Shown here: positions 1 to 64,000 of the stretch, in pieces
How the letters are laid out: every line of letters starts with the position of its first letter
Position numbering within the stretch: position 1 is the first letter of the stretch
Origin: Tricharina praecox
Lineage: Eukaryota
DNA: 64,000 nt
Assembly (NCBI RefSeq): GCF_024521635.1
Contig: NW_026250412.1
Location: forward strand, 1,054,001 to 1,118,000
Direction of reading: 5' to 3'
Notes under the pieces: model-generated
Told to the model about the DNA's origin: nothing
Database searches by the model: none
Seen by the model: only the letters and a program-made list of their open reading frames with translations
Made by a program: the position numbers and the translations under genes

Positions 1-504
1 AATCTTCGCCACGGGCGGAGCCAGAGCCTCAGACGTAGCCTCAGACGCCGACGTATCAGACGTAGACACAGATTCCAGCGGGACCGACATCGGCACGGGC
101 CCGTCAAGTTCCTCACTGACGACCCTCCTGGCAGCAGCAGCAGCCGCCAGCACCGTCCTCTTCTGCTCCGGCAAGCTGACCCTCCTCCTGCCGGCCACCA
201 TCCGCGCCTTCCCTTTCCTGATGATCCGCTTGGGCGGGGGCGTGATCTTGACTACCGGCCGCTCCACATCCTGGACCTCCCAGCGTGCAAACGTCTTCCG
301 GATCGACCGCCGGATTTGGGAGCGGGGGAGCGTGCTGGCCCCTGGCGTGACGATACTGGCAATGGTCCGTTTCCGCGGCAGCGGAGATTTGCGGGTTGCG
401 GGTGTGGATGATAGGGCTTCGAATTTGGCGATTAGGCTGGATACTCGCGCAGCGACTTTGCGGGTGAAGGAGGGGCGGTTGGGGATGGGGGGTATGGGCG
501 CCAT
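1..504 (-). CDS. 5' part of a hypothetical low-complexity protein running off the window start
   Basis: Manual translation from ATG at 504: MAPIPPIPNRPSFTRKVAARVSSLIAKFEALSS...PVAKI. No stop over 168 codons to position 1. Not in the ORF track because it has no stop. Confidence 0.55.
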   Translation of the reverse strand, partial: MAPIPPIPNRPSFTRKVAARVSSLIAKFEALSSTPATRKSPLPRKRTIASIVTPGASTLPRSQIRRSIRKTFARWEVQDVERPVVKITPPPKRIIRKGKARMVAGRRRVSLPEQKRTVLAAAAAARRVVSEELDGPVPMSVPLESVSTSDTSASEATSEALAPPVAKI

Positions 505-860
505 GACGATGGCTGCTGGGAGGCTAACGGATGGAGATGGGGTTTATGATGGTGGTGGAGAGTGGTGGAGAGTGGTGGAGGAGAGGGCAAGACATGGGAA
601 ACCAGTGGTAATGGGCGACGTCAATAGTCGCTGCAGGGCCGTCCTGTTTGGGACACTGGTGGATGTTGGCCACAGTGGTAGCAGTAGACGGCAACGGGAG
701 GATGGGAGGATGAATGATCCGAAACTCTGCTGTACAAGACCAAACTCCAAATGAGGTAAGGAAGCAGCAGAGCAGATACACAAATCTACACCCAAATCGA
801 AAACATAATCAATAACGAGGGCATAGCAATCCTCAGTAGTATAAATGCATCAGTCATTCA

Positions 861-1925
<1,065 letters not shown>

Positions 1926-2660
1926 GATTGGATTGGGCGGGCGTGTGTTGGGTGAAGAAGACGATTGAGTTTGAAATTGAAGAAGATGGAAGCAGAGGGC
2001 TGTTCTGTTGTCGTTCGGTCGGTCGGTTCAGGGATGGACGGAAGGGTTGTGTGTTGTGGTGGTTGTTAACGTGTTCGGCGTGGTCCGTGTGTATGGGGTT
2101 TAGTGTCGTGGCTTTCCCGTGAGCTCTGGTCTGGCTGGGTTCGTGTTGACTTGATGTTAGGGGAGCTCTGGCTTGCTCGGCTGTGGTTTGCCAAGACGGA
2201 TGGATGCAGGGTGTCCATGGAGCTGACCGCGAGGCCGCGAATCTCGATGGGAAAGACCATAAGACACACAACGGCAACATCTTCAATGCGATGGGCTGAA
2301 GCTGACTGACTGACTGACTGACATAGAATTATTTTAGGTGACGGTGATACGAGTCGTTATCACCGTCACAATATGTACCATGAACGACAAACAGCAAAAG
2401 GAAGCCCAGGATACAACAGACCAAGTTACCGACTCTCTAGACATCGACAGGAAGTAAGAAAGGAAGGAAGGAATGAACAGGAAAAAAAATGCGGCTGAAA
2501 GCAATGGGAACCATCGATCTCTAGCCTAAAGTAATACATGCACCACCGCCGCAAAGAAACGAGAAAAAGAAACAATCAACAGAACAGGCGCGCGCGCATC
2601 ATTTAACTCGTCCATCCATAGACCCCTCCGTGACAAACCCGACTAAGCCAATCTAGTCCC

Positions 2661-5600
2661 TTATAACACAATATATAGTTCATGCCTCAGCAGTCTCTCC
2701 TCATCGAGGTTGGGGTAGTACGGCACCAACGCATCCGCACTCTGCACGTAAGCATTATTGTACAGCCGCCAGTACGGCGTGCGGACCTTTCGCGCGGGGT
2801 GGAACAATCCAGCCCATACGTAGTTCATGACCAAACCAGGTCCTATCGCCATTCTGATCGCATCCACAGCTTCGATGATACGGTCGATGACGTGGGGAGA
2901 TGTCTCAAAGATGTTAGGAAAGATCAAGTTGAGCAGATGCATCATGGCATCCTCGCAACCGAGACCAACAACGCCGAGGGCGATATGCTTGACAACCGAT
3001 GCGGCGGTCTGTCGGTGCACTTGGTCTCTGTCGATGAGGGCGTCCTCGAGGAGCGGGGTGATCGCGTAGACATAGTCTTTAGCCATCTCTCCAATGTACT
3101 CGAACAAAAACGACATAGCCTTGAGCACACCGTTCTGGACGTTCAATTCGGGGACACGGTATTCGTTCATGAGGGCAGGAAGAACAGTGAACGGAGCACA
3201 AGTCTCGGCAACGATACCGATGGCGACAGCAGTACAGACACGGGACTGACGCTCTTGGACACGCAGGTTGTTGAGTAGTGTTGCGAGCACATCCTGAGGA
3301 CCGATGGCCTTTGCGATGAAACCAAAAGTGTTGTTGGCAGCTCGTCGGATACCCTTCTTGTGTGCCTTCAACATGTCGAGCAACTCGAAGCAGATTCTCA
3401 TCCACTCTCGCGCACTGACGAATTCGGCTCCACGGTCCGCGATACGGCCAACAAGGTCGATCGTGTTCTCCTGCACCTTCTCGTGTCGATTTCGCAGAAT
3501 AGGCGTCAACCGGGGAAGAAGATCCTTGATGGGGGGCTGCATGCTGTTGATACCGACAACCGTGACAATGGATCGCAAAGCACCCAGGATGGAACCAAGG
3601 ACTTCGGGGTACTCTTCACCAAGGTACTCGTAGAGAACAATACCAAGCTTGCCCATCAACGCGTCTTCACCACATTGTTTCTGTGATTGTTAGTAACTGC
3701 GCATCAAAAGAAGAGAGGAGTGAATGGCGTACCATGACAACCGCAATTCGAGAGATCAAATCCGCGCTCTGCTGACGCACTGCCGAGCTCTTGTTGTTCA
3801 GTCGCCACAAAATGGTACTGACGATCTGAGGAAGGTACGGCTTCGTGCGTGTTCCGAGCGCATTGACAACGGTACCGAAGCCGTTCAGCATGACGATGTC
3901 TTCGATGCTCTGTTCCTGGAACGCAAACAAGACACCATCAACAAGCCTCTCTTCCAACCGTTCGCCGACGTCGGCGGCTCCCAGCGAAGCGATAACCTTC
4001 TCCACACTTTCGAGTGTCATCTTTCGGTAGGGCTCGCTTTCATCCTTGAGGTGGTCAACAATTCGCTCAATGATTTCACCGCACCCAACCTTCTGCGCGA
4101 GATCGACCGTCGTCTCCACCACTTGGCGGTAGTTGCGCTTGTCCAACGCCATGCGTCTGATCCAGAACGCTTTGAAGAACTCTGGCAGAACGTGCTCTTT
4201 GAGATAGGCTGCCGTAACACCCTCGGTTCCGGCACACTGACTGACGACCTTCAAGACGACCTTCTTCATCTCCTCGTCAGGACTCTGAAACTCTCGAAGT
4301 ACAATGCCCATGACCTCGCCAGTGTAGTAGTTGGCATACTCTTCGTCCATCAACGGGATCACATACCCAACTGCCTTCAAGAAACCAGCCAGACCCTTAC
4401 CCCTCTGCTTCTTCGCACCGGTCCACAGAGGTTGGAGGATGGTGTCGAAACTCTCGATACCATAGGGGTGGGCGGCCTCAGCGAGCGCAGCAATTGCCAA
4501 ACTGGTGACAGTGCGGACCTTGGCTTGCTCGTCCTCGAGGTTGGGGCCGATACACTCTACCAGACCCTTCAAGTGAGGCAGAATAGCGCAGCCCATCAAG
4601 ATGGGAATTTGCTGCACGATCTTGACACCGGTGTGACGGGCCTGCCAACTCTTCTTAGACCGGCAAACAGCTCGCAAGAAGGGAAGCAGCGCCGGTATAC
4701 CGAGAGCGGAGGCGACGACAGCGAACGCGCGGGCAGTGGTGTTTCGCACGTACTCATCGACGTGATCGATATCGGGTCTCATGGTGGAGATCATGTGGGC
4801 CAAACCGGCGGCCTTCGACAAGTTGCTGATAATCTCGCGACCCTCGACCCGGGCATAGTAGTCCTGATCAATCAAGAGAGGCTCGATGACAACCAAGATC
4901 TTGTGGGTGTAGGGCCGAACAAGATCATCCAACTTGTACAGGATACGGTCGATGACCTTGACAAGCAAATGACGCTCCTGGTCCTCTAGAGTCTTCTCCA
5001 TCAACAACGGAAGAATCTGGTTGAACAGAGGTCCAGCCCCGAATTGTCGAGCGTTGTCGGTAAGCTGACGAAGTGCAGTCTTTCGCATTGGTGGAGTGCC
5101 GTTCTTGACTTTCAAGAGAAGACGCATGATCTTGCGCTCTTTCAACTCGTCGACCGTCATCTGGTTCTCATCTGCACCATCCACCAACTTTCCAAAATAC
5201 TGCATATCTTCAGCCTTGAAGAACTGGAGATCGCCGACACCGGGAATGTCGGTGGGCATCTGTTTACCCAAGACCCTTGCGTTCTCCGGCTCTTGCATCA
5301 TGAAGCCACCAATTCCGGATGCCGAGCCCATAGGTGCAGGCGTCGACATGAGCTTCCGTGCCGGTGTGCGAATGGGAGCGTATCCTGCAGGTGGCTCAAG
5401 GATCTTGTAGCCTTCCTTCGGCAGCATGTCGTCCAACTCCTCGTCTGAAAGCGGCGCATTCCTATCTCCAAGGCCGAACGTGAGCGGCATCTGGGGAACG
5501 GACGCGGAAGAGGACGGGTGCATCGGAGTCACGAGACCCTGGTTTCCGACTGGAGTGGCGGCAGAGAGCGACGGTGCCTGGTCCCATCGAGATCTCTTGA

Positions 5601-6472
5601 CCACTGGTGTAGCATCCGGTGCACCTGCAACATCCCACCGGCTCGATCGTGGTTTTTTGGTGGCTTCATCGCTTTCCTTAGTGGTGACCGCGCCCTCGCC
5701 AGCAACATCCCATCGCTTCTTCTGCAAAGATCTTAATAACCAATAAACCAAGAAATCGGGAATGCACACGTACTCTCTTCCTTGTGCCCTCTGCTGCGCT
5801 ATCCCCTCCTTTGTCGTCCGCCTTCAACGTCGCCTCGTGCTCAACGCCTTCCATCTTGTCGCCGTTCTTCAGCTTTTCTTCAATCTTGCGTCGAACACGT
5901 TCCTCCTCACGCTCCAACTCGCGCTCCTGCATGACCTCCTTGTAACTTCGGCCGTCTGTATCGGCTTCACTGCCGTTGGCAAATCCATCCTTCCGGGTTG
6001 GCGACAACTTTCGTGCAAATCTCCGCTTCTGGTAGTCGGTCTCGCGGTCGGCAATCTGGCTACCCTTCGCATGGTCGGCCATCTGATCTATGTCATCATT
6101 GCCACCTGCAAACTCGTTCATCATCTCTTTCGTCGCAGTGTATTGCCCCACCAGGCGGCGCGTTCCGTCGCCACCGACCATATCGGCATCGTCATCCTCG
6201 CCATCAATAGCGATCGAGGTGTTGTATCCGGCAAACTTGTCCACTCCAGCACGGTCGTACAGAGTGGTGTCGAAGGTGTCGGTAAAGGCAACTTTCGTCG
6301 AAGAACTCTCCCGCTGGGTCTCCGGATCGAAAGCCTTTGACTTCTTTGCACTATTCCGCTCCTGCTGCAGGCGGCGGATCTCTGTGAAGGCCTCTACAAA
6401 TGGACAGTCAGAATCTGCACTTCTTTTCTTCCGTTGTTTACGCGACTTGGAGGAGAGATTACCGTCAGCCAT
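2661..6472 (-). CDS. SF3B1: U2 snRNP splicing factor SF3B1 (Hsh155/Prp10), multi-exon
   Basis: RWD repeats, [23 protein letters not shown] repeats ([29 protein letters not shown]). ORFs 5678-6472, 3667-5769 and 2661-3659 are joined by short introns. Confidence 0.97.
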
Positions 6473-8312
6473 GGCGACAAAGATCAGACGGCCTGACTAT
6501 ACCAGAAAAACGAGATGACGCGCAGGGGCACGTATTGAAGGTGGGTGTGCGAGTGCGTCGGGTGTAGGGTGATTGAGCGTGTGGTGTTTGCTTCTGTGGT
6601 CGGGGGGCGTGGCGATGGAGGCGATGGAGGTGATGTCGAGCGCAGATTGAATTTTCGAGATTCGAGTGGTGCAGGCTCCAAACACGCGTCTAATGGTTGG
6701 GGGTTTTGGGTGGTGGGAAGGAGGTGGAGTAGACGAGAGGCAAAGCCGGACGGAGGACAGACAGACTTAACGACGACTTGTGATAACAAGGGGGTGTTGC
6801 AGAGTTGCCCATTAGTGGTGCGAGCGAGCGATTGTGGCGATTTGATTGGCTGGAGACAGAGAGTGTGGCTGACGTGCTTTGTGTGGCAAAGCCTGTGTGG
6901 CACAGCCTGCTGGCTTGGCTTGTATGTTTCCGGCGTCAGTGGCTGACGCTATTTCCATGTGTGGCCCGACGTGTGGCTTTCTGCAGTAATCCACACTATT
7001 ACCACTGCAAGGTGTGGCTTGGCACATCGCTCCTCGTTGTTTGAGTCGCTCCCTCACACCCTCCCTGTTTCTTCATCCTTCTTCCAAAGTTCCTTCCTTC
7101 TTCCTTCCACACTCTCCCCACAACTACTACACCTGCCCCACTCTTGCATCACCTACTTCTTCGCCCTCTCTCAACATACTCCCAAACTCTTGCTGACCAC
7201 CTCACCACCCCTTTGTTAACTAGCACCATCACGAAGAAAACAGACACTTCCACGCAATCCCCGTGTACCTGTGATTGTCGTTCTCTTCGCGCGCGACTAC
7301 AACTCGGCATCGCTCTCTCGCTCTCTCGCTTCTTCCGAGACCGCGACATCGCAAATCGACAAACTCTCTGACTCCCGGAAAAGAACACGCTAGATTTCAC
7401 CAAACTCAACCAACACACGAGTGACAACACACTCGACAGCTTCAGCCTCATCGACCCGCGAGTCTTGAAACGGTACACACGACACGCGACATCTAACGCT
7501 CATTCTGAACCGGAGATCATCGAAACCTACCCTCGGCTCCACGGCAACAACCACAACCACAGATTTCGCCGATTCTTCCCGCTCTTAACAACTCATAGCA
7601 CTCACTGGGTGGGGGTTTTCTGCATCGGTCGCTTTGCTCAACCTCGTCGGGTTGGTACTACTTGTGCACAAGCAAGAATTTCAAGAGTTGGCTTTCTTTT
7701 TGTGTTGGCAACTTCGCTCGTCGCTCGCTCGCGCTGGTTTTCTTTCAAGTCGAACTTTTTGTACCCGCCGCTAGATTCTAGTCGGTGGCAGTTGGCTTGT
7801 GGTCCCTTTGAGGCTCAGGTTCTGTCATCCATCTGTCAGTCTGGTGGTTTTACCTTCCTGTCAACTCCTTACTTTGTGTGTTTGAACATTCCCCGAGATA
7901 AATATACCACGCTTTTCAACGGAAAAAAAAAGAGAGAGAAGAGAGAGAAAGCACGAAGGGAGAGCGAAGAGAGAGAATTAAAGAGGCGATCTTTGTTGTG
8001 TATAGAGTTTTTGTGGATCGACACCTGAATCCGACAGACTTCTTCAACTGACCGGCAGCTTCTCCGGTTCACAACCTGCCAATAGCCTCTTGCGATAGAA
8101 AGGGGGAAGGAAGAGATAAAATCAACTTCATTTTCGCACTCATACCCGATCACCGAGGAAGAGGCAAGACGGAACGGTCCTTCTGCCACTCCCATTCCAT
8201 CATTTGTACTTTGTGAAGGACTTGGAATCGCAGATTCTCAGCATCAGCACAAGACCGCCAGCACGAACGGCCTTCACCATCCGAACACGAGTACCTACTA
8301 CAACAAGTCGCG

Positions 8313-10550
8313 ATGTCTTCTTCAGTATTCTTCAAGTTCAAATCGCAAAAGGAACCGTCGCGGGTTGCTTTTGACGGAACCGGAATTTCGGTGTTTGAGC
8401 TCAAGAGACAGATTATCCAGATCAACCGGCTAGGAGATGGTTCAGACTTCGATCTGGCTATTTTCAATCAAGACACCAATGAAGGTTCGTGGATGGCGAG
8501 AATCTGGCCGTAGCTAATTTGTAATGGATGATGCTAATATATGGCTGTTAAGCTTACGACGATGACACGACGATAATACCGCGTTCCACGTCGATTATCG
8601 CGAAGCGGCTTCCTCCCTCGAAGCCAGGACGCGGTACTGCCCAGCGCTACGTCAGCGGCAAGATGCCCACTACTGCTCTGCCAAATGCTGGACGGCGAGA
8701 GAAGAACTTTGGCACGACCGCACAGCCTGCCAAGAAGCCTGAAGCAGAGCACAGCGATGGACACAGCAATGCGCCGCTTCCGACTGGTCCGGAATCCGAG
8801 GAGGACAAAATTGCGGCGATGTTCCAGGCCCAAGATGAACAGTGGAACAAGACGCAGGAGCAACTGGCAACGTATGTAGACCCCTAAGTTTGTTTCATGT
8901 ATGTTGACTGACATTCAATGCCAGTGCGACACCTGTCTACCGGGGTGGAAACCAGGGATTCAAGAAGAACGCGGCACCTGCGCCCAGTCATCCTCCACCG
9001 GCCGGATATGTTTGTTACCGTTGTGGGGAGAAAGGTCGGTGATAATCCGTTAATACCGGTTTGCAACCGCTAATGTCTATACAGGCCATTGGATTCAGCA
9101 GTGCCCAACCAACGCAGACCCCAACTTCGATGGTCGGCCACGGATCAAGCGCACGACCGGTATTCCGCGGTCTTTCCTCAAGACTGTCGAGAAGCCTATG
9201 CCGCAGGCCAACGACGACCCGACGCTCAACTCGTCCAACCCAACTTCTGTAATGGTTAACGCGGATGGTGAATACGTTGTCGCGATTGCCGATCAAGCAT
9301 CGTGGGAGTCGTACCAGAAGAAGGCCGGCGGCGTGGCGAGCAAGGCCGAAGAACCTAAGGGTAGCAAGGAGCTGCAGGACAGAGGCATCGAATGTAGCAT
9401 GTGCCACAAGATGATGAGAGATGCGGTCAAGACGCCCTGCTGCAAGAACGTGTACTGTGAGGAGTGTATACAAAACGCATTGCTGGAGAGCGATTTTGTT
9501 TGTCCTACATGTGATGCTAAGGAGATACTGTTGGATTCTTTGCATCCGGATATTGAGACAAGGAATAAAGTCGAAGAGTACAAGAAAGAGAAGGAAAACG
9601 GGGGTGTCAAGAAGGCGGTCGATGCACCGATAGCCCAGGATAATCACAAAGTTGTTCCCGCTGTTATCCCCCCCGCTGCGCCTGCCGCGATGAGGGTCGT
9701 TGCTCCTGCGAACAGGTCACCCTCGGTCACTAAGTCCTCAGCGAGCAGCACTCCTATCCCATCCACGGCTACCATGTCAAAGAAGCGCCCCGCCGAAGAC
9801 GACCTCGGCCCCGAAGTCCCTCGTGGCCCTGCCGCTATGCGGAACCAGCAGCAGACGATGCAGCACCAGCAGCAGCACCACCAACAACAGCACCAGCACC
9901 AGCAGCAGCAGCAACAACAGCAACAACAGCAGCAGCAACAGTTCCAGATCCAAAGCGCCTACGGACCCGCCGCCGGCCAGAATATGTATAACGCGCAAGC
10001 CTTTCAGCAACAGTACCCCAACCACGGCCAGCAGGCGTATGGCGGCAACGGCTACGGCGGCTTCAACAACGGCGGGATGGGCATGGACATGAACGGTATG
10101 AACGGCATGGGCGGTGGCGCCGGCTACGCGTACAACGCCAACCAAGGCTACAACTTCCAAGGCGGCGCCAACAGCTTCCAGCAGCAGCACCACCAGCAGC
10201 ACCAGCAGCAGTTCAACTTCCCGCACGCAGGCTACAACGGCTACAACCAGGCGGGCTTCCAGCAGCAGCACCAACAGCAGCAGCAACAGCACCAACAACA
10301 CCAGCAGTTCAACAAATTCCCCATGGGCTTGTCGCAGGGCTCCAACGTCAACGTCAACATCACGCCCAACGCCAATGGCGGCATGGGCTACGGGCCCTTC
10401 GCGAACCAGCAGAAGACGGTGTTTAGCGAGCCGTTCCCTAGCGAAGAGGACAGTCCGTACATGCGCAAGCCGGTCAATCCCCACCGCCACGCAAGGCCGA
10501 AGAGGATTCGCCCAAGCGACTTCAAGGCGGTTGGTGGAGAGATGATGTAG
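8313..10550 (+). CDS. MPE1: MPE1/RBBP6-like cleavage and polyadenylation factor subunit (DWNN, zinc knuckle, RING, Q-rich tail)
   Basis: MSSSVFFKFKSQKEPSRV (DWNN), PPPGYVCYRCGEKGHWIQQCP zinc knuckle split by an intron, CSMC...TPCC...YCEECI...CPTC RING. Three introns. Confidence 0.93.
9847..9940 (+). repeat. CAG/CAA/CAC polyQ/H microsatellite in the MPE1 coding region (further tracts at ~10180-10310)
   Basis: Read directly from the sequence. Confidence 0.9.
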
Positions 10551-11411
10551 AATGTCAACTTGCTGCCGACGCCGACGCCGGCGGCGGAGGTGGATATATA
10601 AAATGTCCGTGGTGCTGGTGCTGGTGCTGGTGGTGTGTTTGCTTCGCGGGATGTAACTTACTTTCTTCTTGTCTTTTCTTCTGACTGACTGACTGGCTTT
10701 ATGTCCCTTTGCTTGTCGTTGCTTGTCTACTTTGCTTTTACATAGGCGTGAGGGCGTGTTCACGGCGGAGGTTTCTGTTTTTTGTGTTCTGTTTTCTGTC
10801 TTCCGTTTTCTGTTCGCATTTTGTCTTGTCTTCTAGGTAGTGTGTACTTTTTATTGACTAGGTACGTGAGGCGTTCAATTTTTTTGTGTGCTTGTGCTTG
10901 TGCTTGTGCTTGTTTGTGCTTGTGCTGCAATGTAATGTACTTTTACTTATTGGATCGGAGAGGTGGGCAGAAGGGAGATTATCGAGGACTCGGGAGTCGG
11001 GGAGCGGTGGGGTGATGAATGGTACTGGTACTGGTTGATACTGAAGGGGGATTTTTGTTGTGCAAGGAGGGGAATTGAGAGGGGGTGTAAAACTTCAAGT
11101 TCGCTGTGTACGGTTTTCACTGCATTCACTACGATTCCCAGTCCATCATGGGTACCTATGTGAATAAACTCGAGTGAATAGAGAAAGAGAACATCAATTT
11201 ATTGTCGCATACGGCCTACCTAGACTACCTATGGCGAACCGAAACCTGACCTTTCCTGCCTAACTCATGAAGAGTTTCCTCCCAGGATATTACTCGCCCA
11301 AAACGCGCCCTCGAGTGAGCATTGATGCACCCCAACGTCCACACCATGCCCCAGCAAACCCGGCAACTTCCGCTTCGGCACCGTGCCCCACCACGACCAC
11401 CTCCTCCCCCG

Positions 11412-14336
11412 ATGCGGCGCTTCACCACTTCGACCGGCCGTCTCAGCACGGCCGCACACGCGGTCCCTCCGACGAGTCTCAAGTCCTCACTGCTCCTCCC
11501 GCGCACATCGTTCCCGATCCGGCCGTCAACAGACGTCTCACAGCACGCCTCTTTGCTCACACGCTCGACGTCGGAGGTGTACGCACTGCAGAAAGCGCGG
11601 CGAGGAGGTGTGAAGGAGAAGGAGGAGAAGGAGGAGAAGGAGGACTTCGTCCTCCACGATGGCCCGCCCTACGCCAATGGCGAGCTGCACATGGGACACG
11701 CCATGAATAAGATCCTGAAGGACGTGGTGAACCGCGTGGCCGTGCTCGAGGGGAAGCGCGTCACGTACATTCCCGGATGGGACTGTCATGGCTTGCCGAT
11801 TGAGCTTAAGGCACTGCAGGCTGGCGCTGGCGGTGGGAGCGTGACGGATGCGGTCGAGAGGGGGAAGCGCATGACGCCGCTGGAGATACGAAGGCAGGCG
11901 AGGGAGCTGGCGGCAGCGACGGTCGAGAGCCAGCGGAAGGGGTTTGAGAGGTGGGGTGTCATGGCGGAGTGGGAGAAGGCGTATAAGACCATGGATTGCG
12001 CGTATGAAATCTGCCAGCTGGAGGTGTTCAGGGAGATGGTGGGAAGGGGGCTGGTGTATAGACGGTTTAAGCCGGTGTTTTGGTCGCCGAGCTCGGGCAC
12101 GGCGCTGGCGGAGGCGGAGCTCGAGTATAACGAGAAGCATGCTAGTAAGGCCGCGTTCGTCAAGATGCCGCTGCTGGGTGAGGTCGGTGGGGAGGGGGAA
12201 GTGAGTGTGGCCGTGTGGACCACTACGCCGTGGACGCTGCCCGCGAATAAGGCCGTTGCAGTGGGGGAGGAGATGCTGTATGCGGTTGTAGCTACGACGA
12301 GTTACGGGAAGCTCTTGGTAGCGGAGGAGAGGGTGGAGTATCTACGGGGTGCCCTGGAAGGGGAGAAGCTAGAAGTGACCAAGAGCGGAATCATGGGCGC
12401 CGACTTGGTTGGGCTGACATACACACACCCGCTCCTCCCATCGGACACCCCCGCGCACCCGATCATCGCCGCAGACTTTGTTTTGGCAGACTCGGGAACC
12501 GGACTGGTCCACCTGGCACCTGGACATGGAATGGACGACTACCTCGTCTGCCAGAAGCACAACATCCCGCCGTTCTCACCAGTCGACAACAACGGCCGCT
12601 ACACCACCGATACTTTACCACACCTCGTGGGGAAGGAGGTACTCTACGGTGGCACAAAGGCAGTGCTGGACATGCTCGCCTCCTCCGGCTCGCTGCTCCA
12701 CCTGCAGAACAAGTTCGTTCACAAATACCCCTACGACTGGCGAACGAAACTCCCCATCATCGTGCGTGCTACCGCACAATGGTTCGCCGACGCGGAGAAT
12801 ATCAAGGCGCCTGCCGTAGCCGCGCTGGAGGATGTCAAATTCATTCCTGAGAGTGGACGGCCGCGGTTAACGGCATTTGTGAAGGGACGGAATGAATGGT
12901 GTATCTCACGGCAGCGCGCATGGGGAGTCCCTATTCCAGCACTTTACGACGCCGAGACGGGTGTGCCGCTGTTGACGGAGCAGAATGTGGACCATATCAT
13001 CTCCGTCCTTAAGGAGAAGGGAACGGATGCGTGGTTCACCCCCGAGGTCCCGGATGAGATCTTCCTCGCGCCTGAGTACAAGGCTGATGGGAAGACGTAC
13101 ACCCGCGGCATGGAGACAATGGATGTCTGGTTCGACTCTGGTACTTCGTGGTCAACACTCAATGAACGTCTCGGGCGGGAAACAGTCGCCGACCTCTATC
13201 TCGAGGGCAGCGACCAGCACCGCGGCTGGTTCCAAAGCTCGCTGCTGACCTCGATCGCGGCGCGGGGTAAGCCACCGTTCAAACAGATTCTCACACACGG
13301 CTTCGTGCTCGACTCCAAGGGGAAGAAAATGAGCAAATCCCTCGGGAACGTAGTCTCGCCATCAGACGTTACGACCACGCCCAAATCCTCAGTTCCGAAT
13401 ATCAACATCCTCCGCCTATGGGTGGCCTACTCCGATTTCACCAAAGACGTCTCCATCGGCCCCACCGTGCTCTCGCACGTGCACGAGGTCCTCCGCAAGG
13501 CGCGAGTCACCTCCCGCTTCCTCCTCGGCGTCCTCACCGACTGGGACGGGACATACACACCGTACAGTGCGCTCCCACTGCTCGACCGCGTAGCCCTCGC
13601 GCAGCTCCACCGCCTACACACCACCGTCCTCGCATCCACGCGCACCTACAACTTCCAAAAATCCGTGACCTCCCTAGCAGCGTACACCTCGACCGCGCTG
13701 TCGGCATTCTACCTGGACGTGACCAAAGACCGACTATACTCCGACTCCGCTTCATCCCCGCAGCGCCGCGCAGCACAGTCCACCGCCGCGCTCATCCTGC
13801 GCAACTACGTCTCGCTCCTCGCCCCGTTCGTGCCGCTGCTGACACAGGAGGTATGGAGCCACGCGCCGCCGGCGCTGCTTGCCGTCGTGCCCGAGGACGA
13901 GCAGCGCATGCTAAAGTTCTTCACGCCCCAGCAGGAGTGGGAGCAACCCGAGCTCCTGGTCGAGTTCGAGAAGATGCAGGGTGTACATGATGCTGTCAAG
14001 CGCGCGTTCGAGCGCGCGAAGGCGCAAGGAAGGGTTAAGGTTAATCTTGAGGTTGAGGTGGACGTGGTTGTTCCCGAAGGCAGCGAGCTGAGGGAGACGG
14101 TGCAGAGGTGGAGGGCGGATTTGGAGGCGCTGTGTATCGTCTCTGGTGTGGAGATTACTGATGGGGAGAGAAAGGTGGGGATGGAGGCGTGGGAGGAGAC
14201 GGAGGAGTTCGATGGAGGCGTGGTCAAGGTTAGGAAGGCGAGGCATGAAAAGTGTGTTAGGTGCTGGATCTATAAGGCGCCGGCTGTGGGTGGGGTTTGT
14301 GGGAGGTGTCAGGAAGTGCTGGCGGGGGTTGAGTAG
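11412..14336 (+). CDS. ISM1: Mitochondrial isoleucyl-tRNA synthetase, intronless
   Basis: LHDGPPYANGELHMGH (HIGH), PGWDCHGLPIE, WCISRQR, KMSKS, C-terminal CxxC zinc finger. Start placed at MRRFTTSTGRLS (presequence-like); an upstream in-frame ATG is possible. Confidence 0.93.
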   Translation: MRRFTTSTGRLSTAAHAVPPTSLKSSLLLPRTSFPIRPSTDVSQHASLLTRSTSEVYALQKARRGGVKEKEEKEEKEDFVLHDGPPYANGELHMGHAMNKILKDVVNRVAVLEGKRVTYIPGWDCHGLPIELKALQAGAGGGSVTDAVERGKRMTPLEIRRQARELAAATVESQRKGFERWGVMAEWEKAYKTMDCAYEICQLEVFREMVGRGLVYRRFKPVFWSPSSGTALAEAELEYNEKHASKAAFVKMPLLGEVGGEGEVSVAVWTTTPWTLPANKAVAVGEEMLYAVVATTSYGKLLVAEERVEYLRGALEGEKLEVTKSGIMGADLVGLTYTHPLLPSDTPAHPIIAADFVLADSGTGLVHLAPGHGMDDYLVCQKHNIPPFSPVDNNGRYTTDTLPHLVGKEVLYGGTKAVLDMLASSGSLLHLQNKFVHKYPYDWRTKLPIIVRATAQWFADAENIKAPAVAALEDVKFIPESGRPRLTAFVKGRNEWCISRQRAWGVPIPALYDAETGVPLLTEQNVDHIISVLKEKGTDAWFTPEVPDEIFLAPEYKADGKTYTRGMETMDVWFDSGTSWSTLNERLGRETVADLYLEGSDQHRGWFQSSLLTSIAARGKPPFKQILTHGFVLDSKGKKMSKSLGNVVSPSDVTTTPKSSVPNINILRLWVAYSDFTKDVSIGPTVLSHVHEVLRKARVTSRFLLGVLTDWDGTYTPYSALPLLDRVALAQLHRLHTTVLASTRTYNFQKSVTSLAAYTSTALSAFYLDVTKDRLYSDSASSPQRRAAQSTAALILRNYVSLLAPFVPLLTQEVWSHAPPALLAVVPEDEQRMLKFFTPQQEWEQPELLVEFEKMQGVHDAVKRAFERAKAQGRVKVNLEVEVDVVVPEGSELRETVQRWRADLEALCIVSGVEITDGERKVGMEAWEETEEFDGGVVKVRKARHEKCVRCWIYKAPAVGGVCGRCQEVLAGVE

Positions 14337-14570
14337 ACGGATGGATGGATGGATTTTGGACGGAAAATGTGGCGGGTGTAAGATATCTAGATGTATAGAC
14401 CGCACGATGTATAGTAGAGTACACTACGAGACGAAAAAAATCAATGGTTGGATCAAACATTGAGCACACTGTATCACTCGATGAAGCAAAGCACAACCGT
14501 AAAATTCCCGCAAAGCAAAAAAAAAGACAGCAAAAGAATCGTACAAACAACCATCCACATTACATTAAGA

Positions 14571-16088
14571 CTACGCTCTTCTCGGCCCGACCCCAGGATT
14601 AGCCGCCTGCACCGCCTTCCGATGTATCGCCTGAATCTGCTCATTGACATCGTAGCTCCGCATCTTGACCGTCTCCCTGCTCTCGCTCGTTCCATCCCAC
14701 GCGCCGCCAGTCGCAGCCTTCTTTCGTCGCTCCACCTCCTCGGGCGAGATGTGTTCTCCCGTCGCACTATCGAACAGGTCGTCACGCTGACTCGCCAGCC
14801 GCTTCAGGTTCGCCACCGTGTCGTTGGTGTTGAGATTTGTCGTGGCGAACTTGGCGTCCGCGCGCGCACGCTGCTCTTTCCAGCGCGGGTCGAGAAGCTC
14901 GATACGCATGTGCGCCTCCATCTCGGACAGCGGGATCGCCTGTTGGCAGTTGGGGCAGATACCGGTGGCCTCTTGGTGACGTTTCTGGAGCGCGCGGGGG
15001 AAGGTCGACGGGCGGATCTTCATGCTGGTTTGCTTGGGGTGCTGTTGCTGGTGGTGGTCGAGCTGCATTGGCTGTGGCTCGTTGTGGCTGGGTTGCGGTG
15101 GGGCGGGCGCCGGGATCCAGACTTGTTGCTGCTGCTGCTGCTGCTGTTGCTGCTGCTGTTGCTGCTGCTGCGCGGGAGGGTAGTTCATTGCGTAGTCGTC
15201 TGCAGTTGGCATCGCCTCCTCGATACGTAGGGCGGACGGGTGGAGGGACATCATATTCTTCTGCTCGAGCGAGGCGAACTGTAGATCCTGCAGGTTCTGC
15301 GGCGGCGGCAGATCAGTCTGGTCGTCTGCCTCGGTGAAGACGACGGTCTCGACGACCACGAAATCGTGCCAGTCAATCTGCGCATACGCAAGCCGCTCTT
15401 GGTCTTCCTCCTCCTCCTTCTTTGCCCGCTCCTTCTCCTGGTGCTTCGTCCACTCCGCACGCTCGCGCGCCACCTCGAGAATGTGGAATTTGTCCTGCAC
15501 GTTGCGCGTAAGCTCCTCTACGCTGGGTCCGCCACGCGGCTGCAGAAGCTCCGTGTACTGGTCCAGCAATCGTGAGAAGAACTGGTAGAAGCTGTGGTTG
15601 GGACGGAGGAAGTCAAACTGGTAGTTACGGGCCTCGCGCTGGGAAAGATGCGTGAGGAATCCGCGGCCGTGCTTGGCGGCGAAGAGGGCGGTCAACCGTA
15701 CGATGTCGAGATCCTGCGCGGAAATGTTCGGCATCCGTGCCGAGAACTTGAATTCTGGGGGTTCCTTGGGACCTGCGGGTTTCGGTGCTTCGGCGACGAC
15801 GTTGGCGCGACCCGCAGAGAGCGTGGTGCCCCGGCCGGACCGGATCTCGTCCAGGCGCCAGGCATAGAAATTGTAGTACGGATCGGACGTGGCGAGGAAC
15901 GAGAATTTGGGGTTGTGCTTTTCTTTTTCGCGGATTCGCTGCTCGAAGATTTGGCCGTTACGCTCAACGTATCCCGCGGTTTTTTCGACGATGGCGCGGA
16001 TGTCGCGTGGTGGAAGGACAATCCCTGGCGGCGGCTTGCCGGCCTCCTCGAGACTGCGGTCGACGTCGTTCGGGACGGCGGTAGCCAT
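14571..16088 (-). CDS. PRP21: Splicing factor SF3A1/Prp21 (two SURP domains)
   Basis: IVEKTAGYVERNG (SURP1), LTALFAAKHG...QFDFLRPNHS (SURP2), YAQIDWHDFVVVET, HMRIELLDPRWKEQ. Start at MATAVPND. Confidence 0.95.
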   Translation of the reverse strand: MATAVPNDVDRSLEEAGKPPPGIVLPPRDIRAIVEKTAGYVERNGQIFEQRIREKEKHNPKFSFLATSDPYYNFYAWRLDEIRSGRGTTLSAGRANVVAEAPKPAGPKEPPEFKFSARMPNISAQDLDIVRLTALFAAKHGRGFLTHLSQREARNYQFDFLRPNHSFYQFFSRLLDQYTELLQPRGGPSVEELTRNVQDKFHILEVARERAEWTKHQEKERAKKEEEEDQERLAYAQIDWHDFVVVETVVFTEADDQTDLPPPQNLQDLQFASLEQKNMMSLHPSALRIEEAMPTADDYAMNYPPAQQQQQQQQQQQQQQQQVWIPAPAPPQPSHNEPQPMQLDHHQQQHPKQTSMKIRPSTFPRALQKRHQEATGICPNCQQAIPLSEMEAHMRIELLDPRWKEQRARADAKFATTNLNTNDTVANLKRLASQRDDLFDSATGEHISPEEVERRKKAATGGAWDGTSESRETVKMRSYDVNEQIQAIHRKAVQAANPGVGPRRA

Positions 16089-16380
16089 GATGAAGGTGAC
16101 GTTTGTGTTTGGAACGGTCAGTGGCGGTAGAGGTAATGGCGGGGGGTCGTTGAGGTCTATGATATTGAGGTGAGGTAGAGTAGACGATGTTGGTTGCTGG
16201 CGTTGCAGAATACGCGACAAGTTGGTAGGCTGGCAACTCTCGCTTCGCCGGGTAAAATTCGGTTTCAGGGGAAGCTTCCACTGTGCTTGGAACTGAGTGG
16301 AGGAACACAACACCAACACCCTATCAGCAAACAACTTCTCCATCTAACTGTCCCTTAGTCCCGAACATCACACCGCGAAT

Positions 16381-17316
16381 ATGGCTACTCACTTCCCCTC
16401 CATCGAAGAGTTCGACGATGGCCAGCTCGAACCCGTCCTTCTCCCCGGCGCGACCACTCTCGATCTCGGCCTCGACAGCGATCCAGCCGCCGACTTCCTC
16501 TCCCGCGAGAAGGCCACTCTCGGCGCTGACGCGGACCTGTTCGCTACCGAAGATGACAACAATCTTCTCGGCGGTGGAGACTCCGTCCCTACAGCTTTCG
16601 AGAGCAGCTTCCCGAGTTTGGACCATGAGGTTAGTACACGGAGCTAGCTTTCGCGGCGGGCTCGGAGCTGACAGGTGTCATGTCAAGACCGATGGACCTG
16701 GTGGAACCATCACCGGCGGAGAGGAACCTTACATGCCCGGCCACAACACGTACACAGGGATGAGCACGGAGGTTGATGAGGAGCCCGAGGTCGTCAAGTG
16801 AGTCCCCGCCCGCAACACCGATACCCCACCGTCGTCGGAGCTAATCAGCTACTACTAGACAATGGCGCGAGCGTCAAGCTCTCGAGATCCAGCGACGCGA
16901 CGAGCTCTCGGAGACACGGAAGCTGGAGACAATCGCAAAGGCGCAGCAGAACATCGACGACTTCTACGAGAACTACAATTCGAAGCGCGATAAAGCTGTG
17001 GAGGATACTCGGTACATTACCTCGTAGCTTGGGTCGATGCGGATGGGAAGCTGATTATGCTGTAGTCGCGAGGCACAGGAATTCCTGGACTCCCGCGAGA
17101 ACACGGTCGCCGGCGGCACCGCCTGGGAGCGTATCGCCAAGCTGGTGGATATGTCCGACAAGGCTGTGCGCTCCGGACGGAGTGACAAGACTGCGTTCCG
17201 CGCCATGCTCATGAGCTTAAGGAAGGACGAGAAGGCACATTTCCCCTACCGATTAACACCAACTCGAACTCAATGCTAACAGTCATCCGCAGGCACCCGG
17301 TTCTAGCGGATATTAA
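16381..17316 (+). CDS. CLC1: Clathrin light chain, 5 exons
   Basis: MATHFPSIEEFD...AADFLSREKATLG, EPEVVKQWRERQ, IDDFYENYN, GTAWERIAKLVD. The C-terminus LRKDEKAPGSSGY* needs a GC-AG intron at 17235-17292. Confidence 0.9.
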
Positions 17317-17846
17317 TGATGCTGTAATGGGAGTTTTGCTAGAATTGTGAATGTCTCTGGTTTTCTCTGTTTCAATCTGTCACCTTTCCTTGAACAAAAC
17401 CGGCGTGTTGGGTGGGGAAGGGTGGTGTTGCGTTCTGCTATTAGAAATCGTGGGTTGTGGGCACGAATCACACGATATTACCTGCATTGACTATGTCCCG
17501 AGTTGCGAATGTCGATTTCGTGGGTCCTTACTGTTCAGCGGCCGCGATTACGCTCGTATCCGTGCTCTACTGATCGCCAATGGTTGGATGAATTCAATTA
17601 TTGGCGACACTGTGGTCATTACTCTCACTCGCATCACGTGCATTAAGCACAATTGCGGCTAAAACTTATCTACGCTAAAAGAAAAATTTCACCACTTTCC
17701 CCGATCCTAAAACGACTATTTCAACACACCCACCAAAACCCCCACCACGCCCGCTTTCTTTTCCCTTTTCTTCTCCAGGCCGCAGCCTGCGGTTCTAATT
17801 CCACCACCACCTCACACCACTACCACCCCGAAGTACCACAACAAAG

Positions 17847-20069
17847 ATGGGTAACTTCAAGAAAGAGAAGAGTCGTCGGTATGTCCCACTTCACCCGGTG
17901 CAACACGCATTGAATCTAATAGAGCGTTCCCTCTAGAGACCGCTCGTCCACTGCGGGCGATGGCATGGCCAATGTCAAGACCAAGGGCGAGAACTTCTAC
18001 CGCGACGCGAAGAAAGTCAAGCGAGTAAACGACCTGCGCGATACCGGTGGAGCAAAGTTCAACCGCGACGGCAGCAAAGTCGTGCAGGCCGCGCCCTTCC
18101 AGTCGCGCGCTGTCCCCACAGCCCGTATCGAGCCGAACCGGAAATGGTTCGGGAACACCAGAGTCATCTCCCAGGAGGCCCTGACCGGCTTCAGAGAGGC
18201 GATGGCGGAGAAGAGCAAGGATCCTTACACCGTGCTCCTGAAGAGTAATAAGCTCCCCATGAGTCTGCTTGAGACTCCGGGTCAGAAGGAGCATGAGGCA
18301 AAGATTAAGGTCGGAACCCAACCTTTCTCTGCGACCTTCGGTCCTAAGGCGCAGAGAAAGCGGCCGAAGATTGATGTTGGAAGCATGGAGGAGATGGCCG
18401 GCCATCTGGAGACCGTCGAAAAGAAGTATGCCGACAAACTGGAGACGGATAAACTTCTGAGTGGACAGTTGGGCGAGGAGGAGAGGGCTGGTGTCATTAA
18501 AGAGGCAAGAGAGCCTATCTTCTCCAAGGGACAGTCGAAGCGAATTTGGAACGAGTTATACAAGGTATGTTTTCTTCTGCGTCGAGGTCAGCGAATGGGC
18601 TGCTAACAGACTGCTGCAGGTCATCGACTCGTCCGACGTCGTAATACATGTCCTCGATGCTCGAGATCCCTTGGGTACTCGGTGCCACAGTGTTGAAAAA
18701 TACATCAAGGAGGAAGCACCACACAAGCATCTGATCTTTGTCCTCAACAAGTGTGACTTGGTACCCACCAGCGTAGCAGTAAGACCCACCGCTCCCAACA
18801 TTCCCTTCCCCCTCCCTCTTGCCCGTACCCCAATTCCCAACCTGTGCTCTCCAGCACCCCACTGTTTTAAGTCAAGGCTATTTCCACCGAGTTCATCTCG
18901 GAAACCTATGGATCTAGTCTGTTACAATAGTGGGAGATCAATTCCGTCCCCGTTTATACCGGCTCCTCGTCGTTTTGGCGAGGATGTCCAGTCGATTTCT
19001 TCCGTTTTGGATAGGGTCACCAGGGGGCGGAAGTGCTCCGTATTGAGTTGAGCACCATGGCTCCCCGCTTCTAGCGGGGCTCGTGCGGGTGCTCTTAGTT
19101 ACGTTTCACACATTCATTCCTCATCTTCATTTTTACTTTGATTGCATCACGCAATTTTTATTACGATAATTCTGACATTGCAACTACTAGGCTGCCTGGG
19201 TTCGTCGCCTCTCCAAATCCCACCCAACCCTCGCCTTCCACGCCTCCATCACCAACTCCTTCGGCAAAGGCTCTCTTATCCAGCTGCTCCGACAATTCTC
19301 CTCCCTGCACAGCGACCGCAAACAAATTTCGGTCGGACTGATCGGCTACCCCAATGCCGGCAAATCCTCCATCATCAACACCCTCCGCGCCAAGAAGGTG
19401 TGCACAGTGGCTCCCATCCCAGGAGAAACCAAGGTATGGCAATACATCACTCTGATGCGGCGCATCTACCTGATCGACTGTCCGGGGATCGTGCCCCCGT
19501 CCGTAACCGACACGGCAGAGGACATCCTGCTGCACGGCGTGGTGCGCGTCGAGAACGTCGAGAACCCAGAGCAATACATCCCGGCGGTGCTGGCAAAATG
19601 CAAGCCGCAGCACATCGAGCGCACCTATGAGATCACGCGCGGCGGGTACAAGACACACATCGAGTTCCTCGAGATCCTGGCGCGGAAGTCGGGCCGCCTG
19701 CTGAAGGGTGGCGAACCCGATCTCGACGGCGTCGCGAAAATGGTGCTGAACGACTTCATCCGTGGAAAACTTCCCTGGTTCACCCCCGTGCCGAAATTGG
19801 CCGATGGTGAAACGGAGGATGAGGACTTGGAAGGCGCGGGTCGCATGGGTCAGCTCGGTGAAATGCGGAAACGTAAGGCCGAGAGTGATCCTGACGCTGA
19901 TGTTGACGTGGACGAGGAGGCGACGGAAGCGGGCGATGAGGAGGTCGATGATGGCGACTATGAGGAGTGGAAGGGCATTGGCAGCGATGATGAGGGTAGC
20001 GATGACGAGGGCACTGATGGCGCGCCGACGATAGTGGCTGATGAGAGTGATGATGAGGATGATAAATAG
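17847..20069 (+). CDS. NOG2: Nucleolar GTPase Nog2, 4 exons
   Basis: NGP1NT region ([18 protein letters not shown]), [41 protein letters not shown]. Introns ~17879-17936, 18565-18620, 18779-19190. Confidence 0.96.
18872..19115 (+). ncRNA. snR191: H/ACA snoRNA, snR191/U19-like, in NOG2 intron 3
   Basis: The intron is 412 nt versus ~55 nt typical here. H box AGATCA at 18935-18940; ACA plus 3 nt at 19110-19115. The pocket GAGT...TAGTTAC complements LSU helix 69 GUAACUA[U]GACUC, 14 nt from the ACA. Yeast NOG2 intron hosts snR191. Confidence 0.85.
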
Positions 20070-21133
20070 CCATAAACGTTGTCTTGTTTCTGTATTTTGC
20101 AGCATAGGTTAATAGAGTTGTTCACGATACCCTTTATCTACCCACGAAGTAGGGAAATCTTTGTAGTCAGATGAGGATCTACCTAGTTGTCTACGGGACG
20201 TGATCTGTCTTTGGTCATCAGATCTAAGGATATCTCCAGGTGCAGAGCACCTTGAAAATAAAAATAAAAAGTTTTGACATTTTCTCCGCCCAGGAGTTGG
20301 GTAACACTTGAGACGCAACTCTCATCTCGGGTACTACCCACACAACCCTGAGGTTTGAGCGCTACATGTAAACGAAGTGCGGAATAAAAACCCCGCACAC
20401 CTACAAGAACGAAACGGAACGGCGCGGCGCATGTGATATCACTTGAATTAAGGGGATTTTTTTTTAAAAAGGTAAGGGAGTTTCAGCGTCCAACGCAGTA
20501 CTCAAGTGAAGAGGTGAATCCTGCTAGTAACGAGCTTCGACAGAGCTCACTTATCGTTACCAGGTACGGCCAGTAGTGAGTAGTGATACAACACCGATAT
20601 TCAGATGTACTTATGTAGTGATCCGCCGTCGTAGCAGCCATTCGATAATCAGCAGTCATTGCGATGTCCCGGAGGCTGGCTTCTTTCAAGTTTTGGGTGC
20701 GGATCTACCAACCTACCGTTCCGCCGTAATATTCACTGGACTGAACTACTGAAGAAATCACAGATAGGTAGTATCATATGCTCCCGACAGCCAGCCAGCA
20801 GGTATCCACCGGTAGTGATACACATACGGGATGTCATTAATGATCAAACACGATCTGCAGGTAGCCTGGTAGGCATCATCGTCAATGAATAAAGGACCAT
20901 GCATTGCTCCAATTCACACAACGGATTCACAATCACCATCACAATCACAATCACACCATTCACACCATTCACACCATTCACACCATTCTGCACATCGAAT
21001 GCAACGCAAAGTTACGCACGTTGCTCACATCCTATTACCCCACACGACGCAAAAAGCATACCGGAACCCACACAAATTTTCAAAATACGCACTACTTAAC
21101 ATCAACCAATGAACCAATGACCAGCGCGTCCGT

Positions 21134-24100
21134 TCACCTCCACTTTGAAGCCGTGTCCCTAGGTTCCTTGGGCTTCGAGTCCCTATCACCACGGTCACCA
21201 CGGTCCTTATCCCTGGACTCGGGGCGGTCGGTACGTTCGCCTAGATTCCGCCTGCTGGAGGGGACCCACTTGCCGCCAGCGCCGGATGAGGGTCTGTCGC
21301 CGCCAGCGGTGGGGGGAGTCTCGCTACGTTCCGGGGCACCACCGGTGCGACGGGCAGCCGGAGGGCGGTAGGCGCTACGTTTCTCCTCGGGGGCGGCTCC
21401 GGAGGGAGGCGAGATGGCGGCAGCGGCGGAGGAAGCGGCATCGCGGGGTGCAGCGGGCGGGAGGTCCTCCTTGGGGACGGACCTGGGGGCGAGCTGGAAG
21501 CGGGGACGCTCCGAGGGACCGTTTGAGGCTGCGGGTGCAGCGGCGGCAGGTGTGGCGGCGACGGGTGCAGCGGTGGCGGCAACGGGGACGGGGGCTGATG
21601 GAGCAGCTTCACCACCGGCGGCCTTGGCAGCAGCACGCTCACGCCATCCGGTAGCAGCGACACCAGGACGCCAGGCGGCGGGGGCATCGGGCGCCTTGGT
21701 GGGTGCGGCGACGGGACGGTTCTGACGCTCGGCACGCTCGCGGGCACGACGTTCTTCGGCTTCCTGCTCGCGTTGACGCTGTTTGGCAGCCGTCTCGTCG
21801 AGTTTCCTGTGACGTGTCAGCATGAGAAAAGCAATGGATTGATGCGGGGATCACTGACTTGCGTTGCTCCTCGCCCTCCGCTTTCTCGCGAATCATCCGC
21901 TCGCGCAGCTCGGCCTCTTTCTTGGCTCTCTCCTCCTCCTCCTCCCTGAGACGCACCTCCTCGTCGGCAATCCTCTTCTCCTCAGCCTCCCTCTCGAGCC
22001 TTTCGCGCTCACGAGCAGCCTCGGCAAGGGCCTTCGCCTTGATCTTGGCGTCGCGCACTTCCTTCCGGCGCTTGTCCATAGCCTTCTGTAGCTCCCTCTC
22101 GGCAGCCTTACCACGCTGTTCGAACTCCTGGGAACGCTGTTGCTTAATATCGTCCCTAAAAGTCTCATAGGATCCGACAAGGCGTCCGAGGCGCTTCTTG
22201 AGAGCGACAGCCTCATCGTGCTGTCTCTTAGAGGTCTCAAGGGTGATCGTCTTGGCGGCATCGTACGCAGCGAGATCCTCAGCCTTCTGGCGCTCCCAAT
22301 CCTGGGGAAGGAGCTTGACCTCCTCCCGACGGTAGGCACGCTCCAGATGATCGATACGCTTGCCAGTAAGACGCAGACGCTCGCTCATGTCACGCTTCTC
22401 CTTCTCGAGCTGCTGCAGTTTCATCATGCGAAGCTGGTTGCTGTCGAGGTCGCCCATGTTCTCAACATCGATCTTGGCGTCAAGCGCGAGCTCGTCGAGC
22501 TGCTTCTTGAGTTCCTCCTTGCGGATGCGCTCTTGCTCGGCCTTGACACGCTCCTGCTCACGCTTCTTCTGCTGCTCGGCGACGCGGGCGGCTTCGGCAG
22601 CGCGGGCCTCCTCTTGACGGGCAGCACGGATCTGAGCCTCCTCCTTCTCCTTCTTGAGCAGGGCAGACTCGGCGGCCTCCTTCTTCTTCTCAATGATCGT
22701 GCGGCGGGCAAGGGTCTCGGCGTGCTCCTTCTCGGCACCTACAAGAGCCCTCTTGTGGGCAGCGGCCTTAGCAGCCTCACGCTCCTGAAGGAACTCGGGG
22801 TCGACATGAGTGCAGGTGAGGTACAGCGCCTTTGCGAGCCTCGAGAGTTGAGTACGAACAATCTCGGAGGGAGTGCTCTGGAGCTTCTGGATGGAGGTAT
22901 CCTTCTCGGCAGAGCCGGTACTGGATCCAGGGTGCAGAGCCTTGGAGGAGGAGAATATGTCGGACTCGAAGGTCAGGACACCAGCGGAGTGGTCGATGCG
23001 GATCGAGAGATCACCCTTCTTGCAGCCGTTCATGATGAACTTCTCGATGACAGTAGGGTTGATCTCGAAAGGCGAGGGGAAGGAAGCCAGGTCGAGGACG
23101 AACTGAAGCTGAACTGAGTCGTAAACCTGCGAGAGCTGCTGGAACAACCTGGTAAGGATGACCTGCTGAAGAGGCTGGACGTAAGGCTTCATGTCGGGGT
23201 CGTCGGCGATCTTGGTCAAGATGGGAGAGATCTTCTTGCAGATGCTGAGAGGGTGGAAGTCGACCTCGAGGATGGTGTAGAGTTCGCGGATCTCGGGGCG
23301 GGCACGCTTTAGGAGGCCCTTGTTGAGAATGTCCTTGAACAGGGAAGCACGCGTGGGCGCCTTAGCAAGACCGAGAAGGTTGGTCAAGCGAGTGTTCTTG
23401 GTCCTCTTTGCCTCGTCGACATCGAGCAACGCACCGCGGGAGCGTGCTTGGCTGATGACGGGAATGGACAACGCGGCCAAAAGGTAGAGCGAGGACACGC
23501 GAGTCCAGTCGGCATCGGTGGTGGCAGGGGAGTCCTTCCTGATCGCTGGGTTGGAAGCTACCTGCGCAGCACTATTGCGGAGGAGGTTGTAGTAACGGCT
23601 CCAGGCAGCGGCGTGGAAGAGGTAGTTGTCCGAGACCAAGAAGATCCTGGTCAAGTTCTGGTAGTAGTTGGCCATCATGATGTTCTTTGCGGGCCTCTTG
23701 CTCAGGTTCAGAAGGGTGTGGATGTCCTCAACGGAACGGAAAGCCTCCTGCCAGAGTTCCAACTCGACGGCAACATTCAGCTGCTGGAAGCGGGTGTCGA
23801 GGTGGCGCTGTAGAGTATCGGGATCATTCAGGTTGATGGCATGCATCTGGCTGGCGTACTTGGCGGCATTCTGAACGTGATTGCGGAGCAACTCGCAAAG
23901 TCTCCGGAACTCGGTCTTGCGAGTGTACTTGAGACAGAATTGGAACGCCTGCAGAGCAGTGCTCTGGTACATGGTCTCCAAGCGGGCATTGTTGCGGAGG
24001 ATGTCCAGAACGGTCCTGTAAGTTTCCCACAAGAACTTGAGCCAAGGGGTAACAACGGCACGGTCGGTGCGATCCTTGGACTGCTCGCCGGAAACGGTGG

Positions 24101-24653
24101 ACAGTAGGATAGACTCGGGGGTCTCGGTGGCCTCGAGATCCTCAATCTGGTCCAGAGTGATCTGCTCAGCCCGCTCCTGTGCCTCGGTGACCTTGTTCTC
24201 GGCAAGCTCAATAAACTTCCGGAGAACCAGCTACACATGCAAAGTCTATATATCAGCCGCGTGATCGCCAGCTCTCGCTCATCGCAGATAGAACCCACCT
24301 CGATCGTCTGCACACTAGTATTCTGTGCGATGTTCTTGTACTGGTACAGACCATCCTTGGCAGTCTTTCCCTTCCTCAAGCTAACACAGAGCTCGACGAA
24401 CAAGATCATGACCGGCTCCAAAGAGGCGATCGGCGAGTTGCGGGTGCGCTTCGAGGTGACATGGTCGTGGAGGAGTTCGAGGGCGCCGAGGTTCTTGTTT
24501 ACGGCGACGAGCTCCTGGGCGCGCTGTTTGTCGAGAAGGATTTGTTAGCGATTGGCGATTCTCTCGAGCGGTGAGGAGCAGCCAGCGAGTGGGGCAACAG
24601 CGACGACGAACCTTGAGAACGTTCTCAGGCTTAGCGTGAGGAGGCGGCGGCAT
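21134..24653 (-). CDS. TIF32: Translation initiation factor eIF3 subunit A
   Basis: [55 protein letters not shown] domain, long charged coiled coil. Three introns. Confidence 0.96.
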
Positions 24654-25869
24654 GGTGAATGTGTGTTATCGCGACCGCAGCACACAGGGAGTGTGGATGA
24701 TGTCGAGATGGATGGGGGGTGATCTGGGTTTCCGGAGGGGTGGTTTGGTAAGCTGTGTCGTCGACAGAGTTGCGTTGCGGAAGTTTGTGCAATCTGCGAC
24801 TTAAAGAGGCTTAGCGGCGAATGACAGCCCCACCAAGAATTTTCCTGTGACTGCTGCAAATTGCTATGGTATGGCAACCCACAATCACGACAACGAGAAT
24901 TGAATGGCACGGATGAAGGGGTGTGAGTATGAGTATGGTTGAGAGAACGTGATATTCTACTGGAGGTGGGAGGACAAAATTGAAAATCTGGGTGAAATTG
25001 GTGGCGAAGAGCGAACTCAAAGCAAACCTAGTGAAAGTGCGGGGCTTCGGGTTGAGCACGACGGCGGACAACAGGTCTAGCCAACAGAACGGAGTACAGA
25101 GAGAAGCCTATGCCAAAAGAAAGAAGAAGAGATATAGGAATAACAGACACCGAGGTGCATCGTGCTCAGAAAGACCGGATCTTCCAGGAAAATGAAGCTG
25201 GGTCGGCCGTGTAAAAAATGGAGAAATCGAGTGAAATACAGTGACTCAATCGTCATCAAGTGGAGCATTACCTAAGCCCGTCTCTATAGGGCAGCCCGGA
25301 CTCCGAGATTGTTTAAGCATCGACGTCGAGACATGCTGCTGTCGATTTGTCATGGATTGATTGGCATGCGGCGATTCGCGAGCACATGTGGTGGCTGGTG
25401 GGAGTGCACGACAGATGGCCTTCAAGAAAGGCCGCATCTACGTAGAGTATCTCGCTCGGCCGGGCCTGCTCTGTCATCGAATAGGGAGGACCGTCTTCCC
25501 GGCCGCGCATTGCCGTCATATCCCCCTCCGGTCCACTGATATCATCATACCCGCCAATACCGACTCGTCTAATTCCCCCACCACCCCCGCCTGGCTTGGC
25601 ATGGCAGCCGTTGGTTGCCGGCGTCAGAGGAAGAATTCAGATCCGCTTCGACATCGCATTGCCGCCGCCACAACACCTTCTACAACTACCCCCTCATACA
25701 ACCACACCACCACCCGAGTAGGCATCAGACCACTTCTCTTCGCGCGAAGAAACACCACACACCACACACCACACACCCACATACTGCAGTTCGGGTTCCC
25801 CACCCCTGCCACAGACCACAGATACAACACATACATACCCGACGCATTCCCCTCCATATCGCATCCCCG

Positions 25870-27653
25870 ATGCCTTCCCCCGCCATGGTGGCGCGATGTG
25901 CACAGGCCTCGCGACTGGCCTCGCGCACCTTCCTCGCCTCGACGCGCCCCTCCGCCCTCAGATCGCCAGCTGCGTTGCGACCGCTGCAGAGGAGCCGGAA
26001 TTATGTCTCGCCGTCGAGCAAGAACCCTGCCGCCGTCAACGTCGAGAACCGCCAGATCGAGACGAATGAGGTGCTGAAGCAGACCGGCCGGCTACCGTCG
26101 GATATCGACGTGGGCGGTGGAATGACGGCCGATGCGATGATGTCGCCCCAGGCAGGTATGTTTGCTTGCTTGCTTACTGCGCACTCTCACCGGGGCTAGC
26201 GGCGATTGGCTGACAGCAAGTAGGCATATTGAAGCAGGCGACGATAATGGACGAGGGCTCGCGTCCCATTTACATGGACATGCAGGCGACGACCCCGACG
26301 GACCCCAGGGTGCTCGACGCGATGCTGCCGTTCTACACAGGTCTCTACGGAAACCCGCACTCGCGGACGCATGCGTACGGCTGGGAGACGGAGAAGGCGG
26401 TGGACGAGGCGCGTGAGCATGTTGCCGGCTTGATCGGTGCCGATGCGAAGGAGATTATCTTCACGTCGGGCGCGACCGAGTCAAACAACATGTCGATCAA
26501 GGGTGTGGCCAGGTTCTACAAGGCTAAGAAGAAGCACATCATCACGTCGCAGACGGAGCACAAATGTGTGCTCGACTCGTGCCGCCATCTGCAGGAGGAG
26601 GGCTTCGAGATCACCTACCTGCCCGTCATGGCTAATGGTCTGATCGACCTCAAGGAGCTGGAGGCCGCCATCAGACCCGACACGTCGCTCATTTCCATCA
26701 TGGCCGTCAACAACGAGATCGGTGTGATCCAGCCCATGGAGGAGATCGGAAAGCTGTGCAGGAGCAAGAAGATCTTCTTCCATACGGACGCGGCCCAGGC
26801 TGTCGGAAAGATCCCGATCGAGGTCAACAAGTGGAACGTCGACCTGATGAGCATCTCCGGACACAAGCTTTACGGACCGAAGGGTATCGGTGCGTGCTTC
26901 GTTCGAAGACGGCCCAGGGTCAGAATCGAGCCCATCATTTCCGGTGGTGGACAGGAGCGAGGCTTGAGGAGTGGAACGCTGGCGCCACCGTTGGTTGTCG
27001 GCTTCGGCGAGGCTTGTCGGATAGCCAAGGAGGAACTCTCGGTAATGCCCCTTCCCCTGCCGCATATCTTCCCTTCTTCTATGATGATACCTTGCGCTAT
27101 ACAATCCAAGCGTCGCGGCACGAAGCAATGCCTCAAAGGCGTTGTGTCGGCGGTGCCATGACGATTGTGCAGGGGTACTGAGAAATAGGGTAGTGCGCCT
27201 CTACCATTACCAGCCGCTGACTCTTCTTAGTACGACCACGCGCGCGTCTCCTACCTCTCCAAGCGCCTGCAAGACGGGCTCCTATCGATGGAGCACACGA
27301 CATTGAACGGCAGTCCGGAGCACCGGTACCCGGGCTGCGTGAACATCTCCTTCGCGTACGTCGAGGGTGAGTCTCTCCTGATGGCGCTGAAAGACATTGC
27401 GCTCTCCTCGGGGTCCGCATGTACCTCTGCATCCCTCGAGCCGTCGTACGTCCTCCGTGCCCTCGGGTCCTCCGACGAGAGCGCACACTCTAGCATCCGC
27501 TTCGGAATCGGAAGGTTTACCACCGAGGCGGAGATCGATTACGTCCTCGAGGCCGTCAAGGCACGTGTCAACTTCTTGCGCGAGTTGAGTCCGCTGTGGG
27601 AACTCGTGCAGGAGGGCGTGGATTTGAACACTATTGAGTGGAGTGGGCATTAG
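25870..27653 (+). CDS. NFS1: Mitochondrial cysteine desulfurase
   Basis: [30 protein letters not shown] (PLP lysine), [17 protein letters not shown]. Introns ~26156-26223 and 27042-27230. Confidence 0.97.
27076..27185 (+). ncRNA. Box C/D snoRNA in NFS1 intron 2, probable U6 snRNA 2'-O-methylation guide
   Basis: Box C ATGATGA at 27081, C' ATGACGA at 27158, D CTGA at 27178, short terminal stem TTC(T)/(A)GAA. The guide TTGTGCAGGGGT complements fungal U6 GCCCCUGCACAA. Confidence 0.8.
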
Positions 27654-28138
27654 TGGAGTGGCTAGGCGTGGTGTAACGACGACGAGAATTGCATTGATGG
27701 GTTGGGCTGGGTTGGGTTGGGTCGGCTGCGTGGTTTGCTGCTTCTTTTACTTTACTTTCCGTTCCGTTCTGTTCTGTGACGCTTTCGGGGGTTGGGGGTT
27801 GGGTGGGGGGTGGGGGTGGGTACGCTCTTTCGTTCGAAGGATAGTTGTGTACACTAGTCAGGTACCGGGTCAAAAGGTGTGAAGATGATGTGGTGATATG
27901 GAATGCAATTCCTGCGTAATTGTAGGTGTACATGCTATATAACGAATTCACCGTGACTTCACTTGGCATGTTCACTGTGATGCAGCCATCCCCCACCACA
28001 GCCAGTACAAGCCCGTGAACAAAATGGAGATTCGCCTCACTCTACCCCCTAGTCTACCCCCCAGCCTACCCCCCAGTGCCGTACCGTAGTATCATACAAT
28101 CCAGAACCTATCCTACACCCCCCCCCCCTCTATCCTCT

Positions 28139-28478
28139 TTACTTCCCTCCCTCCACCTCCCGTGTAGTCTCCCGTACACTCTGCTCCTTCAAAAACTCCT
28201 CTTTCAGCTTCGCCTGCAGATCGAAATCGTCCTGCCGCTCGCGCTTGATCCGGCTACGCTCCTCGTCGCGGATCACGCCTTCGTGCATTTGCTTGAATGG
28301 GTCGCGTTAGACTTTCTCAACGGGGTCGGGGGTCGGGGGATGGGGGATGGGGGGGGGGGATGGGGCAAGGAGGGGGGGTTACGGCGCGCTCGGAACGCTG
28401 CAGGTAGTGCACGCCCAGCAGGGTCAGCCCGCACACGGCGGTTGTGGCGAGGAAGGTGGTTTTCGCGGCACGGGACAT
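28139..28478 (-). CDS. PET117: Cytochrome c oxidase assembly factor Pet117, 2 exons (missed by the ORF track)
   Basis: Exons 28478-28383 and 28291-28139 give MSRAAKTTFLATTAVCGLTLLGVHYLQRSERA|QMHEGVIRDEERSRIKRERQDDFDLQAKLKEEFLKEQSV... The VH.Q..ER..MH.GV.RD.ER motif matches Pet117. Confidence 0.9.
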
Positions 28479-28671
28479 GGTGGTGGTGGATTGGTGGGGT
28501 GGGGGGGACGCGGGGGATGGGGGACGCGTGGAGTGGTGGCCCTGGTGGGGTGGGGTGGTGGTGGGGTTAAGCGATGGCGCTAGGAGCGGTTACTGGACTA
28601 CACGTTTGGTGGGGGGGTGGTGGTGGGGGGGGGGGGGTATGATGATGAGTGTTGATGAATATTGCCGTTCC

Positions 28672-29445
28672 TCAGCCCAGCCCCTCCAAAAAGCTATTAT
28701 ACCCCCTCTCCAGATCCCAAAGCATTTCCCTTCCCTGACCCTCATCGATCTCATCGCCAGGTCTCATCTGATTGAGCACAATGAGCCACTTAACAATATC
28801 CTTCCTGCCCTCGAACCCGCCACCGCCAGCCTCCCCACCGGCGCCTCCTCCACCAGTAACTACATCCACCGCGGTGATCACGCTCGCCAGGAGCGGATGC
28901 AGCTCATCCTTCGCGCGATAGTTCAGGCGGAGCGCATCCATGAACGTGATGAAATTCTGCGTAGCCTCTGCCGCCGCCTTAGGCGAAACATTCCTCCACC
29001 TGCCCTCCCCTCCTGTTGCCAAATGTGGCGCAGCCACCAACATCGGCCGCTCCTGGCCCTCGCCCGCCCCATGCTCGACCGTGGCCGGCAGCCCGGTCTC
29101 TAGCCTCCTCGTAGCAGCGGGACAATCGACGCCGTAGCGCGCGCGGAACGCGTGTAGATCTCCGAACGCGGCGGCGACACTAGGACTGCCGAGGAGCGTC
29201 TTGTACTGGCCCAGCAGGCGCAGGCAGGTGGGGGTGTAGGATGAGGGTGGGATCGAGTCCCGTACGAAGGCCTTCTCGAGGAATTCTAGCGTCACGATTA
29301 TTGCGTGCAGTTCCGCCAGGGATTCGTATAGTTCTCGAGAGGAGGGGGTGGAAAAGAGTTTTAGCTCCAGGTTGAGGTTGAGGTGCGGGTTAGACCGGAG
29401 AGGCGTGGGGAGGTAGGCGGAAGGCGCATAGGGTTGGTAGGACAT
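28672..29445 (-). CDS. VPS28: ESCRT-I subunit Vps28
   Basis: ELYESLAELHAIIVTLEFLEKAFVRD, AEATQNFITFMDALRLNYRAKDELHPLL, WLIVLNQM. Confidence 0.95.
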   Translation of the reverse strand: MSYQPYAPSAYLPTPLRSNPHLNLNLELKLFSTPSSRELYESLAELHAIIVTLEFLEKAFVRDSIPPSSYTPTCLRLLGQYKTLLGSPSVAAAFGDLHAFRARYGVDCPAATRRLETGLPATVEHGAGEGQERPMLVAAPHLATGGEGRWRNVSPKAAAEATQNFITFMDALRLNYRAKDELHPLLASVITAVDVVTGGGGAGGEAGGGGFEGRKDIVKWLIVLNQMRPGDEIDEGQGREMLWDLERGYNSFLEGLG

Positions 29446-30061
29446 CTTGGGGTGTGGGCGTGGTGGTGGTGGTGGTAAGGGAGGGGAGGGGAGGGGGAGC
29501 TGTGCTGAGGTGAGGGAGGTGGATGGGGATAGCAGTGCAGGGGTTAGATAGCTGCGGAGACGCTAGGCGGTTTCGGGTCGGGATGGGTGTTCGGGCTTCG
29601 AGGCGTGAAATGCAAATGGAGCGACTCGAGATTGAATGGAGCCACTCGTAGTTCAATGATTACACTGAGGCTAATACGAGTGTTCTGGTTCTGAGCTGTT
29701 TCCAATTTTTGACATTTTTGGTCGGGACAGACGAGTGATATCACGTGATAGTCTCTGGGACTCTCACGGTTATCTCGAACCGTCCCTCATGGCTGCCGTT
29801 GTGGCGGTTCTAATCACAGCTGCTCGTTCTCCGCCGCGGCTTGCATCTTACCCGCGATGACCTCAGGGTACCCGGGCAGTGCGTTACTACAGGATGACGT
29901 CTTTCACCGCGACCCATCTGCGGGCACGAACGATACCATGATCTCACCCGCTTTGTCTACATCACGATGACCCCTCCCCCCCCCATCCCCCCTCCCCATC
30001 TCCGGACTGTCTACTCGTATATCAGCAGCCCTCCCCCCACCACCTCCGCCCATCAACCACA

Positions 30062-30615
30062 ATGTCAATGTCAACCCGCAACATCACCTCCTCGCTGCGA
30101 ATCCACCTTTCGCTCCCCAGCGCAACACTAAGCCACGGCCGAGACTTCCACCGCACGATGGTCGCCACATCCTCTTCGAACTACTCCGGCCAGGGCCTTG
30201 GCATGGACGCCGACGAAGGCCCGGGTATGGCACAAGAGTTTCGCCCAGGAATGCGCGTCGAATATAAAACTGTTGGTGATGCTAGTGAGTAACTCTACCC
30301 AGAAGAGGAGGTAAGGGAAGGGGTGGGATGGGGATGGATGGGGCTGATGGAATGCGAAATAAAGAGACGGGCGAAAAGGATGATCGCGATATTGCTACGG
30401 GCGTGGTGATGGGCGTGCACAAGGGCGAGGGCGATCAGGGGAGTGAGTACGAGGTTCGTCTTTCTTCGTTCTTTCTATTTCAGTTCTTGGAATTAATAGG
30501 ACGGGGATAGTTGTTCAATGAAAAGACAGGCCTCAAGACTCGGGTGAGGGCGGGGAGCATCTGTAAACAGGCGGATGGGAATGACAGGGCGGGCAAAGTA
30601 AAGGCGGAGTGGTAG
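30062..30615 (+). CDS. Small protein with a possible Tudor/SH3-like (Hva1-type) domain, 3 exons
   Basis: Exons ..30284, 30365-30453 and 30511-30615 splice in frame: ...EFRPGMRVEYKTVGDAKTGEK..ATGVV..SEYELFNEKTGLKTRVRAGSI... Start codon uncertain (30062, 30158, 30203 or 30227). Confidence 0.6.
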
Positions 30616-31488
30616 CTATATGGTAGTGAATCTGCTCAGGTCAGGGACGAGGCGGGGGGGTTTATGGTTGGGTGCTGAGGGGGGGGGGGGGGGGGGGGGG
30701 GGGCTGAGTGCTGAGGAGATTGGATGCTGAGTGCTGAGAGTGAGTCGGATATTGGCTGTACATAATATTGAAGTTCGAATTGATTGGCTGGTTCTCATTG
30801 TCCAGGCGGTGATAATGCCTGTGATCCCCCGTACTCTGCATAGCTCCTCGATCATAACCGACCCCGCAATCCTGATTGACTTCTTGTTTGCGGGCCCCGT
30901 TTTCCCGTTTGAACCTTGGATTGTAGGTGATGTACCATGACTGGCACCTGCCGCAAACTGCCTCCGCCTTGTCACTTTCTGCAGTGGGCCGCAGTCAGAC
31001 GCCCCAGGCCTGCAGCTGATCGCGCCCATTCGAGCTCGTGATCCGCACTCCTCGGCCAAAGTGCCGAAAAAGAAAGTGGCCGATGCAATGCAAGCGAGAC
31101 GTCCAGCGTGGCTGCTCTATTGAAGCGGCGAAGGAGGCTGCTGAGAACTCGAGATGGTTCGCCGCGGAAAAGGGTTCACCATGTGGCGGTGATGTCCGTG
31201 GTGATTAACGTTATGGTTACTTCCATGGGCGCCCCCGGTGACCCCTGTCGCCTGCCGGGCTCCGCCAACTTGGCATGGCGACCAACACCCTGCAACAACA
31301 TCATTCGTTCGTATTGTCCCGCGTCTCCTCTGCGACCCCCAGGCACCGCGAAAGATCTACTAGCAAGCACCTCCCCCATTGTCTACATCACCGACCGCTC
31401 CCCCGACATCACTTGACGACGCCACGAGCGAGCACCGCATTTGTCCCGCCTCACAACCCTGCTAAGACCTGCCTTGTCCGTGGAGTGC

Positions 31489-33291
31489 ATGATCCATCAC
31501 CGAGCAAAGCCATTTCCGCCGTCCTCCTCCGCTTTCCCCGAACCCGGGCTGCATATAAACACCAACCGAGCCCCCGCTGCTCCCTCAAGTCCAAAGCCCT
31601 ACCTGCCGTCTCCCTCGAAGTTCCGCCATTCCAGGAACCACCAGTTCCGCATCCGTCGCCGAACCCTCGTTGTCGCAGCCATGCTCATACTCTCCAGCCT
31701 CCTCGTGTACCTCCTCATATCCGACTCCGCCACGGCAAAGACTCCGCGAACGCCGGCCGAGCGACGGGGCGCCACAAGCCTGAAAGACAAGTACCGGCGC
31801 GAGGCATGTCCCGACTACAAAGACTACGCGGCACGGCGGCACCCGCCATTCACGACCGGCCAGTACCAAGTCCCGTACCAGCGTCCGGCGCCGGAATGCC
31901 GACTCTTCAAGTCGGACGCCGTTGAGAAGAAGATCCAGGAGATAACGAGCAAGATGGTGGACGTGGACCTCGCACGGATGTTTGAGAACTGCTTCCCGAA
32001 CACGCTGGACACGACCGTGCGGTGGCATCTGGACTCCGATGATCCGCAGCAGGTCCAGAGCTTCATCGTCACCGGCGATATCAATGCGCAGTGGCTCCGC
32101 GACAGCACGAATCAGCTCACGCAGTACCAGTCGCTGGCGAAGGATGATCCCGCGTTGAAGACGCTGCTCCTGGGCGCGATCAATACCCAGGCTGACTATG
32201 TGCTCGAGTCGCCGTATTGCAATGCGTTCCAGCCGCCGCTCGCGAGTGGCCTCGAGCCGACGTCGAACGGACAGAGCGATGTCGTGCACCCCGTGTACGA
32301 GCCCGGCGTCGTTTTCGAGTGCAAATACGAGATCGACTCGCTGGCGTCGTTCCTGTCGCTCGGCAATCAGTACTACGCAGCAACGAAGGACTCCTCGTTC
32401 ATCACTCCGAAGTTCTTGCAGGCGGTGCAAACGGTGCTGGACGTGGTCGAGGAGCAGAGTGTGGGCACCTTCGGTCCCGGCGGCGAACCAAACGACATGA
32501 CATACACCTTCCAGAGGCAGACCAACGCGGGCACGGAAACGCTCAACCTCAACGGCATCGGGAATCCGCTAGCATCCAACACGTCCCTGGTGCGCTCCGC
32601 CTTCCGGCCCAGCGACGACGCCTGCATCCTGCAATTCTTCATTCCCGGGAACGCCTTCATGTCGGTCGAGCTCGGGCGCACGGCGGAGCTTCTTAGCGCG
32701 ACCGGGAAGAGCCCCGTGCTCGCCGCCACGCTCAAGGCGAAAAGCGCTGCGATCCGCGCCGCGGTCATGAAATACGGCGTGACCACACACCCCGTCTTTG
32801 GAAACGTCTTTGCCTACGAGGTTGACGGCTACGGCAGCCACATCATGATGGACGACGCCAACCTGCCGTCGCTGCTGGCGCTGCCGCTCGTCGGCTTCGT
32901 CGACAGGGCCGACGATACCTACCAGAACACGAGGAGGATGGTGCTCTCTAGATACGGAAACCCCTACTTCCTTGTGGGCCAGGAGTTTGCGGGGATCGGT
33001 GGTCCGCACATCGGCATTGAGAATGCGTGGCCGCTGTCACTGCTGGTGCAGGCTATGACGTCGGATGATGATGATGAGATTGTCACTGCGGTTGAGGCAG
33101 TGCTGAAGGCGAACGCGAGAGAGGGGCTTATCCACGAGAGTGTTAATGTCGCGAGGGTCACGGATTATACCCGGCCGTGGTTCGCGTGGGCGAACAGCGT
33201 GTTTGCGCAGACTATCCTGGATATCGCCGAGAGGAAGCCGAAGCTGATTTTTGGCGAGGGGGCGAGGTTGAGGGGGAGGGTGGTGGAGTGA
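31489..33291 (+). CDS. Glycoside hydrolase family 125 (DUF1237/Mug157-like alpha-1,6-mannosidase) with an N-terminal TM anchor
   Basis: MFENCFPNTLDTT, TGDINAQWLRDS, FECKYEIDSLA, SAFRPSDDA, MDDANLPSLL, TRPWFAWANS. Confidence 0.92.
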   Translation: MIHHRAKPFPPSSSAFPEPGLHINTNRAPAAPSSPKPYLPSPSKFRHSRNHQFRIRRRTLVVAAMLILSSLLVYLLISDSATAKTPRTPAERRGATSLKDKYRREACPDYKDYAARRHPPFTTGQYQVPYQRPAPECRLFKSDAVEKKIQEITSKMVDVDLARMFENCFPNTLDTTVRWHLDSDDPQQVQSFIVTGDINAQWLRDSTNQLTQYQSLAKDDPALKTLLLGAINTQADYVLESPYCNAFQPPLASGLEPTSNGQSDVVHPVYEPGVVFECKYEIDSLASFLSLGNQYYAATKDSSFITPKFLQAVQTVLDVVEEQSVGTFGPGGEPNDMTYTFQRQTNAGTETLNLNGIGNPLASNTSLVRSAFRPSDDACILQFFIPGNAFMSVELGRTAELLSATGKSPVLAATLKAKSAAIRAAVMKYGVTTHPVFGNVFAYEVDGYGSHIMMDDANLPSLLALPLVGFVDRADDTYQNTRRMVLSRYGNPYFLVGQEFAGIGGPHIGIENAWPLSLLVQAMTSDDDDEIVTAVEAVLKANAREGLIHESVNVARVTDYTRPWFAWANSVFAQTILDIAERKPKLIFGEGARLRGRVVE

Positions 33292-33756
33292 GGGAGTGAG
33301 CGAGGGAGTGAGCGAGGGAGTGGGGTGGGTTTGGGTTTGGGCTGCGCAGGCGTTACTTGTGTATTATCTTTTTTTCTCCTTTTCCTTTTCCTTTTCGTCC
33401 GATGTTTGGATGTGTGCGTAAGCTGTTATTCATTCGGGCAACTGTTACCACACCACACTCCATCTGTGCTGAGTGCGATTATGAAGGAGTTGTAGCCTAA
33501 TACTCTAATGTAATTGATGCCTATGATGGCGAGGATGTGCTGCTCGGCTCAGTGCTCAGTGCTCACCCATGATCGCCGGCCGCTGGCGCGTGCATGCAGG
33601 GATCAGATCAGATCATTCTCGGCAATGGGCATCCGAGCCGATATCGCGATAGGCGTGCGTGCGTGCGTATAAACTGACGTCCCACCATCCCGTGGTACCA
33701 ACTACACCGTAACACCTACGAGCCGTACTACCTCCAGCAGTACCACCGCCATAGAA

Positions 33757-34203
33757 ATGTCCCGCTTCATCCCCACCCCCTGGACCCTCGGCTGCATCTA
33801 CGGCGCCTCTGCGGTCGCGCTCGGCGCCTTCGGCGCGCACGGCCTCAAGGCCCGCGTCACGGACCCAAAGTCAATCAAGAACTGGGAGACCGCCGCGCAC
33901 TACCAAGTCCGCCCCTCTTCCCCCCCGCCCCCTATCCATTCTCTGCTAACCGGGGAAATGTGTACCTAGTTGCTGCACTCCCTCGCCCTCCTCCTCTCAT
34001 CGCACAACCCGCTGGCGGCGGGGTTCTTCACGGCGGGGATGACGATGTTCTCGGGGAGTATCTATGCCATGGTCCTGGCGGGGCCGGAGAGGGTTAAGGA
34101 GCACGGGTGGGGGAAGGTCCTGGGACCGGTTACACCGCTGGGCGGGGTATGTCTTATTGTTGGATGGGTGGCGCTGGCGCGGAGGGGGAGGGTTGTGTTG
34201 TAA
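33757..34203 (+). CDS. DUF423/TMEM256-like small membrane protein
   Basis: GASAVALGAFGAHGL, WETAAHYQ|LLHS, FSGSIY, GPVTPLGG. Intron 33907-33969. Confidence 0.9.
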
Positions 34204-34418
34204 GTGAAAGGGAGGGTGGATGTTACTGGCGGAAACAAAGAAGTTTTGAAGTTTGATCGTGGGGTCGTGGAGGTGGTTCATTGTTCGTCGTGATTGGAAC
34301 AAACAATTGAGGCAAAGGATATGGCCGGGGGATGGTGGGGGGGGAGGGGGTACTTTATGTCTCGCCGCTGGCCGATGTGCTGCGAATCCCATACCATCCA
34401 CATACCCCACATACCACC

Positions 34419-36116
34419 ATGACGAGCGAGAGCTTCCACACCTGGCCGCCTTTGAGCGACTGCTTCGCGCCCAGCGCGCCACTGAGCGACGAGGACCTCG
34501 CGGCGTCGCTGCTCGCCGCGGAAGTAGACTACAAGAGCAAGGACAAGAAGCCGAAGAAGCCGGACGGGCACCCGCGCGACAACCTCTGGATCTGGGCGCG
34601 GTACGAGGACGACAAGGACGCAGACACGGAGCGGTTCAAGGGGTGGTCGCAATCGGGCACCGCCTGGCTAAAGGAGTACTACTACAGCTTCTCGAGCCAC
34701 GCTCCGACGGTGCTCCCCTCGGCGGCCGTCAGCGGCGAGGCGAGTATCCCGCGGCGCATCAAGCGGCTGCGCGATCGAGGGACTATATACCCGCACTTTG
34801 AGGTCCCGCGCACGATCTACTCGGACATTGAGGCGGTGAATCCGTTCGTCATCTTGACGGGCATCGAGGGGAAGGCGTATCCCGAGCAGTTCAAGGGCGC
34901 GCGCGAGCAGGACAAGGGGATCGAATTACCGCCGGGGAAGATCAACTACGGCTGCATCGGCTGGAGCTTCGCGCAGAAGCGACGGTTTGTGCGCAGTGTC
35001 GCCCTCATGCGTATCACCCTGCTGTGTCTGAGGAGTAAGTATATACGTGGTGGTGGCGATGAGGATCCGAGGGTCGCGATGCCGTATATGCACCGGCGCC
35101 AGACGAAGGGGTACTTCCAGGAGGCGGGGAAGCTCTCGGGCCCGTGGGCAACGACCAAGGACGCAATCTGGGACCTGTTGGAGCGGTTCTGCATCTCGCA
35201 GTCGACGCTGTGGCCCGCCGACGTGGACAACTTCCAGGAACGATGCCGCATCCAGCAGGACTGCGCGAACGCGTGGGCGCGCCCCGAGCACAACGAGATG
35301 GATCCCGACTACCCCTACGTCCTCGACCACGGCGACCTCTACTACGGCTACAACATCATGTCGTGCCAAACCCGGCCCACGGGGATCCTCGACTTCGAGC
35401 GCGCCACCTACACACCCTACTCCGCGGCGATCCACGACCTGACGAACACCTACCCAGTGTACCGCCTCGGCGACTCCACGCAAGTGCGCTACCTGGACTA
35501 CAGCGAGTGGTCCGCCGCGCCGCTCGCGCGCAAGCCCTTCCTCTTCCCCACGGACTCCATACAAGCCTGGGCGGACCACCAAATGGACACTGAGCAGCAA
35601 ACCGCCAGCTTCGACGAGTACCACGCAGCGCACCCGTCGGCCGACCTCTACCCACCCTCTGGCTCCCGCGTGTGGAACCTACAGGAGCCGGGCACCACCG
35701 CCGACGACCTCGCGCGCTGGGGGAAGATCACCTGGGAAGACTTCGCGTCCGGCGACTTCCTGGACTCCACCTTCTCCTGCGCCTGCGACGACGTTGCATG
35801 CGACATGGCGCGCGAGCACCCATTGCGGCGGTGCGCACGGGTCGCCGAGTTTCCGCGCGTGCGCGACCACCAGGCGAAAGCGGTGCTGCCCCATGCCTTC
35901 GACGACGGGTATATACTCCCGCCGCTGGATGATGATGAAGCTGCGAGGCTCGAGGAGGAGCTGTGTAACGCTGCCAGGGTTAATGTCTGCAAGTTTTGGT
36001 TTTATCCGCCCGTGCTGAACCTCGTCGATATGTTTGTGAGGGAGTACTTCAATGATGATCCCCTGTGTAAGTGGCAGGATCCGGTGTTCCATACGGCGTT
36101 TACGGGGAAGACTTAG
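34419..36116 (+). CDS. Protein kinase-like (APH/phosphotransferase-type) protein
   Basis: Long intronless ORF with VPR, DHGDLYYGYNIM (Brenner-type motif) and GILDFE. Confidence 0.65.
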   Translation: MTSESFHTWPPLSDCFAPSAPLSDEDLAASLLAAEVDYKSKDKKPKKPDGHPRDNLWIWARYEDDKDADTERFKGWSQSGTAWLKEYYYSFSSHAPTVLPSAAVSGEASIPRRIKRLRDRGTIYPHFEVPRTIYSDIEAVNPFVILTGIEGKAYPEQFKGAREQDKGIELPPGKINYGCIGWSFAQKRRFVRSVALMRITLLCLRSKYIRGGGDEDPRVAMPYMHRRQTKGYFQEAGKLSGPWATTKDAIWDLLERFCISQSTLWPADVDNFQERCRIQQDCANAWARPEHNEMDPDYPYVLDHGDLYYGYNIMSCQTRPTGILDFERATYTPYSAAIHDLTNTYPVYRLGDSTQVRYLDYSEWSAAPLARKPFLFPTDSIQAWADHQMDTEQQTASFDEYHAAHPSADLYPPSGSRVWNLQEPGTTADDLARWGKITWEDFASGDFLDSTFSCACDDVACDMAREHPLRRCARVAEFPRVRDHQAKAVLPHAFDDGYILPPLDDDEAARLEEELCNAARVNVCKFWFYPPVLNLVDMFVREYFNDDPLCKWQDPVFHTAFTGKT

Positions 36117-36977
36117 AGGGGGGGGGGGGTTTCAAGAGGGGGGGAGGGGGGAGGGGGTGGGGTGGTGCTGGGCGCTTTGTTGGGGTTGCTTTCAGACAGA
36201 TAGACAAGTCCGGCTGTTTTGCTGCTGTGGGAGTAAGGGCAATGATGACTTACATGCCGGTAGATAGGATAGGTATGCTTACCACCGTCCGTTGCAGCGT
36301 GAGCATCTGAAACCCACGTGAATTTTGAGCTGTCGTCCATCGAGATTCGAGAGTCGAGACCAGGAGCAGCCTCCAGTGAGATACCATGCACGAGAATTCC
36401 AGCCGTCTTATCCAGAAGATCCCGCATCGAGGTTACTGCCCCGGCGCCCAGCCTGCCGCATCATCGATGAATGCTGCACCACGAGCCAGGCATTCTCGGA
36501 ATCTTAAGGCTCGAGCAACGTGGGTATTAACTATAGTTAACTGCACGATCCATCATTGGAGAACAAAGAGACTGCAAGCGTATAACCCGCTTGGCCGGGT
36601 GCGCTATTCGGGATCAAAGATGTATCGGTGTTGCGATTCATAGGGAATGGAAGCTTCGCCGGAATCGGCGGACTTGGAAAGAGCCCGGGGGGAAGTCTGA
36701 GTCTGAAGGGCGGGCTGGGCAGTGGGTGCTGGGGGTGATGTGGGGGGTGCGGATGTGAACGGCACTGGGCAGGACGGGTCGAGGAGGATGTGGTGAAACT
36801 TCAGCTGGAGATTGGGTGGAGTGGTAGCAAGGCACCTGGCTTCATTGCGGGCAGAGTATAGCCCACCGTCATATCTCGTCACACGGCACCCAAAGCCCTG
36901 CAGAAGTGAAATTCATTACATTCAACCCAAACATATCCCTCGCACCCCTCCTACTCCCAGCCACTATCTACCACCTC

Positions 36978-39261
36978 CTAATGCATAATAACCGCCACAT
37001 GATCATCCATATACTTACTAATATCTCCGAGAAAGCAGGCAGCTATGATACTAACCGCGCCAAACGCAATACTCGCCAGGTAGACATACCTATAACTCTC
37101 TGCAAACGCCAATTGCCCCGCCCTAACAACAATGGCATGTATCGTCTTATTCCCATCGATGCCAGGCAGGTGCAGAATCTCCTCTAGCAGCGCCTCGCCG
37201 GTAAGCTCGATCGCGTGTCTTATCACGGTCGTATTCCGGATCCCCATTTGAAACATCGAGCCGCCAACATACTTGATCGCCGCCGCCGTGAACTTGTGGA
37301 TGAACACGTTGTAGTACACCGTGTACCCGATCGAGCCGCCGATCACGCGGATTGCGAGCGTGAGGGCCGCGACGGTGGCGATCAGGTCGTCCGGGCAGAT
37401 TATGGTAGTCATTATTGAGGCGGGAACGACGATCCCGCCGATGCCGAGGGACGCAAGCGTCAGCAACCCCCACAGAGTGCCCAGGTTGTCGACGCGCGCG
37501 ACGGCGAGGGAGCCGCAGCCTGGGGGTTTGGTGTTAGTGCGTGTTGTGGTGGGAGGGGGGTGGGCGGGGTATACCCGCGGTCATGAGTACGGAGGAGACA
37601 ATCATCAGCTCTCTATTCCTCCCTCTGAAGACGCTGAGCAGCCAGAGGCAGAGCACCGCGCCGACAAGGATGCCAAATCCCACCGGGATGCCGCGGATGC
37701 CGACCTGGACGGGGTCGTGGCCGTAGACGTTGAACGCCTGCGTGGGCCAGAACATCAGGATGGAGAAGAAGTTGGCGCCGCTGATGAACGTGATGATCAG
37801 TGTCAGCACGAGCACGCGCGGCTCCTGCTTCAGCCGTGACGGGAACATCGGGTGCGACGTCCCGTACAGCTCCCAGATGCAGAAGGCGATCAGCATCATC
37901 CCGCCGAGCAGCAGCGGGGCGAGGACGTGCTCGGAGGTCCAGGAGTACTACTCATGTCAGTTCCGTTTTCTCACGTATCTGAAGGCCCGCCACCGTACCT
38001 GATACCCGCCCCACTGCAGTCCAGCCATAAACAGCACCATGCCACCGATGGACAGAACACCGCCGACCCAATCGATCTGGGCGAGGATCTGGCGTCTCGT
38101 CAAGCCGGTGGAATTGACTCTCGGCGGCGGAAAGTAGAAGAACAGGGTGGCGAAGAAGCCGATCGCCGCCCACACACCACACAGCAGGCCGATGTAGCGC
38201 CATCCATGTCTGCTAGCAATCAATTGCGCCCACAGCACTGAAGGCGCGAATGGGACTATGGTGAAAATCACTGCGGAAGATGGATGGGTCAGCGGAATCG
38301 CGGGATGAACGGAGCGAGGCACTGCTTACACACGGCGACATATGTCCCGCGTTTCCGCGTAGGGGCGAGCTCGGAGGTCGCGGCGAGTGCCGTGAGCTCA
38401 TTGATACCCGCGCCAACACCTGTGGGCATTCGGCATCAGTTCGTGATTCTTCCCAACTCCGGCGAGGGGGAACCTCACGCACCGGAAAGCGTCATCCCGC
38501 AGATGAAAATATTCATGGTTTTGGCAGTACTCGCAACCACCATGCCGAGAATCAGGAACCCGGCACCCAGCTGAAGGGAAAGCGATTAGCGAGATGCGGT
38601 CATCTTGGGTGGATTGATGATATTGGACATACCAAGCTAACGTAGCGACGTCCGACTAGGTCCGATAGACTGCCGACGAATGGACAGACCGCTGCCAAGG
38701 CGAGTAGATTGGCGAGGACCTTTTGGCCGGTCAGGACAGGTACTTGGATATACGCCGGACAGGGGATCACCCACAAACCAGATCCATCTATCCGCACCGC
38801 CGATATCGCGCTGTTCAGAGCACCCAGAGCTTCAGCATGAAACCCCCCGTAAAGTGATAGATGGCAATGTACATACGTAGATGTAGGGCGGAACTCCACC
38901 TGCATTCGATGTCAGCAATAGAAACCAGGAAACCCACAACAACAACAAATCACCGACCGAAGAGATATACAGGAATCTGTGATCCGGTAAACAGAAAGGC
39001 CATAGCCACGAATGACATGAAGCGGCGGAACGTCATCTGCAGGTTCATCACTCCGCTCCATCAGCCCAATCCCCCCGTCCCCGAACTCTATCAGGCTCAA
39101 CCCACCGGTGGCTCATGGATATGGTCCTCATCGTCGCCATCAACTCTCAGATCATTCTCGAGGTGCGGATGCTCCACCGCCGCCGTGCCCCTCGACTTCT
39201 CGCTATCGCTGACGATGCCGCCCGACGACGACGGCGTCGTTTCGTTCATAGAGCCAGCCAT
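36978..39261 (-). CDS. TRI12-like MFS efflux transporter, ~9 introns including 23 nt and 36 nt micro-exons
   Basis: Spliced product MAGSMNE...MTFRRFMSFVAMAFLFTGSQIPVYLFGGVPPYIYRDIGGADRWIWFVLANLLALAAVCPFVGSLSDLVGRRY, GAGINELTALAATSELAP, WRYIG, IDWVGG, ending MDDHVAVIMH*. Confidence 0.92.
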
Positions 39262-40762
39262 TTGGAAGGGGGAGGGGGGGAGGAAAGTAGAATCGCCAAG
39301 CAGGGCAGGGCAGGGCAATCGAAGGAGACGAGAACGGTAGCTAGTTGAGCTGGGCTGAGCTGGGTTGATCCAGGTGAGCCCGGAGTCTGGAGTCTGGGCA
39401 GCTGCAGTTCTGTAGTATATATATACACACATAGATACGAACTATCGGGACCCATGGGTTCCGATACCTCCTTCCTCCTCCTCCTGCTGCTGCTGGGACA
39501 ATCCTAGCCTCGGCATGTCCAACGCGGGGGGGAGAATTGTGGGGAAGAATCTAGAATGCTGGGATATCCAGTCCGGTCGTGGTGAACCGCAGCCGGGAAT
39601 GCAGGCTGCAGTGCGAGCGCTACACAGGAATGCCCCCGGTGATGGTGGTGGTGACACAACGCTTTGAATCTTCCATTGCGGGCAGTACTGGGAGATTCCC
39701 ACTACCGGTATGACATGTCCGCCCCGGGGGTCTCGCCGCTCGGAGGTCGAGTGTTCAGTATTGTTATCTCGGGAATGTGCACCTTCTGGATGCAGCGGTG
39801 TGTATGTTCTTGAAGCAGGGATCGACTAACTGGTGACGGAAGGGACCGTTCGGGCAATGTTGCGGACTACGTACGGACGACTTCCTCGTCACCTCGTGTA
39901 GGTACATTTCGCACCCTGATGGATGTCCGCTGTGCTACTGCTAACTAATCATGCAGATTCATGGGACTGGGACTGGGAACACGCAGATTCTGGAAGCGGC
40001 TATCCTGTCCCAAACAAGCGGAGTAGGTACGCCTCATGTGGTTATCCAGCTACCGACTCGTAACGTAAGATCGCAGTATATTACGTCCTCGTAACTAGTT
40101 CTTCAGATGACTGCTGCCTGATTCCACGGCCTGTCGTGTTGCCATACCTACCTGGTAGTACCTAGTACATACCGAATGACACCTCGTGCTCCAGCTACAC
40201 AGCGCGATATTCGAGATTCGTCCCACATCTCCACCATTCGTCCATCTAAGACGCATAATACTTGAGGCCTGAGCAGATATAAATGCATTGAAGTAGCGGA
40301 GCCTGGGAGCCTGAACGATAACGACCATGGGTCCGGGTCATGGTCATGTGAGATCACCATATGCATCGGTGCCCCGTCGGTGTGGAAGTGCACAGTGGTA
40401 CTTGACAAGCTACTGATAGTAGAACTAGGGTTCGTGTACTCTAGTACGCACGCACGTAATGTCGATATAACCTGTGGGACGCACCACCACCAGCAACCAA
40501 TCCTTTCGTGCACCGGTACCGGTATCTGACTCTCTACTCTAGTCGGACTCTTCAAGTTCCGTCCTCCGTCCTCCGTCCTCCCGGACTGCGTTTCCGAATG
40601 ACTCAGAAAGACAGGTCTTATTAGTGCAGCAAGTGGCTGTGTGCGATGATACCTATTCTCTGCAGCCGATGGGGTGCCTGTGCCATTGAAGGGCAATCCT
40701 CTACTATTAGGCCACCACCGACGAGGCCGTAACCGGCGATTATCGTTCTCCTACATCTCGTA

Positions 40763-40965
40763 CACGGAAAACCTCCGCGGGGCCTACCTACTACCTACTG
40801 GTCAAGACTCTACCATTATGCCACGCACGCAATGGAGCAATTTGAGCACCAACTCAACACCCGTGGGGGTCACAAAGCCACCTACTTACCGGGGGTGGTG
40901 AAGGTTTTTGTTATGGCGTTGGTTTCCATCGCAGTCAAATTTGGGATTGCACGTCATCTCACTCG
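40763..40965 (+). repeat. Pol III/tRNA-like cassette, degenerate copy C
   Basis: Head CACGGAAAACCTCCGCGGGGCC, tail AAGCCACC...GGGGGTGGTGAAGGTTTTTG, downstream TCACTCG. Confidence 0.6.
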
Positions 40966-42072
40966 TTTACCGAGTGATAACACATGGTTGTTGTGGTGAC
41001 GGAAGGCGCGTGATATCACCTCCTCCCAGGTTTTCATGACCGGTTCCGCCCCGCGCACCTCATCCCAGGGTCCCTTGGTTGATTCCGCCCCGTGCACCTG
41101 ATCCCAGAGATTCTTGATTGATTTCGCCTCGCGCACCCGATCCCGGGGATTCTTGATCGATTCCGCGCCGCGCACCTGATCCTAGGGTCTCTTGGTTGAT
41201 TCCGCGCCGCGCACCTGAGCCCACGGATTCTTGACTGATTACGCCCTGCGCACCTTATCCAGGGGATTCTTGATTGATTCCGACCCACACACCTCATCCG
41301 AGCTTCTCTTCCTCGATTCCGCGCCGCTCGTTGCGGAGATGGTGGCCCAGACTGGGATCATCTTGGGCGCCGCTAGTTTGGCCTCGTCAACGTCCATACG
41401 GCCTGAGGGCAAGGGCCAGAGCGAAGAAGGGTTCACTGGTCTGGGCGTCACTGGTTTGGCCTCCTTAACTTCCATACATCTTGAGGGCAAGGGCCAGCCA
41501 GCACATGGGTTCGCTGGTCTGCTGACCGGCGCCTTCAAGCCCTCGGTTTGCTTCGTGTGCATTTCATTGGCCGTCCGGGACTCGATGCGAAGGCTAGCGA
41601 GGTCGGTGCCGAGAAGCTTGTTGTCCTTCTTGAGGTCGGCCATAGCCTCCAAGAGAAGCTTGTTATCGCTCTTGAGGTCTGCGATGGCCTCCGAGAGAGT
41701 CGCGACTCCAACCGCGATATTGTCATTCGTCTCGTCGTGGAAGTCGAACGCGGTGCTGTGCAATCGCGGTTTCCATTCCGGTCCTCTGGGCTTCTTGCTA
41801 TCCCAAAGGAAGTTTTTCCAGTCGACAGCTGCATAGCGCTCCAAGTCGTACGCGGCTTCGCCGATTTCGTAACTGAGGATCTGCAACAGCTGGCGGATCA
41901 TGTTCTCGATGCAGGTGGCTTTCCGGTTGTCGTCGTTGAGCATGAACTTCGGATCGGGCTCGAACTTGCTGGGTTCGACGCTGCTTGACCGCTGATGACG
42001 CTGATGACGCTGACGCGGCACGTGCACCGGCTGGCCCTCCTTGATCTTCGCGTGCCTGTGGACCTTGCCCAT
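40954..42072 (-). pseudogene. Hypothetical coiled-coil protein with 13-aa C-terminal repeats, interrupted by a nonsense codon
   Basis: ORF 42072-41239 stops at a TAA that replaces GAA in one repeat unit. The same frame continues open to 40954. Confidence 0.6.
41042..41327 (-). repeat. 39-bp coding minisatellite, ~7 units (DQVRGAESIKNPR-like)
   Basis: Recurrent GATTCCGC(G/C)CCGCGCACCT.ATCCC.GGGATTCTTGATT units. Confidence 0.9.
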
Positions 42073-42553
42073 CGTGAACGGGCGTGAAGTCGAATTTTAT
42101 TCCGAAAAGGGAAAGGTACGCCACTTCTTGGCAAAACTGTGGAGGAGTGGGTGGTTGTCGGTGGTGGTGGTGGGATGAGGTTGTCGAACGTTGGACGGCC
42201 GAGATGATGGCTCGAATAAAGGTCCGTAGTGCGGAGGACGGGCGACCGAGCGACGAGTGCCGTCTTGAGAGGGTAGCCTTTGTCGAGACAATGAAAGTCT
42301 GAAGATATAGAGATGTCGCTGCTGTTGATATTATTGCTATATCGAATAAATCATCTTCATCTATCTTTAGCAAATGTGTTTTCTTTTTTAAAATCATTAC
42401 ATTTGACCTTAGTATGACCCCAGAAAGGGCTTATGGCCGTCGAATGCCCAGACGCTAGGAGACGAGTTTATAGATAATCCTTTTTTCTCTGTTTCTTTCC
42501 TATGTTTGGGCCTCTTCTCGCCTCCACGGCCAGCAGCAGAAGGACAAGGCGTG

Positions 42554-42785
42554 TCACGTGATGGTGACGGCCGAGTGATGTCCGGTGCACCACCTGTCAC
42601 TCCAAAAACAAAAACCATCACCACCCATGTGGGTAGCTTGGAACCCCAAGAGCAGGGGCTTTCGCCCCGGGTTAAACTCAGAGCTTCCCTTGACTCCCCT
42701 CGCCGATTGCATGGCCTAGGTAGTTGACCACTAGACCACGCGGGTTTTTTCGTACTGGAACCATGAATTTGAAAAATATAAACTG
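42554..42785 (-). repeat. Pol III/tRNA-like cassette, subfamily A copy 1
   Basis: On the minus strand: TATA-like element, A box TGGTCTAGTGG, B-box-like GAGTTTAACCC, GGTTCCAAGCTACCCACATGGGTGGTGATGG, TTTTTGTTTTT, then TCACTCGG..TCACGTGA. Confidence 0.8.
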
Positions 42786-43352
42786 GTAGGTGCCACCCCG
42801 CGCCAGAAAAGAACAACAACGGAATTCCGCCTACATATCCGTTCCTACACGGCGTCACCAGCCGCTCAGCTTGATACCGGTTCCCTATTACTCTCCGCTC
42901 AACCCTCCCCGATCAACCCTCTTCGTCGAACACCGGTAAGAAAGAGAGAAAAGGAAAGAAAGAAAGAAACTCCAACTCAACCTTCAGCGGGCGGCCTGGT
43001 GTGGCTTCCCCTGCCGTGCTCCCTGGCCTGTCCCAGCGATTCAAGTAGGTAGAGTGCACCATTGAAAGAACACTAGGAAAAACAAAATCCGCTCCCTACT
43101 TCGTCTCGCCCGCTGCCTCTTCATCTGGAAATGCCATGAAGGAAGGCGTGGGATAGAACAGCGGTTTTACAGACGGCTTTTTTGCCAACACCACTCCAGG
43201 GCGGAGGTAGGATCGAGAGGAGAGCACACACAAAGGAACGAGGAGATATGGAGGTTGATCTTCTATTCGGTATATGATGGTCGCTAAAGAAGAAGAAGAA
43301 GACGATGACGATGACGACGGAACCACTCGGTTGACCCCGCCATGGCCGCCAA

Positions 43353-43423
43353 CGTTGGTTCCCACCAGCGTTGATTCCCACCAGCGTTGATTCCCACCAG
43401 CGTTGATTCCCACCAACGTTGAT
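43353..43423. repeat. 16-bp tandem repeat (CGTTGATTCCCACCAG) x4
   Basis: Read directly from the sequence. Confidence 0.9.
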
Positions 43424-43712
43424 GCTCCGTAGTACTAACCACTTTAATTTTCGCCCGCCGACAGGTCCTCCTCTCACCCTACCTCTCGCTCCACCACACG
43501 GATGTTGTATGGTGAAGGTGATGAACGGGGATAAATATGCGATGCCAGGAATATTCGGCCGCGAGTCACGTATGGCATGGTGGTGGTGGCTGATCGACAA
43601 TTTACTTATTACTGGGGATAATACGATGGGTTCGTTTCTCTCCTCGAAGCGTGACACCCGATATGGGTCTCTTCTCGTCTCGCCTCCACAGCCAGCAGCA
43701 GCGCAAAACGTG

Positions 43713-43950
43713 TCACGTGATAGCTACCTCCGAGTGATATGGCGTTCCCCGTCCGCCATGAAAAAAACAAAAACCATCACCACCCATTTGGGTAACTTGG
43801 AAGCTCCAAGAGTTGAATACATAGGCATTCACCCGGTCTTGAACCGGGGACTTTCCCTCAGCGCCCCTCGCCGATTGCATAGCCTAGACCACTAGACCAC
43901 GCGGCGGTTTTTTGGTGCTAGAAACATGAACTCGAAAATTATGAAGTGGT
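43713..43950 (-). repeat. Pol III/tRNA-like cassette, subfamily A copy 2
   Basis: Same motif order as copy 1; B box GGTTCAAGACC. Confidence 0.8.
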
Positions 43951-45038
43951 GGGTGCCCCGCCATGAATAATAACAACGGCGGAGCGCATGGATAATTCCT
44001 CCATCTTACGCTGTAGTATCGCCTTTTTCGGTGCTGCGGTGCTGGCTTCTATGCCACCAGGAGATCATACTCAGCCGCGATTCGCGGAGGGCCTTGTGGA
44101 CAATGGACACCTGGTGACACGCTTCTCACTGAGGATAATATGGCGTGATTTCTTTTCTTCTCGCCTCCATGTTTTGTTTCTTTAATCACCATAGCATTCG
44201 ACCTTACTAGATCATGGCTGTATCACATGTCTGGTTCCACCCCACTGTCTCCGGCTGCTAACCGCGAGCTCGGTGTGGGTTTTGCTTTTGCTCCCCTCCA
44301 GGCCCTCTCTTGCAACATACTAAGGAAATCACAGATGTTGAGAGGCAGAGAAGAAGGAGAGAAGGAACAAACGAACCACTTAGATCCCCACATCCCACTC
44401 AACCCCGCTCGAGGCTACCGCTAGCTGGTCTAGTAACTCATCTCTATGTTCCCTTGGATCTGCCACTTCCTGATCCTGCTCACCCCGAGCCTTCCTCATG
44501 GCTCTCACTGTTACTCTCACCCAATATATTGCCGACGACGAGATCGTGGCCTAGCGGAGAAACAGCGGAGACTCTCCTCCCCGTTCCGCTCCCTTTCTGC
44601 TGCCATATCCGCCGCCGCTTTTCAACCTCTCCCCTAACCTCTCTAACCCGGTGACCAGCGTATTTTGTTGGGTCCGCGCCATTGCCCTAATGGCAGCGGC
44701 ACGGCCGAACTCTAACGCCTACATAGGGGGAGACTCTTGGACCCAGGTACGTCCGCTTGCGTCAGGTCCATGGATAGCCTGTCTCGTCTTGAACCTGTCT
44801 CTTATATCGTCTTACCTCGATGGGGAGATTTGGGTTCCTCGCCGTACGTTTTGCCTCCTTTATTCCCTCGATGATGAAGTTTATCGTAGGGATTCTCGCC
44901 TACATAGCCGGCAGTGCGAGGAAAACCGCGGGGAGATTTGGGTGGAGAGCACTATGGAAACGGTATCGAGCATGCGGCTACTTAAGATCGAACGCAATTG
45001 ATAATTGAACAAAAAAAAGCCGAACACTTAAAAGAGTA

Positions 45039-45260
45039 TCACGTGATACCTAAGTCACTTCCGAGTGATATGGTGTGCCCCGTCCGCCACGACAAAAACA
45101 AAAACCATCACCACCCATGTGGGTAGCTTGGAAACCCCAAGAGCAGGGGCTTCCACCCTGGGTTGAACCCAGAGCTTCCCCCGACTCCTCTCGCCGATTG
45201 CATGGCCTAAGTAGTTGACCACTAGACCTCGCGGGGGTTTTTTCGTGCTGGATAGGTGCC
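45039..45260 (-). repeat. Pol III/tRNA-like cassette, subfamily A copy 3
   Basis: A box AGGTCTAGTGG, B box GGTTCAACCC, same tail, terminator and TCACGTGA. Confidence 0.8.
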
Positions 45261-45523
45261 ACCCAACATGGACTGGATCAACGATGCAGTACCGCCCGCC
45301 AGATCGGAGTGCCTGCACGATTCTTCCATTCCACGCTGCGGTGTTGCCTGTTTGGATGCTCCTCCGGGCACTGGCTTCGATGGTTCCGCCAGGATATGTG
45401 AACAAAAATAAATCCAAATGCTATGCCAGAGATACTCAGCTGCGAGTCTCGTACGGCCTAGTTGCCAGCTGGCCAACCGCGTCTTACTGTATATATTATG
45501 GCGAGGTCTCTTCTATTCTCACG

Positions 45524-45850
45524 TTTTTTTTTTGTTAAATCATTAATTGCATTTCCTCCTTCTCCTCCTTCTCCTCCTCCTCCTCCTCCTCTTGGTCTAG
45601 TGGAGCTCTCCTCCCTACATCCGTCGTTCCTAAAAAAATCTAGTATCGCATCGCTGCACCACTCATCGGCGAGCAATTCCGCTATCGATCACCTCTCTTT
45701 CCTTCTCTTCGTCACCTTCCCAACCTTCTCCCACAAGGCTTTCTGCTGGCTTCTCAACCGTGAGCAATGCTTGAACAAGTGCTCTCGTGATTGCTTGGTT
45801 GGCCTGTTGCACCGTGATCGTCCTCCCGCTTCTTGATCCACTTAACCGGT
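45524..45850 (-). mobile_element. Degenerate 3' end of a non-LTR retrotransposon (Tad1/I-like LINE)
   Basis: Minus-strand translation KWIKKREDD..RCNRPTKQSREHLFKHC..QQKALW..IAELLADEWCSDAILDF (ORF2 C-terminal CCHC region), then a purine-rich 3' region and an A-tail at 45524-45533. Confidence 0.75.
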
Positions 45851-46644
45851 CTGCGCTCTCGATCCAAGGCTGCTTCCCGGCATGTCCCTGTTTATTAGTC
45901 ATCAACCACGGCCGGGCTACGAAGTAACGTGGCCCCCCAATACTCCATGTTGTCTGAATATCTCTGTAATCCCGGACATGAGTAAGAGGCATGCCCGCCC
46001 AAGTCAAATGTTACTGCTGTAGCCGCTGCGGAGCAGCTGCAGTGGGTGGTATTAAGAGCCGTGACAGTGACAGTGACTAGTTTAGCCGCCGACGCGCGAG
46101 GTGACTTCGACTAGTCTCCAGCTAGTGGCGTGTCTTGTTTACTCGCTCGTCCCATCTGACGAGCAAGTTTTGGTGGGGTCTAGCTGTTTGGCGGCGGCGA
46201 AAATGCTTGGAACCTAGCGGCTCCTAAAACGCCTACAAAACCCCCCTCTACTCCTCCTTCTCTCCTTCTCTTTACAACCATCACAGCTTCCTTTCCTCGT
46301 CGGCTACCTATTCACCCTTCCTTCCTTCCTTTCCACCCTCCATCCCTACTTCCCTTCCATCTAAGCCGGAGCTCAATCCTCGAGGTACGTCATTTTCTCT
46401 CCCCCGCTTTTTACTTCCAGGATAACCTTACAGAACTATCCTGCTCAGCCGGAGTAGCGAGGAACCGAGGAATCCGTGCAACCGGTCTACAAAGTAGACT
46501 ATTGCAAGAGACGGATCCAACCCTCGAGGCTGAGCAGAAAAGATTCAAGGACGGGGTTCTCTCTTCTGCTGCCGGCGAAGTTCTTTCCCCCTTCCGCCAG
46601 GAGTCCAAGTCGGGTGAGAGCCGACTTGCTCCCGGTGGATGGCT

Positions 46645-47050
46645 TCTCCGAAACCGGGTGACAGACGGTTTTGTGTTGACGAGGAATAAAAAAACAAAGA
46701 AACTATAACTTCCGAGTTCTACGCGTATAACCTGGTCTACTACCCCTCCAAGTTATACGCGTAGGTTTTGTTCCTTTGCTGTGAGAGAGCAAAGGTCTTT
46801 CCTCCTGGCCATGCATCGCATGTGTGAGAGACATGCCACATGCATGGCCAAGGCCCAAGAATCTCCGAAACCGGGCTACAGACGGTTTCGCGATGATGAA
46901 ACAAAAAAACCAAAGAAGGTATAACTTGGTCTACTACCGCCCCAAGTTATACGCATATAACGTGGTTTATTAAACCCCCACGGTATACGCGAAGGTCTTC
47001 TTCCTTTCAGAGCAAAGGTCTTTCCTCCGGCCATGCATGCGCCATTGGCC
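46645..47050. repeat. Imperfect ~200 bp tandem duplication
   Basis: CTCCGAAACCGGG..ACAGACGGTTT..GGTCTACTACC..CCAAGTTATACGC..GAGCAAAGGTCTTTCCTCC..GGCCATGCAT occurs twice in succession. Confidence 0.8.
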
Positions 47051-48439
47051 AAATGCTGTTGCTCTGGCCGCTGTGCGAGAGAACGACATTGACCTGGTGC
47101 GGGTTGGGTGCTGCTGGGGGCGGTAAGTAGTAGTGGGCGTTCGATGTGGCGAGCGGGCATGCACGCCGAAGAACTAAATCTTCTCCTGCAGCTGGTGCAT
47201 CGTTCGGCTTCGAGGACGGTGCGGTTGCGATCTCGATCTCAATCGCTGTTACCGTTGATTCCCGTGTAGTCACAGGATCATCACTCGGGTCATATTTCGC
47301 GGACCTCGTATGTAGATTCATGGATTCCGCTCAAAAGTCGCCCCTATATACAACATAGACGGCCCCCAATGCCCATACATGTGATGTATATCATATGGGT
47401 ATAGCTACAGCGGAGCTCTAAATATGTATCGCCGACTCGGCGAGAGGCAGAAGTGATGGAGGAGCTATCGACGAGAGGAAACGGATGTAATTACCGTGCA
47501 TGTTTACGGCAGTCAGCGGGGGGGGGGGGGGGGCGAACTTAAAAAGCTATCCGAAAGGCCCCTCTCTGTCCCTATCTATCTTTCATCATCCTTCACAGAA
47601 TAGATGACCATCATCTACCTCGTCTTTCCTCTGTGTGGCCCCCTCCCCGCCGGCGGCGTGGAGGGGGTTGGCAATCTATCCGGCTGCAAAACGTAATGTT
47701 TGGTTTTGGAACGGGTGTTGTGGAATTAGTGGTGATGCTGAGATGTAGCAAGTGCTGATTGTGGAGGGGGGTTACATTTTCAAAAGCGAGGAAGTCACCA
47801 GCAGAGATCATGGCTCAGTCGTAGCGAATTTCCCGGAAGGTGAGGGGTGCATGCCCCAAGGTCCCAAGCTGTTACAAGGATAGCAACCTTGGGGAGGACG
47901 CTCTTTTGCTGCGGTTCAAACCTGGGTTGCTGCTTTTCTTTTCGTTTGTTTTTGCCGGAGTGCCTAGCTAGATTATTACTTGCAGGGAGGATCATCACGA
48001 AATCATGGAAAAACACTCGTTCGTGAAGCACGTGATGTTTTGGAACGGGTGTCATGGAATTTGTCAAATATACTGAGATCGACAGGAGGATTGGTAGGAA
48101 GAAATGCCCGTTTTTTTTGCTTGCTTCATCTTCTACTCCGGGCGGGTGCCCCTCTATATATACAGAATATATCTGCCGTTGGGAGATAGACCCGCCGGCG
48201 AGCGCCGACTCCAGTCCCACTGATAGAAGTACAGCGCACCAAGGATATAATACTAAGAAAAGATAGATTTGGCTCCCTAATCTCCCTAATACGCCTCGCT
48301 CCCTGCCTCTTCATCAGGAGATGCAATGTCGGAAGTTGTGAGGAGAAGCAGCGGCAGTGAACTCAAACTCCTCAACCTCAACGCCCTCCTCGTCCCCGGC
48401 TGATCTCCTCTCTACCTGTCTATCTTCTCGCTCTCTTAG

Positions 48440-48700
48440 CTTTCACTCGGCATCGCATCGTGCTCTGGGACGTCTCTTCACCTCCTGAAGGTATTGGCCG
48501 GTGATGTAGTGTCCTGTCTTCAACTGGTAGACCGTAGAACTTTAAGGCCAGGCACCGTTTGGGGGCTATGACCGGGATCGGGTCGGGTATCTGACAAGGT
48601 TTCCGGCTGTACCTGCATTCTATGTTGGTTACTTTGGCTTCCGCCCACGCACACCATGGCCTCTTTCCACCTTGCCTCCAGGATTCCGCGGCTCAGGTAT
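48440..48700 (-). mobile_element. Second LINE ORF2 remnant
   Basis: Frameshifted minus-strand translation ..EARWKEA..PDP..APKR.LA.KFY / YQLKTGHYITGQYL, typical of Tad1-like ORF2 just before the CCHC finger. Confidence 0.65.
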
Positions 48701-50405
48701 ACGAGCGACGGGGATGGTAGCGGCCTAGTGAAGTACTGACTGAGGTAGTGGGGGCTCCCAAATCCGCGAAGGGTTTGAGAGAGGGAGAGATCTTCAATTT
48801 ATTTCGCATGCAGCCTATCTAGACTATGCCCAACCGTCCGCAAAGGGTGAGTCCCTTGAGTGGATAGGCGTGACGAACGCGTGCGAGTGACTTTATATGC
48901 ACGGCGCCAGACCTTACTCAACTAGCTGAAACAAAACCCTTCACCATCCTGGCGGGAAACTTAAAAGCCTCAGGAGTCAAGCTGCACTCCTAAAGTTGAA
49001 TGTGTGGCTCCCAAGCTACGCGATTTATTTTCCATACTGGAAGATAATATGTGCAAGTTACAAAGCGAGTGATGTCTTGTTGCCGTCGAGATTCATGGAT
49101 TCTGCTCAACAGTCACCCCTATACTGTACTGCACAGACGGTTCCCATACATGTGATGGAGAGCGCATGGGTATAACCACCACTGGAGCTCTAAGTATGTA
49201 TGACCAGTCGGAGCTTTGGCATGCACCGCCGGGAGAATTTTATACCGCTTGATCGGTATTGCAGGACCATGATCAGCGACGCTTGGGACTCGAGAAAACA
49301 AACTCAGACTGCTTACTCTGACCGACCGGCCGATCGAGTCATACGGAACTAAAGACGCCCATCCGTGAACACCAAGCAAACGGGAATCAGGGGATGAGCG
49401 GCAGTAGGGAAAGTATCAGCTGCCGGTCGAGGCGCAGCTCGACTCCTTGTATCATACATCACTCCATTCGTACCTGCATACGCTCATCGATTCATTCTCA
49501 AGCAGGGACTGTCCGCAGTTCGAGGCATCTACGTGTCATGCCAGCGTGTCGACACAAGAGCAGCAGCCAACGGAAGGGTATCCATCCTAAAGAACGGGTA
49601 CTTAGCCAGCCACCACGGATACATACTACCACCGTCGGCTCGGGTTTTGTCCAGCGAGCATGATTCCATAATTTCGCTGAAGTTAAACTCATTACGGGTT
49701 GTTGGTCTCAGTCTCGGATCCCTGGTGAACCGGCGCCAAAGTACTTGTGTCCGGTGTTCCGCGACGTTTTAAATAACAATATGTTGGGGGATATGTATGA
49801 TGGGTATCGACAATGAATATCGTATTAGCGGTATGTACCTGATGTCTAACGACGTAGATAGGTACGAACGTGGAGTACTGCAATAGGTGCCCGACGGTGC
49901 GCGATTTGTACCCTGAATGATACCTACCTTGCACCGCCTTGTCTTGTATCTGATGACTCGGCTGATACACTACCCAGTCGGTCGTGCCACGCGCGATTAC
50001 ACTGGAACAACTGGCTGATACCCGATGATCGGGTATTAATAGACGAGGTACCGTCGGCGGCATAACTAATAATTAGACGCTTGCGCAGCCGAGCCGAGCC
50101 TCAGCCTTAACTGTCGGAACGTCAGCGCCGAGCAGGGATAGGGAATATTATTCACGGTGGAGACAAGGCAAGTCGGCTATGTACATTGCGTGTGGAAATC
50201 CACACACTCTATCAACTCTTCTATTTACAGGATGCCTACGAGAGAGAATGAAGGAATTTATAAGAGCAGGACAGGATCTCAAGTTTTCTTCTCTTTCGGA
50301 TCCACCATCATCAAACAACACCTCGACGCATCGTCTACTATCATTCGCTTCATTCATTCAAACCCTCCAAATTATCCATCTCGCTACACAACAGAAATCA
50401 CCACA

Positions 50406-51080
50406 ATGCAATCCAAGATCATCTCCGTCGTCCTCTCTCTCGCCGCTCTGAGCGTTGCGAGCCATATCGAGGCCCGCCAGGAGTCTCTCTCCACCCTCAT
50501 CTCGCAATTCAAGGCCTCGACCTCCACTGCCTACACCGCCGTCCCTGAATTCTCCGCCTTCCAATCCGGCCAGGCAGACGCAATCGTGGATTACATCTTC
50601 TTAACGGCCTTTGCGACCCCGTCTACTACCGCGACTGCCACGTCCGAGGAGGTTGACACATCCGCCATGCTGGCGAACTTGGCCTCGATAACGAAGGTGG
50701 TGCACTCCCTGGACGACCAGTTCCTCGCCACGCAGACGATCCTGCCGACCGCCGTCAAGGAGAGCATGAGTGCCGACCGCGCCTCGTTCTACTCGCTGAT
50801 CGCCAAGGCGACGGATCAGCTGCCGGGTGCCGATATCGACTGGGTCGATCCTGGTAGTTTGGATGCCTCTCCCTCGCCCGTGCCGACTGGCGTCCCTAAA
50901 GGCAGCTGCCCGGTTCAATGGGCTTCCGGAGTAGTGTTCTTGCCCGATACCGTCGACTGCGCTAGCTACTACGTTTGCAACGCGAATGGCAAGCCCGTCA
51001 AGTTCACCTGCAGCGAGGGCACTTATTTTGACTTCACCAGGCTGGTGTGCGATTACACCGCCAATGTCAAGTGCACTTAG
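50406..51080 (+). CDS. Secreted Ser/Thr-rich protein with a C-terminal CBM14 (peritrophin-A) chitin-binding domain
   Basis: Signal peptide MQSKIISVVLSLAALSVAS. Six-cysteine CP...DCASYYVC..G....TCSEGTYFD....CDY..NVKC. TATA element TTTATAA at ~50257. Confidence 0.85.
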   Translation: MQSKIISVVLSLAALSVASHIEARQESLSTLISQFKASTSTAYTAVPEFSAFQSGQADAIVDYIFLTAFATPSTTATATSEEVDTSAMLANLASITKVVHSLDDQFLATQTILPTAVKESMSADRASFYSLIAKATDQLPGADIDWVDPGSLDASPSPVPTGVPKGSCPVQWASGVVFLPDTVDCASYYVCNANGKPVKFTCSEGTYFDFTRLVCDYTANVKCT

Positions 51081-51749
51081 TGGAGGAGATGGAAAGCAGA
51101 TGGTGGCGGGTGGCGGGCGGCGAGGGGTTTTTTTAATGCATGTTTGGGTGTATTTATAGGACCGTTGCGGGAGTAGAGGAACTGGTTGGAACTGGGCCGG
51201 GTGGGTGGGAGGAACAGATATGCGAGCTGATGTGGGACTTGGTTAATAGATGATATCCTGGGATAAGAATTATTGAAATGCTATGAGACTCTATTCCAGC
51301 TGTATGATAATACCAATATTGTGATGTTCAACACCTTACAAACCACGCCCACAGCCCACCATTTTCCCCTCATCTCTAGAGCCCTCGAGTATAACATATG
51401 TGGCAATGTCGCATTTACAATGATGGGCACATGTTTTAACTGGCTCAGTAAAAATAGAGTTTAAAATACCTGGGCTCTGAAAGGGCACATTTCGTCATCT
51501 GACGTTGATAATATATTGCTTTTAGGAGCTCATATGGCTGACCGCCGGCGTGCTCAATAGACAGTCTGTTAATATTCGCGGCGACGGCAGTGAGAAGTAC
51601 TTTCTGCGGCGAAGTAGGGCTGATACTGTAGGACAGAATAGGAGAAGGATACGTACGCCTGGTGTAGGAAGCCCACAGAGTTTCGGGTAGCGAATAACGG
51701 AGAAGAGCAACAATGCTTGCCAGCTGTGTGACGAAGAGAGCCAAGCTTG

Positions 51750-51965
51750 GGGGTTTATAAGGGTCGACAGCAATTTTCATTCACGGGAAAAACCCCCGCG
51801 TGGCCTTGTCGGCTAGGACACCTACACGGAGCTAAATGCTCGCCGTTCAACTCCCTGGGGAAGAGGGGTTTTCAAGCCACCCACCGGGGGTGGTGATGGT
51901 TTTTGTTTTTGTTGTGGGTGTGACGGGTTGAGCACACTATGTCACTCGGCGCAAATGTCACGTGA
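51750..51965 (+). repeat. Pol III/tRNA-like cassette, subfamily B copy 1
   Basis: TTTATAA, CCCCGCGTGGCCTTGTCGG (A-box-like), GTTCAACTCC (B box), CAAGCCACCC..GGGTGGTGATGG, TTTTTG, TCACTCGG, TCACGTGA. Confidence 0.8.
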
Positions 51966-52375
51966 TACCTGCGCTGCCGACATTCTGTATGTTATGTAAA
52001 TCATCATTGAATTTGACCTTAGTGAATCATCGTATTCAGGGTATCTCCTCCGGTACCGTAACTTCTCCGTTGCCGTTCACAGTCTAGAAGAGCTGTCGGC
52101 GAGAGGAGGAAGTGAAGGTGGACTACTGTCGGCGGGAGGAAATGAATGTGACTCTACACTCTCGATCCACGGCTACTTTCCGTGTCCTCAGTTGGTTGCT
52201 AGTGGTCAACCACGGCTAAGAAGAGTTTCCTCTCTGTCAGCTGCGCGAGAGGATGATATCGGCTTTGTGTGTGCGGCGAGCGCTATTCTTTTTTCTTCTT
52301 TTTTTTCTTTGTTTAATCAGTCATTGCTTGCGTGTTTGTCCCTATTATTTCTTTGTTTTTTGTTTAATCAGTAAT

Positions 52376-52425
52376 TACTGTATGGTGAAGGGGGGGGTAA
52401 AAAATGCCCCCTTCACTATACAGTA
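52376..52425. mobile_element. 50-bp minimal MITE (TIRs only), TA-flanked
   Basis: TA-CTGTATGGTGAAGGGG ... CCCCTTCACTATACAG-TA. Confidence 0.75.
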
Positions 52426-52476
52426 CTTGCGCGTTTGTCGCTGGAGTACCTATTCGTCGATGTGGGAAGGAGTTCA

Positions 52477-52643
52477 TACTGTATCGTGAAGGGGAAGGTA
52501 AAAAATACGCTTTGTGGCCGTATCGGTACGGAAAAAAGCGTATCGATACGGTGAAAACACGTATTTTAACCGCATTTATACGCTTTTTCCGTATCGGTAC
52601 GGCCACGAAGCATGTTTTTTACCCTCCCCTTCACTATACAGTA
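52477..52643. mobile_element. Near-palindromic MITE of the same family with TA TSD (Tc1/mariner-type)
   Basis: TA-CTGTATCGTGAAGGGGAAGGTAAAAAA ... TTTTTTACCCTCCCCTTCACTATACAG-TA, with long inverted arms. Confidence 0.85.
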
Positions 52644-53459
52644 CTTACTCACTCGGGGGTCGAATGATTTCGTGTGATGTCAAAGGTGCGTCGACACCTT
52701 GGAATGTAGCGGTGTTTGCTGAAAAGCAAACTTTTGAGTCGCGGCTAGTGGGCTAGAAGTGGTTGCTTGGAATCCACCCACTTCACCTATAAAATACCAC
52801 CTTTCCTATCAACTCTTCCTCCCTTTCTCCTCCCTCTCCTCCACTCATTAATTTCCTCTCCTTCTTTCCCGTCCGGCACTAATTGGTGATTCATGCTACT
52901 GACTTAGATTAATTGCGGTTTATATAGAAGAAAATAGGTGATACCGTGCCATACAGTTCCCGAGTAACTTGGTGGTATACTGTACTGAACTTCGTGATCA
53001 ACCCATTGCCTACCATAACGCCGCACTCGGGGCGGCCAACCGTCCGTCCAGTCCTGTTTTGAGGTTGCCCGAGACGGGACGGAATTAGTTGGGCTGAGGA
53101 AAATCAGGACTACAAGAGGCCTGCGGATGGGAGGTGATTAAAGAAAACGAGATTGATGGATTCAGAAAACAGCAGCAGAACAGAATGCTTCAAAAAAAAC
53201 GTAACGTAGCGATGATAATACAAGGTGATTAACTTGTGAACTGATGAACTAATGAGGACTGATGAAGACAGATGATGAACAGAGACCGACAACAGGAAAA
53301 TAAAAGTAGTGGCAACAGAGAACGATAAACGTTGAATGAGCGTATCGGGTCTGAATCAGGTCCCACCTCCATAGCACAACATAGATCCTAATAAAGTTTC
53401 CTCTCTCCGGCGCTCGCCGATGGTCCCAAGCAGCCTCTGCCTCCGCCCCCCCTCACTAT

Positions 53460-54290
53460 CTACATAAAGGCCGTATCCGCCCTGCTCACAGACCCCCGTC
53501 CTCTCCCTCGACTCGACAGCACCCTCGACTCTTCCGGGGCCTTGCCTCGGCCGCGCCTTGAAACCGGCCCCAGCCTTAACCTTGGAAACTCAACTCTTCC
53601 CGGGCCTTGGCTTGGCCACACACTCGACTCTTCCGGGGCCTCGTCCTGGCTTTCCCGCGATAAGCTTTCCCCGCGTTGGGCCCGCATTACATCGAGCATC
53701 GGCCGTATATGGTGATAGGACCTCAACGAAGCCCTTATCTCATCCTTAAACCCACAATCTTCTTTCAGAAACGTGTCGACGACCTCCGCACTCAGATTTC
53801 CTTCTATCACTATCTTTGCAAAGCCGAACTCTTCTTCGGTGGAAAATGGGAAGTATGGATTGAAGTTCGTCGGGATACGTTCATCTGGGGGGAGGGATGA
53901 GCCCCGAGGGCTAACATCTGGGGACGTAAACGTAACATGATGCCAGTCTTCCAGTGCGGGGCTGGCTTCATTTTCAGGATGGACGTCATAATTGTACGCG
54001 GTGGCGGCAGGGCCGGCTTCATCTCCAGACATCGTCGTACCGTTGGCGGCGGCGGGGCCGGCTTCGTTGGCAGAACCGCTATTCGGGAGGAAGGTGTGCG
54101 AGGAATGGTCTATGTGTTTTGCCGGGTGTCTTCCGTGGTGCGCCATGTCGGCTTCTCGCTCTCTCGCCGCATTCAGTTTTGCCTGGTATTCTGGATGTTT
54201 GGTTTCAATGTGTCTGTGAAGCCACACTAGCCGTTTGAATCTCCGAAAACACCACCTACACAGTAGATCGTAGGGACCAGCCGTCGGCAT
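53460..54290 (-). CDS. C2H2 zinc finger plus Plavaka (CACTA-related) transposase N-terminal-like fragment
   Basis: CRWC..F...LHRHIETKH, followed by NPYFPFSTEEEFGFAK...LSAEVVDTFL, which resembles the N-terminal motif of fungal Plavaka-type transposases. No catalytic core. Confidence 0.6.
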   Translation of the reverse strand: MPTAGPYDLLCRWCFRRFKRLVWLHRHIETKHPEYQAKLNAAREREADMAHHGRHPAKHIDHSSHTFLPNSGSANEAGPAAANGTTMSGDEAGPAATAYNYDVHPENEASPALEDWHHVTFTSPDVSPRGSSLPPDERIPTNFNPYFPFSTEEEFGFAKIVIEGNLSAEVVDTFLKEDCGFKDEIRASLRSYHHIRPMLDVMRAQRGESLSRESQDEAPEESSVWPSQGPGRVEFPRLRLGPVSRRGRGKAPEESRVLSSRGRGRGSVSRADTAFM

Positions 54291-54877
54291 TGCTCAGGTG
54301 TAATAGGTGCTCTGGTGTGGTAGGTGCTCTGCCGTGATGGGTGAGAGAGACAAATATGGTTCTTGCCACGGTTGGATAGTTGGATGTTAAACTTTGGACA
54401 GCGCCATGCGGACGTCACACAGCTCATTGGATAAAACATGAGACGAACGAATACATACCCCGCTGATAACCGAGTCCTCTATACTCCTCCTTGCCCTGCC
54501 AGTCGCGACTGAATAGTGCCTCCTCGCCCTGCTTGCCCTGCTTGCCCTGCTCAAATGTCCTCTCGCTGCCGTGGATGCATTATCGTATTCGCCGAAGAGA
54601 TGCCCGTTCCGCTGCCAGAGACTCGGTAGTAGGTACTAGATTCGCCTACGAAATGCCCTCTTGCTACGCTGGAGACAGCTAATGTCCTACATACCTAGAT
54701 ATGCAAGGTGAATTTAGGTATGGCATTTTAGACGTTTGCCGTTAAATTTACGATACCAGTAATACCTAGCCGCGAGGCCTAGTGGCGGTGACCCATCGGC
54801 AGACTTCTTCACTGATCACTGAGGATATCATGGTGGGGTTTCTACTCTTCTCTTCTTGCCGGCAACGCAAAAGCATA

Positions 54878-55090
54878 TCACGTGATCTAGCCGAGTGACA
54901 TCCCGTGCTCCTCCCGTCACGACAAAAACGAAAACAAAACCTTCACCACCCCCGGTGGGTGGCTTGGAAACCCCTCTTTCCCAGGGAGTAGAACGGCGAG
55001 CTTTCAGCGCCGGGGCAGTGGCTTAGCCGACAAGGCCACGCGGGGTTTTTTTCCGTGAGTGGCGTTTGCTGACGACCTTTATTAAGCCCC
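54878..55090 (-). repeat. Pol III/tRNA-like cassette, subfamily B copy 2 (inverted partner of 51750-51965)
   Basis: The reverse complement aligns with copy B1, including the upstream GGGGG.TT.ATAA.GGTCG.CAGCAA. Confidence 0.8.
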
Positions 55091-55251
55091 CTTCGCTCTG
55101 CGCTCTGTTACCAGCGGGGTCCTACAGATGCGCATACACGACGATGCATCAGCTCCATACCTAGTAACTAGAATATACATACTCCTACTCCCGATGCGTT
55201 CCGGGTCCGCGTGCACTGGCCGGCAGGATTCTTCCCTTCCTTTTATAAGAC

Positions 55252-55734
55252 CAGTGTTCTACATAGTCCAGCCCGTCCGTCCTGGCCCTCGGACCGGACT
55301 GGACTGTATCTCGGCAGTCCGTCCGGGAGCGGTGTTCGGACGGACTAGTCCAAAAGGTTTTGAGGTCAGGACGGACTGCAGCCCAATGCCAAGAAACAAA
55401 GAAAACCGTTTTCCTTCCGTAATCGCAAAATCACGGCAAACTAAGGCAGAATAGAAAGCGACGGAAATTATCACGTGATAGAAATGTTCCACACTAAAAT
55501 GTCACGTCATAGGGGAGAGTTTTTTTCTGCCTTAGTTTGGCGTAATCACGCGAGTTCGAGAAGAATTTTGTTTTCTTCATTTCTTGGCATTGGACTGCAG
55601 TCCGCTCCAGTCCTTGCGATCCATGGACGGGACGGACTACTTTTCGGCAATCCGTCCGAAGGGCCGGACTGGAACAGATCTTGGCAGACCGTCCAGTCCG
55701 GACTGCAGTCCCGACCGGACTATGTAGAACACTG
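55252..55734. mobile_element. hAT-type MITE
   Basis: 18-bp TIR CAGTGTTCTACATAGTCC/GGACTATGTAGAACACTG; 8-bp TSD TATAAGAC/TATAACAC; subterminal GGACT/AGTCC motifs; internally palindromic. Confidence 0.9.
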
Positions 55735-55751
55735 TATAACACTACCCCGGT

Positions 55752-56991
55752 CCCTAGGCTACAGGGAATGCGGCAAGCCGCATTTAAGTAAATGCGAGCC
55801 TGCTTTTAAGTAAATGCGAGCCTGCTTTTAAGTAAATGCGAGCCTGCTTTTAAGTAAATGCGAGCCTGCTTTTAAGTAAATGCGAGCCTGCTTTTAAGTA
55901 AATGCGAGCCTGCTTTTAAACTGGCTCTTGTCACAAAATGCGGCTCATTTGCTCTTATAATTCAGGCTTCTGCTAGTAAATTGGCCTAAGCCGAGTCAAT
56001 AGGCGTTTGACAATAATTGCGGCCAGTTTACAATAGTCAAATTGAGCTCTTATGCCTAATTTGGCTGTCGATACTCATCCCACCAACGTTTATTCCCAGA
56101 AAAGTTGATGCCCACTACTAACAATATTTGTTTCCTCTCGCTGACAAGAGGCCGAAGTAAAAGAGAGTTTACAAAAGGACATGTTGAGATAACGAGCTTA
56201 AGTTTTAACTTCTTTTGGTGCCGAGGTCAAAAACCTAGCCACGCTGGTTCACCGCCGCCGGTGCTTCAATACTGGGCTCGCTAACAGTTACCCCTCTTGC
56301 TGATAGCTCATCCTCTCACCAACACCTCCTCCTCTCATCAACACCTTCTCTCATCAACACCTCCTCCTCTCACCAAAACCTCCTCCACTCACCAACACCT
56401 TCTCCTCTCGCCAACAACGCGCCATCATTCCGCCACACAGTATCCCCATTCACTGCTCTTCGCTCTCTGAAATTGGTCTTTGGTCTTCCTACAGCAGGTA
56501 CTATTGTGCTTTTATGTTGTCCTATAAAGGTACCGCATCAGACCTGCCTCGCTGACGATACCATACCGACTTCACCGCGGACACTAGCAGACTTGCTATT
56601 GCGCACGCCGGTCATGTTGAATGTCTGTTGAGATGTCAGGGTGAATGCCGGCGAGCGGGGTAGAGGCTGGAGAGCGGGGTGGAGGCTGGAGAGCGGGCAA
56701 AGCTGGGGAAAGCTAGGTTCGGTTTGCTTACGCGCGGAGGGGAGATATATGTGTATATATTGGGCGAGCAGCAGTAGCTATAACCTAAAATAAATATATT
56801 ATCAACGCCAGCTGAGCAACTGTGCCCTTATATCCATAGAGCCGTAATAGAGACAAGGGCCGTAATAGAGCCAAGGGCCGTATTAGCGCCAAGGGCCGTG
56901 ATAGTGCCGTAATAGAGCCGTAAGAGTGGCCGGATTAGAGACGTGCCGATTTACCTTTATTGCGACTTGCCGCATTTCTTGTACCCTAGGG
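55752..56991. mobile_element. Non-autonomous TIR element with subterminal tandem arrays
   Basis: TIR CCCTAGG(C/G)TACA(G/A)G(G/A)AATGCGGCAAG(C/T)CGCA at both ends. 22-bp array inside the left end; GCCGTAATAGAG-type array inside the right end. Confidence 0.75.
55785..55918. repeat. 22-bp perfect tandem repeat TAAGTAAATGCGAGCCTGCTTT x6
   Basis: Read directly from the sequence; no spacers. Confidence 0.95.
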
Positions 56992-57559
56992 GGTTGAGAG
57001 AGTGATGACTCTTCATCCTCAACTAGATAGGTATTGGAGATCTTTTGTAGCCTTCCGAGGTATACTATTGGTACATGGGAACTTTGGAACTTTGGAACTG
57101 ATCGATAGGATAAAGATGGAGATATGTACGCCGGCCCCTCCAGTCCCGACTCCCTTTGGCGGCCAGCCAAAAACAACACTGTATGCACCAAAGTTGAAAC
57201 GCCATGCTTTCGCTAAATACACCCAATCGCCGTTCGCTGCTTCCCGATTCCCAGTTAACACACGCATCCGCGCTACCGCCGGTCACGGAGCCCGATACTA
57301 TTAGAGCTTCCACGAGACCACCGGATCCCTTTGGTTCCGACGCTATCCTCTACCTACCTGTTTCCTCGGGCCGGTAATTGTATGTACACCCTCCCCGCAC
57401 AGAAGCTCACGACCGCCAAGCACCCGCGAAAAGCCCGGAGAGTCCATCTTTCAGCCGGCGTACTATCACCGAGCGCGCCAAGCATCGGCAAAGAGGCCGG
57501 AAAGCCCAGAAAGCCCATCTTTCAGCCGACGGACTATCCCGGAGACCGTATCAGTACTT

Positions 57560-58832
57560 TCAGACCACCTTCACATCAGGACACTCCTCGCACTCACCGT
57601 CGAAACTCTGCATCTGCCTACTCCCTCTCGGATTCCCTCGGACATTCCCCCACTCGACATCGCCCTCCGAGTCCGGAATCTCCAGCACGAACCTAATCGG
57701 CCCCGCCGCGTTCTCCCAGCAAAGGAACAAGCCCGCCACGCTCCCCAGCCCTATCAGTAGCGGAGCCAGCTGCCCGAAGGAGCTAACGCTGTTCACGCCC
57801 GATATCCGGTTCCACGCGATCATGCACTCGACTGAGCACACGACGAAGACCAGCCGTGCCAGCGCGGAGCTCATGCGCCCCAGCGGCTGCAGGATCCCGC
57901 AAAGCCAGACCAGCGAGCCGAGCTCGGGGTCGTACTCGCCGTCCTCGAGCACCCGGGCGCAGAGTGGGTGACCTTGCAGCAGCGGCTCGGATTCGGCGAA
58001 GTGGAAGGTAGGCTCGGGTTCGGGCGAGGCCGTGGTTGTGGTGGGTGTGCCTGGGGCGGATTCCGGCGTCGAGTGGAACGCCCAGTAGAAGAACACGCCG
58101 AACAGGCCAGCCGTGCACCCGAGAACCAGCGCGACGGCTACCCACACGAAGCCGACGATGTACAGCAGCTTCATGAGTGTGCGGAACCAGCCGAACAGGT
58201 CTACGGGAAAGAAGAAGAAGCCGTGCGCTGTGCACGGCGCCGCGCGCACCAGCCGGTCCATGCCGCCGAACCAGTACCACACCGAGTATCCCATTGTGGC
58301 GGTCTCCAGGAGGAGACCGAGCATGTTGAGCGCGGTGAAGAGAACCAGCAGCTGCAGTCGCAGATCCTGCGAGTTCGAGTTGGCGAGGGAGGCGAAGCGC
58401 GGGAGCTTTGATGATGCCGCCATACATGTCGCACTGAGCGCGATCATGATCGCCGCCTCGGCGACGCCGAAGTCGCGATTGCTGCGGGTGTTGTGGAGCG
58501 TCGCGATGAACATGCCGGCGCCGAAGAACGTGTTGGCTACTCCGATGGTCCATGCCGATTCCTGCTCGTACGCGAAGGCGATGGTCGATGATAGGCCTGA
58601 TCGTACTCGTCAGCACTTCCTGGCAGTACGCACAGTCGGCAGTGGATCGGAACGAACCAAGAAGATACGCGCTAGTCCTGACCCCTAGCCCATAGATTCC
58701 GTTGCCTTCGATTCCGCAAAGTTGCCGGTCTGGTACTACCGCAGTGCCGTTGAATATCTCGGCATTCGAGACCGTGACAGCGAGAGACAACAGAATGGCA
58801 CCCAGCGCTAGATGGGTATCACGGAAGGTCAT
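57560..58832 (-). CDS. Multi-pass membrane protein of an uncharacterised fungal family, 1 intron
   Basis: Signal-like N-terminus, GNGIYGLGVRTSAYL, intron ~58597-58657, several TM segments, IAWNRISGVNSVSSFGQLAPL motif. Confidence 0.75.
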
Positions 58833-60425
58833 GGTCGATCGCGGGACGTCGGAGTACCTAAGTGAGCTCGAAATCCTGGACCACGTACAATCGTCCGAAG
58901 CGTGCTTGCTTGTAGTCGCGCCGGTGAAGCCGATAGTGTCTTTCTGGAAATTCGTTTATGCCGAGCTGAACGTACAAGACAGCAGGCGACAGGATCGACG
59001 GCGAATGGCACGCCTTAAGTACTTACATACTCGGCCACTTTTAACCGGAGGCCTCGGGGTAGTTACAGTGTTACACCAGGTATTTGCTGCATGCCAACAT
59101 CGTGTTTCGTCTCCGCATTGATTGGCCACGTCGAGAGACGCCTTGTAGTGTACCTGCGCCGCAAATACAGGTAGCTGCAGGATGCGCAGTCGAGACAAGC
59201 GCTTTGTTGGCGTGCGCAGCGATATGGACTAGGTGGACACGGCCATGGACCTTCGCCGACCTCGGTACTTCTCCGTACGGCCCGTACTGGGCACAGGAAG
59301 CAACCCGAACAGGAGACCTAAGCGAAGTTGCGTGCATACCAGCCACGCTAGCGGACTGACGTGCGGTGTAACTTTACGACAAGCGTAAGCGAGGGATGGA
59401 ATACGAGCTCCCACCGCCGAGACGCTGTGCAATGTGGGGGCTTGGGCGAGCCTGCGGTCTCTGCAGGATTTAACCTTTTTTCCCTCTGGCTGCCCCGGAC
59501 TCTGGCACAGAAAGCGGGGTGGCTGTGGAAGAGGCACTTGCGGGGAATTTGCACTGGAATCACTTGTGGCCTCATTTTGGCAGTTCAAGGCAAATGCTGA
59601 GCGAGTCTGTCATATGCTTAAGCCATACTGGTAGCATAAGCCGATATAAACCCATGTTGGATGGAGTAGATGCTCGCTTCCTGTTACGCCGTAATCTCGC
59701 TGCAGTACCTGGTAGGTAGGGTAGAGTACCTAGCCCACCGCCTCGCATACATACGCGGATCATTCGCATCGTTGGTGTAATACTACGGTCTGGAATCGTC
59801 ATCTCGTTCTGCGATTTCATGAACTCGACGGAAAATACGGCGAAAGCCATATTCACCGATGATTACGGTAGACCACGGCGAAGAATCTGGCGGTTATGCA
59901 CAGAATCTGTAAAAGTACTTGGGGATTGCCACTTCGTCGTCCCCGGCTTCCGGGCCCCGGCTCCGTATGCGGTCTTGATTCCGCATCGTCATTCAGTTTC
60001 GGCGTTGGCTTCGACTGCGGCCGGGGCTTCAAGTAGGTATCTAGATCAAACCTTGCAGGTAAACACCGATGTTCCCGATACCCAGCCCATTAGGGTCGTT
60101 CTTTCCGTTGATACCACAAGTTCGAACTTCGATCGGATACCGCTGGGGTTTTAAGGACGTATGCATTCAATGCCGCAAAGGCGAACGACGAAAGAATGCT
60201 GACTGCTGAGTGCTGACTGCTGCCAACTTCGTGCTGCGGCAACGGATCGCCAGTCGTGTGGGATTCCTGGGACCGTGGCGTGATCGGTAAGGAGCGGTAT
60301 CGAGCTGGCGGCCGGCGGTCGCTGACGGCTGGGTAGAAACAGTTATGTAACCTGCCATGATCTACCAAGGTTGAATGGAATAATACATGTTAAAAGTACA
60401 AAAACACCAGCAGCGCATAGGGAAA

Positions 60426-60625
60426 ACGTGACACTACCGAGTGATATACCGTGCTCCACCCGTCAAGTCAAAAATAAAAACCTTCACCACCTCCGGTGGG
60501 TGGCTTGGAAACCCCTGTTTTCCAGGGAGTCGAGCCGCGAGCTCTCTGCGTAGAGCGGTGGCCTAGCCGACAAGGCCACGTGGGATTTTTGCCGTGCTAG
60601 AAATATGCATTTTACAAATATAAAG
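60426..60625 (-). repeat. Pol III/tRNA-like cassette, subfamily B copy 3
   Basis: GTGGCCTTGTCGGCTAGGCCAC hairpin, GGCTCGACTCC B box, GGGGTTTCCAAGCCACC..GGTGGTGAAGG, TTTTT. Confidence 0.8.
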
Positions 60626-61084
60626 TGGTGTGTGCCCCCCCTCCACCCCCCCGCAAAGCGACGGACCAGGAACAGCGACGAGATGCCGTTCGCCAGCGGC
60701 CGGATCGAAGCCTCTACGTGGTTCTTCCATCTCACACTGCGGTGTCGCCTGTTTCGATACTCCGGGGCACGTGCACTGGCTTCGATGCTTCCGGGAGACC
60801 GATGATGTCGGCGTTTTCCTGATTATTGGTACGGTAGGGGAGACTGCATGTTCCGACTCCACAGTGCTGGGAAGCGCCGGGACGGGCCCACCAGGCATCG
60901 ATCGACCATGGGCCGGCAACGCGACAACCCGGCGACACCTGCACAGAAGAATTCAACGTACGTATGAGATCTCGGCCCGCAGGTCCAGCGTCCGGGGATT
61001 GCTATGCGTCTCCACGCATATAGCATCGACGTGTCGGGTAGGTATGGAAGCACCTCTGCGCCGAGAAGCCCGACTCCCGTGTGT

Positions 61085-61121
<37 letters not shown>

Positions 61122-63492
61122 GCGTCCAGCTTTCGAAGATGTCGACGTCGAATTGCCGTTTGTCGGCTACGATCTGGGTAGTTCTGGGCTCGGATCCATA
61201 GGTGAAGGTTCAAAATCGTGATTAATTCAAGAAAGGAATCTAAGTGCGATGATGATGATATGTACAAGGTGATGATCTGATGATGACCAGAGACCGACCA
61301 CAGGAAGACAGAAGTAGTGACAACAGAGAGAGATAAACGTTGAATGACGGCATTCGGTCTTGATCGGGTCTGGATCGGGTCCCACCAGGTCTCAATAATG
61401 TCTCCTCTCTTTGGCACTCACCGATGACACCAAGCCGCCTCTGCCTCCGCGCCCCTCAGCAACAGGTACGGTAGCAGCCCTGCATGACTCTGCATAAGGA
61501 AGCAGGTACTTGAGTTGTCCCTGTTGTTGGGTTAGGGTTCCCGGCTCAACGTCTGGTATCAGGTTCGGGTCGGAAAAGTAACGAGACAAATAAATCAAAA
61601 GAATAGACGAAACATATTTCAAAATCCCTCGGGTATGTGAGAATCTGGGGCAGCTGATGGAGGTTGTTGCTGACCCAGATGACCGGGCCTTTCAAGGGCC
61701 TGTGACGTGCTTGTCATGGGTAACGTTTAGCGCCTTGGCATCGAGCTATTGGCCAGGAGCTCTCGCCCTGCGAGAGGACCATCACCTTTAACATGTATCT
61801 ACCTTTATGTAGCATCAAACTTCTTCTTCTGAAATATGATGGTCCATCGCGAAACTCCCTCTCTTTCTGTGAAGCCTCGAGGTCTGCCTGTCCGCGAGCT
61901 CTGCTTCTACAACATGGCCACATCATTGTTGGATGAGCGAGTGTTTGTAGAACAGGGTGACGGGTTGTCAGTCCTGCCATCAACACAGCCACGACCAGGC
62001 CTGGCCACGATGCAAAGAGCATATCCGCAGACGTGGCGCGGAACAGAGCCGTGGAACGCAAGTGGAGGTGGAGGGAGGAGGACGACAGAGCTTGTGGTAA
62101 GAGGGACTAGCTACTCGGCGTCCCGGGAGAGAGTGGTGGACCATGGGAAGGTATGGCCCATGGGCTACTGGAGGGTGAAGAGGGGAGGCGCAGCGGAATG
62201 CAGTGAACACTCGCTGTGGAACAGAGTGAGCAACTTCAAACCCGTCGTCTTCTTGCAAATGGGTCTACCGGCCAATGGCATGAACTTCGCGTTGCTGATG
62301 AGTGATTGCCTAAAGTGAGACACGGCCATGACAAGTGGCTCCAGATCTCGATGCCGATTCGTCAAGTTTCGTATTCCGCCTCTCCGGCGAATAGACAGTA
62401 TGTGCACTATGAACGCAGTCAGGACATCTAGGTCGAGCTGGAACACACGTGGCGACAAAAGACAAAATTGCAGATTCACGATATCACACGCGTTATCACC
62501 CATCTACACGTCCAAACCGCCACCAACCTTTGTAGGAATCATTCTACCACTCCAAGCCGCACCCGATATATCGACTTTTCGAATATTCGAAATACTCGGG
62601 AAACCTCTGCACGCGCAACAGTTCCGCTAGCTCTCGTACACAACTTGCTCCGAATACTTGTGGTGACAGCGTTCAGCGGCGATAAAAGGACTACCAACCG
62701 CTTGTCCTTCTACACGGCATCGTGGGTTTAACTTTACTATCTGGGACTGGGACTGTGGGAACGTGGATTGATGGTTGTTAGATTGCCTGTCCTCTGCCGA
62801 GATACCCGAACAGAAAGCGAAGTCAGCGAGGGCTGGATATCTTGATACCTTATTCACCTTGTGTCTGCGTGGTATCGAAAGTGGCGATTGCCGAAGCCAC
62901 GAGGCGCGGTACGGCGTCAAGCTTTGCGGTTCTTTCTACCTAGATGCGGCCCGAGGAGCTGTAGGAACTAGTGAGTTCCAGTGAGTAACCCACTAGCCGG
63001 TCGGTGGACTTGTGGTGGAAGGCTCTGGCGACATTTGGTCGGTAGCGGGTCGAAGCTCTGTATTTATGTCTCTCTTCCTCCTTCTCTCGTAGCTAGAGCT
63101 CCTAGACACAAACACACCACTTCTCTCATCCTTCCACCCCGTGATCTCCACCACCATCGATCCGTTCATTAGGAGCAAGACAACGCGAAAAGTGCTCCAG
63201 GAATTATCCGAGGCACGGCTTTCGATTTACTCCTCAGTCCATACCCTTCACGGGTGATCCACGACGAATGGCTATTGACCGACCACTCGCGGGATACCCA
63301 CGTCTTGAGGATATGGATAGAGGAAGATGCTGTAAGCATTTCGCGCAAAAATTCCTTGATTCCCTTTTGCTAACTCGAGGGATAGGCGTCGACGACGCGA
63401 AAAGGATTTCCGTTTCGACGTTTCAGCCTCGGCCCCGGCCATCTTCCACCCCCACTTCGCCTAAGGGCCACCTACAAACCATTATCATAGTG

Positions 63493-64000
63493 ATGATGTT
63501 TGCCGTCGGACATGTCAGTGCTGTCGGATGGGATGACTTCGCCAACAACCTCGGCATCGACTTGGCACCGTTAATCATGCTGTTCGGGGAGCAGGTGACC
63601 AAGCAGTATCTGGGAGACTCGTTTGGCTGGATCGACAACCTGATATTCGCACTGGCGCCTCTGGGCATCATCACCGCGATGGTGGGGGCCGTCCGAGTGG
63701 GAGGGAGGGCCCAAAGTTGCGGTCACTTATCGGTCGAGCGAAAGAAAGTCGTGGTACTGTGGAAGCCGACTTGATGTCCTCTGTATCAACGGACGTGTGC
63801 GAGTTGTGGAACGGTGAAGGCGTTGTCAGGGTTCTTGGGAAACCGGCCCTGCTCCAGCTCATTTATTTTCCGGAAACACATACGCCAACCAGCAAGGCCG
63901 AGCTCTATACATTACCGGAAGCGATTGAAAAGGGCATTTACATCCGTAAATCCCCGGAAGACGACAATCTCCTCGAGTTTGCGCTTGGGCCAACCGCGAA
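63493..64000 (+). pseudogene. 5' part of a fungal TM/ankyrin-repeat-associated protein with an apparent frameshift
   Basis: GWDDFANNLGIDLAPLIMLFGEQVTKQYL..FALAPLGIITAMVGAVRVGG, then a frame change at ~63705 to GPKLRSLIGRAKESRGTVEADLMSSVSTDVCELWNGEGVVRVLG. Runs off the window. Confidence 0.7.

Follow-up and report, generated by a model that had tools for sequence, protein, structure and literature searches.

A family of candidate Pol III small-RNA gene cassettes, clustered in Tricharina praecox and also present in a related fungus

A 64,000-nucleotide stretch of the Tricharina praecox genome (contig NW_026250412.1, positions 1,054,001 to 1,118,000; hereafter, the window) contains eight diverged copies of a cassette of approximately 290 nt per unit, all situated within 40.7–60.7 kb of the window, as found by a 3′ motif search and alignment. 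Judging from their sequence, we interpret the cassettes, with a probability of about one half, as small-RNA genes of the Pol III type that form a lineage-specific family in Ascomycota; the family would be related to SINEs, but its units would have spread at the DNA level, each with its promoter and downstream flank. In the proposed model, the internal A and B boxes would recruit TFIIIC, and TFIIIB would occupy the TATA-like box about 30 nt ahead of the start, which would lie at or just before the A-run; transcription by Pol III would end in the T5(G)T5 run and give a product of approximately 117–147 nt. Pairing of 5′ AAACCCC with GGGGUUU would close this RNA on itself; inside it are predicted an A-box hairpin followed by a variable middle domain and, towards the 3′ end, a hairpin that hardly varies between copies, with a U tail. 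The duplicated DNA would have comprised about 50 nt of promoter and, on the other side of the unit, about 100 nt of downstream sequence; within the window, the duplications would have been local, in tandem or inverted, and units propagated in this way would thus act as genes or "master" genes and not as retroposed copies.

Copies in the window and their layout

To locate the copies, the 3′ motif GGGTGGTGAWGGTTTTT was searched across the whole window with up to two mismatches allowed, and the result was compared with 100 shuffles. The search revealed eight matches (Table 1), against a mean of 0.02 in the shuffles, none of which (0/100) reached eight. An earlier note on this DNA had described a seven-copy family; all seven copies were recovered and are real, while a decayed eighth at 48933 on the minus strand, with 2 mismatches, had been missed. 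An nhmmer profile built from the eight copies returned the same eight, a search that is circular for these copies and informative only on the absence of others: no further cassette was found with it in 1–40 kb of the window. Pairwise homology between the window copies spans approximately 74–294 nt, and the sequence outside it is unrelated. All cassettes lie in a single cluster of 20 kb, in which tandem spacings of 1159 and 1331 nt occur, and copies 6 and 7 constitute an inverted pair (160 nt, 84%). The part of the window that carries them is gene-poor. Five or six of the eight copies look intact and two or three appear to be decaying; decay is seen in copies 1 (40893) and 5 (48933), together with the loss of the TATA-like box in copy 4 (45100). 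Neither transposon termini nor target-site duplications (TSDs) were found around the units in the window, and the earlier suggestion that the RNA may be element-borne therefore gained no support there.

Table 1. Cassette copies in the window, with putative RNAs, matches to the 3′ motif, and individual features
Copy	Type	Coordinates	Strand	Putative RNA	GGGTGGTGAWGGTTTTT match	Features
1	decayed variant	40691..41007	+	40766-40909	40893-40909	A box and B box degenerate; downstream element a palindrome, TCACTCG..CGAGTGA
2	subfamily A	42511..42830	-	42610-42752	42610	TTTATAT at -32; A box TGGTCTAGTGG; ATCACTCG and CACGTG downstream
3	subfamily A	43673..43989	-	43769-43915	43769	0 mismatches in A box; 0 in B box GGTTCAAGACC
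4	subfamily A	45023..45329	-	45100-45245	45100	TATA-like box deleted
5	decayed	48830..49130	-		48933-48949, 2 mismatches	stems weakened; TCACTCG retained downstream
6	subfamily B	51689..52002	+	51786-51904	51888	TTTATAA at -34; A-box-like TGGCCTTGTCGG; B box CGTTCAACTCC
7	subfamily B	54838..55149	-	54936-55054	54935	
8	subfamily B	60386..60687	-	60476-60592	60476	B box GGCTCGACTCC

Alignment of all eight copies with their flanks revealed a fixed order of elements, composed of a TATA-like box, AAAACCCC, the A-box hairpin, a variable middle, the B box, GGGGTTTCCAAG, a hairpin, GAWGG, and a T-run. This order had been proposed in the earlier note, as had the deletion of the TATA-like element in copy 4 (45100), which the alignment confirms. 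A TATA-like heptamer lies 32–34 nt upstream of the A-run in five of the seven copies assessed, and six of seven carry ATCACTCG 46–52 nt and CACGTG/T 61–70 nt past the start of the 3′ motif. With at most one mismatch, ATATCACTCGG occurs eight times in the window against 0.88 expected, and seven of the eight matches are located at cassettes. A run of at least four Ts immediately follows the 3′ hairpin in every window copy (8/8); it is mostly T5, followed by a second T-run, such that the copies terminate in T5(G)T5 and then continue into unique sequence that is common to them. Against the Pol III reading, T5 may terminate only weakly, and it is followed by a conserved stretch that resembles a hairpin and by further motifs.

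The A-box consensus TRGYNNARTGG, which in type 2 genes is expected about 10–20 nt past the start, was matched with at most one mismatch in three of the eight window copies (42728, 43889, and 45219), and across the whole window it is not enriched, with 80 matches vs 77 expected from shuffles; subfamily B carries TGGCCTTGTCGG at the A-box position. The B-box consensus GGTTCRANNCC was matched at the same tolerance in four of the eight (43835, 45159, 51844, and 60526), likewise without enrichment across the window (30 matches vs 32.6 expected). The arrangement supports the assignment of a putative type 2 Pol III gene layout with an additional upstream TATA-like box. Homology between the window copies extends from about −50 upstream to about +100 past the terminator, in line with the conserved flanks noted before; since both the upstream and the post-terminator flanks are homologous, the cassettes are not ordinary retroposed SINE copies. 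In the downstream part, ATCAC is repeated 2–4 times, and these conserved ATCAC-type motifs, which fall outside the Pol III model, may be binding sites for a separate DNA-binding factor.

Metagenome copies and neighbouring LINE insertions

In a metagenome scan, 35 loci were fetched with a 21-base pattern, and 30 of them contain the cassette unit; a single related fungus is the source of most of these additional copies. Three of these copies are truncated at the 5′ end (L012, L025, and L015) and three are internally deleted (L010, L013, and L021). Full copies carry, as judged by eye, TGGCCTAGTGG, TGGCCTAGCGG, or TGGCCTAACGG as the A box. Among 13 full metagenome copies, mean pairwise column identity is highest within the putatively transcribed part, where the 3′ module reaches 0.97, the B-box hairpin 0.94, and the A-run with the A box 0.93; it is 0.69 from the TATA-like box to the start, 0.62 downstream, and 0.34 further upstream. 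The flanks, although homologous, are therefore evolving at a higher rate than the promoter boxes and the 3′ module. Between the window and the metagenome genomes, alignment is confined to the stretch from A-run to T-run. Subfamily A is 68–81% identical to the metagenome copies over approximately 110–190 nt, and window subfamily B has only the 47-nt 3′ module in common with them, at 91–98% identity, a pattern that matches the constant 3′ module and variable core of the earlier description.

No TSDs were seen at the RNA borders in window or metagenome copies, the window copies bear no A-rich, simple-repeat, or LINE-derived 3′ tail, and the fetched fungal loci are free of tRNA genes and of other known Pol III genes. 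One metagenome subfamily carries an (AAAT)n repeat approximately 45 nt past the T-run, which resembles the (TAAA)n tail of the LINE family described below, so that for this subfamily the absence of a tail is less certain. The decayed, truncated, and deleted copies in both genomes fit a selfish repeat as well as they fit a gene family, and the truncated and decayed ones leave room for a selfish, SINE-related origin.

Comparison with known RNAs was performed with ARAGORN and Rfam 15. ARAGORN detected no tRNA gene in the window and none in the 30 metagenome cassette loci. On the cassettes in the window, no Rfam 15 family reached its gathering threshold, no tRNA match was obtained at E values up to 10, and the sub-threshold matches (13.7–14.6 bits) represent noise; 20 metagenome loci gave no Rfam 15 match. 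These results agree with the view that the cassettes are not normal tRNAs, and, as neither program finds tRNA similarity, the A and B boxes are the sole basis for calling them tRNA-derived. The only Rfam 15 match in the window is snR191, at 18857–19115.

Fifteen metagenome loci comprise a full cassette plus enough upstream DNA, and in 13 of them a 5′-truncated LINE ends 42–102 nt before the A-run; the distance is 42–74 nt except in L017 (102 nt by blastn, approximately 46 nt by tblastn). The LINE is oriented opposite to the cassette in 13/13 cases, its 5′ end pointing towards the cassette, and nine different truncation points occur. These upstream insertions are repeated and nested, and in two loci, L023 and L027, the LINE alone is bracketed by TSDs, of 14 and 13 nt, respectively. 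Relatives of the LINE possess RVT_1, endonuclease, and RNase H domains. The LINE hot spot is a feature of the metagenome fungus, and no homologue of the LINE was found in the window.

In Dictyostelium, TRE5 elements are described as inserting approximately 44–54 bp upstream of tRNA genes in the opposite orientation (PMC5911963). By analogy, the fixed short upstream distance, the fixed orientation, and the TSDs match what is seen with retroelements directed to Pol III genes, and the hot spot would be an indirect sign that Pol III machinery occupies the cassettes in the metagenome fungus. Both TSDs, however, lie in sequences that are homologous and similar, and the LINE could therefore be recognising a sequence instead of being directed by Pol III. 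A more far-reaching reading, which we regard as possible but doubtful, is that the cassettes represent an undescribed class of fungal Pol III ncRNA genes, in which a constant 3′ hairpin module is combined with exchangeable cores and whose transcription complexes serve as a landing platform for the antisense LINE about 50 bp upstream.

RNA folding and competing explanations

Subfamily A folds better than shuffled sequences, with z-scores of −3.37, −3.66, and −4.26 for copies 2, 3, and 4, and so do two metagenome copies (z −2.1 and −2.6). Folding was no better than in shuffles for subfamily B (z 0.03, 0.72, and −1.48 for copies 6, 7, and 8), for copy 1 (z −0.49), and for the metagenome copy L022 (z −0.59). 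It had been claimed that the stems hold while the sequences diverge, and covariation had been suggested as a check. The stems do hold in the sense of one-sided changes only; two-sided, compensatory change was detected in none of the 13 pairs of the RNAalifold consensus, a result that, like the folding of subfamily B, copy 1, and L022, speaks against the favoured reading.

The cassettes could be imagined as an ordinary tRNA-derived SINE, spread by LINE-aided retroposition of a Pol III transcript and represented in the window by old, decayed copies. Such an origin would suit the internal A/B-box layout, the unit length of 117–150 nt, the many near-identical dispersed copies in the related fungus (30 loci), the 5′ truncation of three of them, their close association with a LINE family, and the likeness between the (AAAT)n repeat and the LINE tail, and Aspergillus fumigatus is described as having tRNA-related SINEs that carry an oligo-T tract (PMC5063351). 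We nevertheless consider it unlikely, as, in both genomes, homology between copies takes in the upstream sequence with the TATA-like box and approximately 100 nt past the T-run. To our knowledge, a retroposed Pol III transcript cannot carry sequence from upstream of its start or from beyond its T-run. The tight clustering and tandem spacing of the window copies and their lack of an A-rich tail also speak against retroposition, and the LINE copies adjoining cassettes are antisense with TSDs of their own and are therefore separate insertions rather than SINE tails. The earlier note had likewise set the cassettes apart from ordinary SINEs and named TSDs right at the RNA borders as the contrary sign; none was seen there, and the flanks proved homologous. 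A different proposal is that selection acts on the DNA site itself, with the cassettes serving as TFIIIC/TFIIIB-binding modules (insulators or "safe landing pads" for retroelements) and the transcript being a by-product. The strong conservation of the promoter boxes (0.93–0.94), the recurrent LINE insertions just upstream, the lack of covariation for an RNA structure, and the resemblance of the downstream ATCAC motifs to protein-binding sites are in its favour. However, the most conserved part is the 3′ hairpin module by the T-run (0.97), which is retained between the genomes even where the rest differs and which makes sense as the 3′ end of an RNA; we know of no role for such a module in TFIIIC/TFIIIB binding, and this proposal appears quite improbable.

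Two further explanations retain an RNA product of another kind. A Pol II snRNA-like gene would yield a TATA-driven RNA of approximately 200–230 nt, in which GGUUUUUGUUUUUG acts as an Sm-like site, with the 3′ hairpin on one side and another hairpin following downstream. The U-rich tract does lie between two hairpin-capable stretches, with GTGAC..GTCAC or ATGGCG..CGCCAT past the T-run in several copies by eye, and conservation runs approximately 100 nt beyond the T-run. Canonical Sm sites have an A preceding the U-tract, and this A is missing here; the downstream hairpin is weak or absent by eye in the copies at 60476 and 40893, Rfam returns no snRNA family, and in the metagenome copies the downstream segment reaches an identity of only 0.62 vs 0.93–0.97 in the RNA body, all of which makes this gene type very unlikely. 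We assign still less weight, as a highly improbable scenario, to a functional RNA on the opposite strand, with the LINE–cassette junctions being template-switch chimeras of the U6-L1 kind in which an antisense RNA "X" was copied onto the 5′ ends of truncated LINE cDNAs. It would explain why the cassette boundary is nearly constant while the LINE truncation points that abut it are many, and why the LINE and the reverse-complemented cassette are co-oriented, and the opposite strand terminates in GGGGGTTTTTT; yet the TSDs in L023 and L027 surround the LINE alone, and beyond the LINE tail L031 and L023 resume the short upstream sequence of the LINE-free L010 (seen by eye, unreported by BLAST). Furthermore, the A and B boxes fit only the strand assigned in the earlier note, and Rfam gives no match on either strand.

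Comparison with known systems

Vault RNA genes combine A and B boxes with upstream elements, paired 5′ and 3′ ends, a variable core, and paralogues arranged in a small cluster. Read as Pol III small-RNA genes, the cassettes resemble them in the putative A and B boxes with an upstream element, the predicted pairing of the ends, the variable core, and the clustered paralogues, but they have no match to the Rfam vault model, and we know of no vault particles in Ascomycota. The rodent 4.5SI and 4.5SH genes, as described in PMC10137851, resemble the proposed cassette genes in their tRNA or 7SL/SINE ancestry, in the combination of internal A/B boxes with a TATA-like box at −31/−24, and in the presence of several genomic copies that have their own flanks and are not retroposed. 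They differ in that they belong to mammals and share no sequence relationship with the cassettes, and their RNAs are known from experiments, whereas the cassettes are known from DNA alone.

Among fungal tRNA-related SINEs, AfuSINE2 and its relatives resemble the cassettes, according to the description in PMC5063351, in their short units (140–493 bp there), degenerate A and B boxes, a 3′ region that is unrelated to tRNA and precedes an oligo-T tract, low to moderate copy number, and an ascomycete host. AfuSINE2 is described as flanked by TSDs of 4–14 bp, in contrast to the cassettes, which have none at the RNA borders. In a comparison made by description only, the cassettes are further distinguished by shared sequence of approximately 50 nt upstream, with the TATA-like box, and approximately 100 nt downstream, and by not being recognised as tRNA-like by ARAGORN and Rfam.

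The LINE insertions are closest to those of the TRE5-type non-LTR retrotransposons at dictyostelid tRNA genes, with which they share upstream antisense insertion at a short distance (PMC5911963, PMC5006619). As far as these accounts describe TRE5, the present case differs in that the target is not a tRNA gene, the relatives of the LINE have an RNase H domain, and the host is an ascomycete. The examples of Pol III-directed targeting by non-LTR elements given in these two sources are dictyostelid only; the landing-platform reading, if true, would therefore add a case in a filamentous-type ascomycete genome.

Cassette copies in the window and their surroundings

In the Tricharina praecox window, the 3' motif GGGTGGTGAWGGTTTTT (up to two mismatches) occurs at eight sites, all within 40893-60492; shuffled sequences contained it 0.02 times on average, and none of 100 shuffles reached eight. 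All seven copies that the earlier note had listed from the sequence alone are among these sites; the remaining site, 48933(-), holds a decayed copy additional to that list. The copies, all recovered by nhmmer, are named here by the start of this motif and numbered 1-8 in window order.

The cassette is a repeat with fixed anatomy and spacing. An alignment of the eight copies with their flanks (445 columns, 44 of them invariant) has a single order of parts and upholds the order proposed earlier. A G-rich stretch is followed by a TATA-like heptamer, located 32-34 nt ahead of an A-run in five of the seven copies assessed, with copy 48933, which has no clear A-run, left out of the count; the heptamer is deleted in 45100 and missing from 40893. 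Next come AAAACCCC and a hairpin bearing the A box, a variable middle that includes a B-box-like element, and a 3' end composed of GGGGTTTCCAAG, a 7-bp hairpin, GAWGG and T5(G)T5. Downstream of the unit, ATCACTCG lies at about 30 nt and CACGTG(A) another ~15 nt on in six of seven copies. By self-BLAST, pairwise homology of any two window copies ends after 74-294 nt, with some extra upstream similarity common to 43769, 45100 and 60476. Copies 2-4 are spaced at 1159 and 1331 nt, copies 6 and 7 lie as an inverted pair, and five or six of the eight seem intact.

Features of the window and LINE-bearing metagenome loci
Feature	Position or locus	Description
Cassette subfamily A	42610(-), 43769(-), 45100(-)	predicted RNAs 143-147 nt
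Cassette subfamily B	51888(+), 54935(-), 60476(-)	predicted RNAs 117-119 nt
Degenerate cassettes	40893(+), 48933(-)	
H/ACA snoRNA snR191	18857-19115 (+)	Rfam 72.4 bits vs gathering score 46, full model covered
CBM_14 ORF	50142-51080 (+)	chitin-binding Peritrophin-A (CBM_14) domain at C-terminal end, E 1.1e-10; X1 contigs at 50309-50709 and 50854-51178
Spliced gene	57227-58955 (-)	exact match to 1604-nt X1 contig, two introns removed (64 and 61 nt, GT..AG, minus strand)
28-nt inverted repeat	44991-45018 / 45526-45553	86%
37-nt motif	43609, 44126, 45484, 54816 (+)	68-100% identity
39-nt-unit tandem array	40978-41327	~8 copies, 63-81% identity
78-nt repeat	41364-41519	two copies
Short tandem arrays	55758-55933; 43346-43425; 56283-56416; 56838-56908	units of 22, 16, 19 and 18 nt, respectively
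Long near-perfect hairpins	55372-55604; 52470-52650	85-nt arms, 78%; 67-nt arms, 85%
180-nt direct repeat	53271-53451 / 61279-61455	73-83%, 8 kb apart
LINE upstream of metagenome cassette	L023:4724-5520; L027:~840-1102; L001, L004, L007, L008, L011, L013, L014, L017, L021, L026, L031	

Judged by its sequence, the window DNA looks eukaryotic and ascomycete-like. The long ORFs of 1-40 kb belong to housekeeping genes (SF3b1, class I tRNA synthetase, eIF3a and GH125, the last with closest protein-atlas clusters mostly from Ascomycota), and from ~40.7 kb on there are few genes and many short tandem and dispersed repeats. A Pfam search of the ORFs between cassettes returned no family except CBM_14. 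The gene at 57227-58955 is expressed and spliced, and its long ORFs have no Pfam family. For X1, a public run containing spliced contigs of this organism and one of four runs (X1-X4) compared with 40740-60720, none of the 12 pieces inspected out of 164 lies on a cassette, and with depth given per 667-nt bin this comparison is silent on cassette transcripts; X2-X4 gave 0-2 contigs over the same interval.

Several other repeats share this region. The 28-nt inverted repeat, which encloses copy 45100 and ~250 nt of its upstream region, was considered as a general transposon end and rejected: it has no target-site duplication (TSD) and does not occur at other copies. The 37-nt motif includes a further ATCAC-type site on the cassette strand and is found on the downstream side of two cassettes, ~85-160 nt away, and on the upstream side of two others, ~340-385 nt away; the 24-nt start of its copy at 44126 has no second copy at up to three mismatches. 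The 39-nt array begins ~70 nt past the T-run of copy 1, with the 78-nt repeat beside it, and the 16-nt tandem unit is seen again at 56080. With the Rfam model of a plant miRNA precursor family, the hairpin at 55372-55604 scored 42.5 bits, below the gathering score of 211, and it is probably the hairpin shape that the model responds to. The 180-nt direct repeat is unrelated to the cassettes.

Predicted RNA structure and search for known families

Single-sequence folds follow a common plan, with a closing stem AAACCCC/GGGGUUU, an A-box hairpin (present in 11 of 12 folds), a branched middle and a 3' hairpin. Measured against dinucleotide shuffles, the predicted folds of subfamily A are clearly more stable (z -4.26, -3.37 and -3.66) and those of two metagenome copies moderately so (z -2.12 and -2.57); subfamily B (0.03, 0.72 and -1.48), copy 40893 (-0.49) and the diverged metagenome copy L022 (-0.59) do no better than shuffles. 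RNAalifold was employed on 20 sequences, namely seven from the window, L022 and 12 other metagenome copies. Excluded from this set were copy 48933, six truncated or deleted copies (L010, L012, L013, L015, L021 and L025), those interrupted by a contig edge and four near-duplicates (L004, L006, L007 and L020). The 13 pairs kept by RNAalifold belong to the closing stem or the 3' hairpin, and in none of them did both partners change in a compensatory way; the only changes are C-to-U ones giving G-U. The A-box helix was judged from single-sequence folds only, because MAFFT left its 3' strand out of register. The claim that stems hold while sequences diverge is thus upheld only weakly: in the A-box hairpin the 5' strand varies little, and the 3' strands, though different, can still pair.

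The cassettes match no known family in the tRNA-finder and Rfam checks that had also been proposed. ARAGORN found no tRNA gene in the window or in the cassette loci of the metagenome, and in Rfam 15 no family reached its gathering score on the cassettes, and relaxing the threshold to E 10 brought up only noise on both strands. With at most one mismatch to the consensus, the A box is found in three of the eight copies and the B box in four, and the window is not enriched in either consensus motif over shuffled sequence. What the Pol III reading draws on is therefore the joint layout of the parts, not any one motif. In the literature, four motif strings retrieved only two unrelated primer matches, and a keyword search found no description of the cassette family in a scope outside supplementary SINE sequence tables, which could contain it.

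Metagenome relatives and LINE insertions beside them

The cassette is also present in a second genome. A scan of metagenome contigs with one 21-base 3'-module pattern yielded 35 loci (L001-L035), 30 of which carry the cassette (nhmmer, E up to 1e-3); by contig name, 27 of these come from one assembly, two from a second and one from a third. The contigs are fungal-type genomic DNA, with an RCC1 gene and a gamma-tubulin complex gene among others. The cassettes on them show 85-97% similarity to one another, with cleaner boxes, TGGCCTAGTGG and, inside a hairpin, GGTTCGACCC; 16 are full-length, three internally deleted and three truly 5'-truncated, the remainder being cut by contig ends or strongly diverged (L022). 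Between window and metagenome, only the part from A-run to T-run is alignable: subfamily A is 68-81% identical to metagenome copies over ~110-190 nt, and subfamily B is alignable over the 47-nt 3' module only (91-98%). The TATA-like box TTTATGA at -32/-33 and the downstream pair ATCACTTG..ATCAC lie at the same distances as in the window.

Conservation along 13 full metagenome copies with flanks forms a gradient. Mean pairwise column identity is 0.34 far upstream, 0.69 from TATA to start, 0.93 in the A-run and A box, 0.94 in the B-box hairpin, 0.97 in the 3' module and 0.62 downstream. Copies thus have homologous flanks, which is not expected if a Pol III transcript was retroposed, yet these flanks change more quickly than the boxes and the 3' module do. 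Genes or master copies duplicated as DNA would fit this pattern, with the promoter elements and the RNA 3' end under selection or subject to conversion. The contigs L031 (2541-2666) and L017 (3-128) overlap at 100% identity; when joined, they place two cassettes ~1.1 kb apart with a LINE (non-LTR retrotransposon) fragment between them, which indicates clusters in the metagenome fungus too, at a spacing resembling the 1.16-1.33 kb of the window array.

Beside metagenome cassettes the commonest repeat is the 3' portion of a LINE, whose antisense ORF matches proteins with RVT_1, endonuclease and RNase H domains and whose ORF2 segments are placed on the loci by tblastn. Among the 15 loci with both cassette ends and at least ~120 nt of upstream DNA, 13 have a 5'-truncated LINE directly upstream of the cassette (exceptions L010 and L028), in every case antisense to the cassette and with the (TAAA)n tail distal. 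The truncated 5' end lies 42-74 nt ahead of the A-run, except in L017 (102 nt by blastn, ~46 by tblastn). There are nine truncation coordinates, 281 to 2052 nt from the tail; some may share an origin, as the L008 and L031 flanks are homologous, and the independent insertions are put at no fewer than five and at most nine from these sequences. Duplications of 14 nt in L023 and 13 nt in L027, where a younger LINE sits between an older one and the cassette, flank the LINE alone, which marks ordinary target-primed insertions beside an existing cassette and not template-switch chimeras. No LINE homologue was detected in the window by tblastn or blastn. A short poly-A retroposon (~110 nt) has also entered at least three different sites within ~100 nt downstream of metagenome cassettes: in L001 (~95-125 nt after the 3' motif, just its last few bases and A-tail, with a 13-nt direct repeat (TSD) around them), in L013 and in the L023/L007/L035 group.

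This hot spot resembles the targeting of Pol III genes by TRE5-type elements. In the available portions of the sources, Dictyostelium TRE5 inserts ~44-54 bp ahead of tRNA genes, oriented opposite to their transcription (PMC5911963), and related elements use windows of 39-90 bp (PMC5006619). By analogy, the resemblance suggests that a Pol III pre-initiation complex may sit on the cassettes in vivo. Sequence-specific cleavage may instead have caused the hot spot, since both TSDs lie in homologous, similar sequence; the metagenome cassette loci contain no tRNA gene as a targeting control.

Interpretation and comparison with known systems

We hypothesize, with a probability of about one half, that the cassettes are lineage-specific Pol III-type small-RNA transcription units of SINE-like build, propagated as DNA together with their promoter and downstream flanks. 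Putative in this proposal are Pol III transcription, where the RNA starts and stops, how it folds and any function it may have. The observation of the earlier note is confirmed and its interpretation supported in part. The main rival, an ordinary retroposed SINE, would account for copy number, truncated copies and the LINE association, and is nonetheless unlikely given that the TATA region and post-terminator flanks are common to copies and that TSDs are lacking at the RNA borders.

The downstream ATCAC-type motifs, located at the same position in both genomes, would have no explanation in the Pol III-type reading. We consider it improbable that the cassette acts at the DNA level as a TFIIIC/TFIIIB site, and still harder to credit is a longer Pol II snRNA-like RNA with the U-tract as an Sm-like element. 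An RNA from the opposite strand is the most doubtful of these readings; a box C/D snoRNA on that strand was dropped because CUGA is not conserved in the window copies.

If transcribed, the cassettes would give fungi another Pol III RNA, one that is multi-copy and lineage-specific; to our knowledge, few Pol III products are known in fungi beyond tRNA, 5S, U6, RNase P, 7SL and some SINEs. The near-invariant 3' module would be a concrete starting point in the search for a binding protein. If they yield no RNA, the family would be an old SINE-like repeat of local interest only. The most promising lead is the hot spot of LINE insertion in the related fungus. Studies of integration beside Pol III genes have until now concerned yeasts (LTR elements) and dictyostelids, and the LINE pile-up suggests that position-specific integration of this kind exists in ascomycetes with TE-rich genomes, where it would help explain the build-up of repeat islands like the 20-kb stretch of the window.

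Among known systems, vault RNA clusters bear a resemblance to the cassettes. Fungal tRNA-related SINEs, as characterized for AfuSINE2 in the available part of PMC5063351, differ from the cassettes in their TSDs and flanks. The best analogy, within what the accessible part of PMC10137851 describes, is with the rodent 4.5SI and 4.5SH genes, SINE-related small RNA genes that multiply as DNA copies and have their TATA-like box near -30.
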